The notes under the pieces: model-generated | Told to the model about the DNA's origin: nothing | The model's input: the letters and a program-made list of their open reading frames with translations, nothing else | Database searches by the model: none | Translations under genes and position numbers: made by a program | Source: a virus | IMG/VR virus record: IMGVR_UViG_3300044611_002466 | Span: 124,231-188,230 of that record | Length of the DNA: 64,000 nt | Strand: one strand, 5' to 3' | Shown: piece by piece, positions 1 to 64,000 of the stretch | How the letters are laid out: every line of letters starts with the position of its first letter | Numbering within the stretch: the stretch's first letter is position 1

Positions 1-464
1 AAGGGCGTGTACCTCTTCGTCGACTTCTTGAGGGGGAGCTGGTTCTGCTCCGGCGTGACTGCGGCGGGCGCGGAGTCACTCAAGATGCCGCCCATCCTAC
101 TGGGGGCCGTCGGGTGCTTGAGGTTGGAGAGGAACTCCCGCGCCTGGGCGGGGGTGGCGACCCAGGTCGCCTTGTAGAGCCCCTCCACGTCCGAGGTCTT
201 GTTGATGTAGCCGTGCCCCGAGGACAGGGCCTGTCCGTGCGGGATCCGAATCCGCACCACCGACTCCGCCGACTTGACGATGTCGGTGGCGGGATACAGG
301 AGCTCCCGGCGGAGGAAGGTGATGGTCGTGCGGAGCTCCGTCATCTCGTAGAAGATCCTGGTCGGGCTGTAGGCCCCCAGGAGGAGGAGAAGGGATCCCA
401 GTCGCGAGTGCACCCTGCTGGGGTGGAGCACGATATCGAGGTTGGGGGGCGTGGGGATGGCCAT
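1..464 (-). CDS. hypothetical protein, 3' end runs off the window (MAIPTPPNLDIVLHPSRVHSRLG...)
   Basis: ATG at 464 with GGAGAG upstream; open frame to the window edge with GC-rich third positions; absent from the ORF track because there is no stop in the window; CATAAG motif about 40 nt upstream. Confidence 0.7.
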   Translation of the reverse strand, partial: MAIPTPPNLDIVLHPSRVHSRLGSLLLLLGAYSPTRIFYEMTELRTTITFLRRELLYPATDIVKSAESVVRIRIPHGQALSSGHGYINKTSDVEGLYKATWVATPAQAREFLSNLKHPTAPSRMGGILSDSAPAAVTPEQNQLPLKKSTKRYTP

Positions 465-502
465 GAGCTCTCCGTGGTGAGTAGTTGAGTCTACCCAAGG
501 CG

Positions 503-511
503 CTTATGTCG
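503..511 (-). promoter_or_regulatory. putative -10 element CGACATAAG (sigma-28-like motif family)
   Basis: Intergenic, upstream of the ATG at 464; same motif recurs before other minus-strand genes. Confidence 0.55.
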
Positions 512-531
512 TGAATACGTCCGGTCTGTGC

Positions 532-569
532 GGGCTAAAACGACGTCGACTGCAGGAGGCAGTCGACGT
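532..569 (-). terminator. intrinsic terminator: 11-bp perfect stem followed by TTTTAGCCC
   Basis: ACGTCGACTGC (543-553) and GCAGTCGACGT (559-569), immediately after the stop of 573-1064. Confidence 0.75.
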
Positions 570-572
570 GGC

Positions 573-1064
573 TCATCGACTCTGCGATCTCGTCCACCGG
601 ACGATCGCCGCAAGGCCCTCTTCCATCTCCGCCGTGTAGAGGCGGTTGCGGCACGACTCCCACAGCGCCGGGACCACAGCCCCCACCTCACGCGCCGACC
701 AGGAGCAGACCGGGTCTCGGGAGTCTGCGCGACGCAAGTGGACCCAGAGCCCCTCGGTGGGGCGCTGCGTCAGCTCGAGGTAGAACACGCAGTCGTCGTC
801 AAGACCGAGCGCGATCTCACCCTGCATGTTTCCCAAGGGGGAGACATGCCCGGCGTCGACGGCGTCCTTCAGAACCTCCAGCAAGGACCGCAACTCGTGC
901 GGGCCGTTCAGGAAGGACTTCACGGCCTTCCCGCGACGTGGTCGGCCTTCCACTGTACGATCAGCTGGTCCACCTTCACCGAGTCCAACAGGACCCAGAG
1001 CGCCAGGAAGGCTCCGATGGCGGCCATGAGAATGAACCCCACAAGCTCGTCTTTCATTGAACAC
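573..1064 (-). CDS. hypothetical protein, 163 aa
   Basis: GGAGG RBS, own promoter motif and own terminator. Confidence 0.75.
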   Translation of the reverse strand: MFNERRACGVHSHGRHRSLPGALGPVGLGEGGPADRTVEGRPRRGKAVKSFLNGPHELRSLLEVLKDAVDAGHVSPLGNMQGEIALGLDDDCVFYLELTQRPTEGLWVHLRRADSRDPVCSWSAREVGAVVPALWESCRNRLYTAEMEEGLAAIVRWTRSQSR

Positions 1065-1076
1065 ACCTCCAGTCCT

Positions 1077-1104
1077 CTTATGACGGCGTCCGCCCGGTAG
1101 TTTG
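1077..1104 (-). promoter_or_regulatory. putative promoter CAAA-N15-CGTCATAAG
   Basis: Spacing matches the sigma-28 TAAA-N15-GCCGATAA layout; 13 nt upstream of the ATG at 1064. Confidence 0.6.
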
Positions 1105-1135
1105 GGCTAAAAGCCGGGCCCCGAAGGGCAGCCCG
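1104..1135 (-). terminator. hairpin with C(UUCG)G loop followed by TTTTAGCCC
   Basis: Minus strand reads CGGGCTGCCC-TTCG-GGGCCCG then GCTTTTAGCCC, downstream of the 1152 stop. Confidence 0.65.
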
Positions 1136-1151
1136 ACCCGATCCTTCTGGT

Positions 1152-1742
1152 CTACGAACGCGGTGCGTGAGCCCTCATGGCGCGCTCCATGGCGTCAGAT
1201 CGACGCACACAGAGAGGAGCCTTCACGACGGCGCTGTAGAGGAGCAGGGCGGTCCGCACGCGGTCCTCCGCATGCAAGACCCGCTGCAGCTGGGGAGCGT
1301 CAACGAGGGCACCGTCGAGGATGTCCCGGAAGGGCTGCGCCTCCGGAAGCGCGAGCAGCGCCTCCAGGGCCTGGAGCTCCCGGACGCGGTCCGGACTCTC
1401 CACATACCACGCGCGAAGGCCCGCCTTTGCCTCTTGGAGCTCCTCGTGGCGTCGGCGGACCAACGCGTGCGAGTCATCCAGCACCGGCTCGGTCCGAGCG
1501 GTCGCCACGAGGAACTGACACGCGCACGGTTCCTTGAGGTAGAGGTCCTTCCACGTGCTGAGGATCTGCTCGGCCTCGAGCTGCTCGACGTCGAGCAGAT
1601 CCATGACCTCCTTCTCGGGGGGCCCACTGTCGTCGCTGCTGAGAGTAGCGAACATCACCACCCAGGGCAGCCGCGGGTGCATCGCGGCGAGGAACTTGAA
1701 GCTGTCGGGATGCGTGGTGGTGTCGTCGGCCATTGTCGTCAT
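1152..1742 (-). CDS. hypothetical protein, paralog of 1877-2401
   Basis: Shares HPxLP, CxC and LRxWY blocks with the neighbouring ORF; own promoter motif. Confidence 0.8.
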   Translation of the reverse strand: MTTMADDTTTHPDSFKFLAAMHPRLPWVVMFATLSSDDSGPPEKEVMDLLDVEQLEAEQILSTWKDLYLKEPCACQFLVATARTEPVLDDSHALVRRRHEELQEAKAGLRAWYVESPDRVRELQALEALLALPEAQPFRDILDGALVDAPQLQRVLHAEDRVRTALLLYSAVVKAPLCVRRSDAMERAMRAHAPRS

Positions 1743-1785
1743 GGGAGCGCTCCGTGTAGTGTGCGGTGAGATGTACGCACACCAA

Positions 1786-1812
1786 CTTATGGCGCATTTA
1801 CCTCAGTTTTAG
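1786..1812 (-). promoter_or_regulatory. putative promoter CTAAAACT...GCGCCATAAG
   Basis: CTAAA 16 nt upstream of CATAAG; intergenic before the ATG at 1742. Confidence 0.55.
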
Positions 1813-1825
1813 AACGGAAACCCCC

Positions 1826-1854
1826 TAAAGAAAACAGGCCCTGAGGGCGCCTGT
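1826..1854 (-). terminator. hairpin plus T-tract (TTTTCTTTA)
   Basis: ACAGGC (1834-1839) and GCCTGT (1849-1854) stem with A-tract on the plus strand, after the 1877 stop. Confidence 0.6.
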
Positions 1855-1876
1855 CTTCCGACCGCACGTGCTGTGC

Positions 1877-2401
1877 TCACAGCAGCGTGCTACACCCCGC
1901 ACCGATGGTGCCGGATGCGCCGCGGTTCGCCGCGGTGCGCATCATCTGGGCGCTGGTGGAGAGGCTCTTCTGCGCGTCCCAGAAGCGCCAGAGCGCCTCC
2001 GGGACCACCTGCTCCGCCAGGGCCGCGGGGTTGTGCAGCTTCAGGATCTGCAGCGTGTCCGCGTGGAGGCGGTCGAGTGCGGTGCCGCCGAGGTACCAGT
2101 CCCTGAGCACGACCGCGGCCTCTTCGATGCCCTGGACATGCTTCTGGACGTAGGGGAGGAGGTCGGAGGGGGTGATCCCGGCCTCCGCCATCAGCGCGCA
2201 GTAGCACTGCTCCACGTGGAGCGCATCATAGGCAGCACTCAGCGCGGTCGCCGTGGCGGCTTCGTCGAGGCCGAGCTCCGGAAACGACACCGGTGTTGCC
2301 AGGGGGTCCCGCGCTGCCGCGAGGACGAACTCGCGGGGCAGTGCGGGGTGGATGCCGAAGAGGACCGAGAACGTGGCGGAGCGGGAATGGGGCATGTTCA
2401 C
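1877..2401 (-). CDS. hypothetical protein, paralog of 1152-1742
   Basis: FSVLFGIHPALP, EQCYC and LRDWYL align with the neighbouring ORF. Confidence 0.8.
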   Translation of the reverse strand: MNMPHSRSATFSVLFGIHPALPREFVLAAARDPLATPVSFPELGLDEAATATALSAAYDALHVEQCYCALMAEAGITPSDLLPYVQKHVQGIEEAAVVLRDWYLGGTALDRLHADTLQILKLHNPAALAEQVVPEALWRFWDAQKSLSTSAQMMRTAANRGASGTIGAGCSTLL

Positions 2402-2433
2402 CTCGAAGGAAGGGATGGTTCTGCTGACCCTTC

Positions 2434-2462
2434 CTTATGACCCCCTTCCCGCCCAACTTTAG
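2434..2462 (-). promoter_or_regulatory. putative promoter CTAAAGTTG-N11-GGTCATAAG
   Basis: Closest match in the window to the extended sigma-28 consensus TAAAGTTT-N11-GCCGATAA. Confidence 0.65.
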
Positions 2463-2465
2463 GCC

Positions 2466-2783
2466 TCAGACCTCCTCGTAGTTGTCCTTGTCATTCTTGG
2501 CGTACTTCACCACCAAGTCGCCCTTGGGGCGCAGGATGGTGTCGATGTCCGCCAGGAAGGGCAGGGGCAGCGTTCCGTTCTCGAGGAGCTTCGGGATGGG
2601 GGTGTCCCCGAGCTCGGAAGCGCGCCCGATCAGGAGGACGAACTTGATCTCCTTGGTGGTCTTGGGGTCCACGTAGACCCCCGCGCGTACACACTCCCAG
2701 GAGACCTTGTCGTTCTCGTCGACGAGGATGTCGCCGGACTTGGGGAAGAACTTCTTGCGGCTGAGAACACCCACTTTGGGCAT
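2466..2783 (-). CDS. hypothetical protein, 105 aa (MPKVGVLSRKKFFPK...)
   Basis: Internal ATG at 2783 with GGAG upstream preferred over the track start at 2912; phage-like codon usage. Confidence 0.8.
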   Translation of the reverse strand: MPKVGVLSRKKFFPKSGDILVDENDKVSWECVRAGVYVDPKTTKEIKFVLLIGRASELGDTPIPKLLENGTLPLPFLADIDTILRPKGDLVVKYAKNDKDNYEEV

Positions 2784-2844
2784 GGAAGACTCCAGAGAGT
2801 TGGGAAGAGGCGGCACCGTTACCGCGGTCTTATAACGCTTCTTG

Positions 2845-2881
2845 CGTGTGAGTACAAGCCCCTTGCGCGCGTACTCACACG
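2845..2881. promoter_or_regulatory. perfect 11-bp inverted repeat CGTGTGAGTAC-N15-GTACTCACACG in a divergent intergenic region
   Basis: Read directly at 2845-2855 and 2871-2881; an adjacent CGTTATAAG (minus, 2829-2837) is a variant of the -10 motif. Confidence 0.65.
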
Positions 2882-2897
2882 TGGATAGGGCCCGAAC

Positions 2898-3278
2898 ATG
2901 CCAATCTTGCACGTACCAGCCACGGGAGGAGGCCTTCAGGAGACCCGGGTCTCCGCAGGGCAGTCCCTGGCCTCCGCTCTTCGCGAGCTGGGGCTCCTCG
3001 GCTTGGCGGCCCAGCGCGGCATGGAACGCCAGACCCCGGCCGGCTGGGCACGAGTCGACACCTCGCGTACGCTTCGCTCTCAGGACGTCGTACGAATGCG
3101 GCCTCCGGTACAGCAGGAAGGCAAGGGCCAGGGCGTTGGACTCGCAAACACCCTGGTGAAGTTGGCCGAATCACTCACCCGCAGGAAGGACCCCAATGAC
3201 GGCACTACTCGAGCTGGTGTTCGAGGGCGGAGAAATCCTCGACCACAGCCTCGCATTCCAAAGGGAGAGCCTTCGTGA
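2898..3278 (+). CDS. small protein, possible ubiquitin-like/ThiS-MoaD beta-grasp fold
   Basis: Pattern V-x-x-GQSLA-x-AL-x-ELG...TL-x-x-x-DVV-x-M-x-P resembles ThiS/MoaD; no C-terminal GG. Confidence 0.45.
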   Translation: MPILHVPATGGGLQETRVSAGQSLASALRELGLLGLAAQRGMERQTPAGWARVDTSRTLRSQDVVRMRPPVQQEGKGQGVGLANTLVKLAESLTRRKDPNDGTTRAGVRGRRNPRPQPRIPKGEPS

Positions 3279-4089
3279 ACGGCTGGGGTCCGACTTTGTG
3301 AGCGTAGACCTGCGCTCCAAGACCGCTCTCGAGCGCAAGGCTCTGCTGCAGACGACGCTGGTCCGGGGCAAGACGTTCAAGAACGTCCTGATTCGGGGAC
3401 TCTCCGGCCTCCTGGAAGCGTCGCAGGTCTTCAGGACGTCGTCTCTCTTCCTGGACGCCTTGGGGAGGTCGGAGCTCCCGGCCTCGCGGGAGTTCTCCCA
3501 GTGGGCGTTCCGCACGAAGCGCGCCTTCGTCTACAGCGACCTGATGATGCAGGCGGTCCGCGCCGCCGGCATCGGCGCCATATCGAGGCACCAAGGCCCG
3601 TATCTCCCGCGGATCAACCTGGGCACGGAAGACGTCTCGAACTCCATCGGGGTCCTGAGCCTGGGGCGGGGATTCACCCCCGTGCTGGGCCAGCTCAAGC
3701 GTCGGTGGGAGCAGGAGGGGCTGAAGTTCGACTTGGTCACGACGATGGCCGTCGCCGGGGCCACGCGCGTGGGTTCGGTGTTCGAGGTCGCGGAGCGCTG
3801 CGGACTCCTCATCGCGCCCTACGAGGAAATGGACCGGGGTGGGCCGCACGAAGCTGCGCTGCTCGCGTTGAGCACCGGCCGCGTGCTCTGCACCTCCGCG
3901 ACCAGCGCGCTCTACAGCCTGCCCATGGGAGAGAAGCAGCTGCTCCAGGCGGCGTGCTATGAGAGGAACTCCTACGCGGATGCGGCGTTGGACTACGAGG
4001 GCATCGAGGTGCACTCCAAGAACTGGAAGGACCCCTACGCCGACAACGACGCGCTCTCCGTCCCGGACGAGATCCTCAGGAGACTTTGA
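3196..4089 (+). CDS. GT-B fold glycosyltransferase-like protein (GT4-like, divergent)
   Basis: C-terminal GLLIAPYEEMDRGGPHEAALLALSTGRVLCTSATSALYSL resembles the GT4 nucleotide-sugar-binding block. Confidence 0.6.
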   Translation: MTALLELVFEGGEILDHSLAFQRESLRERLGSDFVSVDLRSKTALERKALLQTTLVRGKTFKNVLIRGLSGLLEASQVFRTSSLFLDALGRSELPASREFSQWAFRTKRAFVYSDLMMQAVRAAGIGAISRHQGPYLPRINLGTEDVSNSIGVLSLGRGFTPVLGQLKRRWEQEGLKFDLVTTMAVAGATRVGSVFEVAERCGLLIAPYEEMDRGGPHEAALLALSTGRVLCTSATSALYSLPMGEKQLLQAACYERNSYADAALDYEGIEVHSKNWKDPYADNDALSVPDEILRRL

Positions 4090-4319
4090 TGCTCGCGACC
4101 GAAGCGTACAGCTCCATCCCCGTGAACAGGGGCGTGCGCCGCCGCCTCATGCGCGCTGCCCGGCTCGGTACACGCCCCGTGAAGACGGTACCGAACATCG
4201 GTGACGCGGCCCGAGCTGTCGACGCCGTGGCGGCCGTCTGGACGGGCTGGAGTAGCAGCACCGACCCGTTCCCGGCCGCGGTGAAGCAGGCGTGGTCTGT
4301 TCGCGAGGAGAGACCGTAG
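4086..4319 (+). CDS. hypothetical protein, 77 aa
   Basis: Start overlaps the upstream stop; its own stop overlaps the next start. Confidence 0.65.
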   Translation: MMLATEAYSSIPVNRGVRRRLMRAARLGTRPVKTVPNIGDAARAVDAVAAVWTGWSSSTDPFPAAVKQAWSVREERP

Positions 4320-4498
4320 TGCCCGCGCCGCGCCTCATCCCCCTGAACCAAGCCACGTGCCCGCATTGCCGGGGGAAGGAAACCAAGCGCGTCGGGTACG
4401 CTCCGGAGGCCGAAGGTTCGGTCTGGAGGTGCGAGGGACCAGAGTGCGGCAAGAGCTTTGTCGTCCGCGCGTTGGCCCTCGTGAAGAAACCCGGTTGA
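4319..4498 (+). CDS. small zinc-ribbon protein
   Basis: GTG overlapping the upstream TAG; CPHC...CEGPEC motif. Confidence 0.7.
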   Translation: MPAPRLIPLNQATCPHCRGKETKRVGYAPEAEGSVWRCEGPECGKSFVVRALALVKKPG

Positions 4499-4524
4499 CA
4501 GGACCCGCGGGATGTGAGTACAAG
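4495..4524 (+). promoter_or_regulatory. TTGACA-N18-TACAAG, containing GATGTGAGTACAA; possibly leaderless
   Basis: Perfect TTGACA at 4495-4500; ATG at 4530 only 5 nt after the hexamer and no SD sequence. Confidence 0.55.
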
Positions 4525-4529
4525 AGCAC

Positions 4530-5000
4530 ATGACCTGGCCGCTCGACCAATCCCCGATCCCAGAGCCCGATGAAGACGGAACCGCATCCGGCGCCGTCGA
4601 TGACACCCCTCGATTCGCGAAAACCGCCGGGCCCTCGGAGGGACGGCGAACGAATGCAGACGACGTCCTCGATGCGATCTCCGGGCGTGCCCCCGCGAAG
4701 AAGTGGGATCGCATCCACTGCCCGCTCTGCGGCGCAGATACGAAGCTACGGGCTGCATCCTTGGGGGTCCAGACCAACACGCGTCGGTGCCAGAACCCCA
4801 AGTGCAAGAACGAGTTCCCGGTCGCCTCTGTACGAAACAACCTCGACGTCCCGCCCCCGCCGCCGAACCCACTGCTGCTCGGAGGGCCCTTCAAGGGAGG
4901 ACCCGACCGCGGTGTTGGACGTCCCCCGATCGACATCAATGAGCCCATCCAACGTCGCATAGCCGAAGTGGTACGCCGGAGCGCGAATGAAGACGACTGA
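4530..5000 (+). CDS. zinc-ribbon protein (Ogr/Delta-like Cys spacing) with Pro-rich tail
   Basis: CPLCG...RRCQNPKCKNEF. Confidence 0.7.
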   Translation: MTWPLDQSPIPEPDEDGTASGAVDDTPRFAKTAGPSEGRRTNADDVLDAISGRAPAKKWDRIHCPLCGADTKLRAASLGVQTNTRRCQNPKCKNEFPVASVRNNLDVPPPPPNPLLLGGPFKGGPDRGVGRPPIDINEPIQRRIAEVVRRSANEDD

Positions 5001-5895
5001 CCCGGTTCCCCTGCAGAGGGAGGACAACGTAGCGAACGCCGGGGCAGAGGCCCGGCGCAAGATCCTCGAGCGGGCGAAGGCCAACGCGGAGAAGGGTGGA
5101 TCTCGACCTGGTCCGATGGAGGGAGTCCCGCGCTTCGACGAGGTCGACCGCGAGTCCAAGACCATGAAGCCCGCCCCCGGGCACGCCACCCCGCCGCCGG
5201 GGCTGTCCAGGACCACGCTCGACGCGCTCAACGCGGTCGCCGCAGCCAACGTGGGGAGGGCCGACGTCCCGCCCGAGGTCGCTCCGGAGGCAGAGCCCGC
5301 CACGGCAGAGCCCCTGACGCGCGAGACGATCGCGATCCTCCTCGACATCTCGAAGGAGCAGGCCAGCGAAGTCCTGGCCATCGTGCGTCCGGGAGACAGC
5401 ATCTCGACGCGGAAGCGCATCGAAGCACGCCTGTCCCCCATCGACATCGGCGAGTTCCTCATGAGCTCGCACGCGACGCAGGCGGTCCCCCTGATCCCTC
5501 CCACCGAGTCCCTGCGGAAGGGTCTCACGATCACCTACCAGTCCGTGACTGAGGCCGTGGAGGCCGCGGTGGACCGTCGCCTCTCCACGGAGGCGGCCAG
5601 CATCCGGAAGGAGCGCGACGGCACCGGCTTCATCGACGTCGAGATGTCCCAGCGCGAGTACGTTCGTCGGCAGAACGAGTACGCCCTCGCGGTGCACGTC
5701 CAGGCCTATGGAGACCAGCGGTGGCCCGTCCTCCTGACGGCGGCCGGCGCAGTCGACGAGGGCAACCTCGACCTCCGCATGGCCAAGGTCCGACAGATCC
5801 CCGCGGCCATCTTCGCGATGGCCATCCAGAACCTCGCGTGGTTCCTGGACCGTGTACAGCGCACCCTGGAGGTAGCAGTCCTGGGAAATGGATGA
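4987..5895 (+). CDS. putative tail/baseplate assembly chaperone (G-like)
   Basis: Low-complexity N-terminus plus globular C-terminal domain; ends in the slippery heptamer G GGA AAT. Confidence 0.5.
   Translation: MKTTDPVPLQREDNVANAGAEARRKILERAKANAEKGGSRPGPMEGVPRFDEVDRESKTMKPAPGHATPPPGLSRTTLDALNAVAAANVGRADVPPEVAPEAEPATAEPLTRETIAILLDISKEQASEVLAIVRPGDSISTRKRIEARLSPIDIGEFLMSSHATQAVPLIPPTESLRKGLTITYQSVTEAVEAAVDRRLSTEAASIRKERDGTGFIDVEMSQREYVRRQNEYALAVHVQAYGDQRWPVLLTAAGAVDEGNLDLRMAKVRQIPAAIFAMAIQNLAWFLDRVQRTLEVAVLGNG
5883..5889 (+). other. candidate -1 programmed frameshift site GGGAAAT
   Basis: X XXY YYZ phase relative to the upstream ORF; the -1 frame is open (GKWMRTP...) into 5892-6332. Confidence 0.55.
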
Positions 5896-6332
5896 GGACT
5901 CCGTTGGGTTGGGCGAGGGCCCAGCTGATCTATGATCACCTGGACAAGCCCCCGTCTTACGGGTCCCTCCTCGAGTTGATGTGCCTGGTCGTCCAACGCG
6001 AACGAGCACAGCTTTCGGTTTTGGGTGCGCGTGCCCAGGCGCAAGCGGCGCTGGGAGGCGATGCGGCAGAGGCCGCCTTCAAGGACTTCGTCAACGCGAA
6101 CAACCGCGTGGAGACTGAGGACGTGAAGAAGCGCATGCAGGCGCAGCTGGAGAAGCTCAAGGAGATCAAGGAGATTCGGGTCACCCCGCTGGCGTCTACC
6201 GAGAAGCGGGTCAAACTGCCCACCATCACCGCCGGACAGCTCAGGGCCTCCGGGGTCCTCGTAGATCAGATGAGACCAGAGGGACTACCACAGCGTCCGG
6301 CACGGGCGCGAGCACAGAGGAGTAGCAGATGA
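5892..6332 (+). CDS. putative tail chaperone second part (T-like)
   Basis: ATGA overlap with the upstream stop; lies in the -1 frame of the upstream gene. Confidence 0.65.
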   Translation: MRTPLGWARAQLIYDHLDKPPSYGSLLELMCLVVQRERAQLSVLGARAQAQAALGGDAAEAAFKDFVNANNRVETEDVKKRMQAQLEKLKEIKEIRVTPLASTEKRVKLPTITAGQLRASGVLVDQMRPEGLPQRPARARAQRSSR

Positions 6333-6652
6333 GACTCGGCCTTCTGGTACTGGGTGTAGGGGAGTTTCGATCCTTTCAGGACGACGTACAGGACTCCGTC
6401 TTCTTCGTGCGCCTCATGCAAGAGGGCGGCGACACCTTCGAGCTGTCGATCTCCGAGGACCAGCTCTCCCAGTTGGTCTCCCGCTTCGCGGAGCAGGCTG
6501 CTGCGGCACCCCCGGATGATCCACCGCCTCCCCGCAGCCAGCCTGCGACGCGGCCTCCTCCTGCACCCCTTGCACCTTTCTGGACTCCTCCGGAGGACGA
6601 CGGGGATGACGGCCCCGTGGTTGTCTTCCAGGCCGCGGACGGCGGTCTATGA
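6329..6652 (+). CDS. hypothetical protein with Pro-rich tail
   Basis: ATGA coupling on both sides. Confidence 0.75.
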   Translation: MRLGLLVLGVGEFRSFQDDVQDSVFFVRLMQEGGDTFELSISEDQLSQLVSRFAEQAAAAPPDDPPPPRSQPATRPPPAPLAPFWTPPEDDGDDGPVVVFQAADGGL

Positions 6653-6978
6653 GTCCGAGTGAGTCCCTCGCGTTGATTCGGATCGAGCACAAGCTCGACT
6701 TGATCCTCGAGTCCCTTTCGACGCGGGACCCTGTCCTTGCCGCGCTGCTCAACGAAGGCACCGGACTCAGCGCCTACTCCGGGGATGTTTGCCCCACGTG
6801 TCTTGGAGACGTCCGAATCATCTCCGACCTGACCACAGAGACCTACACGCGAACCTGCGATTGTAAGCCGAACATGCCGATCGTTGTCGGCATCAAGAAG
6901 CTGAACGAAGGCGTCCCCGCCAAGAAGACGCCCACCACGACCCCCGATCAGGAGGAAGACCCCCATGCCGAGAGCTGA
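6649..6978 (+). CDS. Zn-binding hypothetical protein
   Basis: CPTC...CDC; ATGA coupling. Confidence 0.75.
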   Translation: MSPSESLALIRIEHKLDLILESLSTRDPVLAALLNEGTGLSAYSGDVCPTCLGDVRIISDLTTETYTRTCDCKPNMPIVVGIKKLNEGVPAKKTPTTTPDQEEDPHAES

Positions 6979-7306
6979 AGTCCGTGCGCGCGCCGCCATC
7001 GGACTGTTTCAGTGTGTCATCTACGACTCCAACTCGACGAAGCGCGTCATCGCAGTCGCCGCCTGCGGGGACGACGTGAAGTGGGCCCCGAACTTCTTCG
7101 GGCTGTTCGACCGCAACATCGCGGCCTCGGCTCCCAAGTGGCTGAGGGACCAGATCATGAGTCTCCCGGCGGACATCGCCGACCTGGACTTCCGTGGACA
7201 GCCCCTCGACGGCAGCCAGCCCGTCGCCGGCGACGGACGTGCGGTCGTCCACATGAAGGAAGGCGAGCACCTCGGTGACGAGTCCGCCATCCCGCAGGGG
7301 GGTTGA
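6965..7306 (+). CDS. hypothetical protein, 113 aa
   Basis: GGAGGA RBS; fills the operon gap. Confidence 0.75.
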   Translation: MPRAEVRARAAIGLFQCVIYDSNSTKRVIAVAACGDDVKWAPNFFGLFDRNIAASAPKWLRDQIMSLPADIADLDFRGQPLDGSQPVAGDGRAVVHMKEGEHLGDESAIPQGG

Positions 7307-7309
7307 GTC

Positions 7310-7681
7310 ATGTACGACGTGAGCCAGATCCGCCCCCAGCCTGGCTGGGCCCTCTGCCGTACGCTGAAGCCGACCACCGCGACGAACAGCGGCATCCTCA
7401 AGTCCGCGGGGGACATGGAGGACGGGAAGACCACCGAGGCAGTCGCCGAGGTGATCAGCGTCACGCCTGCCCGGCTTCCTGATGGAGGGCAGATCGATCC
7501 GAACTTCGGCGCCGGCGACCTCATCGTCATCCGCGACTTCCTGAAGAGCGCCAACCCGCTCGGAGATCGTGTGGGGGCGGATCGCAGTGACCGCGTCTTC
7601 CTGCTGCACTATACGGATGCGCTCGCAGTCGTGAGCGGCACGGGCGTGCTCGGTTACGACGGCGAGTACCACATCGGGTAG
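7310..7681 (+). CDS. groES: co-chaperonin GroES/Cpn10 homologue
   Basis: IRPQPGWALCR...SGIL...AEVISV...PDG...GDLIVI...VFLLHYTDALAVV aligns with GroES along its whole length. Confidence 0.85.
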   Translation: MYDVSQIRPQPGWALCRTLKPTTATNSGILKSAGDMEDGKTTEAVAEVISVTPARLPDGGQIDPNFGAGDLIVIRDFLKSANPLGDRVGADRSDRVFLLHYTDALAVVSGTGVLGYDGEYHIG

Positions 7682-7692
7682 GGAGAGGGGCC

Positions 7693-7932
7693 ATGGCCGA
7701 CAACAAGGACGAGCGGCTCCAGCTTCGGATGGAGCCGGATCTGAAGGAGTGGTTCAAGGTCGATGCCGCCTCTGACGGGGGCATGAGTCACGTTGTCCGT
7801 CAATGCGTCGTAACTCGCTACGAGACGAAGACCGGTAAGCAGTGGAAGGGAGGGTCCGATGGACAGACAGAGGATGGTCCTGGTAACGGAGTCGAGGCAG
7901 ATTGCGCGCGCCACGGTGCCGGGACTGCTTGA
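7693..7932 (+). CDS. ribbon-helix-helix (Arc/CopG-like) DNA-binding protein
   Basis: ERLQLRMEPDLKEWF...GGMSHVVRQCV. Confidence 0.65.
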   Translation: MADNKDERLQLRMEPDLKEWFKVDAASDGGMSHVVRQCVVTRYETKTGKQWKGGSDGQTEDGPGNGVEADCARHGAGTA

Positions 7933-8392
7933 GGCGTTTCAGGATGCCTTTCGACACCCGTACAAGGTGGAGCTCCTCTTGTACAAGCGCGGGGAGCCCA
8001 CGTTCACCGTGGAGCGTCTCGTGCCGGAGGCCTCCATTCCAAAGGAGGACGGGGACCCCACGGTAGCATTCCTCACCCCCTTCCAGATGATTCGACAGCA
8101 CGCAGAGCTCGAGATTCAGGAGGAGTCCAGTGTGTCTCTCCTGGAGAGGATCAGCCACGCGGTGCAGTCCCTCACAGTGCGCGGGTTCAAGTTCACGATG
8201 CTCGTCTGCGGCGACAAGATGCAGTTGCGGCGGGCGACCCCGCTGCTGCGCGTCGAGGATGTCTGGCAGGTGCAGCTCTACGAGGACCCGGAGGCGCCCG
8301 TCGACAAGGTCTTCGTCATCGGGTCCAAGAGTGGGGCGCAGCTCCAAGACATCGAGACCGCAGTCCTGTGTTCCTTCGAGGTGGTACCTTGA
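7859..8392 (+). CDS. hypothetical protein, 177 aa
   Basis: GGAGGG RBS; good codon bias. Confidence 0.75.
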   Translation: MDRQRMVLVTESRQIARATVPGLLEAFQDAFRHPYKVELLLYKRGEPTFTVERLVPEASIPKEDGDPTVAFLTPFQMIRQHAELEIQEESSVSLLERISHAVQSLTVRGFKFTMLVCGDKMQLRRATPLLRVEDVWQVQLYEDPEAPVDKVFVIGSKSGAQLQDIETAVLCSFEVVP

Positions 8393-9084
8393 TCTCCGAA
8401 GCGTGCACGTCCGACATCTTCTCAGTCGTGTCGGAGGACATCAACGCTGAGGAGCAGCACGGGAAGCTCGTCCTTCGCGTCGCGGACGAGAAGCTCTGGA
8501 TCCGCCTGCTGCAGGATCTCCTGCGAGCAGCGAACGTGGGGGAGCACTTCGGGCTCGAGGCGCACAAGGTCTTCCACCTGGACCAGTCCGCAGAGGTCTG
8601 CTACACGTGGATCTTGGTGCTGTGGGGAGACCCGGTCCCCCTCCTACCGACGCTGGCCCCCATCCTGGGACGCAAGGCGGTGTCCTCAGCGAAGCCGCCT
8701 CCCTTTGCCCTCGGGCGCCCCCCCAGCGCACCTCGACACACCCCCGCGGTAGCGAAGACGGCTGCTGCGGTAAGGACCGCCCCACAACAGCCGAGGAGCC
8801 CTCAAGGGTCCGACGATGAAGACGCACCTCTTCCGGAGGTACGCTTGGCGCTTCGCGAGGGAGTGCACAACATTCGGAAGGTGGAGCGCGTCAATAACGG
8901 TGTCACCAACATGCGGACGACAGTCCGGCTCGCGCATATCCGCGGAGAGCGTTTCGCGGGCAACTCAGATCCGCACGAGACCATTACCCTCAGCACGGGG
9001 TCGGGACGGTTCAAGGCCGTGGTTCAGCCCCTCCAGTCAGAAGACGGATTTCAAGCTCGCCGTACCGGCGGGGGGTCCCTATGA
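8389..9084 (+). CDS. hypothetical protein with Pro/Ala linker
   Basis: TTG start overlapping the upstream TGA, with GAGGTGG RBS. Confidence 0.7.
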   Translation: MISEACTSDIFSVVSEDINAEEQHGKLVLRVADEKLWIRLLQDLLRAANVGEHFGLEAHKVFHLDQSAEVCYTWILVLWGDPVPLLPTLAPILGRKAVSSAKPPPFALGRPPSAPRHTPAVAKTAAAVRTAPQQPRSPQGSDDEDAPLPEVRLALREGVHNIRKVERVNNGVTNMRTTVRLAHIRGERFAGNSDPHETITLSTGSGRFKAVVQPLQSEDGFQARRTGGGSL

Positions 9085-9875
9085 CAAGCGCCGCAGAACG
9101 CAGAAGCAAGATCAGCAGCCTGAGCTCGGGGCGGATCCCGAACTTCCTGCTATCGGCAGCCCCCACCCGTAATACCCCGTCCCTGCCAACGCCGGAGATC
9201 TCCAGCTGGGATCCCGATTTGACGGCTGCTGGGGCTGCTGCCATGGACCGGCTGATCGAGCTCGAGCCGTTGGAGAAGCTCGAGAAGGCGGGAAAGTACT
9301 CCAGGGCCAAGTGGAAGATCCAGATCTGGATCAAGTCCGGGCGGAGCATCTCCAAGCCGCTCGCGTTCTCGCTCTCCTTCTGGGAGTCCGGGAAGCGACT
9401 GCACGGAGGCGGCGACGAGTCGGCCTTCGTCTGCCGCCGGAACCACAACGCCCCGAAGCCGGCGAGGCCGCCATTTCTCGCCCTCGGGTTCTCGCCATTC
9501 GAGAACAAGGCGAGCCCCGACGGGTGCGGGGGCATCATTCTCGGGGAGGCCAGCGTGAACGGCTTCGCGGTCTGCCCGCACTGTGGGGTGCGATGGGACA
9601 CGGAACACATCGCAGACTCCATCTACTACAACCTCCCGGTGGAGGTTGCGGCCACCACGATCGCTACGTGGTTCAGGACGCTGGGTAGCGACTGCGACCT
9701 CTACATCAAGTACCGGGACGACGACATCCGCGTCAAGATGATGGCGCAGACGTACGGACTGGCCGAGGCGATTCGCCACAAGGGCTTGATGATCTACTCG
9801 CTGGCGCGGCTCGTGCAGGACATGAGTGCAGGGGCTACACTGGAGTCGCGGGTTAAGGCGGTCCTCCTGGCGTGA
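9081..9875 (+). CDS. Zn-ribbon-containing phage protein
   Basis: ATGA coupling; VCPHCG motif plus additional Cys residues. Confidence 0.75.
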   Translation: MTSAAERRSKISSLSSGRIPNFLLSAAPTRNTPSLPTPEISSWDPDLTAAGAAAMDRLIELEPLEKLEKAGKYSRAKWKIQIWIKSGRSISKPLAFSLSFWESGKRLHGGGDESAFVCRRNHNAPKPARPPFLALGFSPFENKASPDGCGGIILGEASVNGFAVCPHCGVRWDTEHIADSIYYNLPVEVAATTIATWFRTLGSDCDLYIKYRDDDIRVKMMAQTYGLAEAIRHKGLMIYSLARLVQDMSAGATLESRVKAVLLA

Positions 9876-9908
9876 GGCTTGCCGCGTACACGGAGTAGGC
9901 TCTTTCCC

Positions 9909-10583
9909 ATGATCGACCAGAACCAGGTACGCGTCTGCTTCACCGAGATCACCAAGAGCGCCGGCGTACCAAGCCCCTTGGCACGCGCAGGAGCGGGGGC
10001 CGCCATCGGCGCCCTCGCTGATGGCGGCCAGGCGACGCTGCACGCCCTCCGAGCGCGCTCAGACGTGGCCCAGCTTCGCGCAGCCGGCGGCATCTCCCCA
10101 GAGGAGGAGAAGGCCTTCGGCGCACGCCAGCGGTCTCACGTCGGGTCGCGTACCCTGCGCGGGGCGCTCGTCGGCGGTGTTAGCGGGGCCGTGCTCCCGC
10201 ACGCAGCCGCGGCGGTGAAGAAGTACTCTGGCGAGGCGGCGCAGCACCTGGGCAGGGAGTTCGGGCGTGGGGCCGCTGAGCACGTCGCACCGGCGGCCAG
10301 GGCCGCGATGCACGAGGCCGCCTTTGCGGCCCCTGCTGTGGGGCGCGCAGCTGCCGCGGGGGCGGCGGAGCACGTCGCGCCGGCGGTCAGAGCTGCGATG
10401 CACGAGGTCGCCTCTGCGGCTCCCGCGGTAGGCCGCGCTGCTGCTGCGGGGGCTGCCGAGTCTGCGGGGACCGCCGGGGAGCGCGCAGCCCGGGGAGCTG
10501 TTCGCGGTGCGAAGGACGCCCTAACTCCCTCCTGGGCCGGCAAGCTCAAGGGGCTCGCCACGCGCCTCATCAAGGAGGAGTAG
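9909..10583 (+). CDS. Ala/Gly-rich probable virion protein with glycine-zipper segments and a 30-aa repeat
   Basis: N-terminal CFTEITKSA; GAGAAIGALA and GALVGGVSGA segments. Confidence 0.75.
   Translation: MIDQNQVRVCFTEITKSAGVPSPLARAGAGAAIGALADGGQATLHALRARSDVAQLRAAGGISPEEEKAFGARQRSHVGSRTLRGALVGGVSGAVLPHAAAAVKKYSGEAAQHLGREFGRGAAEHVAPAARAAMHEAAFAAPAVGRAAAAGAAEHVAPAVRAAMHEVASAAPAVGRAAAAGAAESAGTAGERAARGAVRGAKDALTPSWAGKLKGLATRLIKEE
10269..10460 (+). repeat. 90-bp (30-aa) tandem coding repeat, about 2.1 copies
   Basis: GAGCACGTCGC at 10278 and 10368; GCCGAG in phase at 10455-10460; wobble positions diverged. Confidence 0.85.
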
Positions 10584-10587
10584 TCCC

Positions 10588-11919
10588 ATGCCTACGGACG
10601 CGCGAGGGGTGTTGACGGTCATGGGTCCTCCCGGGGAGTGGTCGGGGGCAGTCGCGTCGAGCGTCTCCCCCGAGCAGCGGCAGGACCTCTTGCGTGCCTG
10701 GCGTGCGATGTCCGCCGAGGAGCGGAACGAGATCGTCTCGAAGTGGCGCAAGCACTTCGAGACGCCGGACGACAAGACGGCGGCCGTCGAGTACCGAGGG
10801 CACACGTTCCCTGGCTACAACCAACCCGTCGAGTCCGATCAGAGGGACAAGAAGATGATGGTCCTGGCGAAGAAGGGGGACGAGGTCCGCCTTCTTCACT
10901 TCGGACAGAAGGGCTACAAGCACAACTACAGTCCAGACGCGAAGAAGGACTACCTCACCCGCTCGGCTGGCATCCGCAACGGGAGTGGTGAGCTGACCAA
11001 AGACGATCCCTTCAGCCCGAACTACTGGGCACGACGCGTGCTCTGGCCCGCTGGAAGGACGGGGAACGGCGAGAGCGGACCGACCAAGACGGCCGCGCTT
11101 ATGGGGTCGAAGGAGCATCGACAGGCGACACACCGCGTCGACGCGCACTTCCGCAGCAGCGATCCCGAGAAGTGGAGCACCCTCATGGACAGTGTGAAGC
11201 GCAAGTCCTTCGTGGCCGCCGTGAAGCAGGACACCCGCGCGGATCCCAAGTTCGAGCGCCACGTCGATCAGATGAACCGGCTCCTCACGGGCACCAAGGT
11301 CGACCAAGTCAGCGTCGGCGACGGCGTGAAGTACGACATCATGCGTCTGCGTGGCGGCGGGTACGGGTGTACCTGCCCAGACTGGCGCTACAAGAAGTCC
11401 GTCGCCTCCGAAGGAGCTCAGGACTGCAAGCACATCGTCGCCTGGAAGGGGATGCGCTCGTTCAAGAAGACCGCCTCGGTCCTCTCCACGCTGGCCGCTC
11501 ACCCGAAGAGCCTCTTCACTGCGGGCACGGCCGCTGGCGTGGGCGCCCTGGCCCTGGGCCTGCGCCACAACGCCAAGAGCACCCAGTTCACGCCAGCACA
11601 GAAGCAGATGCGAAGCACCGCCATGCACGAGGTCGCCGGTCTCGGGATGCTGGCCAGTCCCTACGTCGTCGGCTTGGCTGAGGCTGGGGCGGAGGCCCTG
11701 GGGTCGCGCTCGGGGCGTGTGGGCATGGCAGCGCGCGCCGCCCACAGCGTACTCCAGCCCCTCTCCCACGTGATGCACGGCGAGGGTCACGCCGCCCCCG
11801 TCCTTCACCGCGCGAACGAGCTCCTCGGGCTGGGCGTTCTGATGCGACCCGCGCTGCAAGAGATGCACCACCTGGGCGCACGCGCAAAGAAGCACGCCAG
11901 CCTGCTCGCGGGGATGTGA
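10588..11919 (+). CDS. multidomain probable head protein: DUF5754-like domain, SWIM Zn finger and hydrophobic C-terminus, separated by KTA[A/S]
   Basis: KKMMVL...HFGQKGYKHNY...YLTRSAG...FSPNYWARRVLW; YGCTCPDW...CKH. Confidence 0.75.
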   Translation: MPTDARGVLTVMGPPGEWSGAVASSVSPEQRQDLLRAWRAMSAEERNEIVSKWRKHFETPDDKTAAVEYRGHTFPGYNQPVESDQRDKKMMVLAKKGDEVRLLHFGQKGYKHNYSPDAKKDYLTRSAGIRNGSGELTKDDPFSPNYWARRVLWPAGRTGNGESGPTKTAALMGSKEHRQATHRVDAHFRSSDPEKWSTLMDSVKRKSFVAAVKQDTRADPKFERHVDQMNRLLTGTKVDQVSVGDGVKYDIMRLRGGGYGCTCPDWRYKKSVASEGAQDCKHIVAWKGMRSFKKTASVLSTLAAHPKSLFTAGTAAGVGALALGLRHNAKSTQFTPAQKQMRSTAMHEVAGLGMLASPYVVGLAEAGAEALGSRSGRVGMAARAAHSVLQPLSHVMHGEGHAAPVLHRANELLGLGVLMRPALQEMHHLGARAKKHASLLAGM

Positions 11920-11958
11920 GTACTTTCCAGTTGCGTCGGCAGGGGGATGTGAGTACAA
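11911..11958 (+). repeat. direct repeat GGGATGTGAGTAC, 2 copies 33 bp apart; the second is preceded by TTGCGT at 17-nt spacing to TACAAC
   Basis: 11911-11923 and 11944-11956. Confidence 0.75.
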
Positions 11959-12104
11959 CAGGCAGGGCTAAGAAGAACCGCCAACTCGCTTTCGTCGACC
12001 ATCGACTACGCCCGAGCTGGGTGCCTACTCCCGACGCTGGCCTGCAGGTCTGAACACCGGCAGTTTCAACACGTACCCCTTATCACCCTTTTCCTGGGGT
12101 TTGT

Positions 12105-12365
12105 ATGCCAACTCTCGGCGACTCTATAAGCCAAGTGCGCGACATGGAGGACCGAGCTGCTGTGCTGCGAACGGCGGTCTCACACCTCCGTACGAAGTAC
12201 GTCTCTCGTGACTCGACCCCCGCGTTGGCGCAGATGCGCACGCAGGCCGGCTTCCCGGTCAACGAGTCCGTGATCGTGAACACCGCGCTCGAGCTCGAGC
12301 GGGAGGCCAAGGAGCTCGAGGACGCGGTCAAGGCCGCCAAGGCCACGGAGCTCGGAGATGTCTGA
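12105..12365 (+). CDS. hypothetical helical protein, 86 aa
   Basis: Good codon bias; overlaps the next gene. Confidence 0.75.
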   Translation: MPTLGDSISQVRDMEDRAAVLRTAVSHLRTKYVSRDSTPALAQMRTQAGFPVNESVIVNTALELEREAKELEDAVKAAKATELGDV

Positions 12366-12885
12366 GAAGAACGGCACGAGGAAGGAGCGCGCGGATAGCA
12401 GGCGCCGGAAGATCCTGGAGTCCCTCACGAACGACGCGATGACGGAGAGCTGGGCCACCGCGACCAATCCGGTGAAGCGTCGAATCGGTCGGCTCGAGGT
12501 CGCGTGGCGGGACGGCATTCAGTGGTTGGCGGAGGACATCCGCAAGATGTTCCTCAACTTCACCACCATCGCCGACGCCTACGACATCGCCGATGTGAAC
12601 CTCGCCGCGATCAAGAGCCTCTGCATCGACAAGGGGATCTTCACGGACGAGGACTTCGAGGTACGCAGGGCGGTGATCATGAAGTTCGTCGACGAGGACC
12701 GCCAGCGGCGCCAAGCGGAGCTGGACGAGCTCACCGCAGCCGCCGCGGCCCGGACGGAGGAGGCCGAGGCGGCGGAGACCAGCCTGCCCGTCCGCGGGCT
12801 CGATCGCGAGGCGGTCACCATCCGCGATGCAGTGCTGGCCTCAAAGGACGAGTCCCACATCCCGAAGAGCGCCACCCTCTTCTGA
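12358..12885 (+). CDS. hypothetical coiled-coil protein, 175 aa
   Basis: GGAG RBS; terminator follows. Confidence 0.8.
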   Translation: MSEKNGTRKERADSRRRKILESLTNDAMTESWATATNPVKRRIGRLEVAWRDGIQWLAEDIRKMFLNFTTIADAYDIADVNLAAIKSLCIDKGIFTDEDFEVRRAVIMKFVDEDRQRRQAELDELTAAAAARTEEAEAAETSLPVRGLDREAVTIRDAVLASKDESHIPKSATLF

Positions 12886-12922
12886 GGGCTAAAGGGGCGG
12901 CCGACCGGGTGGGTCGGCCGCC
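12886..12922. terminator. terminator between convergent blocks: 11-bp stem with CTTTAGCCC tail on the minus strand
   Basis: GGCGGCCGACC (12896-12906) and GGTCGGCCGCC (12912-12922). Confidence 0.8.
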
Positions 12923-12926
12923 TTGC

Positions 12927-13805
12927 TCACGTATCCTCGAAGATGGCGGGACCGTCGATGAGGTCCTCATCGGCAGGAAGCGTCTCGAGCTCCGCGGAGA
13001 GGGCATCCGCGTCCACCACGACCTTCTGAAGGAACCCCACGAACTCGATGTCGAGCCCCTGCTCCTTGATGAAGCGACAGCAGAGCTGCTTCATCGCGGT
13101 CTCGTCCCAGCGCTCATCCAGAAGATCAGAGAGGAGGACCTCCGGGTCTTCGACCTCGTTGTTGAGCGTCCGGATCGCCCGGACTGAGCCGTCCTCCGCG
13201 TGGGTCCAGTGCACGGAGTCCCTGGTGACGACGGCGCTCCAGCCCCCGAAGCCGTCCGGACGCATCCTCGAGCAGGTCATCGCTGCGTTCACCTGGATGT
13301 AGTCCAGGTCCGGCAGCTGTGTGAGGAGCCACTGCAAGATCGACATGACGTCATCGTCGAAGCCGTCATCCCAGGAGATGTAGAGCTTGACGCCGGCGTC
13401 CTCCGTCGCGTCAACGATGATGGTGGCGCTCATAGCAGCGACCTCGCGCTCATCGTTCAGGACCCACTCGAGGTAGAGCACCGCGAGCGAGCCGCTGTAG
13501 GGGCCCACAAGCGAGCCATTGTCGTCGAGGATGTTCCCGTGCTCGTCGACGCTGTTACCGCTGGCGGAGAGGTATTCCGCACGCAGCCGCTCGTCGTCGA
13601 AGGTCCTGACGTCCTCGATGATGCCGTACTTGAGCAGGCCTGCGAGGGCAGCCTCCCGCGCGTCGTCATCGATCTCTTCCAGGTAGGAGTCCACCGCGAC
13701 CCGCCCCGCGCCGTTGCTGAGCCTGCTGAGGAGCTCGCACACGGACACAGGGACGTTCTCGAGGGGGCCGTTGGCGATTACGGCCTGCGTGGTGTAGTGT
13801 GACAT
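12927..13805 (-). CDS. acidic hypothetical protein, 292 aa
   Basis: Long ORF with strong codon bias. Confidence 0.8.
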   Translation of the reverse strand: MSHYTTQAVIANGPLENVPVSVCELLSRLSNGAGRVAVDSYLEEIDDDAREAALAGLLKYGIIEDVRTFDDERLRAEYLSASGNSVDEHGNILDDNGSLVGPYSGSLAVLYLEWVLNDEREVAAMSATIIVDATEDAGVKLYISWDDGFDDDVMSILQWLLTQLPDLDYIQVNAAMTCSRMRPDGFGGWSAVVTRDSVHWTHAEDGSVRAIRTLNNEVEDPEVLLSDLLDERWDETAMKQLCCRFIKEQGLDIEFVGFLQKVVVDADALSAELETLPADEDLIDGPAIFEDT

Positions 13806-13809
13806 CTTG

Positions 13810-14223
13810 TCAGTCTTCCAGGGGTGGAACGAGTTGGAGAACCGACCTGGGTCGGCTCGGGGCGGGCGCCGGCGGCGCAGGGACCGCGGGGATGCTGATC
13901 ATGGCGACGATCATGCAGATGGCGCTGTAGGGGATCTGGACCGCGTACAGCGTGTCGAAGCTGAGCTGGCAGGACAGGTGGTACTCACCGAGCTCCACAC
14001 GCATGCGATCGAAGAAGTCCGCATTCAGGTCCAGCTGGAGCACGCGCTCCCACTTCGGGTCCGAGATGACTTCCTCCGGGAACCCGTGCTCCGGGTGGGC
14101 ACGGAGGACATCCGTCTTCAGGAGCAGTTGCACCGAGATGTCGCTCTCGAAGATCGGCTCGAGCAGGGCGCGGACTGCCTGCATGGAAGGAGAGGGAGGC
14201 GGAGGTCTTGGTGGGATGATCAT
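13810..14223 (-). CDS. sspB: SspB-like ClpXP adaptor
   Basis: LQLDLNADFFDRMRVELGEYHLSCQLSFDTLYAVQIPYSAICMI matches the SspB core (LSF...vPwsAI) followed by a Pro-rich tail. Confidence 0.65.
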   Translation of the reverse strand: MIIPPRPPPPSPSMQAVRALLEPIFESDISVQLLLKTDVLRAHPEHGFPEEVISDPKWERVLQLDLNADFFDRMRVELGEYHLSCQLSFDTLYAVQIPYSAICMIVAMISIPAVPAPPAPAPSRPRSVLQLVPPLED

Positions 14224-14417
14224 GTTTCCTCGCCGCTGGCGGTGTTGATCTCCACGACACCGAGCTTGTCGTAGAGGTAGAGCCCGACCGAGTCGGTCTC
14301 CGGGTCGGTGGTGGAGAGGCGTTCGCGCGCCAGGGTCAGCGCCTCGTCGCGGTCGTTGAGGATCTCGGGCGCCTCGACGATGCCCCGCACAGACACGCAG
14401 ATGACGTACAGCGTCAT
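14220..14417 (-). CDS. hypothetical protein, 65 aa
   Basis: ATG overlaps the upstream stop; GAGGAG RBS. Confidence 0.7.
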   Translation of the reverse strand: MTLYVICVSVRGIVEAPEILNDRDEALTLARERLSTTDPETDSVGLYLYDKLGVVEINTASGEET

Positions 14418-14971
14418 GCCGACTCCTCGATGACGAACCCAGCGCTGATCTCGAAGCACCGGGGGATGTTGACGAGCTCCGGCCCGCCTCGGTCCTTGTC
14501 GGTGCACAGGGTGATCGTCCTGTCCTGCCTCACGATCGTGAAGACCGCGGTGGCCTTCAGGAAGAGTCGGGTGATCAGCTCCGCGTCGCGGCCCGTGCCG
14601 TAGTTCCCCGGACGCCTCCCTTCGGGTCGGAGAAGGATCACGGGATTCTCCTCACCGTCGACGAGGGCATTGCCTCCCACGAGAGCCCCCAGGAGTTGAA
14701 TCGTGTGGACCTCGAGGTCGAGGACCATCGCGTTGAACTCGGTCAGACGCCGCACGCTGGCGACCCCGGCCACCATGTCGCAGAACTTGGACTGACCGAC
14801 GGAGTCGTCGACCACCTTGTCTCGCAGCTCTTGTGGAAGCCATCGCTGTGCGCCGGGCACGTCGTCTGTCACGAGGAGCACGGACTTGCCGGCCTCCGTC
14901 AGCTTTCGATAGAAGAACGCCGCCAGTGCGGTCCGTCCGGAGTTGTAGGGTCCAGAGATGATCGTGAGCAT
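14414..14971 (-). CDS. degenerate P-loop NTPase-like protein (RecA/DnaB-type fold)
   Basis: MLTIISGPYNSGRT...VLLVT...MVLDLE; Walker A Lys replaced by Arg. Confidence 0.55.
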   Translation of the reverse strand: MLTIISGPYNSGRTALAAFFYRKLTEAGKSVLLVTDDVPGAQRWLPQELRDKVVDDSVGQSKFCDMVAGVASVRRLTEFNAMVLDLEVHTIQLLGALVGGNALVDGEENPVILLRPEGRRPGNYGTGRDAELITRLFLKATAVFTIVRQDRTITLCTDKDRGGPELVNIPRCFEISAGFVIEESA

Positions 14972-14972
14972 G

Positions 14973-15437
14973 TCAGGGTTTCTCCTCCTTCTTCTGTTCC
15001 TGTTGATTGACCAAGTAGGCGAGGGCCTGCCGCTCAGTCCAGCCGGAGATGCCCGGCAGCAGCGGGTCCAGGACCTCAAGCAGTTCCTGCCGAAGTACGA
15101 GGAACTGCGGGATATTGTCACGTCCCCACAGACCACGCTCCTGGCAGATGAGGCGCAGCGTGGCCCGCTTGGCCGGCAGGTCCAGCGGATCTGTCGGGGC
15201 AACAGCCTCGCACTCCTCGAGCAGATTCCTCAGATCACTGCGCATCTCCGGAGACACCAAGAGGGCCTCCTTCAGGCAGATCAGCGCGTCGCCCCATCCG
15301 AGGATGGCCGCTTTCCTGCCGCCCTTCGGCACGAGGATTCCATCCGGATGTGCCTCTGACTGTTTCAGTGCGGTGTGCAGGGTGGCCGATAGCACCACTT
15401 CGCTGCGCTTCACACCGTAGTAGCGGACGAGCTTCAT
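14973..15437 (-). CDS. hypothetical protein, 154 aa
   Basis: GGAGGAG RBS; ATG overlaps the upstream TGA. Confidence 0.75.
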   Translation of the reverse strand: MKLVRYYGVKRSEVVLSATLHTALKQSEAHPDGILVPKGGRKAAILGWGDALICLKEALLVSPEMRSDLRNLLEECEAVAPTDPLDLPAKRATLRLICQERGLWGRDNIPQFLVLRQELLEVLDPLLPGISGWTERQALAYLVNQQEQKKEEKP

Positions 15438-15874
15438 CACTCCTCCCCGTCGCGCCAGTGGTAGTCCTGCTGCGTCCAGTTGACGCACGCGATCTTACGA
15501 ATCAGCCGATGCTCCAGCGCGGCGTAGTTGAGGCCAGGGAAGAAACTCCGGAGCTTGATGTGGCTCTTGTGGATAATCGTGCGGATCCGACTGCCCTCCT
15601 CCGTGCGGGGCATCGGAATGTTCTGCAGCGGCGGTCCGGCTCGATACCGGCGGCGATCCAGAACCCGCATCTCCGGGGGGAGCGTTACTGGGAGCTGCTT
15701 CACGAAGCTACGCATCTTCTGCAGGACCGCGTCCATCTTGGCCCGGTCCTCTGACGAGAGCGGGGGCAGGTCTTTCATCACCAGGCTGATGCTGTCGTGG
15801 ATCTCGAAGGAGTCGGTGTTGTACAAACGCTGTGGTTCCCCAAACACGCGCTCAAAGGCATCTTTACCGGACAT
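15437..15874 (-). CDS. hypothetical protein with C-terminal LNYAALEHRL segment
   Basis: ATG at 15874 just downstream of the upstream stop; segment resembles PolA motif A. Confidence 0.7.
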   Translation of the reverse strand: MSGKDAFERVFGEPQRLYNTDSFEIHDSISLVMKDLPPLSSEDRAKMDAVLQKMRSFVKQLPVTLPPEMRVLDRRRYRAGPPLQNIPMPRTEEGSRIRTIIHKSHIKLRSFFPGLNYAALEHRLIRKIACVNWTQQDYHWRDGEE

Positions 15875-15876
15875 CT

Positions 15877-16215
15877 CTACTTCTCCGCGGTGACCGAGCT
15901 CTGCTGCTCGGGTAGCTTGATCTTTCCGTTGACGAACGCATCTGCCAGGGTCTTGACCCAGCCGCGCCCCGTGAACTCGCCCCACACACCCAGGCGCCTC
16001 GTCTTCCAGTGGACGCCCTCGCGCCACCAGAGCTTGACGAACCCATCAGCTCTGGTGAGTCGGAACGTGCGCACCGTCTCCGCAGACCCTGGAATAGCCT
16101 GGATTCCGCCGCCGATGGCGCTGGGGTCCGTGTACCACCGGACACCCGGGATGGTGGAGGCGGCTCCGCATGCGTTGAGGAGCTCGCAGAGCTGTACCTG
16201 CTGTAGGGGGGTCAT
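15877..16215 (-). CDS. Trp-rich hypothetical protein, 112 aa
   Basis: Fills the operon; codon bias. Confidence 0.7.
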   Translation of the reverse strand: MTPLQQVQLCELLNACGAASTIPGVRWYTDPSAIGGGIQAIPGSAETVRTFRLTRADGFVKLWWREGVHWKTRRLGVWGEFTGRGWVKTLADAFVNGKIKLPEQQSSVTAEK

Positions 16216-16230
16216 TCGGATCTCGATGCC

Positions 16231-16653
16231 TCAGATTCGGGGGTTGGCATCAGCTTCTTCCCTCGCGCTGGCCCACGCGACCTCGTTCGGGGTGCCGGGC
16301 GCAGTCTCGTCCGCCGGAAGCTGGATGGGATGGCACTTTCGATCGACGAGGATGTCCTCGTTGAAGTAGTCCCCGGTACTGTCGGGGAGCTCGAGATTCC
16401 AGGACGCCTCGCACGAGCGGTCGCTACAGGACGCCCCTTCAGCGGAGCGGTTGTGTACGATGGTGCCGCTCTTGCAACGCGGACAGAGGGCTTCGTCCTC
16501 CGGAAGAACGGCGTACAGCGGCTCCATCCACACCTTGGGCACGCAGTCGCATGCGTGGGTGCGCTCACTGTTGTCGTAGAGCCACACCATGCCATCGACC
16601 TCGACGACGAAGAACTCGTAGGGCACCTCCCTGGGCGCATTGAGCCTGCCCAT
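16231..16653 (-). CDS. Zn-ribbon-containing hypothetical protein
   Basis: GGAGGAG RBS; CDC, CPRC and CSDRSC motifs. Confidence 0.75.
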   Translation of the reverse strand: MGRLNAPREVPYEFFVVEVDGMVWLYDNSERTHACDCVPKVWMEPLYAVLPEDEALCPRCKSGTIVHNRSAEGASCSDRSCEASWNLELPDSTGDYFNEDILVDRKCHPIQLPADETAPGTPNEVAWASAREEADANPRI

Positions 16654-16934
16654 CACTCCTCCTTCGCGGGAAGCACTTCCAGGAAGCGCGCCTTGGTCCT
16701 GTCCGTGCCGCCTCCGTAGCGGACCCGACCTCCGCACTTCACCACGACACAGCACACGGGGTCATTGTCCAGAACACCGACGCCTTCGTTCTCGTCGCCC
16801 TCCTCTACTTTGACCCACATGGACTCCCCAGAGACGGGACTGCCTTTGGGTACGGGGAAGCTGATGACCTTCACGTACGTCGTCTTCCCGGCGCTATCGA
16901 CGTACTTGTACGGGGGATTGCCTACTGGGATCAT
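16653..16934 (-). CDS. small protein, DUF2314-like
   Basis: GESMWVKV...GVGVLDNDP matches the ExMWV...GxLxNxP pattern. Confidence 0.6.
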   Translation of the reverse strand: MIPVGNPPYKYVDSAGKTTYVKVISFPVPKGSPVSGESMWVKVEEGDENEGVGVLDNDPVCCVVVKCGGRVRYGGGTDRTKARFLEVLPAKEE

Positions 16935-16945
16935 GGGGGGATTCC

Positions 16946-18313
16946 TCACAGTTTTGGGTTGACACACTCGTCGTGTGTCTTGTTGGTGCGGATGCCGAGC
17001 ACCCGCGGGTAGGTGAGGGCGTTGGTCTTCTCGTCCTCAGACTTGTAGGTGCGCGCCGTGTACTCCACCTGGAGCACCAGCGGATAGTCCGTCGGTCGAG
17101 AGTACTTTTCGCGGAAGGTGTCGTCGATGCCTCCACCGCACTCGCAGATGTAGACGAGCTCGCCCTGCGCGCTGTACTGGTAGAGGCTGACCGAGCCGAC
17201 CATGCCCCGGTTGTTCCCGGCACCCCACTTCCCGGCGTGTCCGAGGCCAAGGCTGTTGTCGGGGTCGAATCTCGCGACGAAGTCGTCCTCGTACGCAGGC
17301 TTCAGCTTTCCGCAGAAGCGGCCCGGTCGGTCGGTCTTGCCGCGGAAGTTGTAGGCCTTATCGCCGTAGACACCCTCGGCGTCGACGACGACCCAGCCCT
17401 CCCACCCTTTCATCTTGGACACAGCCTTGGCGAACTCTACGTCATCCTGGATGGCCTCCGCGGGGATGCCCACGAAGTCGAGCCGCAGCTGAGAGATCTC
17501 CCACGCCTCCACGGGGAGAAACCAGCTGCTGCAGTAACGGTCCTCCCAGGCCCCGAAGACGTCCCAGATGATCCCGTAGCGCTCCCCGACGGGCACCGTG
17601 CTCACCAAGTCGACCCCGCCCCAGAACGGTACATCCCAGACGTAGAGGAAAGGCGCAGGCATTCCGATCGCCTCGGGCGTGAGGCTCTTCATGAACGACG
17701 CGATGCTCCAGCGCGTGTCGTCCTTCTGGTCTCCAACGAGATCGCCCAGGAGGATCGAGCAGTTCGGAACATCCGTGCGGCGCTCGAGCTCCCGAACCAG
17801 CGACATCAGGCGGTCGCGCCACTCGAACCGCCCGACCTCGAGATGGTGACCGCGCAACATCGTCCGGGAGTAGACGTCGACGATCCCGTCGGGGCCCTTC
17901 ACGAAGACGAGGCACTCTCCGTCCCGCTTGCGTCCCAGCCAGGCAGTCCGGAGCTCGATCTTCTTCAGCAGCGCCGTGCTGAGGGAGTTGTCCGGCTTGT
18001 AGAAGCGGAGGTTGACCGGCAACGCGGCGTTCCAGTCGATGCAGGTGGCGCGCTCCGAGCCCTCTTCGGTGTAGCCCGCGCGCGTCTTCTTCAGGATCGC
18101 GCGCCCGGCTTCGTACAGCGCGTCCTCCTCGGGGGTGACCTCGTTGGAGCGGCCGCGGTTCTTCCCGACTCCGAGGTCAACGACAGTCTGCAGCTTCCCG
18201 CCCTCCTCGCCGTAGGAGGATCGGATCTCGGCCCCCACGACCTCGATGGTCCAGATGTGGGTCTTACCTGTTCGCGCTCTCTGGCGGAACTCTCGCTTCT
18301 TCACGTTGCACAC
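16946..18313 (-). CDS. lig: ATP-dependent DNA ligase with N-terminal WGR-like domain
   Basis: Motif I KRDGE, IIIa YVWDV, IV EGWVV, V KLKP; OB-fold tail LQVEY...YPRVLGIR; N-terminal WTIEV...YG...GKLQ. Confidence 0.9.
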   Translation of the reverse strand: MCNVKKREFRQRARTGKTHIWTIEVVGAEIRSSYGEEGGKLQTVVDLGVGKNRGRSNEVTPEEDALYEAGRAILKKTRAGYTEEGSERATCIDWNAALPVNLRFYKPDNSLSTALLKKIELRTAWLGRKRDGECLVFVKGPDGIVDVYSRTMLRGHHLEVGRFEWRDRLMSLVRELERRTDVPNCSILLGDLVGDQKDDTRWSIASFMKSLTPEAIGMPAPFLYVWDVPFWGGVDLVSTVPVGERYGIIWDVFGAWEDRYCSSWFLPVEAWEISQLRLDFVGIPAEAIQDDVEFAKAVSKMKGWEGWVVVDAEGVYGDKAYNFRGKTDRPGRFCGKLKPAYEDDFVARFDPDNSLGLGHAGKWGAGNNRGMVGSVSLYQYSAQGELVYICECGGGIDDTFREKYSRPTDYPLVLQVEYTARTYKSEDEKTNALTYPRVLGIRTNKTHDECVNPKL

Positions 18314-18340
18314 TCCGTACTCACAAGGATAGTTGATCGC

Positions 18341-18559
18341 ATGCCCATCACCGTCTCAGGCCCCGGCCCGTCCGACATCCCCGCCATGAAGGTCGCCGTC
18401 GAGCAGGAGCTCGTGGACTTCGAGGCATTCTTCATGCGCCCTGTTTCCGGCGGCGGCGCGGGGAACTTGGACCCGCTCCTTCCGTTGGAGAAGGCCCTGC
18501 TGCGGACCTACCTCCTTGCGCGGCTTTCAGGGAGATTTTCTCCCCCAGAGGGGAGCTGA
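18341..18559 (+). CDS. hypothetical protein, 72 aa
   Basis: Strong GC3 bias; divergent from the ligase. Confidence 0.65.
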   Translation: MPITVSGPGPSDIPAMKVAVEQELVDFEAFFMRPVSGGGAGNLDPLLPLEKALLRTYLLARLSGRFSPPEGS

Positions 18560-18866
18560 ACATCTGCTCCCGTAGACGCACCAGCTCTCCTGGCGCCCCG
18601 CGAACTGGGAGCGGAACTGTGCGTAGGACTCGCGCCTCGGAGTAGGTACCGATCCGCGTGGAGCTGACGACCCCCGTACGACGGCCTGCTGCGTCGACGC
18701 GCCAGACGGCGTGAGACGCGCTGTAGTGCTCCAGCTCCGGCACCCACGTCATGTAGACGCCGCTCACGGTAGCGTCTTCCACCTCGGCGAAGCTCAGCGC
18801 CCAGAAGTCCACCGGGCCTGCCCCGCACTCCGGACACTGGTGTACTCCTGTCGCAATCTGTACCAT
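18432..18866 (-). CDS. Zn-ribbon hypothetical protein (CPECG)
   Basis: Codon bias; own promoter motif at 18983; 3' end overlaps the plus-strand gene. Confidence 0.6.
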   Translation of the reverse strand: MVQIATGVHQCPECGAGPVDFWALSFAEVEDATVSGVYMTWVPELEHYSASHAVWRVDAAGRRTGVVSSTRIGTYSEARVLRTVPLPVRGAPGELVRLREQMFSSPLGEKISLKAAQGGRSAAGPSPTEGAGPSSPRRRRKQGA

Positions 18867-18982
18867 GTGGTGGGAAGACACAACAGGACAATGGATCGGC
18901 ACGTGTATTCCCCACTAAGAAGGAGGCCTCGCGAACTTCGTAGGTCCGCCAAAGAGGCCGATGATACCGCGGTCTCAGAGTC

Positions 18983-19010
18983 CTTATGCGGCATTTTCGA
19001 GCACAGTTAA
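18983..19010 (-). promoter_or_regulatory. putative promoter TTAA-N15-CCGCATAAG
   Basis: Intergenic; same spacing as 1077 and 2434. Confidence 0.55.
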
Positions 19011-19022
19011 AGGGCCGCCCCC

Positions 19023-19373
19023 TCAAGAGGAGGCAGCCGCCGTCTGGTTGTATATCTGTGCAAGGAGCGCATACGCCCCCGCGTTGTCCCCGCGTTCCAG
19101 CGCCTCGCTCACCATGTCTACCTGGGCGTCGGTGGCCAGGTAGACGCTGTCGCCGATGGTGACGGCGCGGAAGGGCGAGACGCCCTCCGCCCCAAACCGG
19201 GCGGTCACCACCGCTGCGACTCGTTCTGGACACCCCGGCGACTGCGCCACGTATCCCATTAGTTTGGCCATCTCCCTCATCTTCTTTCGCCGCTCGACGG
19301 CCCAGCCGGCGGCCACGAGGACCGACTGGACAGCTGCTGCGGCGGGAAGCGCCGCCAGGACAACGAACACCAT
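19023..19373 (-). CDS. small protein with N-terminal hydrophobic helix
   Basis: GGAGG RBS; MVFVVLAALPAAAAVQSVLVAAGW. Confidence 0.75.
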   Translation of the reverse strand: MVFVVLAALPAAAAVQSVLVAAGWAVERRKKMREMAKLMGYVAQSPGCPERVAAVVTARFGAEGVSPFRAVTIGDSVYLATDAQVDMVSEALERGDNAGAYALLAQIYNQTAAASS

Positions 19374-19389
19374 GCGCACCTCCAACCTA

Positions 19390-19398
19390 CTTATGACC
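19390..19398 (-). promoter_or_regulatory. putative -10 element GGTCATAAG
   Basis: 17 nt upstream of the ATG at 19373. Confidence 0.55.
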
Positions 19399-19423
19399 CG
19401 GAAGGGCGCCCTCTTGCGCGGGC

Positions 19424-19432
19424 TGCTATGCT
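19424..19432 (+). promoter_or_regulatory. extended -10 element TGCTATGCT, probably leaderless
   Basis: TGn-TAnnnT 6 nt before the ATG at 19439; no SD sequence. Confidence 0.5.
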
Positions 19433-19438
19433 ACCGGC

Positions 19439-22400
19439 ATGCTGGTGTACCCCGGTCAGATGCAGGGAGGTCCTGGAGGGCAGATGCCTGGCGCGGTGCC
19501 TGTGCCGGGTCCGTCGGTCTACCCCCCGCAGTTCACCTACGGCATCCCGCAGGGCTACGGAGGGGGTGCCGGAGCAGCGATGGCGTCGGGCATGGCCGCA
19601 GGCGTCGGAAGCCTTCCCTCGGCGCTGAGCACCGTCGGTATGGCAGCCGGTGTCGGCTCCTTCTTCGCGCCTTCCCCGATGATGCGGGGGTTGTCGTTTC
19701 TCGACCCCACGGCGGCGGGCTTCGAGGCCGCGTCGGCGCGCTTCGCGGCCTCGCGGGCGGCCGGGGCCGGGATGGGGTCAGCCCTCGGGTCTGGCATGAT
19801 GACGGGCCTTCCCGTGATGGCAGCCGGCATGGCTGCCTTCGAGGGCATGCGGTACACCGGCCAGCAGTTCATGACGGGGGCTCGTGAGCAGCAGATGCTG
19901 GGCGCTCAGCTGAGCGGCATCGGCTTCGCCAACGCCGGGTCCGCAAGCGGGCGTGGCTTCGGGTTTGGACAGCAGCGTCAGATCGGCCAGATGATGCGTG
20001 AGATCGACGCGGCCGACCCGTTCACCACGATGCGGGACCTGAGCAAGTCCATGGACCAGTTCACGGGTCTGGGGATGCACCGCGGCATCGAGGACGCGAA
20101 GGAGTTCGCCAAGAAGTTCTCCGAGTTCGCCAAGACGACGAAGGAGATGGCCAAGATCATGGGGAAGACCCAGGAGGAGGCCGGGGCCATCTTCGGGCAG
20201 ATGCGTACCGCCGGGTTCTACACGGCCAACGACGTGATGGGGAACACCCGCTCGATGAACGTCGCGCGGGGCATGGGCATGGAAGAGCAGATGTTCCACG
20301 CCATGCAGGGCCAGGGGGCCGGCACTGCACGGGCCCAGGGTATGCGCGGCAGGGCCGGGGCGGTCACGTCGTCCCGCTTCGCCTCCGACCTCATGCTTGG
20401 TGCCGCAAGTCGCTCCTCCGGGGGCGTTGGCGCCTTCTCCGACGCGGAGCTCATGGACATCACGGGCGCCGGGACGGGCGCCGACGCCGCGGCCCAGCTG
20501 GGCACCCAGATGTCCGCCATGATGGGCAACTTCCTGACGAACACGGCGGCGGGTCGAGGGTTCACCTCCGTGCTTGGGGAGAAGCGCGGCGGGCGTTACA
20601 CCGGGGGCGTGGACCAGGAGATGCTCGCCAAGATGGGTGGCGGAGGGGTCGCCTTCCACGACCTTGCCGGCCTGGGCGGTGCGAAGATGGGGGACGCCGC
20701 TGGGCGGGCATCCTTCGTTGCCGGGCAGAACAAGATCGCGTCCTCCATCATGGAGAGCGACGGCGGTATCGACGCCCTCCTGCGTGCCGTTGAGGGGGAG
20801 GCTGATCGCTGGGGCAGACAGAACGGTGTCCTCGAGGACGACCGGTTCTCGGTCTTCACGAAGAAGGTCCTGGGCGACGACGAGCGAGTGCTCGAGAAGC
20901 TCAAGGAGATGCAGAAGCACAAGCTGGAGCTGCGAACCGCCCAGCTTCGCAAGATGCGTGAGGAGAACGCGGCCGCGGCCTACGCTGTGGACATGCAGCA
21001 GAACTACACCGTCGGAGGTGTGGCCCGGCAAGCGGGGGAGGGCCTCTACAACCTCACCGGGATGCAGAGCGTCCGCCAAGCCGGCGCCGGCCTCGTCTCC
21101 TCCATGCAGGAGAGCGGGCAGAGCGCGTGGGACACCTTCACCGGGACGGAGCGCCTGAACATCTCGGACGCCAGCTCGAGGCAGAGCCTACTGCGCCTGG
21201 CGTCTGGGAGGGGCGGCGGAGCTGGCCTCGGTACGGCTGCATCGGCGAGCGACTTCAGGAGCGGCACCGCCGCGGCGCAGAGCAGGGGACTTGGCGACGC
21301 CGGAGTGGCGCGCGAACTCGGGATTCAGCAGGCGCTCGCCGGGACCGGCCGCTACGACCAGAGCAACGAGAACTGGGGGAACGGGGAAGGGGCCGCGCTC
21401 GATGCGTTCATGAGCACAGCCGCGGGGGCCACGGCGGCGCAGCACATCATGTCCGCGCGAGCCCTGCGGGCCGCGGGGGACACCGCGGGGGCAGAGGAGG
21501 CTCTCGGACGTGCGAGCGCGCTGATCGAGTCCGACCCGGCGCTGCGAGCTGGCTCCATCACGCGCCAGTCTTCCATGATTGACGGCCCGGACATCAGCCA
21601 AGCCAACACGGGACGCCGGGACAAGATCCTGGCGGCCGCGATGTCGCGTGCGGGGGACGGCACGGGGGCCGCACGTCTTCGCAGCAAAGGAGGGGTCAAG
21701 TCCCACGCATACGGCGACCTGAAGAGTGCGCGGGAGGCGGCCGAGGGAGCCTGGGGACCTGGGTCCGTGTTCGGCAGCGATCTGGAGCGCGCCAAGAAGG
21801 CTCTCGCCACCGGTGGCGTCGGGTCGGACTTGTTCATCGCGATGACTCAGGACACCGCCCTCCAGAAGAGCGGCAGTGCTCACCAAGGGCTGCGTGTGCT
21901 GGCCGACTCGATGAAGGAGGAGCTGCGCGACGTGGAGGAGGGCTCCGACCAGTACTACGACATCCTGGCGCGCGGGGCACACGACAGATTCGGCGGCACC
22001 TACTCCAGAGAGTCGGTGAAGGCGGTCGCCGGAGTAGAGGCCGAAGAGTCGAAGTTCTACGACAAGAAGTACTTCGCATCTGGCGGCTCACAGTCTGCCG
22101 CGGCCCGCAAGGAGCAGTCCGAGCTCTACGCGAAGGCCGGGCTGGCTGCCAAGGACTACCAGGACTACGCGATCAGCTCCACCTCCGCACGTGGGCTGTC
22201 CGGCGTGCTCGGCGGAGCGCCGGCGGAGATCAAACAGGCACTGGGCGCGGACTTCGACAAGGCGCTCGCCTCGATGGACCGCCTGAGTCGCGGAGGCGGG
22301 ACCGCGAACTCCCAGGCCGCGTTCGACGACCTATCGCAGTTGATCACGGCGGTCGGCGGAAAGGACCTCAGCGGGATGGCGGGAGGGAAGGAGCTCATGC

Positions 22401-22771
22401 TCCTCGCCCAGCGCAAGAAGTCCGGGCTCACGGCGGCCGCTACGGGTAGCCTCGAGGCCACAGCCACCGCGATGGGCGTGAGCGTTGAAGATCTGCAGGC
22501 GGTCACAGGCAACAAGGGCCCGCTCAGCAACGAAGACCTCGTCAAGGCGGTCAATCAGATGAGCGGAGTACAGGCAGCAGAGGCACTCGGGTCTTCCCAG
22601 GGCGGAGGGATCTTCCGCAGGGGCGAGACGGTCGAGGCGCAGATGCTGATGAACCTGGAGTCCCTCGCCAAGACCGTGAAGCAGGGGTCAGAGAACACGG
22701 CGATCCTCGCCTTCAACATCAAGGAAGGCAAGGGACTCAGCATCCCGCCTGGCTGGACGGCAACGCAATGA
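19439..22771 (+). CDS. tape measure protein-like, 1110 aa
   Basis: Long Ala/Gly/Met-rich helical protein with hydrophobic segments, directly upstream of hub/baseplate genes. Confidence 0.7.
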   Translation: MLVYPGQMQGGPGGQMPGAVPVPGPSVYPPQFTYGIPQGYGGGAGAAMASGMAAGVGSLPSALSTVGMAAGVGSFFAPSPMMRGLSFLDPTAAGFEAASARFAASRAAGAGMGSALGSGMMTGLPVMAAGMAAFEGMRYTGQQFMTGAREQQMLGAQLSGIGFANAGSASGRGFGFGQQRQIGQMMREIDAADPFTTMRDLSKSMDQFTGLGMHRGIEDAKEFAKKFSEFAKTTKEMAKIMGKTQEEAGAIFGQMRTAGFYTANDVMGNTRSMNVARGMGMEEQMFHAMQGQGAGTARAQGMRGRAGAVTSSRFASDLMLGAASRSSGGVGAFSDAELMDITGAGTGADAAAQLGTQMSAMMGNFLTNTAAGRGFTSVLGEKRGGRYTGGVDQEMLAKMGGGGVAFHDLAGLGGAKMGDAAGRASFVAGQNKIASSIMESDGGIDALLRAVEGEADRWGRQNGVLEDDRFSVFTKKVLGDDERVLEKLKEMQKHKLELRTAQLRKMREENAAAAYAVDMQQNYTVGGVARQAGEGLYNLTGMQSVRQAGAGLVSSMQESGQSAWDTFTGTERLNISDASSRQSLLRLASGRGGGAGLGTAASASDFRSGTAAAQSRGLGDAGVARELGIQQALAGTGRYDQSNENWGNGEGAALDAFMSTAAGATAAQHIMSARALRAAGDTAGAEEALGRASALIESDPALRAGSITRQSSMIDGPDISQANTGRRDKILAAAMSRAGDGTGAARLRSKGGVKSHAYGDLKSAREAAEGAWGPGSVFGSDLERAKKALATGGVGSDLFIAMTQDTALQKSGSAHQGLRVLADSMKEELRDVEEGSDQYYDILARGAHDRFGGTYSRESVKAVAGVEAEESKFYDKKYFASGGSQSAAARKEQSELYAKAGLAAKDYQDYAISSTSARGLSGVLGGAPAEIKQALGADFDKALASMDRLSRGGGTANSQAAFDDLSQLITAVGGKDLSGMAGGKELMLLAQRKKSGLTAAATGSLEATATAMGVSVEDLQAVTGNKGPLSNEDLVKAVNQMSGVQAAEALGSSQGGGIFRRGETVEAQMLMNLESLAKTVKQGSENTAILAFNIKEGKGLSIPPGWTATQ

Positions 22772-22980
22772 ACCGCCGAGAGGTCTCCTTCACCATCCAG
22801 ACTGAGGGCGGTCCCAAGACCGTCACGGTGCTCAGCGCGGTCTCGGTGGACGACGTGACGCGGGTCGCCCTCGGCAGCTACGTGCACGGCGTGCGGAACG
22901 GCGCCGAGTACGCCACCCCCTTCACGCGAGACATCCGGGACCTGCTGGTACGCACCCGTGTCGCGCAGCGGAGCTCCTGA
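22768..22980 (+). CDS. small hypothetical protein, 70 aa
   Basis: Start and stop overlaps on both sides. Confidence 0.75.
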   Translation: MNRREVSFTIQTEGGPKTVTVLSAVSVDDVTRVALGSYVHGVRNGAEYATPFTRDIRDLLVRTRVAQRSS

Positions 22981-24269
22981 TGGCCGACATCCAGGGGGCT
23001 GGGGCACCGGTGGCCGTGCTGATCGAGACCGACCTCTCCGTCGTGGCGGCCTCCAAGAGCCCCACGCTGAACGAGAGCACCACCGGCGCGGCCGGGCAGC
23101 AGCGGATGGTCCGGCGCCCTATGCGCGGGATTCAGCTCAAGTCGGAGACGTTCGCGACGCTGGCCCTGTCCTCGTCGGTCCTCAACTTGAAGAACTCGAG
23201 CGCCCCCTCCACCGGGGCCAGCTTCACGTCCAACTTCCTCCTTCAGTCCGTCTCAGAAGGCCGGCAGGAGAAGTTCCAGACCGTCCCCACCTTCGGCGCC
23301 ACGTACGGGTTCTTCTACGGAGAGCAGCCGCGTATCGTCTCCTGCCAGGCGATCCTCCTCAACACCGCGGACTTCCAGTGGGAGGCTGAGTGGTGGGAGA
23401 ACTACGACCAGTACTTGCGCGGGACACGTCTGGTGGATCGAGGGATGACCGTGACCCTGACGTATGAAGACGTGGTGCTCGAGGGGTACCTCGTGAGCGC
23501 CAGCGTCTCGAAGGGGGAGCCCAACCCCTGGGCCGTGAACCTCTCCTTCAACATGTGGGTGACGCGGGTCACGTACCTGATCTCGCCGGTGGGAGCCGGG
23601 AACATCGACCCGATTCACCTGCGTGCGACGCAGACCCAGTACGACGAGTTCGAGTCCAGCGAGGGGCTCGGCAGCGCGCCTTCCATGTTGGCGGAGGTCC
23701 GCGCCCGGAACATCGCGTCGCTCGCCTCAGGGGAGGCCACGGGGCTCCTCGGGGCCCTGGCTCGTGCAGCGCACGCGGTACAAGAGCTCTCCGATAGGGT
23801 GAGCACCGCTGTGGACAACGCGCTGGACTGGCTCTACGGCCGGAACATGGTCATCCCGGTGGGGTTCGCCACGTCGGACGACCAGCCCGGCGTCGCCATG
23901 ATGGCAGACGGGTCGGGAATGGTGCTGCTGCCCAACGGACTCACCGCGGGCACCGCGACCATCCGGGCTCCCATACGCGTCGCCCCGCTGGTTCAGGTGG
24001 TGGGCGACTTCAACTACTTCGACCACAACGTCGACGAGTACCCGGCTCGGTTCCAGGCAGGGGTGCAGTTGCTCGACATCTCCGTGATGGAATCAGCAGA
24101 TCCGGCCATTGCCTTCGCGGAGAAGATGTTCAAGAACTTCGGCATCGACGTCAGCAATGACGAGGGACAGCAGACGAGTGCCGTGATGCAGGCCCTCGGG
24201 CGCGTCACCTTCGCTGCGATCTCCTACACCGCCACAGTGATTACGTCGTCCGACACGGAAGGCACATGA
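22980..24269 (+). CDS. virion structural protein (tail tube initiator/baseplate-like)
   Basis: Position between the TMP and the hub; beta-rich N-terminal half. Confidence 0.55.
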   Translation: MADIQGAGAPVAVLIETDLSVVAASKSPTLNESTTGAAGQQRMVRRPMRGIQLKSETFATLALSSSVLNLKNSSAPSTGASFTSNFLLQSVSEGRQEKFQTVPTFGATYGFFYGEQPRIVSCQAILLNTADFQWEAEWWENYDQYLRGTRLVDRGMTVTLTYEDVVLEGYLVSASVSKGEPNPWAVNLSFNMWVTRVTYLISPVGAGNIDPIHLRATQTQYDEFESSEGLGSAPSMLAEVRARNIASLASGEATGLLGALARAAHAVQELSDRVSTAVDNALDWLYGRNMVIPVGFATSDDQPGVAMMADGSGMVLLPNGLTAGTATIRAPIRVAPLVQVVGDFNYFDHNVDEYPARFQAGVQLLDISVMESADPAIAFAEKMFKNFGIDVSNDEGQQTSAVMQALGRVTFAAISYTATVITSSDTEGT

Positions 24270-27200
24270 GTCAGATCGGAAGAGCGGAACCGCTGCACCT
24301 ACGGCTCTTCATAGAGGGCGTAGAAGTGCCGGTTATCAGCGCCGTCGTCAGCGCGAACGAAGGTGCTCCGGCGAGCGCGCAGATCGAGGTGGTCCCCGCC
24401 AACTCCGGCCTGCATCTCGTCGCGCGGAGCAAGGTCAACCTCTTCTTCTACGACGGAGGCGACGGGATAGCCATCCCCGACGCCGACATCGCTGCCAACG
24501 CTAAGGGCACGCGCATGCCCTCCGACGAGCGGAGCCTCCTGGGGAGCGGCTACTACCAGCTGTTCTCCGGGGAGCTCTTCTCGCTCACCTACTCGAAGTC
24601 GGGGGCAGGAGCCCGGAGCCTGGTGCTCCAGTGTCTGGATGACAGCAACAACTGGGACACGTCCTTTCTGTACACGCTGCGCTACTCCGCCGATGCCGAA
24701 GAGGGTGCCGTTGCGGGCAGCACGATGAACATGATGGGGATCAGCGCGCCCACGTCTGATGACATCATCACCGACCCCGCATCGATCATCAGTACGATCT
24801 CCAAGCGTCAGCAGGCGCTCAACCCCTCCGTGGCAGGATCCAAGGGGATGCTCGGGGGGCTGCTTGGGATCTTGGAGTTGATCGGCGGCGTAGCTGGGCA
24901 ATACGCAGGGATGACAGCTTGGCACACCATCCAGGAGGTACGCGTCCGCCTGATGGACCAGATCGCAGCCGACGACGGCAACACCGCGGTCGAGGTCTTC
25001 AACGAGACAGCGTTCGATCACTGGCTCTTGGCGGGGGTCTCCGACCTCGGCACGGTCGTCAGCTTCCGAACTGTCGTCGACCTGATCAACCAGTTCATCT
25101 ACTACACGGTCTCACCGAATCCGGTGGGTGTGTACGTCCCCGGGGATGGTGGAGTCCCGAAGTGGCCGGACGGCCTCTTCGACAAGGCGGAGTCGGTCTC
25201 CAAGGACAGCGAGACGGGGGTGGACGCCGGCCTTGATCCGGACTTTGCCACTCTCAAGAACGCCATCTTGGCGTACTTGATCAACGACCTGGGGTGGAAC
25301 GGTGCGGTGGGCGGCAAGCCAAAGGCCCGCATGTCCAGCGGGTTTCGGAATAGCGCCGAGCAGGCAGCCCTTACGCAGGGCACGGAACGGGAGGGACAGA
25401 CACCAAGCAGCGCGCACATGGTCGGGTTTGCGGCTGACTTCAGCACAGCAGCGGGAATCGGGTTCTGCTACAAGAACAAGCCGTCCGACTCCAAGGGTGC
25501 GAGCCTTCACAGACGCCTGATCTGGGCGGCGACCAAGTATGGACTCTCGGACGCCCAGAGCATCTACACGAAGGGGGTGGAGAAGGGGCTTCTGACTCTC
25601 GAGGAGGTCGGGCGCGCGAAGCAGATGGTCGACTTCTACAGGGACCTGCAGAAGGCCGTCAGAGAGCGCGGGCAGGGGAAGGTGACCTGGGGCGGTGACT
25701 GGGACTCGTCGGACGCGTGGCTGTCGTTGTACGGGCTCGGCGGTGACTGTGTGCACACCGAGATGACGGGCTGGCGGAACAAGGTCAAGAACAAGGAGGG
25801 GTCGACCACTTCACCGGCCGATCTCAGCGGCTACTACTCCGGCCTCATGAACCGCGAGCGCCTCTTCACGCAGTTCTTCCATCCGGACATCTGGTTTGCC
25901 TCTCCGCCAGCGTGCAACGTGATCTTCCCGGAGGAGGTCACCACGCTCTCGTTCAGCCGCGACTTCATGCGGGAGACGACGCGCCTGCAGCTCTCGACCG
26001 TCAACGCGATTGTCGGGGACTCGACTCTCCTGAACCAGAACTTCTTCGCACCGAAGGTCGACGCGGCCCTCAACCTGACCAGCGGCGGACTTGGTACGGC
26101 GGCGCGCGCCTTCATCCTGCCGCACGAGAAGTTCTCGGGCATCGTCCCGAAGCTCGAGAAGCTCTCCGACCTCTCCCTCTACGTCAGGCTCTCGGAGGAG
26201 CAGCACCACGAAGAGGCGCACGCTGATGTCGCTGAAACGACGAAGGCCGCCGCGGAGCCCTCCGCCGAGAAGAAGGAGACCGAGCTCGAGGTCTGGGCCG
26301 ACCGCACGGCGGCCTTCACCTTCCTCTCGCATCGGTATGACGCGCGCTCCCTGTCCGTGTCGATGAAGTTCACCCCGCGCCTGGCGGTGGGGTTCCCCGC
26401 GCTGGTCATCGACCGCACGAACCCGGAGACCACGGAGGACGAGCAGGCGGCCCCCTCTACGAGCGCGTTCTCGCCGAACCACTTCCTCGGCACCATCCGG
26501 GCGCTGACGCACTCTGTCACGCAGGATGGAGGAGCCACGTCGGTTCAGCTGAGCCACGTGCGGCTCCACAAGGCGTCGATGGATGACCTGTTCGCATCGG
26601 GAACCTACGCGAACAAGGGGATCATGTCCGTGCAGGTGGTCCCGGCTCCAGCCTCGCCGCGCACGATCAAGAACACTGACACCATGACCACGCAGACCCT
26701 CAAGTGGATTGTGGGGGTACACGAGGCGATGAGCCGGTACAAGCTCGACATCGCCAAGCCAGACATGGCAGGTCCGGCAGGCCGGCCGCTGCAAGGCGCG
26801 ATCACCATCGTGAAGGTGCTGCCCGAGGGCAGCCTCGTGACGTGGTCCACGAACGACGGCGGTCCTGGCAGCTTCGCGGGCCCCCGGATCGAGGAGTCCC
26901 TGCCCTTCTCCAGCATCACCTTCACGGAGCCGGACGGGGACCCGGCCTACCTACCGCTCGAGGAGGCGATCAAGCCAGCCTGGATGTCGGAGACCTACTC
27001 GAACAAGCTCATCGGTGGCTTCTACCGTCAGATCCTCGGTTGTGGTTCGATTCACGACCTGTACCCGAACGTCCCCCCGGGCAAGGCCCCGGACGGCACA
27101 CCCTACGCGAGCACGAGCGTAGAGCGTGTGACGGAAGCGCTGGTTGCGGAGTACACGTCGCAGTCCGATGGCGGGTACCTGGGGCACACCTTCATCCACG

Positions 27201-27493
27201 GCAAGACGCGGCGCAGCTACGCCAGCATCGCGCAGGTGTTCGGCTACTGGACGGGGACCGGGGAGGCCCGCAAGCATGTGCAGGGGTTCTACACGCAGTC
27301 CATCGGCTGGGACGAGGGGTACTCCCGGCTTGCGAAGGACCGCTGGGAGTGGATGGCGAACGCCGCCGGTACGCTGGTGAACACGACGGAGCCCAACCAG
27401 ATTCGTCCCGAGCTCGACCCCCGCAGAGGGCGATACGGCCCTGCGCTCGCCTACCGTGACGAGTTGGCGCGGGCCCTGGGGCGCCGAGGGTAG
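24266..27493 (+). CDS. baseplate hub-like protein with embedded M15 (Zn D,D/L,D-peptidase) domain
   Basis: Hub-type N-terminus LRLFIEGVEV...; SGFRNSAEQ...SAHMVGFAADF...WGGDW...DCVHTE. Confidence 0.75.
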   Translation: MSQIGRAEPLHLRLFIEGVEVPVISAVVSANEGAPASAQIEVVPANSGLHLVARSKVNLFFYDGGDGIAIPDADIAANAKGTRMPSDERSLLGSGYYQLFSGELFSLTYSKSGAGARSLVLQCLDDSNNWDTSFLYTLRYSADAEEGAVAGSTMNMMGISAPTSDDIITDPASIISTISKRQQALNPSVAGSKGMLGGLLGILELIGGVAGQYAGMTAWHTIQEVRVRLMDQIAADDGNTAVEVFNETAFDHWLLAGVSDLGTVVSFRTVVDLINQFIYYTVSPNPVGVYVPGDGGVPKWPDGLFDKAESVSKDSETGVDAGLDPDFATLKNAILAYLINDLGWNGAVGGKPKARMSSGFRNSAEQAALTQGTEREGQTPSSAHMVGFAADFSTAAGIGFCYKNKPSDSKGASLHRRLIWAATKYGLSDAQSIYTKGVEKGLLTLEEVGRAKQMVDFYRDLQKAVRERGQGKVTWGGDWDSSDAWLSLYGLGGDCVHTEMTGWRNKVKNKEGSTTSPADLSGYYSGLMNRERLFTQFFHPDIWFASPPACNVIFPEEVTTLSFSRDFMRETTRLQLSTVNAIVGDSTLLNQNFFAPKVDAALNLTSGGLGTAARAFILPHEKFSGIVPKLEKLSDLSLYVRLSEEQHHEEAHADVAETTKAAAEPSAEKKETELEVWADRTAAFTFLSHRYDARSLSVSMKFTPRLAVGFPALVIDRTNPETTEDEQAAPSTSAFSPNHFLGTIRALTHSVTQDGGATSVQLSHVRLHKASMDDLFASGTYANKGIMSVQVVPAPASPRTIKNTDTMTTQTLKWIVGVHEAMSRYKLDIAKPDMAGPAGRPLQGAITIVKVLPEGSLVTWSTNDGGPGSFAGPRIEESLPFSSITFTEPDGDPAYLPLEEAIKPAWMSETYSNKLIGGFYRQILGCGSIHDLYPNVPPGKAPDGTPYASTSVERVTEALVAEYTSQSDGGYLGHTFIHGKTRRSYASIAQVFGYWTGTGEARKHVQGFYTQSIGWDEGYSRLAKDRWEWMANAAGTLVNTTEPNQIRPELDPRRGRYGPALAYRDELARALGRRG

Positions 27494-27530
27494 GTTACGG
27501 GGTATCCTACCCCCTCGACCCCGAGGTCCC

Positions 27531-27740
27531 ATGCCCACCACCCCGCTCTCGCTCGACACGCTTCGCTCCTTCTCCGCCGAGGTACAGAAGGAGGCTGCCG
27601 CCACGCTCCCGGACAAATGGACCGCGGCGGCCCTCATGGGCGGAGGGGCCGTAGGGGCTCATGTGCTCCAGAAGGCGTTCAAGGACTGGAAGAACGGCCG
27701 CCAGCTGCGAGTGCAGCAGTCCGGCTACGGGGGGTTCTGA
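27531..27740 (+). CDS. small probable virion protein with glycine-rich hydrophobic segment
   Basis: GAGG RBS; SFSAEVQKEAA followed by ALMGGGAVGAHV. Confidence 0.75.
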   Translation: MPTTPLSLDTLRSFSAEVQKEAAATLPDKWTAAALMGGGAVGAHVLQKAFKDWKNGRQLRVQQSGYGGF

Positions 27741-28258
27741 TGGACACACCGCAGAAGAAGGTAGACCTCAAAGATTCCCCGGCGCTGGCGGCGTACGCCA
27801 AGTGGCGGCCACGACTGCGTCGCGCTGCTTCGTGGGCGTTTCCCGCCGCGGCGGTAGGCAAGGCGGTTGGAGTCGCAACGAACCCCATCATCGGTCTTAC
27901 GATCGGCGCGGGGCTCGCTGGCGCGGCGGATGCCACGCTCGAGGAGAAGCTCAGGCAGCTGAAGGACCACAAGGCGCGGACCCTCGTGCAACGCGGATTC
28001 GAGGAGACCCACATGGGCAAGAAGGCTGGCATCGACGTCGACCCGTTCACCACCTCGGCCATCACCGCCGCAGAGCTCGAGACGAACCTCGCGCTCACAG
28101 GCCTCACGCGCAAGAGAGACGAGTTCGCCTCCCGGGCGAGCAGTCAGCTGTCGGACTACTTCCCGGCCGCGGGCGGCCAGGTGAGCGGCTACGGGCGCGG
28201 CCTGCGCCTGTCGACCGGACAGGGCTCGATCGCGCAGATGCTCGCTGGTTTGAGGTAG
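27740..28258 (+). CDS. probable virion protein with glycine-zipper segment
   Basis: TGATG coupling; IIGLTIGAGLAGAA; MGKKAG. Confidence 0.75.
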   Translation: MDTPQKKVDLKDSPALAAYAKWRPRLRRAASWAFPAAAVGKAVGVATNPIIGLTIGAGLAGAADATLEEKLRQLKDHKARTLVQRGFEETHMGKKAGIDVDPFTTSAITAAELETNLALTGLTRKRDEFASRASSQLSDYFPAAGGQVSGYGRGLRLSTGQGSIAQMLAGLR

Positions 28259-28262
28259 GACG

Positions 28263-29138
28263 ATGGGGCTCCTGCTGCGCGCCTTCGAGAAGCGGGCAAC
28301 GTCGGTGGAGACACCTGCCGTACCGGCGCTCGTTGTACCGCAGCCGCCTCCGCCGGCCGAGCAGTGGCATCCCGAGTGGGCGCCGCAGGCCGGATGGCAC
28401 GGCGAGGGGAACCCCGGGGGCTGGAGGCGTCCGGCTCTTGAGGCGCGGCGGAAGGAGCTCTTCCTGTGGGATCAGTGGAAGAAGGGGGGCCAGACCCCCG
28501 AGCTCTCCGCCCCTCTCATGAAGTCCCTGCGGCCGGTCATCTACTCGCAAGGGGTGCGTGCCTGGATCAACCGAGTGCCGGTGCAGCCCGCCGTCCTCGA
28601 GTCCAAGGCGGTGCAGCTGGCGCTGGGCGCGCTGGAGTCGTACAACCCGGCAGCGGCACAGCTCAACACCCACCTCACGATCACCCTGAAGGGGATGCAC
28701 CGATTCGCCACGTCACGGCAGAACATGACGCGGCTGACGGAGGCCCGCCGTCGCCTGGTCGGTCCTTACCAGCGCGCCCTCGCGCGCCTGAAGGACAAGC
28801 TGGAGCGAGAGCCGAGCGTCCTCGAGCTCGCGGACGAGATGAAGGAGACTCCGGACAACGTGGAGAAGCTCCTGCTGGAGATGAAGGACGACCTCATGTC
28901 CTCCGGGACGATGAACGACCCCTTCCTCGACGAGACGCCGGAGTCCCGCCTCAAGCTGCTGCTCATCCGATACAGCTTGACCCCCGAAGAGGGGACCGTG
29001 TTCGACTACCTCATGGGTCAGGGCGGCAAGCCCCGCGTCGAGAGCCCTGGCGAAATCGCAAAGCGTGAGGGGTGGTCCAGCTCCAAGGTCTCCCAGCTGA
29101 AGAACGCGATCATGCGGAAGTGGAAGGGCGTCGCATGA
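28263..29138 (+). CDS. RNA polymerase sigma factor, sigma-70 family group 3 (FliA/sigma-28-like), with N-terminal extension
   Basis: Region 2 ALGALESYNP...LNTHL; region 3 LKDKLEREPSVLELADEM; region 4 LTPEEGTVF...EIAKREGWSSSKVSQL (compare FliA SRVSQL). Confidence 0.8.
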   Translation: MGLLLRAFEKRATSVETPAVPALVVPQPPPPAEQWHPEWAPQAGWHGEGNPGGWRRPALEARRKELFLWDQWKKGGQTPELSAPLMKSLRPVIYSQGVRAWINRVPVQPAVLESKAVQLALGALESYNPAAAQLNTHLTITLKGMHRFATSRQNMTRLTEARRRLVGPYQRALARLKDKLEREPSVLELADEMKETPDNVEKLLLEMKDDLMSSGTMNDPFLDETPESRLKLLLIRYSLTPEEGTVFDYLMGQGGKPRVESPGEIAKREGWSSSKVSQLKNAIMRKWKGVA

Positions 29139-29374
29139 GTAGCCCCGAGCTTCAGACGTTCGTCGGCGAGCTCGAGACGGCGCTGCTCGAGCACCTCGAC
29201 GCGGAGACCGACCGCGTCAAGAGCGAGCGCGACTTCCTCCTCGCGGTGTACAACGGACGCACGGACGGGGCCACCACCGAGGATGCCTCGACCGGGTTCG
29301 TGATGCGATACTTGACGGGCATGTTCAACGGGTACGTGCTCGTCGAGAGAGATGTGAGCGCCCCCAGCAGCTGA
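29135..29374 (+). CDS. hypothetical protein, 79 aa
   Basis: ATGA coupling. Confidence 0.75.
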   Translation: MSSPELQTFVGELETALLEHLDAETDRVKSERDFLLAVYNGRTDGATTEDASTGFVMRYLTGMFNGYVLVERDVSAPSS

Positions 29375-29390
29375 GGGACGGGGACCGACC

Positions 29391-30086
29391 ATGCCGGAGC
29401 GCGTACTGAACTTCGAGATCACGACAGCGCTGTCCGTGCGTCAGAGGGACGCGGACGGCGTCTCGACGCTCGTCGACGCGGATGAGCTCCCCACCCTGCA
29501 GATCGTGCAGGACGGCGTCGCGGTGAACACGACGGAGTCCGAGACAGTGGTCTCGGAGGAGACGGGGGTGTACACCTGCACGTGGACCCCTCGGCTCATC
29601 GGACGCCACGTCCTGACGTGGACCTTCTCGGTAGGCGGGACGGAGTTCACGTCAGAGGAGAAGGTCGACATCGTCGCGGACGTCGGGGGCGAGTCGGACT
29701 CCTCACTGCCGGCGGAAACGACCACCCCTGTCCCGGACTTGGGGGCGTCCAAGACCTGCTTGGTGGTGGGGCAGTTCTACGATGCGAGCGGGAACGCCAT
29801 CTCTGGGATCTACGTGCGTTTCACTCCAGATCGCGCGACCACATCCTTCCTGGCGTCTGGTATCGTGGCCGCCGAGGTCACGGCGGAGAGCGACGAGAAC
29901 GGCGCGATAGAGCTGTACTTGGTACGCGGCACCACAGGGATCCTCGCCATCACCGGCATCGGCGTCGTCAAGCGAGTCACGATCCCGGCCACCGGTCGGA
30001 TCGACATCAAGGACTTGGCGGACAGCGGAGGCGACCTCTTTGAGGTGCAGGCCCCCGTGTTTTACATGCTTCCAAGGCGGTCTTAA
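29391..30086 (+). CDS. virion structural protein with Ig-like/beta-sandwich domains
   Basis: TGVYTCTWTP...GRHVLTWTF; beta-rich. Confidence 0.6.
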   Translation: MPERVLNFEITTALSVRQRDADGVSTLVDADELPTLQIVQDGVAVNTTESETVVSEETGVYTCTWTPRLIGRHVLTWTFSVGGTEFTSEEKVDIVADVGGESDSSLPAETTTPVPDLGASKTCLVVGQFYDASGNAISGIYVRFTPDRATTSFLASGIVAAEVTAESDENGAIELYLVRGTTGILAITGIGVVKRVTIPATGRIDIKDLADSGGDLFEVQAPVFYMLPRRS

Positions 30087-31012
30087 TGGTGTCTGTCACG
30101 CTCAGCGTTATCGACGACTCCATCGCACGGGTTCCGGTGGCCGACGTCGTCGTGCGCTTCTACAACGAGGACGGCAGCGTCTTCGTCACCCAGGCGCAGA
30201 CCGACGAGGACGGGGAGCTCGTTCTCGATCTCGAAGCTGCGACCACCTACTGGGTGCGCTTCTTCAAGATCGGGTACCAGTTCGCGTCGCGGCTCGCCAT
30301 CTACGTGGACGAGTCGGAGTCGTCGAACACGTTCGACGTACAGGCGGTGGACCTCACGGTGCTGCCGCCGGCGACATCTCCGATCCTCTGCCGCGCATCC
30401 GGCTTCGTGTCCGGCGGGGACCTCATCCCGCGCAAGGGCGTCACGTTCACCTTCATGCTCACCGGGAGCCCTCGCATTGCCGCGGGGCGCGCGATGGTCA
30501 GCCAGGACCTCGTCGTCGTCAGCGACAAGGATGGGTGGGTGGAAGTCGATCTGGTTCGGGGTGGGGTGTACGACTGCGTCGTGGGAGGACAGGACGACGT
30601 CGTGCACCGGGTCAAGGTGCCAGACCGCACGTCGATCGACATCACCGACTTGGTCTGGCCGTACTTGGTCAAACTCGCCTACCAGCAGGAGGGGCTGGAT
30701 GTGGCCTCGGTTGCTGTGTCCGTGGGCGAGACGATCGAAGTCGACACGTACGTGCTGTTCTCCAGCTTCGTGTCGACGCCCTTCAAGTACGACGGGGACG
30801 TCACGTGGCGGGACGTCAGCAACTACGTGACGCTCGTGATGGCGGACAACGGGATCGCAACCTGCACACTGGCGAAGGGGGTGCTGACGATCTCGGGCAT
30901 CGCCGCAGGCACGACCACCCTCGACGCGGAGCTCATCGAGGGCCTGGAAGCCGCGCGCCTTCCTGAGCCGACCAGGACTCTGCCTACGCTGACCATCGTC
31001 GTCACGGAGTAG
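30086..31012 (+). CDS. virion structural protein with prealbumin-like and Ig-like domains
   Basis: VPVADVVVRFY...QTDEDG...; C-terminal LTISGIAAGTTTL. Confidence 0.6.
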   Translation: MVSVTLSVIDDSIARVPVADVVVRFYNEDGSVFVTQAQTDEDGELVLDLEAATTYWVRFFKIGYQFASRLAIYVDESESSNTFDVQAVDLTVLPPATSPILCRASGFVSGGDLIPRKGVTFTFMLTGSPRIAAGRAMVSQDLVVVSDKDGWVEVDLVRGGVYDCVVGGQDDVVHRVKVPDRTSIDITDLVWPYLVKLAYQQEGLDVASVAVSVGETIEVDTYVLFSSFVSTPFKYDGDVTWRDVSNYVTLVMADNGIATCTLAKGVLTISGIAAGTTTLDAELIEGLEAARLPEPTRTLPTLTIVVTE

Positions 31013-31015
31013 CCC

Positions 31016-32440
31016 ATGGGCATCAAGGAGTCCGCTCTACTCGCCGCCGCTGCGCGGACATCCAGCGCGCCGGCGGGGGCCTCCAGGGGCCCGGGAGGGT
31101 ACCGCTCGGTGGACAACGAGTGGGAGAAGATGCGCGGCACGTTGGCGCGCGCCTTGGTGTCAGACCCGGACTTGGTGATGTACTTCGCCTATCTGGTGTC
31201 CAACCGGGCGTGTACTCTGGCTCAGAAGGCCGCCGCCCAGCTGTGCGACATGGCGGTCTCCGTGGAGGGTTGGAAGTACCCGCAGGCCGCCGCCGCACCC
31301 CCAACGCAGCTGCAGAAGACGCTGGCCACCGTGACGTCCCGGAACGTGCTCAGCGCAGCGGACGCCGCCAGGCTCTCGGACGAGGTGACCTCCTACGTCA
31401 CGACGGAACTGCTGCCGAAGATCACCAAGGGGGGAAGGATGCAGCCGCGTGGTGTCGAGGCCTACGCCAACTACCGCGCGACGCGAGACGAGCTCGTCGG
31501 TACGTGGAAGAGGCTGCGGCAGGCGCTCGCCGACGCGTCGGGTACCCGCTTCTGCACCGAGGTGCCGCTGCGGAATGTGGCCCTCGGGGTGCCGCTCGCG
31601 GCACTGAACGCCACGAGCGGCCTGCTCGACCAAGGGAAGCTGACCGACTTCACGATACAGCTCGCCGCGGCCGGCGCGGCGGTGGCGGCGATGGGCAGGC
31701 GCGTGAGCCTCAAGGTGCGGCTTCGTACAGGACCAGAGGAGTTCCCCGGGGGCGGAGCGACCGCCAGCGCGGTGACCGAGGGCGGAGTCGTCGTGCGGAT
31801 CCAGACATCCCCCGCGCCGACACTGCTGGGCATCAAACCCGGGGACGCAGTAGTCTCCGCAGACGGCAAGACAGCCACCGTGTCGACGGTGGGCGAGGCC
31901 GAGTTCTCGCTCTCGAGCTCCACCCTCACGTCCATCGAAGGAGGCGTGTCTGTGCTCTCCGCCGCCTACGTGCAGTGGGAGGCGTTCTCGACAGCGCTGA
32001 ACGTCCCCTACGGGGAGATGCCGGCGGAGGCCCAGCTCCTCTCGGAGGTGCGGCGGAAGGAGAGTGCCAGCCCGGCGAGGATCCGCGGCTTGATGGAGTT
32101 CCTCTGCCGCACCGCAGCGATCCTGGACACCGTGTCCACGGAGGCGACGTCGGCGCTTGCCCGCGTCGCGGGGGACCTGTACGTGTACCCCGCGAAGTCG
32201 GTGGCGCTCTTGCTGCGCGAGTTCGCGCCGACCTTCGACTCCAAGACGCGTGCCACGGGAGACCGGCTGCTTTCCGAGTTGGAGAGCGGCGGGTTCGACT
32301 ACGCGGTCGAGCTCCTCTACCGGGGGGAGGTGGACTTGGTGATGCTCCTCGATGCCTCTTCCGTCTCTCGTGCGGGACGCGTGGACACCGCGGCCGCAGC
32401 GCTGAGCACCTACGCCGGAGGCGCCCGTGGGCTGGGATGA
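31016..32440 (+). CDS. virion structural protein, 474 aa
   Basis: Position within the tail operon; strong codon bias. Confidence 0.65.
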   Translation: MGIKESALLAAAARTSSAPAGASRGPGGYRSVDNEWEKMRGTLARALVSDPDLVMYFAYLVSNRACTLAQKAAAQLCDMAVSVEGWKYPQAAAAPPTQLQKTLATVTSRNVLSAADAARLSDEVTSYVTTELLPKITKGGRMQPRGVEAYANYRATRDELVGTWKRLRQALADASGTRFCTEVPLRNVALGVPLAALNATSGLLDQGKLTDFTIQLAAAGAAVAAMGRRVSLKVRLRTGPEEFPGGGATASAVTEGGVVVRIQTSPAPTLLGIKPGDAVVSADGKTATVSTVGEAEFSLSSSTLTSIEGGVSVLSAAYVQWEAFSTALNVPYGEMPAEAQLLSEVRRKESASPARIRGLMEFLCRTAAILDTVSTEATSALARVAGDLYVYPAKSVALLLREFAPTFDSKTRATGDRLLSELESGGFDYAVELLYRGEVDLVMLLDASSVSRAGRVDTAAAALSTYAGGARGLG

Positions 32441-32756
32441 GGCCCGCGCTCAAACCGCCAACGCGCTTGTCTCCATGCACGCGCGTCGGGTCGCGACGCA
32501 CGCCACGAACACGACCTTCGAGCTCGCACTCCTGGAGGGAATCGTGGCCCTGGACTCCGCACAGCCCGACGCGTTCGCCCTTGGAGCCGGGAGCTCCGTG
32601 CAGCACACGGATGACGGGAACGTACGCCCTGGACAGCTGCAGCAGCTGGAGGCGATGCGCGCGACGTTCTTCGGAGACGGCGCATCCGGTAGGAAGGGAC
32701 TCCTCGACATGATGCGAGAGATGCCAGATCCCTCCGAGCCCTCGGAGCAGCCGTGA
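32427..32756 (+). CDS. hypothetical protein, 109 aa
   Basis: GTG with GGAGG 5 nt upstream; stop overlaps the next GTG. Confidence 0.7.
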   Translation: MGWDEARAQTANALVSMHARRVATHATNTTFELALLEGIVALDSAQPDAFALGAGSSVQHTDDGNVRPGQLQQLEAMRATFFGDGASGRKGLLDMMREMPDPSEPSEQP

Positions 32757-33400
32757 GCGCCGCCGACTTCCAGGTACTCTCCTTCAAGGACCTCGCCCCC
32801 GTTACAAGCGTGGGTTTCTACTCGCAGAAGCCCCTCACTCTCGATGTGCGCGGGACCTCCTTCGTGGGCGTGGCCGCCGTGAACGTGAACGGGACGCCGG
32901 CGGCAGAGTACATCGTGCTCTCCCCCACGCGCATTCTTGTGCAGGTGCCGGAGATTGAGCTGCGCTCCCAGCTCCGATCTGTGCGGGTCATCCTGGCACG
33001 AACCGGCATGGGGGACACAGCGCTCGTCTCCTTCGACGCCATCGTTCCGGGGGCCCGTGCGACGGGCTTCACGAAGCTGATGCAGTCGTACCTCCGCGTC
33101 CTCTTCACGAACCCGGGAGAGGACCTTGCCTACCCCTGGCTGGGCGGAGGGCTACAGCGGTTGGTGGGGAGCGCTGCATCCCCGAGCGAGCTCCGCTCCA
33201 TGACGTCCACCGGAGTGAGCACCGCGGCTCAGCACCTGATCCGCCTTCAGGTCAGGAATCCTGTACTCACAGACGCGGAGAAGTTACGGTCTGCCACGCT
33301 GCTGCAGGCTGAGCACAACGCCTCGACCGCTTCCGTCAGCGTGCGCGTCGCTCTGACCGCCGTAGACGGCACCACCGGCAACCCCCTCGTGAGCGTGTAA
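32753..33400 (+). CDS. baseplate wedge protein, gp25/GPW-like, with N-terminal IPT/TIG-like domain
   Basis: KLMQSYLRVLFTNPG...GGGL...EKLRSATLL...VSVRVALTAVDG; directly upstream of the gpJ-like gene. Confidence 0.7.
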   Translation: MSAADFQVLSFKDLAPVTSVGFYSQKPLTLDVRGTSFVGVAAVNVNGTPAAEYIVLSPTRILVQVPEIELRSQLRSVRVILARTGMGDTALVSFDAIVPGARATGFTKLMQSYLRVLFTNPGEDLAYPWLGGGLQRLVGSAASPSELRSMTSTGVSTAAQHLIRLQVRNPVLTDAEKLRSATLLQAEHNASTASVSVRVALTAVDGTTGNPLVSV

Positions 33401-36400
33401 TGGCGAACGTCAACTCCCAGGCAGAGGCCATCCGGGACTTCCTCGTAGGACGCCTCGAGGTCTTCGATGCGAGTCTGGACACCTCCGAGGGCTCGGCGCT
33501 CTGGTCGCAAGTGGTCGCCCCCCTGTTCGAGCTCCTGGGCACGGACCCGTTCGACACCGACATCCGCACCTTCTTGAAGGACCGGGTCACGCAGGCGTTC
33601 CCCCTCGTCTCGGCACAGGACGGGGACGCGCTTGTCGACCTGCTCATCACGCCGCTCGAGGTGCTGCTCGAGCCGCTCAAGCGGGAGATTCAGATCATCC
33701 GCAAGGGCCAGTCGGTCCGGTCTTCGGAGCTGCGCCTGGAGGATGCACGCGACTTGGCGGGCAACTTCTTCGTCGACTGGCGTAGCGGAACGCGAGCCAG
33801 CGGGTCCGTGCGCATCTACTACGCGGCGCCGACGCATCTGACCATCCTGCCTACCGCCGAGTTCTCGACCGCGGGCGGGCTGCTGTTCTACCCCACACGC
33901 GCCCTGACGATGCGCCCGGAGTCGATGCTCCTCAACAAGTCGGGGGTGGAGTACTACGCCGACGTTCCGCTCACCGCGGGAACCCCGGCGCTCTCGCACA
34001 ACATCGCGAAGGGCGCGATCACCAGCGTCCGGGGGGTGACCGGGTTCACCCGCCTCACCAACCTGCGCGCCTTCGAGGGAGGTGCGGATCCGGAGACCGC
34101 CGCCGAGCTGCTGGCGCGGTCCGAGACCAGCCTGACCGAGCGCACCCTCAACGTGCGTCGAGGCATCGTGGCCCGTCTCGCGAAGGACTTCGCTTCGATC
34201 GTGGATACCGAGGTCGTCGGGTACGGCGACCCGGAGATGTCGCGGGACATCATCACGGGCAGCGGCGAGGGTTCCGTCGTGGCGAGCGGCGTCTGCTTCA
34301 TCGTCGGCCAGTTCGTGCTGATGTTCAGCACGTTCGAGAACCGAGGCAGGGAGGGGTCCTCGCAGATCTCGGAAGGGGACGAGATCGAGCTCAACTTCTG
34401 GAGTTTCCTGTACCAGACGGAGCTCGGGAGCGCGAACGAGAAGTTCAGGATCAACAACATCCTTTTCGACTCCCGCAACAGCATCTCGGAGCTGCCGTCG
34501 GTTCTGCTGTTCCGGATGGACGGGGTGCCTTCAGTGGTGGCCCCCATCGCGGGCACCCTCCCGGGAGTGCTGCCCGGAGTCTTCGCAGTGGTGCGGTCCA
34601 CCGGCAAGCTCGAGATCTCCGGCATCCCCGGCGGTATCCTCGACCCGGATACCCTGCGCGGGACCATCGAGATCAACGACAATGAGGTGCACATCGGAGG
34701 TCACTACGACGTGTGGCTTCGCGCTGCGACCGCCACCACCGACACGGCAACGCATGAGGCCGTGCGTTCCGAGACCGCCATCCTCGAGGGCAATGATCTG
34801 GTGTTTTCGGGAGGTAGCACCTCGTATCGACACATCGCGCACAGGCCGTACACCGTCGACAGCACGGCGTCGTTCCAGCTTGGACAGACCTTGTTCTGCG
34901 CGAGCAGCAAGGCGTCTGCGGTGATCGCCGAGGTCAGCCGGGTCGGCTCCGTCAACACGTACTACCTCTGGGAGATGAACGGGCTGGAGTTCGCCACCGG
35001 CGACTCCGTCACGGACGGGACCACCGCAGGGACGCTGCTGAGCGCGTCTTCAGTCCAGTGGGCGGACTACGGGGTCAAGCGCGGCATGGTGCTTGCCCTG
35101 CCAGGAGGCAACGAGGAGGGCTCCTACCGCATCCTCAAGGTGGACGGGCCCTTCCTCTACTTGGACATCAACCTCACGACCACCGGGCGTGGGCAGCTCT
35201 TCCGAGTGCTCTCGGAGGTGTCGGTCAACATCTTCGCTCCGAGGACCATCCTCATCCCGTTTGGAGCCGCCGACGGAGGGGACCTCCGGACTGTCATCGG
35301 CTCCAAGACCGCGCGCACCGCCATCAACCTGCAGGATTACGGGGTTCTCATCGGAGACACTCTCGAGATCCTCACGGGCGATGATGTGGGGTCCTACACC
35401 ATCTCGGCGTGGGACACGACGTACGGCGGGCAGGGGGCTGTGCTCAGCTCCACCATGACGGCGACGAACTCATCGGTGCACTACCAGGTGTACCGGATGC
35501 AACAGCCGGTACAACGACCGCTGCTGCGGGTAATGCCTGATGGAGTCGTGCTTCTGGATCGGGACGGACAGGACAGCGGCTACAAGATCCCGAATGCGAC
35601 CCCCGTAGACGTGCGCCCCGTGCATGCGTTCTCGGGAGCGAAGCCCATCTCCGAGGGCCTCAACGGCTTCGTGTTGATGGATCCCGGCAGCGGGTGGGCC
35701 CCCAGCGCGGACTACACCGTCGACATCGACACGTACGACTGGGCTGGCTGGACGGGCGGGGACTTCGAGTCGTTCTACGCGGGCGGCAGGTTCCGCCGCG
35801 CCGTCACAGACGGGGCGCTCAGCAGCACGGGCGGCTACGTCGCGGTCATCTCCGTACACGGCAGCTCCGGGCAGATGTACCTGGACTCCAACCTGCCGGA
35901 GGCAGCCAAGAACTTCCTCGGCGACATGCGAGAGTGGTTCCTGCGAGTCATCGCCGCCTTCGGTTTCGGCGGGGACGCAGAGGAGCTGGTGACGGCCCTC
36001 AGCCCGCTCAAGTTCGGACCGAACACGGACACCGCCCTCCCCCTCCTCATGCAGTTCGAGATCGTCCTCCCGTTCGAGATCTTCGACGGGTGCAACAACG
36101 TGTACGTCGCCCTCCCGGAGTTCGACTGGGAGAACGAGTTCGCGGTCTCGGACACCTTCGGAGAAGCCCTCGGACGCCTCAGCGACGGAGCGCTGGTCGG
36201 ACGCGACCCCGCGTTGCTGCAGGCGTCCCCTGGGGACGTGCTCACGGTGACCAGCGGGCTGAACGCGGGGGCGTACGTCATCGAGAGCGTGCAGACCTAC
36301 GCGCTGGTCAACGCGCGAGCGGTGGTCGATGGCGGCGGGGCGATCGATCTCAGCAGCGCCTACAAGGTCGGCTTGGTGGTGATCCGGGACGAGTTCCCGG

Positions 36401-39400
36401 TGCCCGCGTTCCAGGGACTCAACGAGTTCTTCAGCGACGGCGCGACCCCCTGGAGCGTGCCCGCGGTCGCGGATCTGCCCTTCTCTGTGGCGGACGCAGA
36501 CGGCAACCCCGTGGACGGGTGGGTCTGGGTGGAGAAGGCCGCCGAGTGGCTCTTCCAGACGCTGAACGCCCTGGGCTTCGACTTGCCTTCGGGCGTGAGC
36601 CTGGATGTCCCGGGGACGCTGAAGGCGCTGTGGCAGATGCTCTTCAGCTCCTACTCCGTGAACCGCCCCACGGCGCCCCAGTACCTGCGCATGTACTTCC
36701 AGGAGCCCACCAGCTGCACGACGTACGCCCCGCAGGCCTGCGCCAGGTACCAGTGGGCCGCTCCGCTGCCCGTACCGGCCACGGCGCTCACGGGTGTCGA
36801 CCTCACGCTCCCGCTTCCCGACCTCGAGGACCTTGTGGTCTCCTTGGAATGCGAGCGACTCACCGGGGCCGTTCCGCTCACCGGGACCCTCACGGCCGAC
36901 TTCAACACGGCGGCCACGCTGGAGGAGCTCGCCGGACTCCTCCAGGCACTCCTCGACCCTACCGAGCTGTACGTGGTCTTCTCGGGCCCGGCGACGGCGA
37001 CGGGCGCGCTCTCCGTCACCCAGGCGATCGGCGGGATCGACGAGTACCTGTACCTCTCCGCGATCAGCCTGACAGCGGGGTTCCGCGTTCTGGGCTTCTA
37101 CGGACCCACCCCGGCCAAGTTCCCCGAGTTCGACACGACGACTGCGTGTACAACCCCGTACGAGCGGATCACTTGCGACGTAGGCACTCTTCTCGCGTTC
37201 GACATCGCAGTCGAGACCACCCTCACGCACATCGTGCCCTCCGCCGTGTTCGGCACCGCGTTCCAGATCGGAGAGACAGTCACGGGCGGGACGTCCTCGG
37301 CGACAGGGACGGTCTGGGCCTTCTTCGACGACACGTCGAACGCGAACATCGGGCATCTGTGGGTCGCCGCGGTCTCCGGTACCTTCGCGGCAGGGGAAGT
37401 CGTCACGGGTGCGCTCTCCGGTGCCACATGCACGATCGGTACGGCGACGGCGGATGCCTCCTGGCTCCGCCAGAACGTACGGGACCAAGTGGACGACGTG
37501 ACACGCACCTTCGAGGAGTGGGCGGAGCTCTTCACCACGGCGCTCCTGGACGCAGTGCTGGAGAACCTCGGCGGACCCACCTACCAGGCTGACTTCGACA
37601 TCGCGCGGTACTCGGCGTCGCTCGCCGTCTCGATGGAGTTCGTGGATCAGTCCGGCACCGGTGCCGGGCCTGGGCGCTACGAGATCACCATCTACGACGC
37701 GACGTACACGCTTGTGGTGCGCTCGATCAGCGTGAGCTCCCCGTCGAACACCTCGTTGACCGACTTCGCGATCATCTACATCAACCCCACGCTGCCGGCT
37801 CTGAGCACTGGAGGGGTGCTTCTTGGTGTGGACTACAGCCCGGCCACGTACATCCCCACGTTCACGACAAACGACGGGACCGTCGAGGTGGTCATCGCCC
37901 CGGAGCTCACCTACTGGGAGGCCCTGGAGTTCAAGACAGCCGTGTGCGACCTCATCGACGACGAGGACTTCGAGGCGGCCGCCCAGGCGCTCAACGCGCG
38001 CGCCGACTGGACGAGGGCTGACGACGTCCGCCATCTCTTCTGGTCCTCCACTGGCTCGGCGCTGCGCCTACGCGGCATCGTCGGTGGCGAGGCCTCCGAA
38101 CTCTCCGCGGACGAGTACGCGACGATCCTCGGGTTCCCGGTCTCGGGGGCGCCCCTCGCCATCTCCGCTTTCGGAACCACGCCGACCTCCTGGGTGGCGC
38201 AGGGCAACACGGAGGCAGGCCCGTTGGTGGCGGCCTTCGAGCACCCGACGCCTCCGTCTCTCTTCGTCGGCACGGCCGGCGCCGTCGAGTTGCTCTTCAC
38301 GCCCTCGAGCGAGGCCGACGCTTACCAGGTCTTCCCCGCCCAGCCGATCGGGGCTACGGGCACTGCCGCGACGGGCCTCCCGCGGGACATCGTGATCGGC
38401 ACCCCCTACGAAGGGCAGCTGGCGGCGGAGTGCGTGTTCACGGACGACTCGTACTCGTCACTCCTGGAGCTCGACGTGCGCGAGGAATCGGACCGCCTGC
38501 TCGTGCATGAGCAGCGTCGGTTCCTCGAGCACACCGACTACACGGCGCTGGACACGGACATCTCCGGGGACCGTGTCGTAGCGGTTGTCACGGCGTTCGG
38601 GTCGAACTCGGTGCGCCTGCTGGACCTCGGGGAGAGTAGCGAGTTCACCTTCCTCGCCCCCAACAGCGGCCTGGAGTTCGACCAAGTGCAGGTGGGGGAC
38701 GTCCTCTTCATCGAGGAAGGCGACGACGAGGGGGGCTTCACGGTCCTCGAGCGCTCGGCGACAGCCCTCACGCTCGACAGGAGCCTCACGTCGAGCACCG
38801 AGCGTGTCTACCGCTTCGGCGGGGACGGCGTTCTGGTGGTGGACACGGAAGACGCGCTGTTCTCCTCTGCCGACGCCCGCTTCACGAGCGACGACATCGG
38901 CCGCTACCTGACCATCTGGGCATCGAACCGCGGGGGCACCGACGGGAGCTACCGAATCACGGCTGTGGACTCCGGCGGCTCCTCGTGCACTCTCGAGACC
39001 GACGTCTTCGCCGAAGAAGAGAGCGGGGTGCACTGGGCGATCGTAAAGGCCCCGGCAGACACGCTCGGGGCCTCCAAGATCGAGGGACGCACCGCGCTCG
39101 TCGGAGTCCGACCCATTCGCGTCTACGCCGGCACGCCCGCCGAGCTCCGCGTTGTGCGCGTGTCGCCCACTCTTGTACGCGCGGCGTCTGTGGTCCTCAC
39201 CTCGCTCACCTCGTCGGGCTCGGTTCCCCGCAGCGGGGTGCGCCAGCCCTACCGATTCACCCGTCCGGGGGCACAGCACATCTCGTCGACGGCCATGGGC
39301 GGTCAGCGAGAGCGGGGGCTCTACTACTTCGACGTCCTCGCCAGTTCCCTGGGCGGGAGCGAGTACTACAACATCCCCGAGCGCACGAAGGTGGAGCCGG

Positions 39401-40053
39401 TCTTCGGCACGTACGACAGTCACGGCTACAGGATCGACGTGGATGACAACCGCTTCACCTTCTCCACGAAGGAGGAAGCGGTGCTCGTGATGTCGGCGGT
39501 GTTCTTGCCCGCGGGGCTGGATGATGTGCCCGGCAACTTGATCGCGGTCAGCGACCAAAGCGTGCGCTTCGACTACGAGTACGTGCCGGTCGTCGCGGAG
39601 GTGCAGGGCCTGCTGACGTCCGAGGTTGATCGCGTTCTCTGCGCAAACGCGCTCGCACGGCACTTCCTGCCCGCGTACGTGTCCCTTGACGTCAGCTACA
39701 CGGGGGGCAACAACGCCACCACCGTGACCGCCGCGCTCCAGGGCGCGATCAACGGGATGAGCGCGATCGAGGAGCTCGACCTCTCAAAGCTCGAGCGAGT
39801 CCTGCACCGGAACGGGGTCAACCAGTACGACCACCCCATCACGCTCACCACCCTCACCCACGACCTGGATCGAAGGATCGTGGGTACGCAGGCAGAGGGT
39901 GTGATCAACGACAGCAACATCGCGTACAACGGTACCAACCGCACGACGTTCTTCATCGCTGGCGCCGACGCATCCTCCGGCGAGGAGGCGACCCTCCCCC
40001 CTGGCGCGCGGATTCGGTTGACGCGGGGCTCCACGCGCTCCACCTTCAGGTGA
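33400..40053 (+). CDS. very large baseplate J-like wedge protein, 2217 aa
   Basis: N-terminal LLITP...A.G.V.IY...F.T..G..F...TNL.AF.GG...ET and a C-terminal gpJ-like segment, with a long beta-rich insertion. Confidence 0.75.
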   Translation: MANVNSQAEAIRDFLVGRLEVFDASLDTSEGSALWSQVVAPLFELLGTDPFDTDIRTFLKDRVTQAFPLVSAQDGDALVDLLITPLEVLLEPLKREIQIIRKGQSVRSSELRLEDARDLAGNFFVDWRSGTRASGSVRIYYAAPTHLTILPTAEFSTAGGLLFYPTRALTMRPESMLLNKSGVEYYADVPLTAGTPALSHNIAKGAITSVRGVTGFTRLTNLRAFEGGADPETAAELLARSETSLTERTLNVRRGIVARLAKDFASIVDTEVVGYGDPEMSRDIITGSGEGSVVASGVCFIVGQFVLMFSTFENRGREGSSQISEGDEIELNFWSFLYQTELGSANEKFRINNILFDSRNSISELPSVLLFRMDGVPSVVAPIAGTLPGVLPGVFAVVRSTGKLEISGIPGGILDPDTLRGTIEINDNEVHIGGHYDVWLRAATATTDTATHEAVRSETAILEGNDLVFSGGSTSYRHIAHRPYTVDSTASFQLGQTLFCASSKASAVIAEVSRVGSVNTYYLWEMNGLEFATGDSVTDGTTAGTLLSASSVQWADYGVKRGMVLALPGGNEEGSYRILKVDGPFLYLDINLTTTGRGQLFRVLSEVSVNIFAPRTILIPFGAADGGDLRTVIGSKTARTAINLQDYGVLIGDTLEILTGDDVGSYTISAWDTTYGGQGAVLSSTMTATNSSVHYQVYRMQQPVQRPLLRVMPDGVVLLDRDGQDSGYKIPNATPVDVRPVHAFSGAKPISEGLNGFVLMDPGSGWAPSADYTVDIDTYDWAGWTGGDFESFYAGGRFRRAVTDGALSSTGGYVAVISVHGSSGQMYLDSNLPEAAKNFLGDMREWFLRVIAAFGFGGDAEELVTALSPLKFGPNTDTALPLLMQFEIVLPFEIFDGCNNVYVALPEFDWENEFAVSDTFGEALGRLSDGALVGRDPALLQASPGDVLTVTSGLNAGAYVIESVQTYALVNARAVVDGGGAIDLSSAYKVGLVVIRDEFPVPAFQGLNEFFSDGATPWSVPAVADLPFSVADADGNPVDGWVWVEKAAEWLFQTLNALGFDLPSGVSLDVPGTLKALWQMLFSSYSVNRPTAPQYLRMYFQEPTSCTTYAPQACARYQWAAPLPVPATALTGVDLTLPLPDLEDLVVSLECERLTGAVPLTGTLTADFNTAATLEELAGLLQALLDPTELYVVFSGPATATGALSVTQAIGGIDEYLYLSAISLTAGFRVLGFYGPTPAKFPEFDTTTACTTPYERITCDVGTLLAFDIAVETTLTHIVPSAVFGTAFQIGETVTGGTSSATGTVWAFFDDTSNANIGHLWVAAVSGTFAAGEVVTGALSGATCTIGTATADASWLRQNVRDQVDDVTRTFEEWAELFTTALLDAVLENLGGPTYQADFDIARYSASLAVSMEFVDQSGTGAGPGRYEITIYDATYTLVVRSISVSSPSNTSLTDFAIIYINPTLPALSTGGVLLGVDYSPATYIPTFTTNDGTVEVVIAPELTYWEALEFKTAVCDLIDDEDFEAAAQALNARADWTRADDVRHLFWSSTGSALRLRGIVGGEASELSADEYATILGFPVSGAPLAISAFGTTPTSWVAQGNTEAGPLVAAFEHPTPPSLFVGTAGAVELLFTPSSEADAYQVFPAQPIGATGTAATGLPRDIVIGTPYEGQLAAECVFTDDSYSSLLELDVREESDRLLVHEQRRFLEHTDYTALDTDISGDRVVAVVTAFGSNSVRLLDLGESSEFTFLAPNSGLEFDQVQVGDVLFIEEGDDEGGFTVLERSATALTLDRSLTSSTERVYRFGGDGVLVVDTEDALFSSADARFTSDDIGRYLTIWASNRGGTDGSYRITAVDSGGSSCTLETDVFAEEESGVHWAIVKAPADTLGASKIEGRTALVGVRPIRVYAGTPAELRVVRVSPTLVRAASVVLTSLTSSGSVPRSGVRQPYRFTRPGAQHISSTAMGGQRERGLYYFDVLASSLGGSEYYNIPERTKVEPVFGTYDSHGYRIDVDDNRFTFSTKEEAVLVMSAVFLPAGLDDVPGNLIAVSDQSVRFDYEYVPVVAEVQGLLTSEVDRVLCANALARHFLPAYVSLDVSYTGGNNATTVTAALQGAINGMSAIEELDLSKLERVLHRNGVNQYDHPITLTTLTHDLDRRIVGTQAEGVINDSNIAYNGTNRTTFFIAGADASSGEEATLPPGARIRLTRGSTRSTFR

Positions 40054-40288
40054 TGAGTCCATGCACGCGGCAGTGTCCGACGTAGCACACCCCCTCCCCG
40101 TCGAAGACGGCGGAGGGGTCAGAGGGTGTGCGGGGCTCCAGGGCCATGCCGCACTCGTCCCGCGGGCACCTACGCCGCGTGATCGCCGCGCGGCGGGCGT
40201 GGTCCACCCGTTGACGGACTTCGTTGGTAGGAGCGTGGCCCTTCAGAAGGTCGCGCAGCTCGTCTTGCCGGAGTACCTGTACGTCCAT
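40046..40288 (-). CDS. small counter-oriented Zn-binding protein
   Basis: CPRDEC...HCRVH; high GC3; fills the 233-nt plus-strand gap. Confidence 0.55.
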   Translation of the reverse strand: MDVQVLRQDELRDLLKGHAPTNEVRQRVDHARRAAITRRRCPRDECGMALEPRTPSDPSAVFDGEGVCYVGHCRVHGLIT

Positions 40289-42557
40289 GACTACCCCCAT
40301 CATCTCGAACCGACGACCTGATGAAGGCGACGTCGATGTCTCCATTGATACCCCGTTTCGTTTCGGGGTTCGAGACCTGGAGACGCGTGCCGACCTGACC
40401 ACCGTGTACTGCTCGGTCACCTACGCGAGGGCGGTCTACCTTCCTGCGGAGCTCCCAGCCCTTGACGAGGCGCTACTCGCTGCGGGGGCGTCTCTGTACT
40501 TCGGCGTGTTCGACGACGCAGCTGGAGCCGTGAACCCGGGGGATCCCTGCGACCAGTCGATTGAGGAGGTGGGGTCGGACTCGGTTTACCGCATCGAGAA
40601 GTCGAGCGCGGACTTCTCCGCCCAGGAGGGGATGCTCTACATCACCCTGCCCGCCCAGAACCTGCCAGGGCCGTACACGCTCAAGGTTCACCTGGATCTG
40701 GCCGCTGTGACGCCGGCGACAGCCACGTACACCACGCACACCGACTTCGTAGGGGTCGTTGTCGGACTGGTCTACTGGCCAGAGAACACAGGAATCTTCC
40801 TGCTCTTCCGCGATGACGGCACGAAGCGCATCTCGGTTGTGGGACCTGCCACCGATGGCGTGGGCGCGCGGATCGTGGAGACCGAGGCGGTCTACGACTG
40901 GGCAGTGCCAGCCGTCTACTCGATCTACCTGGACCCCACGGTGTTTCGGCGAAGAGCTCTCGTGTGCGCCACCGATGCTGACGGGGTGGAGACGGTTCTC
41001 GCGGAGATCGACCTTGACGAGCTCAACGAGTTCCTGCCCTCCGTCCGCATGGGCAACCTCTACGCCGAGAACTCCCCGGAGGGAGTCACAGCAGTGATGG
41101 GACTCGACAGTGTCAACCAGGGGGACTACCTCGACATCTACGGCGCCTCCTTCGCCAACTACGGGAAGGTCCTCCTCGTCGGCGGGAACCAAACCGCCTC
41201 CAGCCTGGTGGAGACGCTGCCCACCGAGTTGATTGAGGTCATCGGGGCGGAAGGGGCGAGCGAATGGGCGTCGTCCGGGAGCTTCGAGGAAGAGAGCACT
41301 GCGACTGCATTGCACATCGCCGCCAGCACCGGGCCCGCGGCGAAGACACGCGAGGAGGTCGACATCACGGCGACCTCCTGGCTGCTCGTAGGCACCTTCA
41401 CGGCCCGCAACGCGGTGCACGCCGGTTCGTACAGCACCGGGATGGGCTTCCTCGTGGAGGACGGGACGCGTCAGGTCAAGCTGACCCTCCTGGACAACTT
41501 CACGAGAACCACCGTGGGAATCGAGGACGGCACCCTCGACGAGGACGACTCCTTCACCGGCTACGCTCTCCCGGTGGACGACGTCGACTGGGGCAAGGAC
41601 GTCTTCTTCACCCTTCTTGGCTCCCTCACTGGAGGGAGGGACGCGATCCGGCTCTTCATCGGGACGGAGGACGTCGTCCCCGCGGCATCGGTGGTGTACC
41701 AGGCCACCGACTACGTCGCCACGACCGAGTCGCGGGTCTCGTTCGGGTTCATCGACACCGGCTCCTTCTCCGGAGACTTCTACCTCGTCGGCCTGTGGAT
41801 GATCCCGTACGGGTTCTTCTACGAGGGCTCCGAGGCCGCATACCCCGACGCCCAGGGCTGGACGCGGACGGCGTCTACGGGGTCTCGCACGCTCGGGACG
41901 TCCTCGATGGAGGTGGACTGCACCGCCGCGGGAGCCTACGACATCTACTCCGTCGAGGACCTCACCTACGACGTGACCTCGGGGGCCTCCGCCTTCATCA
42001 AGATCAAGGTGCTCGGGTGGACCGATGCAGTCGGCGCTGCGGACCCGCTGCGCTCGGAGTTCGGACCCGTCCTGGTGCTCCGCACGGGGGTCACGGGTGC
42101 AGGGCTCCGCTTCGTCGTGAACGACGACGGGACGGCCTATGTATTCTTGTCGAATGAGGAGTCGGACTACGCCAACGTGCTCGCGCAGAATGCCGCGGGG
42201 GTGGCCATCTCCGCCGAGATCGATCTCAGCGTGGAGCATGTCTTCCTGCTCGACGTGAAGCCCCTCCAGTACGTCAGGCTCTACATCGACTACGCCACCA
42301 CCCCCGCGATTGAGGAGGGGTGGCCGGCCTCAACGCTCCTGCGGTCTCTGCCCTCGAACATGCCAGAGGACGCCGTCATCGCCTTCGGGTCGCTGGACGA
42401 GAGCGCGGGGGTGGCCTGCGAGATCTCCTTCCTGCGCGGCGGCATCGGAAGAGGCTATGACATCAAGGCGACCCTCTCCGTGTCCGAGGCGGAGATGCAG
42501 GCCTCGGTTTACGGCAGCACCGCGGACGTGTACATCGACGCCCAGGACGAGGACTGA
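40287..42557 (+). CDS. virion structural protein with Ig-like and lectin-like beta domains
   Basis: MTTPIISNRRPDEGDVDVSIDTPFRF (Ig-like start); acidic, beta-rich. Confidence 0.7.
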   Translation: MTTPIISNRRPDEGDVDVSIDTPFRFGVRDLETRADLTTVYCSVTYARAVYLPAELPALDEALLAAGASLYFGVFDDAAGAVNPGDPCDQSIEEVGSDSVYRIEKSSADFSAQEGMLYITLPAQNLPGPYTLKVHLDLAAVTPATATYTTHTDFVGVVVGLVYWPENTGIFLLFRDDGTKRISVVGPATDGVGARIVETEAVYDWAVPAVYSIYLDPTVFRRRALVCATDADGVETVLAEIDLDELNEFLPSVRMGNLYAENSPEGVTAVMGLDSVNQGDYLDIYGASFANYGKVLLVGGNQTASSLVETLPTELIEVIGAEGASEWASSGSFEEESTATALHIAASTGPAAKTREEVDITATSWLLVGTFTARNAVHAGSYSTGMGFLVEDGTRQVKLTLLDNFTRTTVGIEDGTLDEDDSFTGYALPVDDVDWGKDVFFTLLGSLTGGRDAIRLFIGTEDVVPAASVVYQATDYVATTESRVSFGFIDTGSFSGDFYLVGLWMIPYGFFYEGSEAAYPDAQGWTRTASTGSRTLGTSSMEVDCTAAGAYDIYSVEDLTYDVTSGASAFIKIKVLGWTDAVGAADPLRSEFGPVLVLRTGVTGAGLRFVVNDDGTAYVFLSNEESDYANVLAQNAAGVAISAEIDLSVEHVFLLDVKPLQYVRLYIDYATTPAIEEGWPASTLLRSLPSNMPEDAVIAFGSLDESAGVACEISFLRGGIGRGYDIKATLSVSEAEMQASVYGSTADVYIDAQDED

Positions 42558-45500
42558 ATGCCTCCAGCGCGCATATCCGCCCTACACGGCTTCACGGTTG
42601 AGCCGGCGCGCGCGAAGCCGGTGGCGGTGATCAGCCCGGGTGCCTCCAGCAAGGTCGTCGGCGCAGTCATCCGCCTGAATGGGCGCGCGTCCACGAGTGC
42701 GGATGGTGCCGAGCTCTCCTACGCGTGGGCCATCACTGCGACGCCGCTTGGGAGCACGGTCACGGAGACCAGCAACGTCGACGAAGACGGCTCCGTGGTG
42801 ACCTTCGTCCCGGACATCACGGGGGAGTACACGATTCGCCTGGTGGTCAGCACTCCCTACCGGAGCAGCGACCCTGTCTTTGCCACGGCGGAGGCGACAG
42901 CCGTACTGCTGCCGCTGACCCTGCGTACCACCCCGAACGGCAAGCTCCTCTTTCAGGTCGTCTCGTCCTTCTGGAAGATGGTCGAGCACAGCGCAGTGTT
43001 CTCGACCATCTGGTCGGGGTACATGCAGCTGACAGGCAACGAGCTGCTACGGGCGTTCCAGGTGGACTACGGCAAGTCCATCGACACTATCCAGGAGCTG
43101 TTCCAGCGTCGGTGGATCTCCTACGAGCCTGCACTGGAGCTCGACTCGAGTCAGTGCACCGTGGTCTACGGGCGCCACCAGGGAGGTACGCGCGCCTTCA
43201 CCGCCTCGGGGGTACTGGCGGGCGTCGGCGTCATCATCGACGAGCGTGAGGTGGTCCTGCTCGATGGGATTCCCACGGCCGCCGCCATCGGATCTGAGCT
43301 GGTCGTTTACACGAGCGGAGGAGTCCCCGGTAACTGCGGAGAGTACACGATCAACCGCCTCAACTCCGACCGCTCGGGGTACATCGTCTCTGCCTCAACC
43401 GTGTTCCCGCAGCCCTTGGACGACCGCATCGCAGAGCTGAGCTCCCTCGTGACGATCGCCGGATCCACGACGGTCTACGATGCGAACTTGGCACAGGACT
43501 TCGTGGCGCTGGGGGTCGCCGCTGGGGACGTCTTGCGGTTGGCGGCCGGGGCGGACTCCGGGTTCTACACGATCACCGCGGTGAACGTCGGCAACGTGCG
43601 GACTTTCACGGTCGACCGTGCCCCCACGAAGACGAGCGCCTCGCGCAGCGGGAGTATCTTCAACGCCGTCAGGATCTCAGCAGGCAAGGTGGCCTCGGCA
43701 GCCACTTCCACGGTGTTCTTGCCGGCCGACGAAGCGGACCTCACAGTGCTTGACGCCCGCACTCTCGCCGGTGCTGGCACCCTTGTCAGCGCCTACGAGC
43801 TCGTGGTGGAGCCGCGGCACATCCTCTCTGGCATGGTCGGCGAGCAGCTGTACCTGACTACGGGCGGGGCGGCGGGGCGCGCGTACACCATCACGGGCAT
43901 CAACACCGCGGAGAACGGCTACCGCGTGGGGTCGTCCTTCGGTGCTGCCAGCTACCCCGTGGACATCACGTACAGCCTCACGAGCAACGCCTCCATCGCA
44001 GACCGCGTTCTCATCCTGGAGGACGAGGCGTACGAGATCGTGTCCGCTTCGTACGACAGCGGGGTCGACCCGGAGGACGGAGGGCGTGGGGCTGCATGGG
44101 TGGTCGTGTTGGCCGAAGCCAGCGCCCCTGCCGGCAGGGAGGGGATGTCGTGGAGGATCGCGGCCACGCTCTCCACGAAGGAACACGCCGACCTGGAAGA
44201 GCTCGGGCTCACGGCCGGCGACCTGTTGATCCTCGAGGCAGTGCGTGAGGACACGCAGTTTGCCGGCGAGATCCCCTGCTACGTCTTCGGCGTGGCCGGC
44301 TCCAAGATCTCGTTCGACATCGGCAAGGCGCTACCGGCGCTCGGCGCCTACGGGAACCTCTCCGAGCAGGAGATTCTGGACCTCGTGAATGGGTTGCGGA
44401 TCCCGCGCGCCTACCGAGACGACTCGGATGAGCTGCAGGTCATCCTGGCCGCTGAAGAAGCGCTGGCCACCGTGCGCAGCGCCGCGTTCAGCACGACGTA
44501 CAGCAACATCCCACTCACGGATTCCACAGTCCTTGCTGTTGGTCCATACGAGCTCACCTGCCGGGTGAAGAAGCTCATCAGGAACTGCCGGATCCCTGTA
44601 GACAAGACGCTGCTGTCCGCACCCTCACTCTTCGAGTACATCGCGGAGTCGACCACCGGCGTGAACACCGCTGGCGAGGTCGTTCTCGTCACCGAAGAAG
44701 GGACCGTGACGACTCTCGCGCGCGCGCCCCTGGAGCTGGTCGAGAACCGCGACTACACCATCAGCGCCGAGGGAAGCACGTCTGGAACGAACTTGGCGAC
44801 CACGGCGGGCTCCAACATCTTGACGATCCCGGGAGGCGACCTCCTGGACCGGGACCTACGCGTAGGGGACTACGTCGACATCACGAGTGGTCTCGACCAG
44901 GGACGGTTCTACGTGAGCGCGGTGCTCGATGCGGAGCGTGTGCGCGCGAGTACGCAGGACGGAGCCGCCCCCGCCACCACGGCCTCGGCGCTGCGCTACA
45001 CGCTCGTGCGCCGCGTACAGGGCAACTTCCTTCGCTTCGTCGACGGCATGTTCACGCCAGAGTCGCCGGCTCCGGATCGGTTCTGGGCCCAGCTCAGCCT
45101 CTTCGACAACAACCCCACCATCGAGGACAACTTCGGAGCTCTCGTGGGGGTGACGAAGGAGCAGCTCGACATGTACGGCTCGTCGCAGGTCTCCTACCGC
45201 GGGGCCGTTCGAGCGCTGATGTACGCCTGGTCGAGTGGACCCACGGTGCGCAACGTGACGATCGGCACCCACGTCTTGATGGGCCTTCCGGTCACCGAGG
45301 TCCGCGGCACCATCATCAACATCGACGTCAACTACGACACCACACGCTCCCGAGGGCGCGTGTTGGTGGAGGACCTGACGGTAGAGGGCCAGCCCTCCGG
45401 CCTCGTGCGCTCCTACTTCTTTGCGGCGAGCGAGGAAGCAGGCCTACCGACCTTCCAGGGCTTGGCGACCAACCCCGCCACGGGAGTGCAGTTCGCCGTT

Positions 45501-47396
45501 GACGACGTCGTCTCGGCAATGACGGCATTGTCCCGCGGTATTCAGGTGGTCGACTATCTGACGGACCCGTTGTGGTGGAAGTCGAGCAACTCGACGGGCG
45601 CCGACGAGCTGCGCAAGTTCCACACCTGGCAGGTGCTGATCGACGCCAGCCAAGTCGACTCGCGGGACATCCCGCTCATCTCGGACTTCTGCAAGGGAAT
45701 CCGCCCGATCTACACGATGCCCAAGGTGGTGCTGGCGCTCTACCTCTACGACACGGTGACCTGCGCCGAGCGCCTGACTTTGTCCGGGGACCTGATCTTC
45801 TACGACGACCCGATCCTGAGCCTGGAGTCGACTCACATGGTCGACTCCTACAACGGCAGCAGCTTGGCGCAGCGCGTCTTCGATCACGGGTCCTTCTCCA
45901 CGAGGACACTCTTCGAGGGCGTCGACCTGGTAACGGCCGCGGGGACCGGAACTGTGACATCCGAGCGCGGCGGGTTCATGGGGGTGCTCGACGCCGCCCC
46001 CCTGAGCCACGCCCCCGACGAGCCGGTGGCCTTGCTCCTCGGGGTCAACAGCGCGTTCGAGGAGGGCGTTTACTACCGCGGGACGCCCCTTGTGCGGGCC
46101 GGCGACGTCTTGTTCATCCGGGATGGGGTCAACCGAGGCCGCTACCGGGTTGTGGAAGTCGTCAGCGACACAGAGCTCTCCATCGAGGAGCTCGAGGACT
46201 ACCCGCCCACGACGCGGCCCACCGAGGAGATCGAGGCGCGGACCGGCCAAATCTTCCAGATTCAACGGGAAGACTCTCACATCCTTGTGGCGGACGGCGT
46301 TGGCAGCGTCATCAGTCAGGACGGTACCGGCGACGACGCTGTGAGCGTGATCGAGGACATGACGGCCGGTTTTCGCTGGAACGGCGTGGCTGTGGGAGAC
46401 CTGCTCATCGCCACCGAGTTTCTCGGCGCCGGCGTACCGGGGGTGTACGAGGTCCTCGAGGTCGGTACATGGCTTGACGGAGATCGCGTTGACCTGGACA
46501 CCCGACTCATCGTCAGGGGAGCTCTTCCGGTAGGGGACACCTTCGCCTACTACGTGATGCGGGACGGCCTGCGCACCAACCCGTTGATCGAGGTCGACAA
46601 CCTCGAGCTCAGCATCGGGGTCAGCTCGGTGTCGAGCATGGGCACGGACTTCGTCCTCACGCATCTGCGCCCAGGGGACCAGATCGAGTTCGTGGACGGA
46701 ACGTACGCGGGCCAGGCGTTCGACATCATCGAGGCGTCGACGGGCCTGCTCCACCTGCGCAACTTCGTCTCGGCGGTGAACGAGTCCGGGGTCTCTGCCC
46801 GTGTGGTCCGCCCGTCCGTCTTCGAGCGGGAGGACCCTCGTGACGAAGACTGGGAGCTCGAGAAGTTCTGTCTGGACGACAACGTGTCGATGGTGATCCT
46901 CGAGCCCCGCCTTGATGTCGTAGGCCCTCTTGCCGACCTTGAGCTCGTGCTCGACGTGTCGGACCCGCTGCCCGAGAACTGGATTGCGACGGTGTCGTCA
47001 GTCGTGGACCTCGAGACTGCGGGAGTCCAGGCGGGCGACAAGCTCTCCATCGACAACGCCCATGCCAACTCCGGCGTGTTCGAGGTGACGAACGTCGACG
47101 GCACGACTGCCACCATCAGAGGCCTGTGGCGCGAAGCGGAGGGGCCCGTTTCCGGCACCTTCTCGACGCTCAACCCCGTCTGGGACGTCTCGAACTTCCA
47201 GGCTGTGCTCACGACATGGCCCCTGACGACCATCACCGACCTCGGCGACGTCGTCGTCCCTGGTGACGTGCTCGAGCTGCCTGGGGTGGACGGAACGCCC
47301 TTCGTGATCGCCGCCGCCTCGGGCGATACGCTCACCCTCACCCGTGATACGGGAATCACGACCATGTGCGCAGGGCGCGTCACCCGGAGGACTTGA
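42558..47396 (+). CDS. large baseplate/tail structural protein, 1612 aa, with N-terminal PKD-like domain
   Basis: LNGRAS...LSYAWAI...FVPDITGEYTIRLVV; internal wedge-like segment (GPTVRNV...GLP). Confidence 0.7.
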   Translation: MPPARISALHGFTVEPARAKPVAVISPGASSKVVGAVIRLNGRASTSADGAELSYAWAITATPLGSTVTETSNVDEDGSVVTFVPDITGEYTIRLVVSTPYRSSDPVFATAEATAVLLPLTLRTTPNGKLLFQVVSSFWKMVEHSAVFSTIWSGYMQLTGNELLRAFQVDYGKSIDTIQELFQRRWISYEPALELDSSQCTVVYGRHQGGTRAFTASGVLAGVGVIIDEREVVLLDGIPTAAAIGSELVVYTSGGVPGNCGEYTINRLNSDRSGYIVSASTVFPQPLDDRIAELSSLVTIAGSTTVYDANLAQDFVALGVAAGDVLRLAAGADSGFYTITAVNVGNVRTFTVDRAPTKTSASRSGSIFNAVRISAGKVASAATSTVFLPADEADLTVLDARTLAGAGTLVSAYELVVEPRHILSGMVGEQLYLTTGGAAGRAYTITGINTAENGYRVGSSFGAASYPVDITYSLTSNASIADRVLILEDEAYEIVSASYDSGVDPEDGGRGAAWVVVLAEASAPAGREGMSWRIAATLSTKEHADLEELGLTAGDLLILEAVREDTQFAGEIPCYVFGVAGSKISFDIGKALPALGAYGNLSEQEILDLVNGLRIPRAYRDDSDELQVILAAEEALATVRSAAFSTTYSNIPLTDSTVLAVGPYELTCRVKKLIRNCRIPVDKTLLSAPSLFEYIAESTTGVNTAGEVVLVTEEGTVTTLARAPLELVENRDYTISAEGSTSGTNLATTAGSNILTIPGGDLLDRDLRVGDYVDITSGLDQGRFYVSAVLDAERVRASTQDGAAPATTASALRYTLVRRVQGNFLRFVDGMFTPESPAPDRFWAQLSLFDNNPTIEDNFGALVGVTKEQLDMYGSSQVSYRGAVRALMYAWSSGPTVRNVTIGTHVLMGLPVTEVRGTIINIDVNYDTTRSRGRVLVEDLTVEGQPSGLVRSYFFAASEEAGLPTFQGLATNPATGVQFAVDDVVSAMTALSRGIQVVDYLTDPLWWKSSNSTGADELRKFHTWQVLIDASQVDSRDIPLISDFCKGIRPIYTMPKVVLALYLYDTVTCAERLTLSGDLIFYDDPILSLESTHMVDSYNGSSLAQRVFDHGSFSTRTLFEGVDLVTAAGTGTVTSERGGFMGVLDAAPLSHAPDEPVALLLGVNSAFEEGVYYRGTPLVRAGDVLFIRDGVNRGRYRVVEVVSDTELSIEELEDYPPTTRPTEEIEARTGQIFQIQREDSHILVADGVGSVISQDGTGDDAVSVIEDMTAGFRWNGVAVGDLLIATEFLGAGVPGVYEVLEVGTWLDGDRVDLDTRLIVRGALPVGDTFAYYVMRDGLRTNPLIEVDNLELSIGVSSVSSMGTDFVLTHLRPGDQIEFVDGTYAGQAFDIIEASTGLLHLRNFVSAVNESGVSARVVRPSVFEREDPRDEDWELEKFCLDDNVSMVILEPRLDVVGPLADLELVLDVSDPLPENWIATVSSVVDLETAGVQAGDKLSIDNAHANSGVFEVTNVDGTTATIRGLWREAEGPVSGTFSTLNPVWDVSNFQAVLTTWPLTTITDLGDVVVPGDVLELPGVDGTPFVIAAASGDTLTLTRDTGITTMCAGRVTRRT

Positions 47397-47587
47397 TGTT
47401 GAGGAAGTTCTTGAAGGAAAAGACACGCGTGCTGGACGCCCTGCGCATCTTCGGAGGGAAGCACGCCTCCGGGGAGCGAGGCATTCGCATGCCGGACGGG
47501 TCTCCCGTCCCGGTCGAACACATCATGAGCACCTTCGGGGTGGACCACGCGCGTGCGGCTGAGATCGCGCAAAGGCAGACACGATGA
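47396..47587 (+). CDS. small basic protein, 63 aa
   Basis: TGATG coupling upstream and ATGA coupling downstream. Confidence 0.65.
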   Translation: MLRKFLKEKTRVLDALRIFGGKHASGERGIRMPDGSPVPVEHIMSTFGVDHARAAEIAQRQTR

Positions 47588-48207
47588 GCCTGATCTCCAT
47601 TTTCCGCAGCCTCCTCCCGAGCCGGGCCTTCTCCGACATCTTCAAGCACAGCCCGCAGATCAAGGGGCACTTCCAGCTCGAGACGCGAGAGGGCGGGAAG
47701 CTCCGCCAGCGCTCCGAGGGCTTCAACATCTGGACGCTGACGGGGCGGGAGTACATCGCCGAGGTCGTCGCGCTGCGGGCGCGGAGCCCCAGGACGACCT
47801 TCCGCGATGACCGCATCGCCTTCATCGGCATGGGCTCGGGCGCGCAGTCCGAGGTCTCCAGCATCGAGTCGCTCGTCGACCCCGTGGTCTACAAGGCCGG
47901 GGAGTACTTGGCGGCGCTCGACGCGCCGGCCACCTTCCCGACGTCCGGGACCTCCACGACGAACACCACGGTGCGCTTCCTTCGCGAGTTCTCCCAGGGC
48001 GAGATCAGCCTCGGCTACAACGTCGTGCTCACCGAGGCGGGGCTCTTCACCGACGGAGACCCCAACAATGACTGGGCCTACGAGGTTCCTGTCACCGACT
48101 TCGCCGCCGCTGCCGGGCGCGCGCCCATGGCCTACAAGACCTATGAACCCGTCACCAAGACGGTAGACTTCACGCTGCGGGCGATCTGGGATCTCCGAAT
48201 CGTGTGA
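47584..48207 (+). CDS. tail fibre attachment/collar-type baseplate protein
   Basis: IGMGSG...VRF...LTEAGLF...YKTYEPVTKT..F.L...W. Confidence 0.65.
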   Translation: MSLISIFRSLLPSRAFSDIFKHSPQIKGHFQLETREGGKLRQRSEGFNIWTLTGREYIAEVVALRARSPRTTFRDDRIAFIGMGSGAQSEVSSIESLVDPVVYKAGEYLAALDAPATFPTSGTSTTNTTVRFLREFSQGEISLGYNVVLTEAGLFTDGDPNNDWAYEVPVTDFAAAAGRAPMAYKTYEPVTKTVDFTLRAIWDLRIV

Positions 48208-48223
48208 CGAGCGAGGGACTGCA

Positions 48224-51200
48224 ATGTCGACGAAGTACATCCGACGGCCGTTCGCCATGGGCAACACCGCCAACCCGGTGGTGGTGATTCCTGAGCTGCG
48301 TGGCTCACTGTTGAAGAACGCGTCCGGGGGGTTTTCGGGGCTGCCGTTACCCAGCGAGCTCGCGATCGAGACGGAGGAGCTCACTACCGCCGGCGGCGTG
48401 TCCGTCGTGTTCTCCACCGCGACCACCATGACTCAGATCCTCGCGGACATCGCCGGCACCGCCGGCCTGGTCGGGTTCGTGACGGCTGAAGAGGTCGAGG
48501 GCTGTCTTGTCCTGCGGAGCACCGGTTCCGGGGAGGGGGCCTACATCCGCATCATGCCGCCGGTCTCCGGATTCGACGACGCGTCGGCCGTCTTTGGGTT
48601 CGACGTGTACCCCCACCCGCTCGCGACGGTCAGCGCTGGCGACCTCCTGGATGCTCCCGCCCGTCCCCGCCAACAGGTCAACCCGGTGGGGACGAAGTTC
48701 ATCGCGACGGGGGAGGATCGCGTCGGCGCAGCGTACAACCGAGCCCTCCAGATGCTCGCGCTGAACGCCGACACGCTCTACACCTGGCTGCAGCGGTCCC
48801 TGGCCCGGCCTGTGGGCCTCACGATCAACGCCGCCGACCACGCGGCGTACTTGGTCACGAACATCGACGGGAGCATCGCTCAGCTCGACCTCTCGAACCT
48901 CGCGGCGTTCGACTCCGCGCTGGCAGATGTGCGGCTCTGTGTTGGTGGCTCCATCGGACTGTCGAGAAGCAGCAGCCTTCGCGAGATCTCGGAGCTGTAC
49001 GAAGTCACAGACGCCGAGCTGAAGGAGATCCCGGCCCAGGACAGGATCGTCCGCATCGGGGCGGTCACTCGAGGACAGCGGACGGCCGTGCTGCCCACGT
49101 TCGTGGACGAGACCAGCGCGCCGTCGACCCCCGTGCCGGACACCTACCGCACCAGTGTCGATGGCGGGAACGCGCTCGGCGTCGACCGAGCGAAGCACGC
49201 CGGCGTCGTCATCTCTGAGATCCGCCAGCGCACGACCATAGTCTGCACCGGTGCGACCTTCGTCACGAACGGAGTCACCGCCGGAGACGTGGCCACCATC
49301 ACGGGCGCCGCCGTGAGCAGCCCGTTCAACCACGATGGCACCTACCTCGTGGAGACGGTCGTGTCGGAGGAAGAGCTCGTGCTCCGACCCGCCGACACGT
49401 CGGAGACCTGCCGCGAGCTCAACCCCGCGGCCGGGGCCTTCGGCTCGGTGGTCATCACCTCTGGAGGGGAGTGGGAGCGGTCCCTCTGGGTCTCGTTCTA
49501 CCCGCCGATACCGAGAATGCCGGAGGGCGGGTCGTTCGTCCTCGTCGTTCCGGTAGAGACCGCGCTGGGCGCGCTGGCCCTGGCCGACATCGCCCGGGGC
49601 AGCACGCGCACGAACAACAACGTCGCCGGCTGGGCAGTCCTCAACCTGTGGCGCGGGTTGACGCTCTCCGGGCTCTACCAGGGGATGGCCGGGCAGAACG
49701 GCAGCGGCTTCTTCGGATCCATCACGCACCGCCCTCTCCGCCTGGACCGACAGGCCGCGGCGACCACCGCAGCGGGCACTACCGCGCGCAGCAGCACGGG
49801 CACGTCCACCCTGGACCTGCACACGCTCCGCCTGACGGCCGCCGCCACGGACCGCTTCGACACCGCCGACGTCGGCCTCACGATCCTCCTCACGACACCG
49901 GCGTCGGTCTTCTACGCGGACGAGCCCTGGACGGTCGTCCGCCTGATCGACAACTCCACCGTCGAGCTGGCCCCGCCCATCTTCAGGGCCGGGTACCAGG
50001 AGGCGGACGGCTCCACACTGCCGATCACGTCGTGGAGCCTGGTTGAAGGAGACGCCATCGATCTGCACGGGGCCATGCACGTCGTGTCCCCCGAGTACTT
50101 CGGGGAAGGGGACGACGCCCCGGCGGAGGGCGGCTACGTCTTCTCGCGCGAGCAGCGCGATGAGAGCTCCACCGCACCGCCCGTGCCGGGCTTCTTCTCC
50201 TTCCTGCACCTCGAGCGCATTCGCCTCACCGCGGACGGCACGAACATCACGGTCACGGCGGCGGGTCCGCTCTCTGCCGACGACGTGTTGCCGCTCAGCT
50301 TCGCGCCGGAGGACACCTCGAACATCTTCGGCGAGTCCTACGAGACCAAGACGGGTGCCTTGCAGTCGTCTCTGACCTTCGTCCGTCTCCTGAACGGGAA
50401 GAACGCAGGGCTGTACCGCGTGAAGGACGTGAAGGACGCGAGTGTCAGCGTCGACGCCATCACGGTCCAGCGCCTCGATGGGACGCCCGTGGTGTTCACC
50501 GCCGAGACCGAGGTCCAGGTCTGCTTCTACAACGCGAAGGTGGGCGCGTCCGTGCCCATTCATGGCGGACCAGGCGCGGCCGCGGTCTTCAGCAGCGCGA
50601 TGAGCCTGTTTGCCGACGCGAAGGAGCCAGACCACGCTGCCGACTACGGCCTCCGCCTGGGCTGGCGTGGCGTGGGTGGTGGGATCGTCGCCTACGTCAA
50701 TGACCCCGAGTTCAAGGCGTACGACAACGGGGACGCGGGGGACGGACCCCTCATCACAGCCGTCCTCCACGCGCCTGCGGACGGCATCGACATCAAGACG
50801 ACGGGGGCTGACTCGGGGGCGACAGCACGTCGCGCGTCGTTCGGATTCCGTGTCCGGGCCCATACCAACCGCCACAACTACGCACTCTCGAACCCGGGGG
50901 CGGCGGGGCCCCTCTTCCACTCGCAGGCGTCGTTCGGTGGGTACGTCGGGCAGACCGGCAGCGACCCCGCCCTCGTCCTCGTGAAGCAGGACAGGGACGA
51001 GGCCGGGGACGAGAGCACGCAGTACTCCAAGCTCACCCCGAGCGCCGCACTCCTTGTCGGCCGTGCGGGGCCCTCGAGCGCAGACGACCTCTCCGGCCCC
51101 TCTGGACGCGGTTCCGCGCTCGAGGCCGCCGGCTCCATCTACGCCTACCGACACACCTTCACGGCGGGGAGCAACCCCGCCTGGAGCGAGGGAGGCATCT

Positions 51201-53824
51201 ACTCCGAGGACGTCCTGGGGGCTGGCCGCTGGCTCTACCCGACCGTCGGCGTCTACGACTTCGGGGCGTCTCCGTACGCCGGGACGGGGTCCTTCTCCGG
51301 CTGGGAGGCCCCCACCCAGCTCGGCAACGCCGGGCAGGTGTACCCACCGGGAGTCGCGGACGCGGCGGTGAGCGCGGAGCTGCTCGCCCCTGACTACGCC
51401 ATCTTCAACTACGCGCACTCCGGCATCGTGCACATCGCGGACGTGAGCGCGATGGTCCCCCCGATCGCCGCGCCCTTCAACCGCTTCGTGGGCTGCCGTT
51501 TCAAGATCGACGACGCTGCGGCAGATCTCGACCAGGTCGAGTTCGCCATCGTGGGCTCGGTGGTGTCTGCAGAGAACCGCCTCTACCTCGCGCTGCACAG
51601 TGAGACAGAGACCATCGACGTGGACGCGGGCCAGGACCGCGAGTTCAAGATCCTGGGGCAGCGCTGGCACGAAGCGCACCTCAACGTGGGCGAGTACCTC
51701 TTCTTCGGTACCAGCCTCGGACGGGGCTCGCTGGAAGACGTCCCGCTGGTCGGACTGCTCGCGGACGAGATCAACAGCGCGGTGTCGCGCGGACCGCTCG
51801 CCACGCCCTCCTACCCGGAGCTGCAGACGGTCGAGGCACTCTCCCCCTACTCGTGGACTGGTCACGATGGTGTTCGTATCGGACTTGCCTCTGGGCTGTC
51901 GGATATGCCGAATGTCGACGTCACCTCGACAGCGTACGCCAGCGCGATCACATGGCCAGAGGGCGCCCACACCTTCGTACACCATGGGTGGGCCGAGGAC
52001 TCCTTCGAGCCCCGCGGAGCGTTCCCCAACTTCGCGTCAGTTGCGGTGGATCAGGCGCTCGATGCGGGAGATCCGACGCTCGACAGCACGTACAAAGGCT
52101 CACTGCTCGTCAACGACGTAGCGATCTCGTTTCCTGGCTCGGGCACGGCAGGCCAGTTGACTTGGTCTGAGAGGTGGGGCGGATGCCTCCACCTGAACCG
52201 AAGCTCTGCCGGGCCCGCTATGCAGATGCGCGTCTGGCGGCCCGGACACTCGGTTGTATTTCAGAGCCACCTGTCACTGCGCGTAACGCTCCTCGTACGG
52301 GTACACGACTCGAAGTCATTGACCATCGCGCTGCGGAAGGCGAACGGCGACGCCGTTGCAACCGGGGATGCGGCGGTTCTGGCCAGTACCACGCCCCAGG
52401 AGGTCGTTGTTGATCTGAGCGTTCTCGACGAGGCCGTCCTTCACGAAGGCGCCGTAGGCTCCGTCGCCGCGGACCGCAGCGCGGAGATGCTCTTCCCCAC
52501 GCTCGACATCCGCGTGGAGAACACCGGTGGCGACGTCTACCTTCTCGAGTTCAGGGTGGAGCAGCTGACGCGGCCCATCCTGCAGGATGGGCCGCTCCTG
52601 GTGGCGGGCCCGATCCTCGCGCACGCCTTTCGCCACACCGAGGCTGTCAAGGGGTACGACACGCGCGGTCCCCTGGACGCGGACATGCTCACGGGCAGTG
52701 GGTACGGCCTTGCGACCGCATCGCTCGACCCGATCCTCTCTTCGGATCCGGACTCTGTGTGGGATCGCATCGGCGAACAGGAGGTAGACGGGACTCCGGG
52801 ACGCATTCGCGCGAACCTCAGCGGTGGCGGTGATCTCTGGCACCAGATGGTAGCTCCCAGAGAGCTCTTCTTCTCCAGGGGACCCGCCTCCGCCACCATC
52901 ACGTTGGTGAACGGCGCGTACGACCCCCTCTTCTTCATCTACAAGACATGCGACACGACGGGGGTGGACTCGGACATCCATAGCGAGAACTTCCAACTGC
53001 CTGGTAGGACCGGATTCTCGATACCGTTCGACCCGCCGCACGGGGCGCTGCTCACATCCCTCGCGCTCAGTATGAGCTTTCGACCGAACTACTACACCGG
53101 CGATGACGAGCTGCACTGGGGCATCTTCCGCGCGTTGAATGCGACGGGACTCATCACCCTGGGCAGCAGCGCCACCGTCAAGGAGGTCCTGGACAAGGCG
53201 ACAAACGATACGGCCGCGGGGGTCTATGTGGACCTTTGGAGACACAACGCACTGGATACTGGAATCGTGGAGCCGCAGAATGCCGAGTTTAGCGAGGCAC
53301 TGCCGCTCTTCGGGTATCCCGAACGGCTTGCACGTCTCCCCATCGATCTGTCCGGCGTAGCGCCTCCGACGTGGCGTGCAAATCAAGTAGATCCCACGAA
53401 GGTCCCTGTACTCACCGGACGCGGAGCCGAGGTGTTTGCCGGACAGGAGCACTTCGTCCGGAGGAGCTGGGACCTACTTCAGGCGGTCGACGCCGCGCAC
53501 CATCAGGCGCTACGAGTCGATCGCAGGCAATACACGTACTTCATCACGATCTCGTTCTGGGGCGGCCCTCGCGGTACGGGTACGCTCGACGGCAGCACCG
53601 TCTACGAGTACTCCAGGATCCCTGTAGGGGTGATGGCGGAGCACAATGACGGCATCACGCTGGGCGGCACTCTGGGCGACCCCACTGTGCGCGTTGCGGC
53701 AGGCTACCCCGGCGAGTACGGCGGTCCGAACAACGCGGACAACATGAACTTCCCGCCCCAGGCGAAGTTCCGCGGTGCCCGACTTGGGTGGATCACGGAC
53801 CGCGCAGGGAACGGGGGCTGGTAG
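48224..53824 (+). CDS. large tail fibre/receptor-binding-type virion protein, 1866 aa
   Basis: Last gene of the tail operon; mosaic beta-rich composition. Confidence 0.65.
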   Translation: MSTKYIRRPFAMGNTANPVVVIPELRGSLLKNASGGFSGLPLPSELAIETEELTTAGGVSVVFSTATTMTQILADIAGTAGLVGFVTAEEVEGCLVLRSTGSGEGAYIRIMPPVSGFDDASAVFGFDVYPHPLATVSAGDLLDAPARPRQQVNPVGTKFIATGEDRVGAAYNRALQMLALNADTLYTWLQRSLARPVGLTINAADHAAYLVTNIDGSIAQLDLSNLAAFDSALADVRLCVGGSIGLSRSSSLREISELYEVTDAELKEIPAQDRIVRIGAVTRGQRTAVLPTFVDETSAPSTPVPDTYRTSVDGGNALGVDRAKHAGVVISEIRQRTTIVCTGATFVTNGVTAGDVATITGAAVSSPFNHDGTYLVETVVSEEELVLRPADTSETCRELNPAAGAFGSVVITSGGEWERSLWVSFYPPIPRMPEGGSFVLVVPVETALGALALADIARGSTRTNNNVAGWAVLNLWRGLTLSGLYQGMAGQNGSGFFGSITHRPLRLDRQAAATTAAGTTARSSTGTSTLDLHTLRLTAAATDRFDTADVGLTILLTTPASVFYADEPWTVVRLIDNSTVELAPPIFRAGYQEADGSTLPITSWSLVEGDAIDLHGAMHVVSPEYFGEGDDAPAEGGYVFSREQRDESSTAPPVPGFFSFLHLERIRLTADGTNITVTAAGPLSADDVLPLSFAPEDTSNIFGESYETKTGALQSSLTFVRLLNGKNAGLYRVKDVKDASVSVDAITVQRLDGTPVVFTAETEVQVCFYNAKVGASVPIHGGPGAAAVFSSAMSLFADAKEPDHAADYGLRLGWRGVGGGIVAYVNDPEFKAYDNGDAGDGPLITAVLHAPADGIDIKTTGADSGATARRASFGFRVRAHTNRHNYALSNPGAAGPLFHSQASFGGYVGQTGSDPALVLVKQDRDEAGDESTQYSKLTPSAALLVGRAGPSSADDLSGPSGRGSALEAAGSIYAYRHTFTAGSNPAWSEGGIYSEDVLGAGRWLYPTVGVYDFGASPYAGTGSFSGWEAPTQLGNAGQVYPPGVADAAVSAELLAPDYAIFNYAHSGIVHIADVSAMVPPIAAPFNRFVGCRFKIDDAAADLDQVEFAIVGSVVSAENRLYLALHSETETIDVDAGQDREFKILGQRWHEAHLNVGEYLFFGTSLGRGSLEDVPLVGLLADEINSAVSRGPLATPSYPELQTVEALSPYSWTGHDGVRIGLASGLSDMPNVDVTSTAYASAITWPEGAHTFVHHGWAEDSFEPRGAFPNFASVAVDQALDAGDPTLDSTYKGSLLVNDVAISFPGSGTAGQLTWSERWGGCLHLNRSSAGPAMQMRVWRPGHSVVFQSHLSLRVTLLVRVHDSKSLTIALRKANGDAVATGDAAVLASTTPQEVVVDLSVLDEAVLHEGAVGSVAADRSAEMLFPTLDIRVENTGGDVYLLEFRVEQLTRPILQDGPLLVAGPILAHAFRHTEAVKGYDTRGPLDADMLTGSGYGLATASLDPILSSDPDSVWDRIGEQEVDGTPGRIRANLSGGGDLWHQMVAPRELFFSRGPASATITLVNGAYDPLFFIYKTCDTTGVDSDIHSENFQLPGRTGFSIPFDPPHGALLTSLALSMSFRPNYYTGDDELHWGIFRALNATGLITLGSSATVKEVLDKATNDTAAGVYVDLWRHNALDTGIVEPQNAEFSEALPLFGYPERLARLPIDLSGVAPPTWRANQVDPTKVPVLTGRGAEVFAGQEHFVRRSWDLLQAVDAAHHQALRVDRRQYTYFITISFWGGPRGTGTLDGSTVYEYSRIPVGVMAEHNDGITLGGTLGDPTVRVAAGYPGEYGGPNNADNMNFPPQAKFRGARLGWITDRAGNGGW

Positions 53825-53864
53825 GGGCTAAAAGGGAACGGGCGGGGTTGAATCCCGCCCGTTC
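53825..53864. terminator. terminator between convergent blocks: 11-bp stem with CTTTTAGCCC tail on the minus strand
   Basis: GAACGGGCGGG (53836-53846) and CCCGCCCGTTC (53854-53864). Confidence 0.8.
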
Positions 53865-53936
53865 ACAGTGAGCTCGCCGCGCTCAGGTACCTCGCGCCCA
53901 TGTCCCTTGCGGGTGCGATCGGTAGCCCGAGGCGGC

Positions 53937-54077
53937 TCACTCTGAGAGCGGTACACCGAGGCGTAGAAGCTGGCCGAGGAGGGCGGCATCCGCGCTGTTG
54001 ACGTCCAGATAGACATGAAGGTTCTCTTCAGCCCACTGAAGCAGTTCCTCCGTGGAGAGCCCACGGAGGAATGCCAC
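53937..54077 (-). CDS. 46-aa protein missing from the ORF track; helix-extended-helix (Rho-N-like)
   Basis: GAGG RBS then GTG; ...RGLSTEELLQWAEENLHVYLDVNSADAALLGQLLRLGVPLSE*. Confidence 0.6.
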   Translation of the reverse strand: MAFLRGLSTEELLQWAEENLHVYLDVNSADAALLGQLLRLGVPLSE

Positions 54078-54118
54078 GTCTACCTCTACGAAACGCCCCT
54101 CCGAACCCTCTCGGTCGC

Positions 54119-55168
54119 TTAGCCCTGGACGCGCTTCAGGACGTCGCTGAGGTCCTTGTCCTTCTTGTCGATGTCGTTCAGGTAGAGCGACTCGATGCCG
54201 ACGTGCGCCTCGGCGAGCTGGGCCTTCATGCCCTTGAGCGTCTTGGTGGTGTTCGCGTCGGAGGCATCCACCTTCGCGTCCACCTCGGCCAGGACCTTCT
54301 CGATGACGTCGAGGCGCCCGTTGAGAGCATCCAGCCCCTTCGTCACGGTTCCGAGGCTGTTGCTCAGCACGGTGGCCCAGGACGGCTCCACGTCCTTGGC
54401 GGCCGGCTCCGCCGGCTCGTCCTTGGCACCACGACCGCGGCCGCGGGTCGCCGGCTCCGCCGGCTCCTCGTCCTTGGCGGCCCGGCCACGGCGGGCCGGC
54501 TCCGCCGGCTCCGCCGGCTCATCCTTGGCACCCCGGCGGCCGCGGGTCGGCTCCGCGGGCTCCTCATCCTTGGCGCCCCGGCGACCACGGGCCGGCTCCG
54601 CGGGCTCCTCATCCTTGGCACCACGACCGCGGCCGCGGGCCGGCGGCTCAGCCGGCTCCTCGTCCTTGGCGGCCCGGCCACGGCGGGCCGGCGGCTCCTC
54701 CTCATCCTTGGCACCCCGGCGGCCGCGGGCCGGCGGCTCCTCGTCCTTGCCCTTGGCCTTCGCCTTGTCGGTGAGGTCCAGGACCTCTTCGTCGTCGAGC
54801 TTCTCGATGTTGGGGTACTTGGAGGCGAGGAGGGTGTAGATGTCCTCGATCGACTTCTGGAAGAGGGTCATGTCGTTCGCGGCGGCCAGACCGGTGGCAA
54901 TCGCGAGCTGACGAAGGCTGGACTTCTTGGCAGTGGCAGACATCTTGTGCAGTTCCTGTTCATTCGACGGGCTGAAGGACGTTGGAAGCAAGGCGTGCAC
55001 GCCCATCGACTCGAGCACCCTTACACGCGCCGCGTGAACACCACGCGACGCCTCTACATACAACTCACAGCGACTCCTATCCAGCAGCATCCGGGCTGTC
55101 ACCCTCGCGCATTCGGACAGGAACTCGCATTTCAAGCAGTGTCGCGACGTGCCATCAGAGCATGTCAC
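54119..55168 (-). CDS. protein with central KDEEP/RGR tandem repeats and C-terminal coiled coil (alternative start at 54943)
   Basis: Open frame; N-terminal Cys cluster; repeats read directly. Confidence 0.75.
   Translation of the reverse strand: MTCSDGTSRHCLKCEFLSECARVTARMLLDRSRCELYVEASRGVHAARVRVLESMGVHALLPTSFSPSNEQELHKMSATAKKSSLRQLAIATGLAAANDMTLFQKSIEDIYTLLASKYPNIEKLDDEEVLDLTDKAKAKGKDEEPPARGRRGAKDEEEPPARRGRAAKDEEPAEPPARGRGRGAKDEEPAEPARGRRGAKDEEPAEPTRGRRGAKDEPAEPAEPARRGRAAKDEEPAEPATRGRGRGAKDEPAEPAAKDVEPSWATVLSNSLGTVTKGLDALNGRLDVIEKVLAEVDAKVDASDANTTKTLKGMKAQLAEAHVGIESLYLNDIDKKDKDLSDVLKRVQG
54385..54750 (-). repeat. imperfect coding tandem repeat, about 8 units of 39-51 bp
   Basis: Units such as KDEEPAEPARGRRGA; CCTTGGC recurs on the plus strand. 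Confidence 0.9.
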
Positions 55169-55505
55169 GGCTGAACCCGGTAGTCCTCCCGTCGCCCCAA
55201 CATCTCATAACGATGAGGTCGGGACAGCCGAACGTCGTACACTTTCCGCTGCATCCGGGGAGCTGGCTCAAGAGGCGGTTCCTGTGCCGCTCTATGTGCG
55301 CCTGCATGGCGACTCTACGCTCCTGCAGGGTGTCTGCACCGAGACCTTCCTCGGTAAGCAGCAACACGACGAGCGACTCGCGGCTGCTGTCGCGAGACAC
55401 GTTCCCGAGCCCAGCAGCACGCGCCACCTGAACCAACTCGCTACGGTTCAGGCGGCCCAAGAACTGGTCGAGTTGTTCGTCGGGGTTAGGGTTGGACACG
55501 TGCAT
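55155..55505 (-). CDS. Rho-N/HeH-like domain protein with C-terminal Cys cluster
   Basis: LGRLNRSELVQVARAAGL...SRESLVVLL; GCSGKCTTFGC. Confidence 0.65.
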   Translation of the reverse strand: MHVSNPNPDEQLDQFLGRLNRSELVQVARAAGLGNVSRDSSRESLVVLLLTEEGLGADTLQERRVAMQAHIERHRNRLLSQLPGCSGKCTTFGCPDLIVMRCWGDGRTTGFSRDML

Positions 55506-56010
55506 CTCGCAGGTAAGTGGTCGGGATCCCGTACCTAAGCGGGTCCATCTCCTCCAGTATCATGTGCACCTCCGGCGCCCCAGTCGTGCTGACCATCTTG
55601 GCACCGTGACCCTCCCAGAAGAGGGAATCGTCGATACCGATGGCCTCGCTGAGACCATCTTCCAGGAGCTTACGTCTATTCGTGACGTCAACGCGCTTAT
55701 ACGCACTTTTCGTCGTTCCTTTAAGCCATCCCGCTGCGAGCAGCTCCTCCGCGGGGAAGACGAAGAAGAAGGACAATGCGTAGATCATCCAGGGCTTGTG
55801 CTCCTTTACGAACCTCTGCACCTCTACGAAGTGCTTGTCGTTGATGTGCCGCATGACCAGCTTCTTGTAGTCGACCGCCTCCTTGGTGTACCGGATGACG
55901 GCATGTCGCTTACCTCCGGCGTGAACGTATCCGATGTCTCGGATGGCGTTGTCCGACGGAGGCAGGACGTCGTAGGAGATGATCAAGCAGCGGGGAGACG
56001 CCGTCATCAT
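55486..56010 (-). CDS. rusA: RusA-family Holliday junction resolvase
   Basis: LPPSDN...; DVTNRRKLLEDGLSEAIGIDDS matches DxxNxxKxxxD...DD. Confidence 0.8.
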   Translation of the reverse strand: MMTASPRCLIISYDVLPPSDNAIRDIGYVHAGGKRHAVIRYTKEAVDYKKLVMRHINDKHFVEVQRFVKEHKPWMIYALSFFFVFPAEELLAAGWLKGTTKSAYKRVDVTNRRKLLEDGLSEAIGIDDSLFWEGHGAKMVSTTGAPEVHMILEEMDPLRYGIPTTYLRDARVQP

Positions 56011-56576
56011 ACACCTCGTCGACGGAACCTCTCGGCCCCCGGATGCGCGCTCGGGATCCTCTCGATGCTGCCGCCCCTGGAGCCCATGTCGAGATCCATG
56101 CGCTTCGTCTCGATGATGCGCGAGATGAACTTGATGTCGCGCGCCGCCCCCTCGGAGATCGTCGCGAGGAGCTCGTAGTAGGTCTTCGCCTCGATGTAGT
56201 TCGCGTTGGCCTCCACGTACCGGACATCAAGAGTGGTGAGATCTCCCTTCTCCTGCACCGTGCCGACCTTCGACTTTCGCACCGCAGCGAGCACGAGGTC
56301 GAGCTTCTCCTTCGAGGAGAGCATCTCCGCGCGCGCCAGGACCGCCTGGCTGGTCGTGTAGTCGGTATACGCCACGTGCAGGGCGTAGTACTCGCCGATC
56401 TCGGTGGGAGAGAGTGACGGGAGGTTGAGCGGTATCTTCCCGTCGTACGAATGACCGCCCGGCATGAGCGGGGGTTCAGACCGCAGAGAAAGGCCAGTCC
56501 GGTGGAGTGCTCGAAGCGCTCTCTCTTCGGCGACGTCATAGCGGTCAAGTCCGTCCTCGAGACTGGTGGACATCAT
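56007..56576 (-). CDS. helical protein, possible UvsY-like recombination mediator
   Basis: Long amphipathic helices; context next to RecA and nucleases. Confidence 0.45.
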   Translation of the reverse strand: MMSTSLEDGLDRYDVAEERALRALHRTGLSLRSEPPLMPGGHSYDGKIPLNLPSLSPTEIGEYYALHVAYTDYTTSQAVLARAEMLSSKEKLDLVLAAVRKSKVGTVQEKGDLTTLDVRYVEANANYIEAKTYYELLATISEGAARDIKFISRIIETKRMDLDMGSRGGSIERIPSAHPGAERFRRRGV

Positions 56577-56610
56577 GTCGCCCGTCCCAGACCTTGCGTC
56601 CCTGGACATG

Positions 56611-57483
56611 TCAGCGCCGTCCCACGAGGAACGCCTTGCCGCCCTTCTTGTCCAGGCGCTGCGGGCAGTCCGTCAGGTAGTGACATTCCGAGCACTCTGC
56701 CGGAGAGGCATCCGCGATGGGGAGGACCCCGCTCTCCAGAGCCTCGTTCACACGCGACCCCTTGGTGCGCGCCCAGCGGCTGAACACGGAGGGATCGTAG
56801 ACCTCGACGTACTCCTTGATGTCGTACGGCCAGTCCTTCGAGATGTACAGGTACACCGTGAAGGGGACATCGAGGGCCGTCGCGTACAGTCCGCCGGCCT
56901 GGATTCGGTGGTCTCCCTTGGGCTCCTTCAAGCCAGGAAAGTCCGAAGACCCGACGGTCTTGATCTCGAGGACCGCGCGTACCTTCGGCAGCGTGAGGAG
57001 TCCGTCGGTGTTCCCCGCCACCAGCGTGCCGAGCTCGATGCGCTTCTCGTCCTCGAACGCGGACCCGAAGTCCTCCCGCAGGATCTCCTGCACGATGTCG
57101 TGGACGGCATGTCCGATCGCGAAGGTGATCATCAGGGGCGGCTTGAACAGGCTCCGCGGCGCGTACTCCCCCGTCACGTCGTAGTACAGGCGGAGGACGC
57201 ACTTGTCGGAGGACGAAGGGTGAATGACACCGATCGTCCGCGGCTTCTTGCGCTTCAACACGCCGGTGCCGCTGCAGTGGCTGCACGGCGCCTGCTCCGC
57301 CTCGATGGCCGCGAGCTCGGCCAAGTACTTCTCCCTGGTGAGGCCGACCGCCGTGGCCCGCCGCTTGAGGCCGGCGAGGACACGCTCACGCAGCTTCAGA
57401 CTCTCCCCCGCCTCTTTGATCGCGCGTTCCGACGCTCCCTTGAGATCGTCGATGCTGTGAAAGACTCCGCTATGACCGCTCAT
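56611..57483 (-). CDS. Cas4-like PD-(D/E)XK exonuclease
   Basis: HPSS..KC, GHAVH, GNTDG, LEIKT, HRIQ...Y and C-terminal CxxCxYxxxC. Confidence 0.85.
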   Translation of the reverse strand: MSGHSGVFHSIDDLKGASERAIKEAGESLKLRERVLAGLKRRATAVGLTREKYLAELAAIEAEQAPCSHCSGTGVLKRKKPRTIGVIHPSSSDKCVLRLYYDVTGEYAPRSLFKPPLMITFAIGHAVHDIVQEILREDFGSAFEDEKRIELGTLVAGNTDGLLTLPKVRAVLEIKTVGSSDFPGLKEPKGDHRIQAGGLYATALDVPFTVYLYISKDWPYDIKEYVEVYDPSVFSRWARTKGSRVNEALESGVLPIADASPAECSECHYLTDCPQRLDKKGGKAFLVGRR

Positions 57484-57935
57484 GCACCTCTCCTGAAGCT
57501 GGCGAGAAGCAGGTCGAACCAGTCTCCTGGCACGACAACGTACTGCTCTCGCAGGTTGTCCTCGAACGAGATCCTCATGACCGGGATCTCGTCTCCCTGT
57601 GCGGCGGCCGCGACCTTCCGGAGGTCCGCGCGTTGTAGCACAAACGATGCACGCACGGTGGTTTTGTCTTCCTCCCGAAGGACACCGCGGATCTTGATGT
57701 CTCCCTTGTCCCGCCCAGCACCAGAGTTGGCGGTGAGCTCGCCACCGAGACCGCGGGCGTTGAACCGCTCTTGGCGGCTCGACCTCCCGCGTGTCGTCTC
57801 GCGCTTGGGCAGGCGCTTCCTCTCGTGAGAGTCGCCGAACTGGATGAGGCACGCCTTACAGACGTAGCCTCGTCCAGTCGGCGCCTCCGACACGCCGACC
57901 CGCAGCGTGCACTGCGGGCACATCGGAACACGCAC
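57480..57935 (-). CDS. Hjc-like PD-(D/E)XK resolvase with N-terminal Zn ribbon
   Basis: CPQC...CKAC; QERFNA...NSGAG..KGDI...EEDKTT. Confidence 0.75.
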   Translation of the reverse strand: MRVPMCPQCTLRVGVSEAPTGRGYVCKACLIQFGDSHERKRLPKRETTRGRSSRQERFNARGLGGELTANSGAGRDKGDIKIRGVLREEDKTTVRASFVLQRADLRKVAAAAQGDEIPVMRISFEDNLREQYVVVPGDWFDLLLASFRRGA

Positions 57936-59141
57936 TCAGGGCACCAACACCACGCCCGCGGCGTGAAGAACCGCGTCTGTGACCTCTCCGATCAGGTCAG
58001 CCATCAACAACCCAGCCGCGGCCTTCTCCATGCCGTTGCCCAGGATGAGGCCGCAGTAGGAGTACGAGTTCGCGTTCTTGTCGATGACGTTGTACTCCAC
58101 CCCGAGACGGAGCAGGAGCTCTCCCATGTCCAGGTCGCACGCCTCGAACATGTAGTTGTACTGCCCCGACCAGCCCTCGTAGCCCCCGGCCTTCTGCTTG
58201 CTGATCACCCACTTCATGACTTTGCCCAGGCGCTCTCGGTCCTTCCCCACGCCCTTCGTGATCCACTCCGTGCGCTGGAGCTCCACGGTGAGGAACCGGG
58301 CGTGCTTCAGAGCCCAGCCACCGGACTCGTGCGTCTGCTTCTCGAAGGGCTGCGCCTTCATCTTGTCGCGCACCTGGTTGATGCCGACGAAGCAGGTGAG
58401 GTTCGGGTTGCCTCGATCATCCGAGCCGTACGCGCCGGTGAGCTTCCGCATCAGCTTCGTGTTGAGCCCGGCGGGTCCGCCCACCCGACTGTCCTTGTCG
58501 AAGCCCTGGTCCTCCTCGGCGTCCGTCAGGATGGACCCGAAGGAGTCGAGCGCGACGATGTTGAACTCGGCGCTGGCCACGAGGTCGACCGCCAGCTCGA
58601 ACGACTCCTCCGCCGTGCTGGGCGGCACGACCACGAAGTTCCCTACCTGCTCCCGACAGGCAGCTCGCTCGGCGGGCGAAAGCGGGGGCTGCTGCAGCTC
58701 CTTGCGACGTTTGTCCTCCTGCTCGATCTCTGCGTCCGACATCGCGACCTTCACGCCACACAGATGCCCCTGCGTCTTGTCGTAGGGGAGCTCCGTGCCG
58801 ATGACGGCAATGGCACAGTCATCGCCATAGATGCGCTGCTGCACGCGGATGAGGCGGTTGAGCAAGAAGTTCTTGCCCTCGCCCGGCTTCCCCACGAGCA
58901 TCGTCATGCCGCCGGCTGGCGCTCCACCGTTGGTGGCGATGTCGAGGTCCGGGATGTCGAAGGACAGGCGCCGCATGGCCCAGGGCATCGTGTACTCGCG
59001 GCCCATCATCACATGGCCGGGGTACCTCCCCTTCAGCGTGCTGACCAGCGCCTGTACCCGATCCCACTTGGCGGAGCGGGGGACGACGGGATCGCCGCCC
59101 GCCTTCTCAGCGCCGACTTTGCGTCGAGGAGCCACGCCCAC
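57936..59141 (-). CDS. recA: RecA/UvsX recombinase
   Basis: LDIATNGG, Walker A GKPGEGKN, Walker B VALDS, INQVRDK, SGGWALKH. Confidence 0.9.
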   Translation of the reverse strand: MGVAPRRKVGAEKAGGDPVVPRSAKWDRVQALVSTLKGRYPGHVMMGREYTMPWAMRRLSFDIPDLDIATNGGAPAGGMTMLVGKPGEGKNFLLNRLIRVQQRIYGDDCAIAVIGTELPYDKTQGHLCGVKVAMSDAEIEQEDKRRKELQQPPLSPAERAACREQVGNFVVVPPSTAEESFELAVDLVASAEFNIVALDSFGSILTDAEEDQGFDKDSRVGGPAGLNTKLMRKLTGAYGSDDRGNPNLTCFVGINQVRDKMKAQPFEKQTHESGGWALKHARFLTVELQRTEWITKGVGKDRERLGKVMKWVISKQKAGGYEGWSGQYNYMFEACDLDMGELLLRLGVEYNVIDKNANSYSYCGLILGNGMEKAAAGLLMADLIGEVTDAVLHAAGVVLVP

Positions 59142-59316
59142 CTCCTTCCTTCTTGGCTTCCCAGGGCTCGCTGCCGCACTGGGGGCAGTTCGGGGTGAGC
59201 CCGTTGTAGTTGACGTGCCCGGAGCCGCACTGGGGGCACGGACGCCCCCTCATACTGGCGATCTTGTCGAGCTCCGTGTCGAGCACGACGGCGTTCTTCT
59301 CCATGACCTTCTCCAT
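59107..59316 (-). CDS. small double-CxxC Zn ribbon protein
   Basis: CPQCG...CPQCG; preceded by GATGTGAGTACAA. Confidence 0.7.
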   Translation of the reverse strand: MEKVMEKNAVVLDTELDKIASMRGRPCPQCGSGHVNYNGLTPNCPQCGSEPWEAKKEGGGRGSSTQSRR

Positions 59317-59323
59317 GACCGAG

Positions 59324-59336
59324 TTGTACTCACATC
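59324..59336 (-). promoter_or_regulatory. GATGTGAGTACAA motif
   Basis: Exact 13-mer match to 4511 and 11946; 7 nt before the ATG at 59316. Confidence 0.6.
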
Positions 59337-59341
59337 ACCGC

Positions 59342-59641
59342 TTAACCGGGTAGCGGCACCCCTGAGAGCTGCCTACGCAGGGATCTCACAGGACGCACAC
59401 CGAGGATGATCCTCGATACCACCCGATCCTGCGTGTTACCATCCACACGCTTCCATGGGCGCGAGACGTAGCTGCGCCGGGTGGGCACGATGCGGAAGAG
59501 ACCGCGGAACACGACCTCCCCCTGCTGCACCAACTCGTCTCGCACGACCACCCCCAGGGCATCGAGGATGTGCGCCACCACGTCGGGGCGATACCCGGTC
59601 TGCTCCGCGATCTTGTCTCGCATCCCCGCGTGCGTGAGCAT
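59342..59641 (-). CDS. HU/IHF-like DNA-binding protein
   Basis: KIAEQTGY...VAHILDAL..VV.DEL...GEVVFRGLFRI...VRPVRSLR. Confidence 0.8.
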   Translation of the reverse strand: MLTHAGMRDKIAEQTGYRPDVVAHILDALGVVVRDELVQQGEVVFRGLFRIVPTRRSYVSRPWKRVDGNTQDRVVSRIILGVRPVRSLRRQLSGVPLPG

Positions 59642-60054
59642 CAGGTACTCCCAGGGCGCGCGGAGGCGACCGACAGCGCCACGCGGTCGACGACCTTCTT
59701 CACAGCCGCCGCCAGCGCGGTAGGCGCCTGCGTGTCGACGATCTTGTCGATGTGCGGAGGCTGGAAGTACCGACGGAGAGACTCTTCGACGGCTGTCTTC
59801 AGCGGCTCCGCGTACTTCTCGTTGAAGAGCTTGCGGACGTGGTCCCGGAGTCCCTGCTCAATCTCGGTCCGCAAGTTGTATTCAAGGGACGTACCCACGG
59901 AGGTCTTGAGGCCCTCAAGCATGTGGGTGATCGCCTTCTCCCGCAGGGCACGCCGCTCCTCCAGGCTCAGGTCTCCGATGATCTCCTTGACGAGCCTGCG
60001 CTCGACGTCCGCGGAGATGAGGGCGGCGACCGCCTCGAGTCGTTCGTTGTCCAT
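59641..60054 (-). CDS. helical hypothetical protein, 137 aa
   Basis: Stop overlaps the HU start; AAGG RBS. Confidence 0.75.
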   Translation of the reverse strand: MDNERLEAVAALISADVERRLVKEIIGDLSLEERRALREKAITHMLEGLKTSVGTSLEYNLRTEIEQGLRDHVRKLFNEKYAEPLKTAVEESLRRYFQPPHIDKIVDTQAPTALAAAVKKVVDRVALSVASARPGST

Positions 60055-60069
60055 GTCGTTGCCTTGCCT

Positions 60070-60924
60070 TCAGCGGGTGGGGTGTTTGGGGCAGCGCCCG
60101 CGGATGCTCGGCCCTGGGGGCAGGCCGCTGCAGATGCAGCGGTCACGGAGATCCGACTCCGCAACGTACACAGAAAGGTGGCCGTACAGCTCCACGCAGT
60201 AGCTCGCGACCCCCTGATTCCAGCAGCGAAGGCTGCTGCGCTCCTCCGGGGAGGCCGCGAGCAGTATGGCAATCGCCACCTCCGTCGGGCCCTGATCTGA
60301 CGACTCCAGCACCTTCCGCTCGGCCGGCAAGTCGCGCTCGTCGAAGCGCGCCGTCTCGTACTTCTGAGGGTATCGAGTCTTGAGCTTCTCGATGTTGCGC
60401 TCCATCACGAGCTGCCGGGACATGCCGAACGAGCGGCACAAGTCGCCGACCGACGCCCAAATGTCCTCCAGCGCCACCCATACCTGCGCAGGGTTGGGGT
60501 CCCTGTTGTGGATCGCGTACCTACGCACGAGATCGCCCCACCGACAGATCGCCCCGATGAGACGCCGCTCGGTCTCGAATGCTGGTAGAAGCAGCTGCTC
60601 GTCTCTCTCCTGAATCCGATCGGGCTCGAAGTCCAGGGCCTTGATGGCGACGGCCCAGTACCAGAGGACGTCTCCGAGCTCCTCCAAGACCGCCACACGG
60701 TCCACCTTCTCAATGGCGTCCTGGAGCTCGACGATCTCGGTCGCCATCCCCAGCGCGCTGTGCAGAAGTCGAACCTTCCGCGCACCGACGATGGCGGCGA
60801 CATTGGTGGAGTACTGGGCCGCGGCACCGCCACCGCCGTCCTCCAGCGTGAAGGAGGTACGGACCTCGGCGACGGGCAGGTACTCGGTACGAGCCGCGCT
60901 ATCGACGTAGTCCTTGATGTTCAT
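60070..60924 (-). CDS. mazG: MazG-like NTP pyrophosphohydrolase with a degenerate second repeat and Cys-rich tail
   Basis: LGMATEIVEL...LEELGDVLWY; NIEKLKTRYP. Confidence 0.8.
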   Translation of the reverse strand: MNIKDYVDSAARTEYLPVAEVRTSFTLEDGGGGAAAQYSTNVAAIVGARKVRLLHSALGMATEIVELQDAIEKVDRVAVLEELGDVLWYWAVAIKALDFEPDRIQERDEQLLLPAFETERRLIGAICRWGDLVRRYAIHNRDPNPAQVWVALEDIWASVGDLCRSFGMSRQLVMERNIEKLKTRYPQKYETARFDERDLPAERKVLESSDQGPTEVAIAILLAASPEERSSLRCWNQGVASYCVELYGHLSVYVAESDLRDRCICSGLPPGPSIRGRCPKHPTR

Positions 60925-61277
60925 GGCTCTTCCGGGGGTGCGTAGGGGGTGAATCCGGGCCGGGACGTGCGCGGGTCCGGACCACGGCCGAGGAGGAAGT
61001 TGAACATCTGCAAGTACCAGGCCGCCTTCCGAGCGTCCTCATCGCCGGGTCCCTTGAGCCCCTCACGGTCCTGGTACTTGAATGCGCAGGCCATGCAGTG
61101 GACGGCGAATGCCGCATCCGCGACACTACACCCGGATGCGGTGGCCTCCGCGAACCAAGCCCCCGCGCGGTCGCGGATCCGATCGATCGTCTCCCGCCCC
61201 GCCGCGCTGTAGCGCAGCGGGGCGACGACGAAGCCCGTGTTGTCGTCGCCCCCGGGGGACTCTACCTGCTCTCCCAT
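60921..61277 (-). CDS. DUF3310-like protein
   Basis: RY...ETID...AFKY..R.GLKG..DED.RKAAWYL. Confidence 0.75.
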   Translation of the reverse strand: MGEQVESPGGDDNTGFVVAPLRYSAAGRETIDRIRDRAGAWFAEATASGCSVADAAFAVHCMACAFKYQDREGLKGPGDEDARKAAWYLQMFNFLLGRGPDPRTSRPGFTPYAPPEEP

Positions 61278-63802
61278 TAGCCCTTCCCCTCGCCCCAGTT
61301 GGGGGCGTCGTTGATGTCGATGAGGATGGGAACCCGCATGGGGAACGGGTTTTCCATCAGGAGCTTGACCCGCTTCTTCACGGCGGTGACGACCTCTGGG
61401 ATGTCTGGGACCTCCCAGATCAACTCGTCGTGCACCTGCATAAGCATGCGCGCTCCAAGCCTACGAAGCTCGGCGTCGCCCTCACACTTGGTCATCGCTG
61501 CGTTGCAGATGTCCGCGGCGGAGCCCTGGATGCGACTGTTCGGTGCCTGCCGGTCCGCCTGGGACGACTTCATTCGGTCGTTGGAGATGATCTCCGGCAG
61601 GCGGCGCGGGTGGCCGATGACCGTGTAGACCGCGAGGTCCTGACGGCACCGCTCGCGCGTCTGCTCGATGAACCGCCCGATGCCCGGGAAGATCGTCCAG
61701 AGGTACCGATCGATCAGGTCCTGCGCCTCGGGGCAGGAGTCGCGCAGCTGCCCGTCGCGTCCCTTGCGCTTGACGATGGGGAGCCCCAGCTGCATCCCCA
61801 GCTTCAGGGCACCGATGCCGTACACGATGCCGAAGCCGGTGCTCTTCAGCGCCTTTCGAGCGTCGATGAGCGCCTCTTCCTCGTCGGTAGGGGCTCGGCC
61901 CTTGCCCTCTTCGTGGGCCGATGCGACGTCCTTCGCCGCCTTGGCCATGGCGTAGGTGATGCCGGGCGGCAGTCCCGCCGCGCCCAGGGCCGACGCGAGC
62001 TCCACGGTCTTGCAGTGCAAGTCCTGCTTCGCGCGGATGGCGTCGATCATCGCCTCGTCTTCGCTGAAGTGGGCGAGGATGCACATCTCCAGCTGCTTGA
62101 AGTCGGCCACCACCAGGCGCATGGGGAAGTCAGGCGGGAGGTCCGGCACCGGCACATTCCTCAGATGAGGGAGGCAGATGTCCGGGTTGCAGTCTCCCCA
62201 CTTCCCGGCGATGAACAGCCGTCGGATGAGCTTCCCCCACTTCCCCTTGGCCGGGATGTTCTGCAGGTTCGGATCGTAGGAGGCGAGGCGCCAAGTACGC
62301 GCGCCGCCGGCGTTGAGGGAGGTGTGGATCCGCTGAAGACGGTCGACCCACTGCGGAAGCCCGACCATGTAGTCGCCGTGCAGCTTCCTGAACTTCCGGT
62401 GCTCGAGGATGAGCGTGGAGAGCTTGTGGCCCTTGCCAGCGAAGTTCTCCAAGACCTCGGCGTCTGTACTGGGCTCTTTGATGCCGGTGGCCCCTCCAGA
62501 GGTCATCTTCTTCGGAGTGTCGCCGAACGGGTCGAACCACCGCCCGCCCGCGTCCTGCTCGAACAGCTTCGCGCGGAGCTGGTCCGCGCTCTGCGGATTG
62601 AAGTGCAGGTCCCCCGTCTCCGTGACCACCTCTTTCTCGATACGGTCGAGCTCCCGCCGCATGTCGACCGCGTACGCGTGAGTCTGCTCCACGTCGATCG
62701 CGAATCCACGCCGTTCGAGGTTCCAGAGGATTCGCTGGAAGGGGACGCGGATGTCCTCGTAGTGCCAGAGCAGCATCTCGGGCTTCGCGCCGCGCTCCAC
62801 GGCCTCCGTGATCATCTCCATGCCGGGCTCCGCCAGCATCTCACGCATCCGAGGGACCAACGAGTAGGACGCCCAGCTGTCGAGACTGGCGTAGTCGCAC
62901 ACGCCCTCCCGAAGAGCCTCCACGGGATTCTCAGGGATACCCGTCCGGGCCAGGAGGTTGTCGTAGACCACCTGCGTCACCTCGCGCAGACAGACCTCCT
63001 TCTCGGTCAGAGCGATGAAGTCCTTCCGCTCGCGCGGAGGAACAGCCTGACCCCCGAGCAGCTGCATGAACTCGGACACGTGCCGGTGCACACCGCTGTC
63101 CTGCTCCACCACCCCGAACTGCTCCGCGATGGCGATCACCTGCCGGGCAGAGAGGGTGCACTGCAGCGCGCGCAGAGAGAGATGAAGGCGCCGCACCCCC
63201 TCGAGGACCGCAGGGTCTCCGGAGACGCGCTTGAGCCGGAGGAGCACGTCACGACCGGCCCGCTGAGCCGCTTCGACGGCGCCCATGTGGTCGTGCATCT
63301 CAAGGATGTCGTGGATCTCGCACATCGTGCGGACCTCCTCGTCCTTGACCCCCGCAGCACCGAACACCTCCTTGAACGGAGACATGCGCAGGCCCAAGTA
63401 CGTCTGAGCGCAGTCCTTCAGGCCGTGACGTCCCTGACGGTTCTCGTCGATACAGAAGTCCATGTCGACGGTGTCGACGATGTGCCCGCCGAGCAGGATG
63501 CCGTGGTTGGCCAGCAGATGACTGTCGTACTTCGCGTTCGACAGGCGCTTCTCCGTGTACGGGTCCTCCAGCAGCCCCTTAAAGATGGGCAGCAGGCGGA
63601 CCGGAGCGCAGATCCTGGCGTGTTGGATGGCGAGGGAGAAGAAGCGGACTCGGTCCCGAATGATGTCGAGTCCGGTGGTCTCGGTGTCGACGCCGAGGCC
63701 CTGCTGCGGGGCCGCATCCTCAAAGATGACCCTCCATTGATGGGCCTGTTCCTCCGTGCGAACGTAGACTGGGATGGGGGTACGAACAAAGTCGAAACGC
63801 AT
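61277..63802 (-). CDS. polA: family A DNA polymerase (3'-5' exonuclease plus polymerase, no 5'-3' exonuclease)
   Basis: ExoI DTETTG, ExoII NAKYD, ExoIII DYASLD; NLQNIP; motif A ADFKQLE; motif B RKALKSTGFGIVYG; motif C QVHDEL. Confidence 0.95.
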   Translation of the reverse strand: MRFDFVRTPIPVYVRTEEQAHQWRVIFEDAAPQQGLGVDTETTGLDIIRDRVRFFSLAIQHARICAPVRLLPIFKGLLEDPYTEKRLSNAKYDSHLLANHGILLGGHIVDTVDMDFCIDENRQGRHGLKDCAQTYLGLRMSPFKEVFGAAGVKDEEVRTMCEIHDILEMHDHMGAVEAAQRAGRDVLLRLKRVSGDPAVLEGVRRLHLSLRALQCTLSARQVIAIAEQFGVVEQDSGVHRHVSEFMQLLGGQAVPPRERKDFIALTEKEVCLREVTQVVYDNLLARTGIPENPVEALREGVCDYASLDSWASYSLVPRMREMLAEPGMEMITEAVERGAKPEMLLWHYEDIRVPFQRILWNLERRGFAIDVEQTHAYAVDMRRELDRIEKEVVTETGDLHFNPQSADQLRAKLFEQDAGGRWFDPFGDTPKKMTSGGATGIKEPSTDAEVLENFAGKGHKLSTLILEHRKFRKLHGDYMVGLPQWVDRLQRIHTSLNAGGARTWRLASYDPNLQNIPAKGKWGKLIRRLFIAGKWGDCNPDICLPHLRNVPVPDLPPDFPMRLVVADFKQLEMCILAHFSEDEAMIDAIRAKQDLHCKTVELASALGAAGLPPGITYAMAKAAKDVASAHEEGKGRAPTDEEEALIDARKALKSTGFGIVYGIGALKLGMQLGLPIVKRKGRDGQLRDSCPEAQDLIDRYLWTIFPGIGRFIEQTRERCRQDLAVYTVIGHPRRLPEIISNDRMKSSQADRQAPNSRIQGSAADICNAAMTKCEGDAELRRLGARMLMQVHDELIWEVPDIPEVVTAVKKRVKLLMENPFPMRVPILIDINDAPNWGEGKG

Positions 63803-63819
63803 GCGAACACCTCCGCCGC

Positions 63820-63828
63820 CTTATGACG
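63820..63828 (-). promoter_or_regulatory. putative -10 element CGTCATAAG upstream of polA
   Basis: 18 nt upstream of the ATG at 63802, before the GGAGG RBS. Confidence 0.55.
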
Positions 63829-63844
63829 TAGCTTGCGGGCAACA

Positions 63845-63878
63845 CGAGCCGCCGACGCCCGAAGGCGTCGGCGGCTCG
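63845..63878 (-). terminator. 15-bp perfect hairpin with C(UUCG)G loop, weak U-tract
   Basis: CGAGCCGCCGACGCC and GGCGTCGGCGGCTCG between the upstream stop and the polA promoter motif. Confidence 0.7.
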
Positions 63879-63889
63879 CTGGGTCCTAC

Positions 63890-64000
63890 CTACACGCGCC
63901 GGCGCCGGCGCTGATTGTCCTCCGGCTCCTCGCGCCGACCGCCGCGGCCCGACCCGCGGGACGGGGGATCATCGTCCTCGTCATCATCGTCACGACGAGC
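63890..64000 (-). CDS. C-terminal end of an upstream gene with acidic and Arg/Gly-rich tail (possibly an SSB)
   Basis: ...ARRDDDDEDDDPPSRGSGRGGRREEPEDNQRRRRRV*; 5' part outside the window. Confidence 0.55.
   Translation of the reverse strand, partial: ARRDDDDEDDDPPSRGSGRGGRREEPEDNQRRRRRV

What the first reader, a model, noticed from the sequence alone, without database searches (positions are those of the whole stretch)
503..63828. Sigma-28-like promoter motif (C/G)G(T/C)CATAAG upstream of minus-strand accessory genes and polA
Seen: CATAAG on the minus strand at 503, 1077, 1786, 2434, 18983, 19390 and 63820, each intergenic and upstream of a start codon (13-45 nt for six of them; about 80-115 nt for 18983), plus variants at 2829 (TATAAG) and 12079 (GATAAG). 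Three sites have an AA-rich tetramer exactly 15 nt before the 8-mer ending in ATAA (CAAA, TAAA, TTAA). The 2434 site reads TAAAGTTG-N11-GGTCATAA. I noticed only two in-gene CATAAG copies (11098, 61439), both Leu-Met codons. Established: the sigma-28 consensus is TAAAGTTT-N11-GCCGATAA. Inference: this is a variant sigma-28 promoter class read by the phage's own FliA-like sigma (28263-29138).
Basis: partly seen in the sequence, partly recalled or inferred. Interest (0 to 1): 0.78.

Follow-up and report, generated by a model that had tools for sequence, protein, structure and literature searches.

The report
Phage-specific ATAAG promoter class
The repeated CATAAG word is the core of a real two-part promoter that this 188-kb lake-water phage and its relatives, including Salmonella phage Arash, place in front of their non-structural genes; it is probably read by the phage's own sigma factor and RNA polymerase, but it is not a true flagellar (sigma-28) promoter.

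Summary
Observation confirmed and extended. In the whole 188,230-bp phage genome, CATAAG occurs 29 times on the minus strand and once on the plus strand. At least 25 copies lie wholly in non-coding gaps (1.25 expected). It is the most enriched upstream 6-mer.

Anchoring on it shows a bipartite promoter: (g)cAA at -32/-31, a free 16-nt spacer, G at -14, YATAAG at -12 to -7, a purine at -5 and T(-1)R(+1).

The same grammar recurs in a close relative (32 copies, one strand), in three distant relatives (for example GCAA-N16-GGnATAAGA-N4-TG) and in cultured Salmonella phage Arash (GGTATAAG, 30 versus 1). Arash virions contain beta, beta' and sigma.

The sigma-28 label is only partly right. The spacing, the AA at -32/-31 and the ATAA core match. 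But -12 is not G, -7 is an invariant G, and the sigma scores 18.7 bits against FliA/WhiG (cut-off 189.6). Its family profile matches SigA/RpoS structures better than FliA.

No transcription start has been mapped. This scan has already noted the same promoter class on other phage genomes. I found no paper describing it.

The parts
496..530 (-). Promoter; CATAAG core at 503-508. The span runs from the -35-like element to the predicted start.
   Evidence: PWM score 20.6; A at -31, G at -14, T(-1)G(+1); 38 nt before the start codon of the ORF ending at 464.
532..569 (-). Hairpin plus TTTTAGCCC, the terminator-like end of the upstream unit
   Evidence: perfect GC-rich stem followed by TTTTAGCCC. 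T[TC]TAGC[CT] occurs 14 times on the minus strand and once on the plus strand genome-wide.
1070..1104 (-). Promoter; CATAAG core at 1077-1082
   Evidence: PWM score 22.8; AAA at -33 to -31, G at -14, T(-1)G(+1). The Shine-Dalgarno sequence begins at the predicted start; the start codon is 19 nt after the motif.
1104..1134 (-). Hairpin plus CTTTTAGCCC terminator-like element
1779..1813 (-). Promoter; CATAAG core at 1786-1791
   Evidence: PWM score 23.5; CTAAAA at the -35-like position; start codon 43 nt downstream.
1825..1853 (-). Hairpin plus TTTTCTTTAG terminator-like element
2427..2461 (-). Promoter; CATAAG core at 2434-2439. This site has the most sigma-28-like -35 element (TAAAG).
   Evidence: reads TAAAGTTG-N11-GGTCATAA; PWM score 20.5.
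2822..2856 (-). Weak variant promoter; TATAAG core at 2829-2834
   Evidence: intergenic, 45 nt before a start codon; PWM score only 8.2; GCAAG is mis-spaced.
12072..12106 (-). Variant promoter; GATAAG core at 12079-12084. It points away from any clear gene.
   Evidence: PWM score 14.3; AA at -32/-31 and G at -14. Only a doubtful 65-aa ORF (11805-12002) lies downstream.
18976..19010 (-). Promoter; CATAAG core at 18983-18988. It heads the minus-strand block that contains the DNA ligase gene (16946-18313).
   Evidence: PWM score 26.8; TTTAAC at the -35-like position; T(-1)G(+1).
19383..19417 (-). Promoter; CATAAG core at 19390-19395
   Evidence: PWM score 29.9; reads GCAAG-N15-GGTCATAAG. It is conserved at the orthologous place in relative G001. 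The start codon is 16 nt after the motif.
55689..55723 (-). Candidate internal promoter; TATAAG core at 55696-55701, inside ORF 55486-56010
   Evidence: PWM score 17.4 with a full -35-like element and G at -14. The next gene start (55505) is about 190 nt downstream.
63813..63847 (-). Promoter of the polA/replication block; CATAAG core at 63820-63825
   Evidence: 17 nt before the polA start; PWM score 15.6 (the -35-like AA is mis-spaced). L002 and L003 also carry CATAAG upstream of polA, at shifted positions.
63838..63875 (-). Long GC hairpin upstream of the polA promoter
28263..29138 (+). Phage sigma factor with sigma2-sigma3-sigma4 domains and a Trp-rich N-terminal extension; the proposed reader of the motif
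   Evidence: Pfam Sigma70_r3 hit; 978 cluster representatives in its family; family profile against PDB SigA 4e-20; AlphaFold2 pLDDT 85.8; best Foldseek hit sigmaS at 7e-8.

Best explanation
CATAAG is the -12 to -7 element of a bipartite promoter class that belongs to this phage lineage.

The full signal is (g)cAA at -32/-31, a 16-nt spacer of free sequence, G at -14, Y-A-T-A-A-G at -12 to -7, a purine at -5, and a T(-1)/R(+1) start 7 nt after the G.

It heads every block of minus-strand, non-structural genes: small ORFan accessory genes, DNA ligase and polA. It is absent from the plus-strand virion genes.

Units are often bracketed upstream by a hairpin followed by TTTAGC(C), which looks like the matching terminator. 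In about a dozen units the predicted transcript begins at the Shine-Dalgarno sequence itself, giving a leader of about 10-12 nt.

The inferred reader is the phage's own holoenzyme: the single fused beta-beta' RNA polymerase plus the sigma at 28263-29138. By analogy with phage Arash this holoenzyme is probably carried in the virion. The invariant G at -7, where sigma70 needs T, would keep these promoters private to the phage enzyme.

Shown: the motif's anatomy, placement, orientation and conservation across lineages. Inferred: that it is a promoter, where the start site lies, which sigma reads it, and when it fires.
For: - Placement: 29 minus against 1 plus copies; 25-28 intergenic against 1.25 expected.
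- Unbiased k-mer enrichment in upstream regions ranks CATAAG first: 18 observed against 0.59 expected.
- Position-specific conservation around the core in G000: A at -31 in 22/28 sites, G at -14 in 26/28, a purine at -5 in 26/28, G at +1 in 20/28.
- The same pattern appears independently in relative G001 (24/27, 24/27, 23/27, 21/27), whose spacers are unrelated.
- Distant relatives: G005 has 6 copies on one strand and 0 on the other; G006 has 0 and 6. G004 has GCAA-N16-GGnATAAGA-N4-TG at 15 intergenic sites; 13 of them show the full pattern, and the plus-strand copies lie at or within plus-strand gene blocks.
- Arash has GGTATAAG 30 times on the minus strand and once on the plus strand, with A at -5 in 16/18 sites, T at -1 in 16/18 and a purine at +1 in 18/18.
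- The genome has one RNAP only.
- The sigma family is present in G000, G001, G003, G004 and Arash.
- Arash virions contain beta, beta' and sigma Gp10 (PMC10585845).
- The sigma has a region 3, which fits reading of a G at -14.
- The consensus sigma70 scan finds no excess of sites.
Against: - No 5' end, RNA-seq or biochemical datum exists for any of these phages; no RNA run holds this DNA.
- Arash's TGGTATAAG is one base away from an extended -10 sigma70 promoter, so host RNAP use is not excluded.
- The promoter class of the plus-strand genes, which include the RNAP and sigma genes, was not found. The transcription programme is therefore incomplete.
- Virion packaging is shown only for Arash, whose sigma is 27% identical to this one.
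- The polA site and the 2829 site lack a well-spaced -35-like element.
Confidence: 0.65

Rival explanations
1. One reading: the sigma is a FliA/sigma-28 family member and the motif is a diverged sigma-28 promoter (TAAAGTTT-N11-GCCGATAA), read by sigma-28-type contacts.
For: - The register is identical: AA at -32/-31 and ATAA at -11 to -8 (against PMC12784957 and PMC2859248).
- The site at 2434 reads TAAAG at exactly the sigma-28 -35 position.
- Region 4.2 reads SKVSQL, against ESRVSQL in E. coli FliA. This keeps the Ser and Gln that contact -36 to -34 in P. aeruginosa sigma-28.
- FliA_WhiG is the NCBIfam model hit by the most family members, 55 of 60.
Against: - FliA_WhiG scores 18.7 bits against a cut-off of 189.6. 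The cyano-RpoD and SigB/F/G models hit almost as many members, with equal or better E-values.
- The family profile matches FliA 6PMI at 6.5e-9 but SigA at 4e-20. Foldseek ranks sigmaS, sigmaB and sigmaA at least as high.
- The Arg at the sigma70-W434 position, conserved in group 3 and contacting the -12 G, is Thr or variable here.
- Position -12 is C, T or any base, never selectively G. Position -7 is an invariant G, but it is unconserved in sigma-28 promoters.
- T at -34 is weak (10/28).
- The Ser/Gln pair is not kept in the G004 sigma, although G004 has the sharpest -35 element.
Confidence: 0.12
2. These are early promoters for the host's housekeeping sigma70 holoenzyme, of the extended -10 type. 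The phage sigma and RNAP serve other genes.
For: - G at -14, A at -11, T at -10 and a start 7 nt downstream are the sigma70-family grammar.
- Arash has T at -15 in most sites, giving TGGTATAAG.
- In many phages the small accessory genes are host-transcribed early genes.
Against: - G at -7 is invariant in every lineage (29/29 CATAA are followed by G; 30 Arash sites). Yet T at -7 is conserved and essential for sigma70 (PMC12784957).
- There is no TTGACA-like -35 element, and the consensus sigma70 scan gives 1 hit against 1.7 expected.
- The -35-like AA is at the same fixed distance in Arash-distant, high-GC relatives whose hosts must differ.
Confidence: 0.12
3. The motif is read by the second, sigma-like paralogue of this phage (genome 118260-119321, minus strand, outside the window) and not by the virion-block sigma.
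For: That 353-aa protein matches the sigma family profile (E = 3e-10; hhalign probability 96%). It has a region 2 and a C-terminal helix-turn-helix.
Against: - Its own gene sits 17 nt behind a CATAAG promoter, so it cannot start the class.
- It has no detectable homologue in G001, which has 32 motif copies, nor in Arash. The same profile finds only one sigma in G001.
Confidence: 0.04
4. The motif is not a promoter. It could instead be an RNA-level signal (a processing site or translation enhancer near the Shine-Dalgarno sequence) or the binding site of a phage regulator.
For: - In about 12 sites the motif sits a fixed 6-8 nt before the Shine-Dalgarno sequence.
- No transcript data exist.
Against: - The distance to the start codon varies from 16 to more than 100 nt.
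- A second conserved element lies 16 nt upstream, across a free spacer.
- The motif follows terminator-like hairpins.
- In Arash it also precedes tRNA genes.
- T(-1)R(+1) is conserved at the expected start.
Confidence: 0.05

Closest known systems
Sigma-28 (FliA) promoters, TAAAGTTT-N11-GCCGATAA (PMC2859248; PMC12784957)
   Same: - Bipartite, with the same register: A-rich -35 element with A at -32/-31, and ATAA at -11 to -8.
- The upstream part of the -10 octamer (-15 to -13) is G/C-rich.
- The reading sigma lacks region 1.1 and has regions 2, 3 and 4.
   Different: - Position -12 is C/T/N here, not the critical G.
- G at -7 is invariant here; that position is unconserved in sigma-28 promoters.
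- T at -34 is weak here.
- The sigma fails the FliA/WhiG model and lacks the group-3 Arg at the W434 position.
Extended -10 promoters of sigma70-family holoenzymes (TGnTATAAT)
   Same: G at -14, Y at -12, A at -11, T at -10, A at -9 and A at -8. The start lies 7 nt after the hexamer, at a pyrimidine-purine step.
   Different: - G replaces the near-invariant T at -7.
- T at -15 is seen only in Arash.
- There is a fixed AA element at -32/-31 in place of TTGACA.
Salmonella phage Arash (OQ632216.1; PMC10585845)
   Same: - Same genome plan: virion genes, including the sigma gene, on one strand and small non-structural genes on the other.
- Homologous sigma (27% identity).
- GGTATAAG occurs 30 times on the non-structural strand, with the same downstream A(-5) and T(-1)R(+1).
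   Different: - Position -12 is T and -13 is G in Arash.
- Arash has separate beta and beta' genes; here they are one fused frame.
- Arash's sigma region 4.2 is divergent and its -35-like element is looser.
- The Arash paper does not mention promoters.
Phage T4 late promoters (TATAAATA, read by gp55 with gp33 and the gp45 clamp). This comparison rests on my own knowledge and was not tested here.
   Same: An A/T-rich TATAA-type -10 word. Arash's TATAAGTA differs from it at one base. Both are phage-encoded sigma-like specificities.
   Different: - T4 late promoters have no -35 element, and gp55 has only a region-2-like domain. Here the sigma has regions 3 and 4 and there is a spaced upstream element.
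- T4 uses host core RNAP.
Virion RNA polymerases of N4 and phiKZ/AR9 with their early promoters (PMC4496689; PMC5312081)
   Same: The proposed logic: an enzyme delivered with the DNA reads a private promoter class on early genes.
   Different: - Those enzymes are a single-subunit RNAP (N4) or a sigma-less split beta/beta' RNAP (phiKZ, AR9).
- Their promoters are hairpins or short AT-rich words without a -35/-10 layout.
- A 2021 survey of jumbo phages found no phage that carries both its own RNAP and a sigma (PMC7824862).

Membership tests
Sigma-28 (FliA/WhiG) promoter class | -10 octamer GCCGATAA with G at -12 (the CGA core) | tested here: not met
   Position -12 is C in all 28 anchored sites, T in Arash and any base in G004. 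CGATAA occurs only once per strand in intergenic DNA.
Sigma-28 (FliA/WhiG) promoter class | -35 element TAAA(G) placed 15 nt upstream of the octamer | tested here: inconclusive
   The spacing is met exactly, and A at -31 (22/28; 24/27) and A at -32 are conserved. But T at -34 is present in only 10/28 sites and -33 is mostly C. Mutating that T abolishes a real sigma-28 promoter (PMC2859248).
Sigma-28 (FliA/WhiG) promoter class | Position -7 is not conserved and not flipped out | tested here: not met
   G at -7 is invariant: 29/29 CATAA are followed by G, and all Arash and G004 sites have it. Compare PMC12784957.
FliA/WhiG sigma factors (TIGR02479) | Score above the curated cut-off of the family model | tested here: not met
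   18.7 bits against a cut-off of 189.6. No family member reaches any curated cut-off.
FliA/WhiG sigma factors (TIGR02479) | Group-3 Arg at the sigma70-W434 position and Tyr at the Y430 position | tested here: not met
   The alignment with E. coli FliA and RpoD shows TH(L/V)xxx in place of TYAVQR (FliA) and TYATWW (RpoD). Residue roles are from PMC12784957.
Sigma70-family sigma factor (any group) | Domains sigma2, sigma3 and sigma4 in order | tested here: met
   Pfam Sigma70_r3 hit. The family profile covers regions 2-4 of SigA at 4e-20. The AlphaFold2 model (pLDDT 85.8) matches sigmaS, sigmaB, sigmaD and sigmaA over about 250 columns.
Sigma70-family promoter (bipartite, open complex nucleated at -11) | A at -11 and T at -10; an upstream element at a fixed distance; start about 7 nt after the -10 element | tested here: met
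   ATAA is invariant. AA lies at a fixed 16-nt spacing. T(-1)R(+1) is conserved in three lineages. The start site itself is predicted, not measured.
Sigma70 (housekeeping) promoter | T at -7 and a TTGACA-like -35 element | tested here: not met
   G at -7 is invariant. The consensus scan gives 1 hit against 1.7 expected in window 1-20000.
Functional promoter (any class) | Mapped transcript 5' ends, or in vitro initiation | not testable with these tools
   No RNA holder was listed for this DNA. The Arash paper contains no transcription data.

The most novel reading that the evidence does not exclude
A widespread clade of large phages runs a self-contained transcription system. The sigma family has 978 cluster representatives. 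A virion-delivered, phage-encoded bacterial-type RNA polymerase with its own three-domain sigma reads a private promoter code: CAA-N16-G-n-N-ATAAG, with G replacing the universal T at -7. It also uses a matching hairpin+TTTAGC terminator. Together these would insulate all non-structural genes from host sigma70. This combination of own RNAP plus own sigma was reported absent from jumbo phages in the 2021 survey.
Probability: 0.5. Interest if true: 0.78.

Novelty: new variant of a known kind. Interest (0 to 1): 0.62.

Why it matters
If the motif is read by the phage's own holoenzyme, it gives the promoter code of a large, almost unstudied phage clade that has a cultured member, Arash on Salmonella. 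That would make several things directly testable:
- how a sigma pocket is re-tuned from T to G at -7;
- how a phage keeps its promoters invisible to host RNAP;
- how a virion-borne multisubunit RNAP with a sigma starts infection.

It would also allow automatic annotation of transcription units in hundreds of metagenomic phage genomes, and it offers an orthogonal sigma/promoter pair for engineering.

Tried and rejected
- Megablast of window 1-20000 against the phage collection gave no match.
- RNA evidence: no RNA holder was listed; only lake-water DNA runs hold this stretch.
- A Gibbs sampler on 28 upstream regions of plus-strand genes found only weak RBS-like words.
- The PWM scan found no plus-strand site above noise.
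- TAnnnT and GnTAnnnT words are not clearly strand- or gap-enriched.
- A survey for leaderless starts found no general pattern. The promoter class of the virion genes therefore stays unknown.
- The consensus sigma70/terminator scan showed no excess. It misses the short-T-tract terminators seen here.
- No tRNA genes lie downstream of orphan sites, and there are no Rfam families in the motif-rich 20 kb before the window.
- The hairpin after the 18983 promoter folds no better than shuffles (z = -0.5).
- Mean folding energy upstream of the sites is not different from random genomic 68-mers (-25.2 against -23.1 kcal/mol). The terminator reading rests on the hairpin+TTTAGC pattern in about 13 sites, not on energy.
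- The second sigma-like protein has no homologue in the phage collection or in the 5.8-billion-protein set apart from itself.
- Literature searches for the motif strings, and for Arash transcription, found nothing relevant.
- I rejected the idea that TTTTAGCCC is the -35 element. Its distance to CATAAG varies from about 15 to 35 nt and it tracks the hairpin. It overlaps the AA element only in some sites.

Full report
**What the window is.** The window is the last 64 kb of a single 188,230-bp viral contig (65.4% GC). It was assembled from lake-water metagenomes. It has no close relative in the public phage collection. A crude self-trained gene caller gives 236 genes and 93.3% coding sequence, arranged in alternating strand blocks. 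The plus-strand blocks hold virion genes, the single RNA polymerase (one 2,986-aa frame with both beta and beta' domains) and the sigma gene at window 28263-29138. The minus-strand blocks hold small ORFan genes, a DNA ligase and polA.

**Checking the observation.**
- The window count alone is unremarkable: 9 copies against 4.6 expected.
- The genome-wide distribution is not. There are 29 CATAAG on the minus strand and 1 on the plus strand (P = 6e-8).
- 25 copies lie wholly inside the 6.7% of the genome that is non-coding, against 1.25 expected. No dinucleotide shuffle out of 500 gave more than 5.
- By my gene calls, 28 of the 29 minus-strand copies are intergenic.
- An unbiased k-mer count on all upstream gaps ranks CATAAG first, at 18 observed against 0.59 expected.

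**Anatomy.** I aligned the 28 intergenic sites on the motif and numbered them as a promoter with the G of CATAAG at -7.
- A at -31 in 22/28 sites and A at -32 in 12/28
- a spacer with no conserved sequence
- A or T at -19 in 25/28
- C or G at -15 in 25/28
- G at -14 in 26/28
- T at -13 in 16/28
- the invariant C-A-T-A-A-G at -12 to -7
- a purine at -5 in 26/28
- T at -1 in 13/28 and G at +1 in 20/28

In about a dozen units the Shine-Dalgarno sequence GGAGGTGA begins at the predicted +1, so the leader would be only about 10-12 nt. In others the start codon is 38-43 nt or more than 100 nt away. That spread argues against a translation signal.

About 13 sites are preceded by a GC-rich hairpin followed by TTTAGC(C/T). 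This word is itself strand-specific: T[TC]TAGC[CT] occurs 14 times on the minus strand and once on the plus strand. Its distance to CATAAG varies. I therefore read it as the terminator of the preceding unit and not as the -35 element.

A PWM scan recovers the known sites and adds three more: TATAAG at window 55696 (inside an ORF), GATAAG at 12079 and, weakly, TATAAG at 2829. It finds nothing on the plus strand.

**Comparative evidence.**
- The closest relative found (G001; PolA 84% identical; 182,777 bp) has 32 GNCATAAG on one strand and none on the other. 27 of these sites, with unrelated spacers, show the same position-specific pattern: A at -31 in 24/27, G at -14 in 24/27, T at -1 in 20/27 and G at +1 in 21/27.
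- Fragments G002 and G003 have 3 copies each on one strand only. G005 and G006, whose PolA is only 31-34% identical, have 6 each on one strand only.
- G004 (177 kb; PolA 30% identical; sigma family member at E = 1e-69) has ATAAGA, GGATAAG and GCATAAG as its top upstream words. It has 15 intergenic ATAAG sites; 13 of them read GCAA-N16-GG-n-ATAAG-A-N4-TG, with small deviations. They lie on both strands, and the plus-strand copies sit at or within plus-strand gene blocks.
- The cultured Salmonella phage Arash has the same genome plan. It has GGTATAAG 30 times on the non-structural strand and once on the other strand, just upstream of gp9 and the sigma gene gp10. Downstream it has A at -5 in 16/18 sites, T at -1 in 16/18, a purine at +1 in 18/18, and a looser A-rich -35-like region.
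- The ATAAG core, the G at -14, the AA at -32/-31 (sharp in the high-GC relatives, looser in Arash) and the start-site dinucleotide are thus conserved across lineages whose hosts must differ.

**Who reads it.** The genome encodes one RNAP and two sigma-like proteins.
- The sigma at 28263-29138 belongs to a large family: 978 cluster representatives at E <= 1e-3. It is present in G000, G001, G003, G004 and Arash.
- The second protein (genome 118260-119321, 353 aa) is a distant paralogue. It sits directly behind a CATAAG promoter. It has no counterpart in G001 or Arash, so it cannot be the conserved reader.
- In Arash, mass spectrometry of virions detected beta, beta' and sigma Gp10 (PMC10585845).
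- The invariant G at -7 also argues against host sigma70. For sigma70, T at -7 is conserved and is flipped into a pocket that is essential for opening the promoter (PMC12784957). A consensus sigma70 scan finds no excess either.
- I therefore favour the phage holoenzyme, probably delivered with the DNA. This is inference; no transcript or biochemical datum exists.

The P. aeruginosa sigma-28 open-complex structure numbers the fliC promoter as (-36)TCTAAAG(-30) and (-15)GCCGATAA(-8). In that numbering the phage motif has A at -32/-31 and ATAA at -11 to -8, which is exactly the same register. The site at 2434 even reads TAAAG at the right place. Region 4.2 of the phage sigma (SKVSQL) resembles FliA (SRVSQL) and keeps the Ser and Gln that contact -36 to -34.

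However, several points count against the label:
- Position -12 is never selectively G.
- Position -7 is an invariant G, whereas it is free in sigma-28 promoters.
- T at -34 is weak.
- The sigma scores 18.7 bits against FliA_WhiG, whose cut-off is 189.6.
- Family members hit the cyano-RpoD and SigB/F/G models about as often, and as well, as FliA_WhiG.
- The family profile prefers SigA, SigB and RpoS structures (1e-20 to 1e-17) over FliA (6.5e-9).
- The AlphaFold2 model (pLDDT 85.8) is a generic sigma2-sigma3-sigma4 protein whose best matches are sigmaS, sigmaB, sigmaD and sigmaA.
- The group-3 Arg at the W434 position is missing.
- The Ser/Gln pair is not kept in the G004 sigma, although G004 has the sharpest -35 word.

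The G at -14 with Y-A-T-A-A is equally like an extended -10 sigma70 promoter. [quoted passage not shown]

**Novelty and context.** A 2021 survey of jumbo phages found phages that have their own RNAP but no sigma, and phages that have a sigma but no RNAP, never both (PMC7824862). The Arash paper does not discuss promoters. Full-text searches for the motif found nothing relevant.

Within this scan the same promoter class has already been noted on other phage genomes: GG(N)ATAAG, GCAA-N19-ATAAG, and TATAAG with a hairpin+TTAG end. It has also been noted on other windows of this genome. I saw the notes on other genomes after doing my own analysis, and they agree with it.

What remains open is the promoter class of the plus-strand virion genes, the timing of expression, and every experimental step.

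Noticed in passing
Genome 118260-119321, minus strand (outside the window; L020:14030-15091:-): A second, highly diverged sigma-like protein of 353 aa. It has a region 2, a C-terminal-type helix-turn-helix and an unknown tail of about 170 aa. Its gene lies 17 nt behind a CATAAG promoter. It is absent from the closest relative G001 and from Arash, and no homologue was found anywhere. It could be a lineage-specific late or auxiliary sigma.
   Followed up: partly
Window 532-569, 1104-1134, 1825-1853, 19006-19038 (minus strand), and many more sites upstream in the genome: The terminator-like units have an unusually specific tail: a GC hairpin followed by (T)TTTAGC(C/T). That word occurs 14 times on the minus strand and once on the plus strand. 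G004 uses TTTCTAGCC in the same role. This may be a terminator code specific to the phage RNAP.
   Followed up: partly
Window 18915-18976 (minus strand): The 18983 promoter is followed, within about 60 nt, by a hairpin plus TCCTTCTTAG of the terminator type. The next 590 nt have weak coding signal (GC3 0.69). This could be a short non-coding RNA or an attenuator ahead of the ligase block. The fold is not better than shuffles.
   Followed up: partly
Window 19397-19441 (plus strand): The 1110-aa virion gene most likely starts at 19439. It is preceded by TGCTATGCT and then 6 nt, with no Shine-Dalgarno sequence. That is the layout of an extended -10, sigma70-type promoter giving a leaderless mRNA. 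It is conserved in G001. Similar GCTACAAT and GCTACACT words precede other plus-strand genes, but there is no statistical enrichment.
   Followed up: partly
Window 12072-12135: Back-to-back GATAAG (minus strand, 12079) and TATAAG (plus strand, 12125) lie in one 242-bp gap between plus-strand genes. The minus-strand one would fire antisense into the 3' end of the 10588-11919 gene, or drive a doubtful 65-aa ORF.
   Followed up: no
Genome 119850-120690 (L020:15620-16460): An 840-bp gap with no called gene, relatively AT-rich, contains a CATAAG site (120292) with no ORF for 571 nt and several TAnnnT words on both strands. No Rfam family and no tRNA were found.
   Followed up: partly
Window 28263-28440 (sigma N-terminus): The first 60 residues or so of the sigma form a low-confidence, Pro- and Trp-rich extension (W-H-P-x-W...G-W...G-W). 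It is conserved among close relatives but absent from Arash Gp10 and most distant family members.
   Followed up: no
Arash OQ632216.1, 120989-121342 (plus strand): There is a weak second match to the sigma family profile (E = 1e-4, 380-aa frame). Arash may also carry a second sigma-like protein, unrelated to the G000 paralogue.
   Followed up: no

Follow-up and report, generated by a model that had tools for sequence, protein, structure and literature searches.

A modular phage polyprotein whose shuffled cassettes are joined by K-x-A, a probable capsid protease site

The window analysed here comprises the final 64 kb of the 188,230-bp IMG/VR record of an uncultured phage (65% G+C). It contains an open reading frame of modular anatomy, P0001, with the following features:

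10588..11919, plus strand: P0001, modular polyprotein of 443 amino acids and 47 kDa, with the stop codon at 11917-11919
10588..10773, plus strand: module A, four-helix leader, residues 1-62
10774..10785, plus strand: junction 1, KTAA, residues 63-66
10786..11085, plus strand: module B, DUF5754-like beta-rich domain, residues 67-166
11086..11097, plus strand: junction 2, KTAA, residues 167-170
11098..11466, plus strand: module C, SWIM-signature domain, residues 171-293, with C-x-C-x16-C-x-H at codons 11368-11433
11467..11478, plus strand: junction 3, KTAS, residues 294-297
11479..11889, plus strand: module D, hydrophobic helical, residues 298-434
11890..11916, plus strand: junction 4, KHAS (residues 435-438, starting at nucleotide 11890), and a five-residue tail

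The gene call in the source record begins at Met41 and leaves out the first 40 amino acids. These are also kept in the homologs, and residues 1-62 are 80% identical to those of the homolog P0006; because of this conservation, we consider the longer frame of 443 amino acids to be the real one. A reverse-strand frame of 462 amino acids (10570..11958) was taken as a shadow frame, since the conserved protein homologs match the plus frame. A DNA-level search of window positions 9000-13000 against cultured phages gave no match, and PHROG and Pfam searches with 26 neighbouring and large open reading frames of the window returned one ligase and one sigma-factor match only. None of the four modules of P0001 has a paralog in the phage's own genome, and a sequence search with P0001 against PDB chains gave no match.

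The sequence-only reading had placed KTAA at 10774 and 11086 and KTAS at 11467, and all three are located at these positions. The protein contains three KTA motifs where 0.196 are expected (P ~8e-4, a post hoc value from 100,000 shuffles of the protein), and three KTA[AS] motifs were reached in 0 of 100,000 shuffles, a test that is likewise post hoc. KHAS near the C-terminus, with only five residues left after it, is a fourth site of the K-x-A type, and it is at the position of this junction that the extra modules of the homologs P0004, P0005 and P0007 begin. The DNA flanking the four sites is unrelated, save the codons themselves, so that the recurrence is not a DNA repeat but a repeat at the peptide level.

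An AlphaFold2 model of P0001, built on an alignment of 48 sequences, contains a four-helix leader (residues 1-62), a beta-rich part (67-158), a part with helical and beta structure (175-300) and a part with long helices (307-442). The pLDDT is below 50 at residues 159-174 and at 301-316, the latter stretch right after site 3. It had been claimed that the sites fall at the boundaries of four unrelated segments. That the segments are unrelated agrees with their separate sets of homologs and their separate domains in the model, and the location of site 2 in the 159-174 linker, and of site 1 in an inter-domain dip (pLDDT ~72 at residues 61-70, between blocks of 81-96 and 93), supports the placement at boundaries. 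Site 3, however, lies at the end of a predicted helix (281-302), where the pLDDT is 64 in the full model and ~91 in a domain-only model. The latter puts it at the end of a confident last helix, which speaks against a free linker at site 3.

The helices of module A span residues 5-12, 20-24, 28-40 and 43-58 and are modelled at a pLDDT of 84-96. The module is found only in close relatives, and its almost invariably N-terminal position makes it a candidate capsid address, or capsid-targeting domain. In the eight homologs that carry it, a K-x-A type site is located at or just within its C-terminal end (8/8). A database search with the region of module A alone retrieved only P0005 and P0006 besides the window's own protein, and with matches confined to the closest relatives, there is no basis for generalising a role in targeting. 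Module B matches PHROG 220, annotated as “minor head protein and DNA pilot” (E 7e-23), and also phrog_9979 and phrog_7595. Its match to DUF5754 in Pfam (PF19058) has an E-value of 0.07 and a score of 13.6 bits, which is below the gathering cut-off of 27.4. A relation to DUF5754 is nevertheless probable, though indirect, because the homologs P0110-P0121, which are 50-67% identical to P0001 in BLASTP alignments covering 20-29% of the query, have precomputed PF19058 matches.

Module C contains the residues C261-x-C263-x16-C280-x-H282, which fit the SWIM signature C-x-C-x(n)-C-x-H and are invariant across 150 homologs of the module. The match to the SWIM family in Pfam (PF04434; E 0.02) has a score of 14.9 bits and a gathering cut-off of 19.6, and for this reason we refer to a SWIM-signature domain rather than to a member of the family. 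Folded alone, the module is predicted to be helical with beta structure (pLDDT 93.6, pTM 0.82). Our guess is that it binds nucleic acids or proteins in a zinc-dependent manner. Module D has 28 homologs and is composed of helical hairpins rich in Ala, Leu, Gly and His (11 His and 17 Gly among the 146 residues 298-443), with long helices at a pLDDT of 55-82 and two Gly-zipper-like stretches (residues 307-325 and 345-367). From this composition, it is possibly membrane-active. Foldseek searches of the PDB with the whole P0001 model and with module C alone gave no match at E <= 0.001. A wide VIA-align search with module C matched no solved structure (best Z 4.2) and with module D it returned generic helical bundles only (best Z 8.5). 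Because of these generic bundles and Z-scores of at most 4.2, no fold was assigned to modules C and D.

The four modules recur in the closest homologs, P0003-P0010, where insertion, exchange or loss of other modules has taken place between them, and the junctions displayed have the form K-x-[AG]. Junction 1 is KTA in P0003-P0008 and EKSA or EKQA in P0009 and P0010. In all seven homologs that bear module C, this module is closely preceded by K-x-[AG] (KTAA, KRAG, KHAA, KAAA, KLAG, and KTAD with a short spacer). Junction 3 is KTAS or KTAA in P0003-P0007 and KTAE in P0010. Beyond these close homologs, the K-x-A tag joins shuffled modules in more than 200 related phage proteins. Module B is present in 113 other proteins, where its partners include NUDIX, C92 peptidase, zinc ribbons, P-loop kinases and a nucleotidyltransferase. 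Module C is present in 231 representative proteins of 111-1495 amino acids, in which it stands at any position or alone. The precomputed Pfam matches of the relatives of P0001 comprise NUDIX, C92 peptidase, PolyA_pol and P-loop kinase-type domains. By eye, we also observed an HExxH motif in some relatives and a possible DExH-type helicase-like region in P0125.

The shuffling keeps the joint. K-x-A is located within 8 residues upstream of module B in 104 of 111 proteins (10.5% in random windows) and within 25 residues downstream of it in 82 of 85 (32% in random windows). For module C, the corresponding counts are 76 of 106 proteins within 16 residues upstream (random windows, 16%) and 96 of 115 within 25 residues downstream (random windows, 26%). 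The tag is thus found beside module B in 94-96% of the cases and beside module C in 72-83%, compared to 10-32% of the random windows, and these counts span 57-83 distinct sequence contexts for module B and 76-95 for module C. The sequence-only reading had asked whether homologous domains occur shuffled yet still flanked by K-x-A, and both the P0003-P0010 set and the counts for modules B and C (72-96% versus 10-32%) answer in the affirmative. A BLAST breakpoint adjoins 73% of all K-x-A sites, as compared to 10-58% of K-x-other sites. A first, coarse breakpoint test with K-x-[AG] gave a modest enrichment (38-40% versus 23% within 5 residues), and the junction signal was clear only with Ala fixed and with anchoring per module.

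Consecutive K-x-A sites have a median spacing of 103 residues, which is roughly the size of a domain. The logo of the sites has L or M at -2 and E at -1, followed by K, x (with Thr favoured) and A, and then S, E, A or G. Proteins that consist of module C alone carry the tag both in a short leader at the N-terminus (consensus L-x-K-x-A, alignment A2) and in their tails; the leaders of such stand-alone cargo are 10-20 residues long. The distant homologs of module B in ICP1 and Aphanizomenon phage CL131 have no K-x-A tag beside the module, which argues that K-x-A is a lineage-specific joint and not a part of the domain.

Among the head genes of the phage, we located the large terminase (PHROG 675, E 2e-53), the major capsid protein g045, whose homolog in Salmonella phage Arash is annotated as capsid protein (E 2e-19), and a candidate head maturation protease, g039. 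When K-x-A-[ASEG] was tested gene by gene against shuffled sequences, the six highest-ranking proteins among 197 predicted genes included four that flank the protease gene:

Genome 47359-49248, outside the window: g039, head maturation protease candidate, 629 residues, with the protease as the N-terminal part and its domain at about residues 40-275
Flanking the protease: g037, 6 K-x-A-[ASEG] versus 0.67 expected
Flanking the protease: g040, 11 versus 2.4 expected
Flanking the protease: g041, 6 versus 1.8 expected
Flanking the protease: g042, 2 versus 0.14 expected
Elsewhere in the genome: g009, 8 versus 0.6 expected
Elsewhere in the genome: g022, 7 versus 1.0 expected

The proteins g037, g040, g041 and g042 are scaffold-like, and the tag is enriched in them. 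P0001 contains 4 such motifs in the same test, where 1.3 are expected. In the Ala-rich proteome as a whole, there are 23 KTA motifs against an expectation of 13.9. The assignment of g039 as a candidate prohead protease of the T4 gp21/phiKZ gp175 type draws on a match to PHROG 18299, head maturation protease (E 5e-5), and on Atlas features that reach 0.96 to the “prohead core protein protease” cluster and 0.90-0.91 to the S77/S80 clusters. The protein is also homologous to gp19 of phage G (tblastn E 8e-11), which is encoded between the portal and capsid genes; the phage G head maturation protease is given as ps601/gp19 and elsewhere as “ps19/gp601” in PMC12484599. A four-way alignment of g039 contains conserved His and Ser columns. 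A sequence search of g039 against PDB chains gave no match.

The same motif is present in the head proteins of cultured relatives. In Arash, gp220, gp223 and gp225 contain 10, 8 and 7 K-x-A sites, respectively, and protein 0271 of Vibrio phage D69 contains 10; the scaffold-like proteins of both phages have 8-10 sites each. The motif also holds a conserved position in the capsid protein, as K-E-A-G at residue 27 in Arash and D69 and K-C-A-A at residue 28 in the phage studied here, and in the protease, where G-L-x-K-x-A aligns at a single position ahead of the protease domain when this phage is compared to Arash (gp222), D69 and phage G (~30% identity). Since it is shared by scaffold-like proteins, the N-terminus of the capsid protein and the protease, and recurs in three cultured relatives, we link K-x-A to head maturation. 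Scaffold, capsid protein N-terminus, internal cargo and the ends of the protease itself, over which the motif is distributed, are also the known substrates of T4 gp21 and phiKZ gp175/SPN3US gp245 (PMC3012670, PMC10052503). Module B is fused to the capsid protease in ICP1 (Gp125), occurs in a gene that takes the position of the protease in Aeromonas phage 4L372XY (4L372XY_107), and is fused to the portal-MuF protein in Aphanizomenon phage CL131 (gp012), which provides indirect support for a location inside the prohead. In the published virion proteomics of Arash (PMC10585845), text and supplementary table contain no peptide-level data and the “coverage” column looks unreliable, so that the study speaks neither for nor against cleavage.

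Taken together, these patterns suggest that K-x-A is probably the cut site of the capsid protease. This partly supports the sequence-only reading of a head-packaged polyprotein that releases separate effectors on maturation. The reading that we favour with moderate confidence is that P0001 is a cargo polyprotein, which would be packaged in the capsid and whose K-x-A sites would be cleaved by the head protease. The gene would then encode a helical leader and three unrelated cassettes (DUF5754-like, SWIM-signature and hydrophobic helical), joined by K-x-A-[A/S/G/E]. The precursor may be loaded into the procapsid, possibly via the leader, and every K-x-A in it would be a target of the T4 gp21/phiKZ gp175-type protease (genome 47359-49248). 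The homologous herpesvirus assemblin cuts at x-A|S sites, and by this analogy the cut would probably follow the Ala. The predicted products are a leader of ~7 kDa and three proteins of ~11, 14 and 15 kDa, which may remain in the head until they leave it together with the DNA.

Several observations weigh against the cargo reading. The P0001 gene has small unknown genes as its neighbours and is ~80 kb away from the head module, and the four sites of the protein lack the Leu or Met at -2 that is common in the scaffold-like proteins. Furthermore, g006 carries a KTAA and yet is not enriched for the motif, so that a K-x-A can arise by chance in an ordinary-looking protein, and the site after the protease domain is degenerate in the g039 of this phage.

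We find it unlikely that P0001 is instead an uncleaved multidomain (polyvalent) protein that acts as one chain, in which K-x-A would be an inter-domain linker or a docking peptide, binding for example to the scaffold or the capsid interior. Precedent for this comes from polyvalent proteins such as the N4 virion RNA polymerase, which are packaged unprocessed according to the parts of PMC5512222 that treat them, and from SPN3US, where the cuts, save the self-cleavage of the protease, only remove N-terminal propeptides and do not release several functional domains (PMC10052503). The predicted placement of site 3 within a helix points in the same direction. However, several placements of K-x-A would be unexpected for a pure linker, namely those at residue 27-28 of the capsid protein, at a single alignment position ahead of the protease domain in four lineages, at 8-11 sites per scaffold-like protein, and in the leaders, 10-20 residues in length, at the N-terminus of stand-alone cargo. 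The distribution of K-x-A mirrors the substrates known for T4 gp21 and phiKZ gp175.

If the sites are cut, the enzyme might also be another one, either a zincin-like HExxH peptidase module that acts in cis or in trans or a host protease that acts after injection. This seems improbable. Although P0003 and P0125 have an HExxH module between K-x-A joints, and the sections of Iyer et al. 2017 (PMC5512222) on such metallopeptidase modules propose an autoproteolytic release of domains, P0001 has no HExxH module and its modules, as noted above, have no paralogs elsewhere in the genome. The concentration of the motif in the genes around the head protease, which it also flanks in four lineages, points to this protease as the reader of the motif. 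It is highly improbable that the sites arose by chance in an Ala-rich proteome, or that they are recombination scars whose codons provide DNA microhomology for the exchange of cassettes and have no role in the protein. K-x-A is common in a proteome encoded at 65% G+C, as the genome-wide excess of KTA illustrates (23 versus 13.9), and some sites are surely fortuitous. Yet the shuffling result for P0001 (P ~8e-4) and the association with junctions (72-96% versus 10-32% in controls, over 76-95 contexts for module C and 57-83 for module B) are at odds with chance, and the invariance of just Lys and Ala, against a variable middle residue and variable flanking DNA, places the selection at the level of the peptide instead of the DNA.

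Returning to cleavage by the head protease, we tentatively extend the proposal, at somewhat less than even confidence, to a large and mostly uncultured clade of big phages that includes Arash, D69 and relatives of phage G. In these phages, K-x-A, often as [L/M]-x-K-x-A-[S/A/G], may be a cleavage code and a universal “cut here” joint by which cargo modules are assembled, exchanged and co-packaged as combinatorial polyproteins, and the short L-x-K-x-A leader may be the capsid address of single-module cargo. Processing of internal proteins by head proteases and polyvalent proteins are both already known; what appears to be new is the K-x-A specificity and its putative use as a universal joint between mobile cargo cassettes. 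With P0001, the putative code extends to an Arash-like phage of 188 kb and to two very widespread cargo modules. A literature search on K-x-A with prohead found no paper that describes the motif. If K-x-A is the head protease site, the proteins that are carried into the cell could be predicted from sequence alone. The prediction would cover hundreds of uncharacterised modules, including the very conserved DUF5754-like and SWIM-signature domains. It would also mean that phages assemble their injected cargo from cleavable cassettes and exchange it in this form, which would join the processing known from T4 and phiKZ with the polyvalent proteins. The claim is directly testable, since the cultured phages Arash, D69 and G carry the motif in the capsid protein, scaffold-like proteins and protease. 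The pair of address and cut site could perhaps be used to load foreign proteins into capsids, as has been done with the T4 targeting sequence.

The cleavage consensus of gp21 in T4 is L/I-x-E, and the most obvious difference to that system is that K-x-A takes its place here. The internal proteins IPI-III and Alt of T4 have a capsid targeting sequence that is processed by the prohead protease gp21 (PMC3012670). In T4, otherwise diverse cargo proteins have in common only a short addressing peptide at the N-terminus, with the three-residue motif of the head protease at its end, and one motif serves capsid protein, scaffold and the protease itself. The counterparts here would be the L-x-K-x-A leader on stand-alone module C proteins and the tag in head proteins. 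Unlike in T4, one chain combines several cargo modules with a tag at each joint, and the cassettes have been reshuffled from phage to phage. P0001 moreover has a leader that is predicted to be a folded, helical domain of 62 residues, whereas that of T4 is a peptide of 10 residues.

The motif of phiKZ gp175 and SPN3US gp245 also ends in Glu ([S/A/G]-x-E). In these giant phages, many head proteins are substrates of a head protease that belongs to the same superfamily, with several copies of the motif per propeptide, and internal proteins are ejected. A preference for Ser at P1' is reported in PMC10052503. Unlike the N-terminal propeptides that are removed in SPN3US, save in self-cleavage, the segments between the sites described here are conserved, independently folding and mobile modules.

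P0001 resembles the polyvalent proteins as they are characterised in the relevant parts of Iyer, Burroughs, Anand, de Souza and Aravind 2017 (PMC5512222), in which many unrelated domains are combined in one phage polypeptide, with extensive shuffling and an association with virion delivery. It contains at least two unrelated domains, and its modules B and C are shuffled. With regard to effectors of the conflict type, P0001 itself gives only sub-threshold SWIM and DUF5754 matches and contains no recognisable enzyme domain. It differs from the polyvalent proteins in the mode of release, for which those parts of PMC5512222 propose built-in metallopeptidases and not a shared junction peptide read by a head protease. 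The “capsid protease” Gp125 of ICP1 and the portal-MuF fusion gp012 of CL131 share module B with P0001 (tblastn E 9e-9 and 6e-17, respectively). These proteins have other partners, lack K-x-A beside the module, and contain neither SWIM nor hydrophobic modules.

The maturation and release sites of the herpesvirus assemblin are (V/L/I)-x-A|S. Under the assumption of a cut after Ala, P3 would be Lys here and not an aliphatic residue, and Leu or Met would often be placed at P5. Similar to assemblin, the sites would have Ala at P1, a position assigned here by analogy, and Ser or Ala at P1', and a protease of the same fold superfamily would cut both the scaffold and itself, consistent with the assemblin fold that the phage prohead proteases share (Cheng et al. 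2004, as cited in PMC10052503).

Beyond P0001, the 443-aa proposed cargo polyprotein, K-x-A sites are found in several other proteins of the phage genome, among them three encoded outside the window:

genome 8007-9038: g009, a predicted gene
genome 31092-33371 (L003:11092-13371): 759-aa protein with a ferritin/Dps-like domain
genome about 33368-34882: g022, a predicted gene

The 759-aa protein matches the profiles of Pfam Ferritin (E 2.8e-7) and the PHROG “DNA binding protein”. KQAE lies ahead of its ferritin/Dps-like domain and KTAS behind it, the latter ten residues from the C-terminus, and Gly-zipper hydrophobic stretches are located upstream of the domain. The protein has the look of a second P0001-type polyprotein. 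The K-x-A-[ASEG] motif is also strongly enriched in g009 (8 observed versus 0.6 expected) and g022 (7 versus 1.0), where the sites are spaced at one per 20-220 residues.

Three frames in the window lie upstream of, or over, the polyprotein gene:

window 8368-9084, + strand: candidate ORF of 238 aa, two genes upstream of the polyprotein gene
window 9879-10583, + strand: Ala-rich ORF of 234 aa, directly adjoining the polyprotein gene on its upstream side
window 10570-11958, - strand: ORF of 462 aa, spanning the entire polyprotein gene

The 234-aa ORF contains FTEITKSAG near its N-terminus, and because this K-x-A-G leader resembles those of stand-alone cargo proteins, the ORF may encode an additional head cargo protein. 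It also contains a 90-bp tandem repeat (window 10269-10460, 2.1 copies, 83% match), the product of which is a repeated peptide rich in His and Ala. The candidate 238-aa ORF, a frame dropped by the simple gene caller used, likewise has a KTAA site, in the context AVAKTAAAV. The 462-aa reverse ORF was taken as a shadow frame of a G+C-rich gene, since the conserved protein homologs align with the + frame.

The head protease candidate is encoded elsewhere in the genome:

genome 47359-49248 (L004:7359-9245): g039, 629 aa

It is about twice as long as gp19 of phage G and contains a 32-residue insertion of its own, as well as a KTAS 19 residues ahead of the C-terminus. Within its protease domain it has a conserved C-x-x-C...C-x-H cluster in common with Arash, D69, and phage G.

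The modules of P0001 also have partners in other phages and in metagenomic data:

P0125: metagenomic homolog, a single chain of 1495 aa
L009:5479-6315: ICP1 Gp125, annotated capsid protease, with a DUF5754-like module fused at its C-terminal end
L015:4959-5882: Aeromonas phage 4L372XY_107, gene at the protease slot, with a DUF5754-like module at its N-terminal end

In P0125, inspection by eye suggests that K-x-A joints separate module C (SWIM-signature), module D (hydrophobic), what may be a helicase-like region of the DExH type, and an HExxH peptidase-like motif. On these by-eye assignments, module C would thus accompany large enzyme-like cargo. The pairing of the DUF5754-like module with a protease or protease-slot gene is recurrent, being seen in both ICP1 and Aeromonas phage 4L372XY.

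Follow-up and report, generated by a model that had tools for sequence, protein, structure and literature searches.

A divergent sigma-70-family factor encoded among the virion genes of a phage with its own RNA polymerase: a candidate for transport in the virus particle

To our knowledge, the RNA polymerases (RNAPs) carried in phage virions are either single-subunit enzymes (N4) or highly derived split enzymes that lack a sigma factor (phiKZ, AR9), and the known phage sigma factors are hijackers of the host core enzyme. We also know of no RNAP encoded by T4, SPO1 or phiEco32 and of no report of their sigma factors in virions. Short N-terminal peptides with a bearing on protein delivery or activity are familiar from two other settings. 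The capsid-targeting sequence of the T4 internal proteins IPI–III ends in a maturation-protease motif and is removed after delivery, and Bacillus pro-sigmaE and pro-sigmaK carry an N-terminal pro-sequence whose removal activates the sigma factor. The virion RNAPs of phiKZ-like/AR9 jumbo phages and of N4-like phages are carried in the particle and allow early transcription, from promoters specific to the phage, that does not depend on the host (PMC7598289; PMC13434306). According to Iyer et al. (2021), a sigma factor is found in none of the group 1 jumbo phages that encode an RNAP (PMC7824862).

The locus described here lies in a 64,000-nt stretch (the window; positions 124,231–188,230 of IMG/VR record IMGVR_UViG_3300044611_002466) of a 188-kb phage genome. 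Coordinates refer to the window unless marked as genome coordinates. A plus-strand open reading frame of 291 amino acids (28263–29138), a member of a gp10-like family, matches PHROG 351 ('RNA polymerase sigma factor') with an E value of 4e-6 and Pfam Sigma70_r3 over residues 169–206 (28.7 bits, cut-off 25.3), the latter domain being found in 13 of 18 homologues. The protein itself gives no match to Pfam Sigma70_r2 or Sigma70_r4; its relatives show weak Sigma70_r2 matches, and the aligned relative from the distant contig G003 (locus L032) reaches 33.5 bits for Sigma70_r4 against a cut-off of 24.1. When a profile of 16 homologues is compared with the PDB, sigma factors are the sole matches, over regions 2.2–3.1. 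The AlphaFold2 model (pLDDT 77) has three domains, all encoded on the plus strand: sigma2 (residues 59–143; 28437–28691), which is assigned to regions 1.2/2.1–2.4 from the profile alignment to RpoS and the model helices; sigma3 (residues 145–213; 28695–28901), the domain matched by Pfam; and sigma4 (residues 227–290; 28941–29132), recognized from the model helices and the G003 relative and containing the helix-turn-helix recognition helix SKVSQLKNAI. All 35 Foldseek matches to this model at E ≤ 1e-3 are sigma factors, and whole sigma chains are matched. The [KR]VSQ[LI] segment of the recognition helix is kept across all clades, with V276 and S277 invariant and Q278 nearly so. A sigma factor with recognizable regions and an SKVSQL segment had been proposed in a preliminary description of this DNA, and the Pfam, PHROG, PDB profile and AlphaFold2 results bear this out: the protein is a genuine, very divergent member of the sigma-70 family with a sigma2–sigma3–sigma4, group 3-like architecture.

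The same description called the factor FliA-like, a label that finds no specific support. RpoS and SigA (E of 2e-4) outrank FliA (1.3e-3) as the best PDB sequence matches. The best Foldseek match is a model of Bacillus subtilis SigD (2e-6), with RpoS, SigB, sigma32 and WhiG close behind. The phage promoter-like motif discussed below, G[GT][CT]ATAAG, and the sigma-28 target TAAA-N15-GCCGATAA have only the ATAA core of the –10 element in common. The family is widespread: metagenomes yield 1513 cluster representatives at E ≤ 1e-10, and the lineage of this factor comprises 415 clusters (50% identity) at E ≤ 1e-30. With blastn, the locus matched none of 50,697 phage records; a protein search reached Salmonella phage Arash, the sole cultured relative in the phage collection searched.

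Elsewhere in the genome, a fused beta–beta′ RNAP of 2973 amino acids is encoded at genome positions 14146–23067, outside the window. The frame contains Rpb2_6 (E 1.5e-65), Rpb1_2 and Rpb1_5 domains plus an intein, and a search of the genome for alpha-subunit domains found none that were recognizable. The factor at 28263–29138 is the sole clear sigma in the genome. A possible second one, g118260 (352 amino acids, minus strand, genome 118260–119319), was rejected as a core transcription factor: it is preceded by a CATAAG promoter and resembles sigma factors weakly, in Sigma70_r4 (E 0.011) and, by hhalign, in sigma2 (15% probability), and it shows no similarity to the second Arash sigma factor gp196, no Pfam match and no database relatives, nor was a homologue found in G001, a relative that is 99% complete.

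The sigma gene sits inside a gap-free plus-strand virion operon, in the order originally given: hub, two small proteins, sigma, then Ig-like and baseplate genes. The hub/cell-wall-hydrolase-like virion protein (1075 amino acids, 24266–27493) is identified from its similarity to Arash gp8 ('cell wall hydrolase, structural protein'), which in tblastn amounts to 30% over 131 amino acids (E 5e-7), and has a weak Pfam Peptidase_M15_4 match (E 0.046). It is followed by a 69-residue glycine-zipper protein (27531–27740) with an N-terminal leader-type motif, FSAEVQ-KEAA, at K20, and by a hydrophobic, glycine-rich protein of 172 residues (27740–28258; a gene call) with an internal KKAG site. The latter gene stops 4 nt upstream of the sigma start codon, and relatives have counterparts of 174 and 167 residues in the same position. 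On the other side, the ATG of a 79-codon plus-strand gene (29135–29374) overlaps the sigma stop codon (ATGA), an arrangement that implies translational coupling; relatives repeat the 4-nt overlap. Ig-like/prealbumin-like genes and a baseplate wedge gene come next. For most neighboring and head-region proteins, Pfam and PHROG scans returned nothing useful, and a scan for sigma-70 promoters and terminators around the sigma gene gave chance-level results only, with none nearby. A homologous hub lies upstream of sigma at loci L013–L017, L024–L026 and L032–L033 and precedes the sigma module in every relative examined. Since both the RNAP and the sigma gene share the plus-strand block with the head, tail and baseplate genes, both proteins are probably made late. 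That the sigma factor is a late product, as first suggested, thus gains indirect support from its place in the virion operon, a position right after the hub that is kept down to 27–34% identity.

The sigma2 domain is preceded by an N-terminal extension of 58 residues, encoded on the plus strand, in which three segments can be distinguished: (i) a leader, MGLLLRAFEKRAT (28263–28301), of the form hydrophobic(–5)-x-x-hydrophobic(–2)-E-K-x-A-[SAT], which its conservation and a position weight matrix mark as a candidate capsid-targeting or protease signal; (ii) a Pro/Ala-rich linker (residues 14–34; 28302–28364) that differs in length and sequence among homologues and has an AlphaFold2 pLDDT below 50; and (iii) a Trp-rich motif, WHPxWxPxAGWxxxxNPxGWRRP (residues 35–57; 28365–28433), in which the W, G, P and N columns are nearly invariant and the pLDDT is 79–88. 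The Trp-rich motif is missing in distant clades and in Arash, and a search of the N-terminal extensions of long family members found no known domain. The extension of about 60 residues with a Pro-rich linker noted earlier is therefore real, but its removal as a unit is not what we would expect, because the signal-like part is confined to residues 1–13 and residues 35–57 are conserved and confidently folded. The cleavable part, if any, would be about 10–13 residues rather than 60, judging from the sequence and the model.

The leader motif is kept in 14 of the 16 close homologues. Scored with the matrix derived from head proteins, it reaches a moderate 6.9 bits (p 0.0135 per Lys), with Thr at +3. 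Of 57 divergent sigma clusters with extended N-termini, 29 contain K.A[SAGT] in their first 30 residues, where 2.6 would be expected. Within this phage, the same pattern occurs in the first 40 residues of 22 of 80 plus-strand proteins (4.2 expected) and of 4 of 157 minus-strand proteins (6.7 expected). Both the major capsid protein and the sigma factor are among the 22 plus-strand proteins that have it; the tail and baseplate proteins next to sigma mostly lack it. Six head-region proteins are strongly enriched in K-x-A, which in g8007, for example, involves 11 of 14 lysines, and at the divergent locus L035 the homologue of the 69-residue protein upstream of sigma carries ELEKIAAG. K-x-A-[SAT] is probably the prohead-protease site, the candidate protease g47359 having one weak match to PHROG 18299 (E 5e-5). 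Nothing points to an involvement of sporulation proteases. Conservation of synteny and leader in relatives, which the preliminary description had set out as a check, is found in part: the position after the hub is kept and close homologues retain the leader, but Arash gp10 and the sigma factors of the distant relatives G003–G005 lack it. Because of these members, the leader cannot be needed for the function of the family, whatever that is. The phage RNAP also has no K-x-A motif at its N-terminus, and such a motif would not account for its own route into a particle, a point against the explanation that we favor below.

CATAAG occurs 29 times on the minus strand of the whole genome and once on the plus strand, almost always between genes and at variable distances from start codons. 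None of the copies precedes a structural gene, in agreement with the earlier statement that these elements stand before non-structural genes. On the minus strand of the window, a gGTCATAAG element (19390–19395) lies upstream of a 120-residue minus-strand gene that diverges from the virion operon, and it is kept at the orthologous site in L014 and L015; four further copies (503–508, 1077–1082, 1786–1791 and 2434–2439) lie upstream of minus-strand accessory genes, and another pair is found at 18983–18988 and 63820–63825. In G001, the promoter-like motif is present 24 times in reverse and 0 times in forward orientation, with 0 and 0 for the control. In Arash, a phage with a different host and a GC content of 52% against 66% here, a promoter-like motif that is nearly identical, GGTATAAG, has about 27 minus-strand copies and a single plus-strand copy. 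In the distant fragments G003–G005, YATAAG counts are not above those of controls. YATAAG is thus strand-restricted and intergenic in G000, G001 and Arash, as expected of a phage-specific promoter class, one that is termed early from the functions of the genes behind it. The housekeeping consensus is TAnnnT, from which the motif deviates by the G at its last position and, in this clade, by the C at its first. When the regions upstream of plus-strand operons were searched by k-mers for a late promoter, nothing convincing emerged. TAnnnT hexamers (TATAGT, TACAGT, TACAAT and TATGCT) do occur in some intergenic regions of the plus strand, in numbers not shown to be above chance. With no plus-strand promoter class found, the transcription cascade is incomplete, which also counts against our preferred explanation.

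Arash gp10 (annotated 'RNA polymerase sigma factor RpoS', OQ632216) is homologous to the sigma factor described here (27% identity over 77% of the query, E 8e-11) and is likewise placed after the hub/cell-wall hydrolase. The two phages also share a two-strand genome layout, and the Arash RNAP beta and beta′ are homologous to the present enzyme at 33% identity. In contrast, gp10 is a protein of 234 residues with neither the N-terminal extension nor the K-x-A leader, the Arash RNAP is split over two genes instead of fused, and Arash has a second sigma factor, gp196. Mass spectrometry of Arash virions detected gp10 with 24 unique peptides, 467 spectra and 100% coverage; the RNAP protein Gp206 gave the most spectra of all proteins (3516, with 128 peptides), Gp216 was represented by 40 peptides, and gp196 is not in the table (PMC10585845). 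From that table, the peptide density of gp10 equals that of capsid, portal and RNAP proteins. In all, 116 proteins were listed for the preparation, among them ribonucleotide reductases, kinases and ligases; the authors concede a possible carry-over of abundant proteins, and gp10 is reported as a list entry, without transcription or localization work (PMC10585845). The second Arash sigma factor could be the YATAAG reader, another observation that runs against the explanation developed next. Packaging of the sigma factor, as originally proposed, is supported indirectly by the presence of gp10 in the Arash virion data and by the virion-type K-x-A leader.

Several of these results suggest, indirectly, that the sigma factor is carried by the particle and initiates transcription once the next cell is infected. 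In the reading that we consider somewhat more probable than its opposite, it is the promoter-specificity subunit of the phage RNAP, and both are made late, packaged, injected and directed to minus-strand promoters. RNAP and sigma would be taken up into the particle and would enter the next cell along with the DNA, where the minus-strand replication and accessory genes would be transcribed from nG[GT][CT]ATAAG promoters without the host housekeeping sigma. The phage beta–beta′ enzyme with its sigma factor would be expected to initiate at GGTCATAAG templates rather than at plus-strand upstream regions. In this clade, a 10–13-residue N-terminal peptide ending in K-x-A-[SAT] may mark the sigma factor for the capsid interior, acting as the T4 capsid-targeting sequence does on internal proteins. 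A more elaborate version, which we put forward only tentatively, has an alpha-less single-chain RNAP and its sigma factor loaded in the capsid with K-x-A as the targeting signal, the sigma factor perhaps bringing the polymerase with it; the prohead-protease cut would activate the pro-sigma only inside particles, leaving early promoters silent late in infection.

It is also conceivable, although we think it rather unlikely, that this is a late sigma factor of the type of T4 gp55 or SPO1 gp34, which with the phage RNAP or the host core transcribes the plus-strand late genes, its own operon included, and that the virion signal in Arash is carry-over. The gene belongs to the late structural operon and is coupled in translation to virion genes, as one would predict for such a factor, and the many non-structural enzymes in the Arash preparation, the missing leader motif in the RNAP and the numerous family members without a leader all fit. 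The promoter evidence does not: the plus-strand operons have no common upstream motif that could be found, whereas the one promoter-like motif that is both strong and conserved belongs to the other strand, and the genome offers no second clear sigma factor to read it, the weak g118260 having no homologue in G001. Carry-over also sits poorly with a gp10 peptide density matching that of capsid, portal and RNAP while gp196 is absent, and the conserved N-terminal K-x-A peptide would be left without a role.

A central part of the preferred reading is that the sigma factor serves the phage enzyme. The preliminary description instead had a packaged and injected sigma factor steering the host core RNAP to the CATAAG promoters, a version that we regard as quite improbable. 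Most characterized phage sigma factors do use the host core, and since the interface between sigma2 and the clamp helices is generic, binding to host beta′ is compatible with our model of the complex. In that model, sigma residues 72–125 lie on clamp helices 1230–1264 of the phage RNAP with a score of 0.63, against 0.04 for the best of three controls; similar complexes have been solved, and the predictor may have reproduced this textbook interface from them. Of 80 solved complexes, 58 reach the mark used, against 2 of 110 mismatched pairs; the runs share at least 42% of their contacts, and the partner pLDDT is at least 69. Against use of the host core, the phage encodes its own catalytic beta–beta′ enzyme, whose Arash counterparts are among the most abundant proteins of the virion preparation. 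All five IMG/VR contigs with a sigma relative that were tested, a sample including fragments estimated to be 30–50% complete, also carry a beta–beta′ frame, of 2044–2147 residues. In two distant relatives, G003 and G005, which represent two clades, the genes are nearly adjacent, in the order hub, sigma, a gene of 800 or 821 codons and RNAP within a single one-strand operon, with intergenic gaps of 1–9 nt in G003 and of 203 nt before the RNAP gene in G005. From the encoded RNAP, the co-occurrence in five of five contigs and the near-adjacency in two distant relatives, we conclude that the partner of the sigma factor is most likely the single-chain RNAP of the phage and not the host core.

A T7-like cascade without packaging, in which host RNAP reads the plus strand, RNAP and sigma genes included, and the phage holoenzyme then reads the minus-strand YATAAG genes, would suit the absence of YATAAG from the plus strand and the TAnnnT-type hexamers in some of its intergenic regions, but it is very unlikely, because those hexamers are not shown to exceed chance, the programme would be inverted, with head, tail and baseplate genes expressed before those for replication and nucleotide metabolism, and both the leader and the Arash virion data would be left unexplained.

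The lineage joins a cellular-type core enzyme, fused and without alpha, to a canonical sigma2–sigma3–sigma4 factor, with both encoded among virion genes. If the two are packaged, they would constitute an orthogonal RNAP of minimal composition that depends on a sigma factor and reads a short, defined promoter, G[GT]YATAAG, and would give phages a new route around host transcription control and rifampicin-type inhibition. They would also offer a case in which maturation of the capsid may control the activity of a sigma factor. An injected machine of this kind would be the first sigma-dependent virion RNAP. Because Arash is cultured, these ideas are directly testable.

How, then, does the proposed machine compare with those already described? 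Its logic would be that of the phiKZ/AR9 and N4-like systems, with a polymerase that is encoded or expressed together with late genes, travels in the particle and reads phage-specific promoters early. The phiKZ and AR9 enzymes consist of split, highly divergent beta/beta′ pieces, whereas the present phage has a cellular-type beta–beta′ enzyme and a canonical three-domain sigma factor; the N4 virion RNAP is a single-subunit, T7-like enzyme. T4 gp55, SPO1 gp28 and gp33/34 and phiEco32 gp36 are also sigma-70-family proteins that are encoded by lytic phages and set promoter specificity. Unlike them, the sigma factor described here neighbors a phage RNAP, co-occurs with it and has a virion-type leader. 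That leader has no sequence homology to the T4 capsid-targeting sequence or to the Bacillus pro-sequences, and as a candidate signal it follows a motif of its own, K-x-A-[SAG] rather than L/I-x-E.

The ORF at positions 28263–29138 of the window (plus strand, 291 aa) is a genuine sigma gene, and its product is a three-domain sigma-70-family protein. This assignment follows from matches to Pfam Sigma70_r3 (28.7 bits against a cut-off of 25.3) and PHROG 351 ('RNA polymerase sigma factor'); from a homologue profile whose PDB matches are exclusively sigma factors and span regions 2.2–3.1; and from an AlphaFold2 model (mean pLDDT 77) with sigma2, sigma3 and sigma4 at residues 59–143, 145–213 and 227–290, for which all 35 Foldseek matches to the PDB at E ≤ 1e-3 are sigma factors (SigD, SigB, RpoS, WhiG, sigma32, SigA and FliA). 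Eighteen metagenomic homologues are 51–90% identical. A specifically 'FliA-like' assignment, as in the preliminary description, is not supported, as RpoS and SigA (E = 2e-4) precede FliA (E = 1.3e-3) in the profile comparison and the Foldseek matches are mixed. The whole genome (188,230 bp, complete by CheckV estimate, GC 63–69%, with the window as its final 64 kb) contains this one clear sigma factor. We lean, with modest confidence, toward a model in which the protein would be the specificity subunit of the phage's own β–β′ polymerase, would be synthesized alongside virion proteins and then carried inside the particle, and at the next infection would serve transcription of early and middle genes marked by the promoter-like motif YATAAG. 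In this clade of leader-bearing close relatives, it would also carry a capsid-type N-terminal signal.

The sigma gene lies in an uninterrupted run of plus-strand genes (19439–53824). The run opens with 1110-aa, 70-aa and 429-aa proteins and continues through a 1075-aa hub or cell-wall-hydrolase-like protein, a 69-aa protein (27531–27740), a 172-aa protein (27740–28258) and the sigma; next are a 79-aa protein, its ATG overlapping the stop codon of the sigma gene, and, further on, Ig-like and prealbumin-like proteins and a 2217-aa baseplate-wedge protein. No sigma-70-type promoter or terminator stood out close to the sigma gene in our scan. The two small proteins between hub and sigma are Gly/Ala-rich and membrane-like and may be ejection or channel proteins; the 69-aa protein is conserved in divergent phages, including its C-terminal GAHVL[QR]KA...GRQ[LY]R (locus L035, 1626–2060). 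A 436-aa metagenomic member of the sigma family, P0124, has in its N-terminal extension a glycine-zipper hydrophobic segment resembling these upstream proteins, and may be a small cargo protein fused to a sigma.

The N-terminal extension and Pro-rich linker reported in the preliminary description are real. The extension has three parts: a conserved peptide, MGLL[LW]xAF[EQ]KxA[AST]; a Pro/Ala linker of variable length and sequence, predicted to be disordered; and a conserved, confidently predicted Trp-rich motif at residues 35–57. Conservation in relatives, which that description had put forward as a check, is seen for both the leader (motif kept in 14 of 16 close homologues) and the gene order, which is the same in relatives with 57–78% sigma identity. 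The extension is absent from the sigma homologue gp10 of the cultured Salmonella phage Arash and from the sigmas of three distant relatives' contigs (G003–G005). In a full HMM search with the sigma family, 415 cluster representatives (clustering at 50% identity) passed E ≤ 1e-30 and 1513 passed E ≤ 1e-10; the family is almost entirely uncultured. About 60% of the best 150 representatives (P0021–P0170) have little or no extension, and in 57 it reaches 25 aa or more. The first 30 residues include K.A[SAGT] in 29 of these 57 (2.6 expected), and many of the other 28 have near-variants such as WVLDKLSAKK. The linker from leader peptide to sigma core is about 10–230 residues long, and no known domains were found in the family's linkers. 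The small protein encoded ahead of the sigma in a divergent locus likewise begins ...ELEKIAAG. Judged from sequence, the pattern fits a short, flexibly tethered N-terminal signal common to the sigma and its small neighbors.

The K-x-A motif (Lys-any-Ala) is strongly over-represented among the lysines of head-region proteins encoded outside the window: g8007 (genome 8007–9038), 11/14; g45184 (45184–46101), 10/15; g33368 (33368–34882), 11/23; and g49307 (49307–50377), 11/20. The gene at 52071–52445 is likewise rich in K-x-A-[SAG]. The extended consensus is hydrophobic(-2)-E/A(-1)-K-x-A-[SAG]-A, and K-x-A-[SAG] is probably a prohead-protease site. The candidate protease, g47359 (47359–49248), is a homologue of Arash gp222 and has a single weak match, to PHROG 18299 (E = 5e-5). 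Of 80 plus-strand proteins, 22 have K.A[SAGT] among their first 40 residues (4.2 expected), compared with 4 of 157 minus-strand proteins (6.7 expected). Among the 22 are the major capsid protein (K28; gene 53101–54267, outside the window), the sigma, the 69-aa protein upstream of it and several small proteins between the protease-like and capsid genes; the N-termini of g51841 and the sigma are MLSQLLQTIEKRAG and MGLLLRAFEKRAT, respectively. The large tail and baseplate proteins adjoining the sigma have few such sites or none, and no N-terminal K-x-A motif was found in the phage RNA polymerase (RNAP). With a matrix from six head proteins the sigma site scores 6.9 bits (empirical p = 0.0135 per lysine), which taken alone is only moderate. 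The leader is most closely paralleled by the capsid-targeting sequence of T4, with its terminal gp21 cleavage motif; cleavage of the sigma leader is putative. Elsewhere in the window, a 443-aa protein (10588–11919, plus strand) matches PHROG 220 ('minor head protein and DNA pilot', E = 7e-23) and has four K-[TH]-A-[AS] sites (K63, K167, K294 and K435), making it a candidate processed ejection protein.

Arash gp10 was the sole match to the sigma in a phage-collection search (27% identity, E = 8e-11), and its gene occupies the equivalent position, behind a small ORF that follows gp8 ('cell wall hydrolase, structural protein'). The two phages also have in common an RNAP (33% identity over about 1190 aa), terminase, protease-like head protein, major capsid protein, helicase, hub and baseplate wedge. 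In both, structural, RNAP and sigma genes occupy one strand, and replication, nucleotide-metabolism, tRNA and small unknown genes the other. LC-MS of purified Arash particles detected Gp10 with 24 unique peptides, 467 spectra and 100% coverage, together with the RNAP proteins Gp206 (128 unique peptides; 3516 spectra, the highest of all proteins) and Gp216 (40; 1210 spectra), the helicase Gp217 (38), portal (32), major capsid protein (30), the ribonucleotide reductases Gp27 (11) and Gp61 (2), and the helicases Gp193 and Gp197 (2 each) (PMC10585845). The authors listed β, β′ and sigma in the particle proteome and proposed a role in early transcription without experiment (PMC10585845). A serious caveat is that the preparation comprised 116 proteins, for which the authors offer carry-over as an explanation (PMC10585845), and this favors the main rival to our model, that the protein is a purely intracellular late sigma. 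We consider that reading rather unlikely, since Gp10 was detected per residue about as densely as the capsid protein and the second Arash sigma, gp196 (Sigma70_r2, E = 6e-10), is absent from the particle list (PMC10585845), an internal negative control for Gp10 detection.

Promoter-like motifs bear on the same question, as our motif search found no plus-strand promoter class that a late sigma might serve. Genome-wide, the minus strand has 29 copies of CATAAG and the plus strand has one, against a base-composition expectation of about 18 per strand. The minus-strand copies are nearly all intergenic, 5–50 nt upstream of a start codon and usually preceded by G-T or G-G; two relatives retain the copy that precedes a 120-aa gene divergent from the virion operon. 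G[GT][CT]ATAAG is found 21 times on the minus strand and 0 on the plus strand, and 24 (reverse) and 0 (forward) times in the 99%-complete relative G001, where the reversed pattern, used as a control, gave 0 and 0. In Arash, the words with the strongest enrichment in intergenic sequence ahead of minus-strand genes spell tGGTATAAG (about 27 minus-strand copies and one plus-strand copy). YATAAG with a G two bases upstream is thus common to two phages differing in base composition and host, and in both is confined to the strand of non-structural genes; the preliminary description had noted that sigma-28-like promoters in the window precede accessory and replication genes, not structural ones. The housekeeping -10 consensus is TAnnnT, whereas the phage motif has an invariant last G and, in this clade, a first C. 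The economical explanation is that a conserved phage-encoded factor reads YATAAG; the only sigma common to both phages is of the gp10 type, and gp196 could be the reader in Arash. The sole plus-strand GGTATAAG in 173 kb of Arash (L001, 11588–11595) lies 4 nt ahead of the start codon of gp9, directly upstream of gp10, and could drive the sigma as an early-type promoter or have arisen by chance. In our window, GGGCTGCTATGCT (19412–19438, plus strand) lies 6 nt ahead of the ATG of the first virion-operon gene and is kept in a relative (locus L014, 1040–1112); it may serve as the -10 element for late transcripts that lack a leader, or else as an upstream element for the minus-strand promoter that diverges there.

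A 2973-aa frame outside the window (G000:C1:14146–23067; L009:147–9068) encodes RNAP β and β′ in a single ORF, with β domains Rpb2_6 (E = 1.5e-65) and Rpb2_3, β′ domains Rpb1_2 and Rpb1_5, and a LAGLIDADG intein inside the β′ part; the relatives' frames are intein-free. Neither alpha-subunit domain was found in the genome. Sigma relatives occur on five IMG/VR contigs (two close, three at 31–34% identity), four of them fragments of 30–50% estimated completeness, and all five carry a β–β′ frame of 2044–2147 aa. Hub, sigma, an 800/821-aa protein and the RNAP follow one another in that order on one strand of both G003 and G005, with intergenic gaps of 1–9 nt in G003 and 203 nt preceding the RNAP gene in G005. 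Taken together, co-occurrence and adjacency strongly favor a role with the phage RNAP over one with the host core, so that the preliminary description's version, a packaged sigma directing host core RNAP, now appears improbable. A T7-like cascade without packaging is similarly doubtful.

Complex prediction with the sigma and residues 1085–1445 of the phage RNAP placed sigma2 residues 72–125 on clamp helices 1230–1264, with a score of 0.63 versus 0.04 for the best of three controls; among solved complexes 58 of 80 attained this mark, and among mismatched pairs 2 of 110 (contact agreement between runs at least 42%, partner pLDDT at least 69). The model shows that the phage RNAP would retain a sigma-docking surface; because this interface has been solved many times in cellular enzymes, the pass is not proof of binding by this pair. 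Separately, a 352-aa protein encoded downstream of a CATAAG element outside the window (genome 118260–119319, minus strand; L010:261–1319) has weak sigma2-like (hhalign probability 15%) and HTH (Sigma70_r4, E = 0.011) similarity. No homologue was found in G001 or in databases, and the resemblance may reflect either a sigma-like accessory factor that evolves fast or chance.

We found no characterized sigma-dependent virion RNAP in the literature searched. According to a comparative survey, those group 1 jumbo phages that encode an RNAP lack a sigma, and those group 2 jumbo phages that encode a sigma lack an RNAP (PMC7824862). The fold of the sigma described here is ordinary for its family; the unusual part is the surrounding system, in which a fused, alpha-less core, a location in the virion module and a leader peptide come together with a shared YATAAG promoter. 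Among the known virion RNAPs, the N4 enzyme is single-subunit and those of phiKZ and AR9 are split and, to our knowledge, sigma-less, whereas our phage encodes a fused β–β′ together with a sigma.
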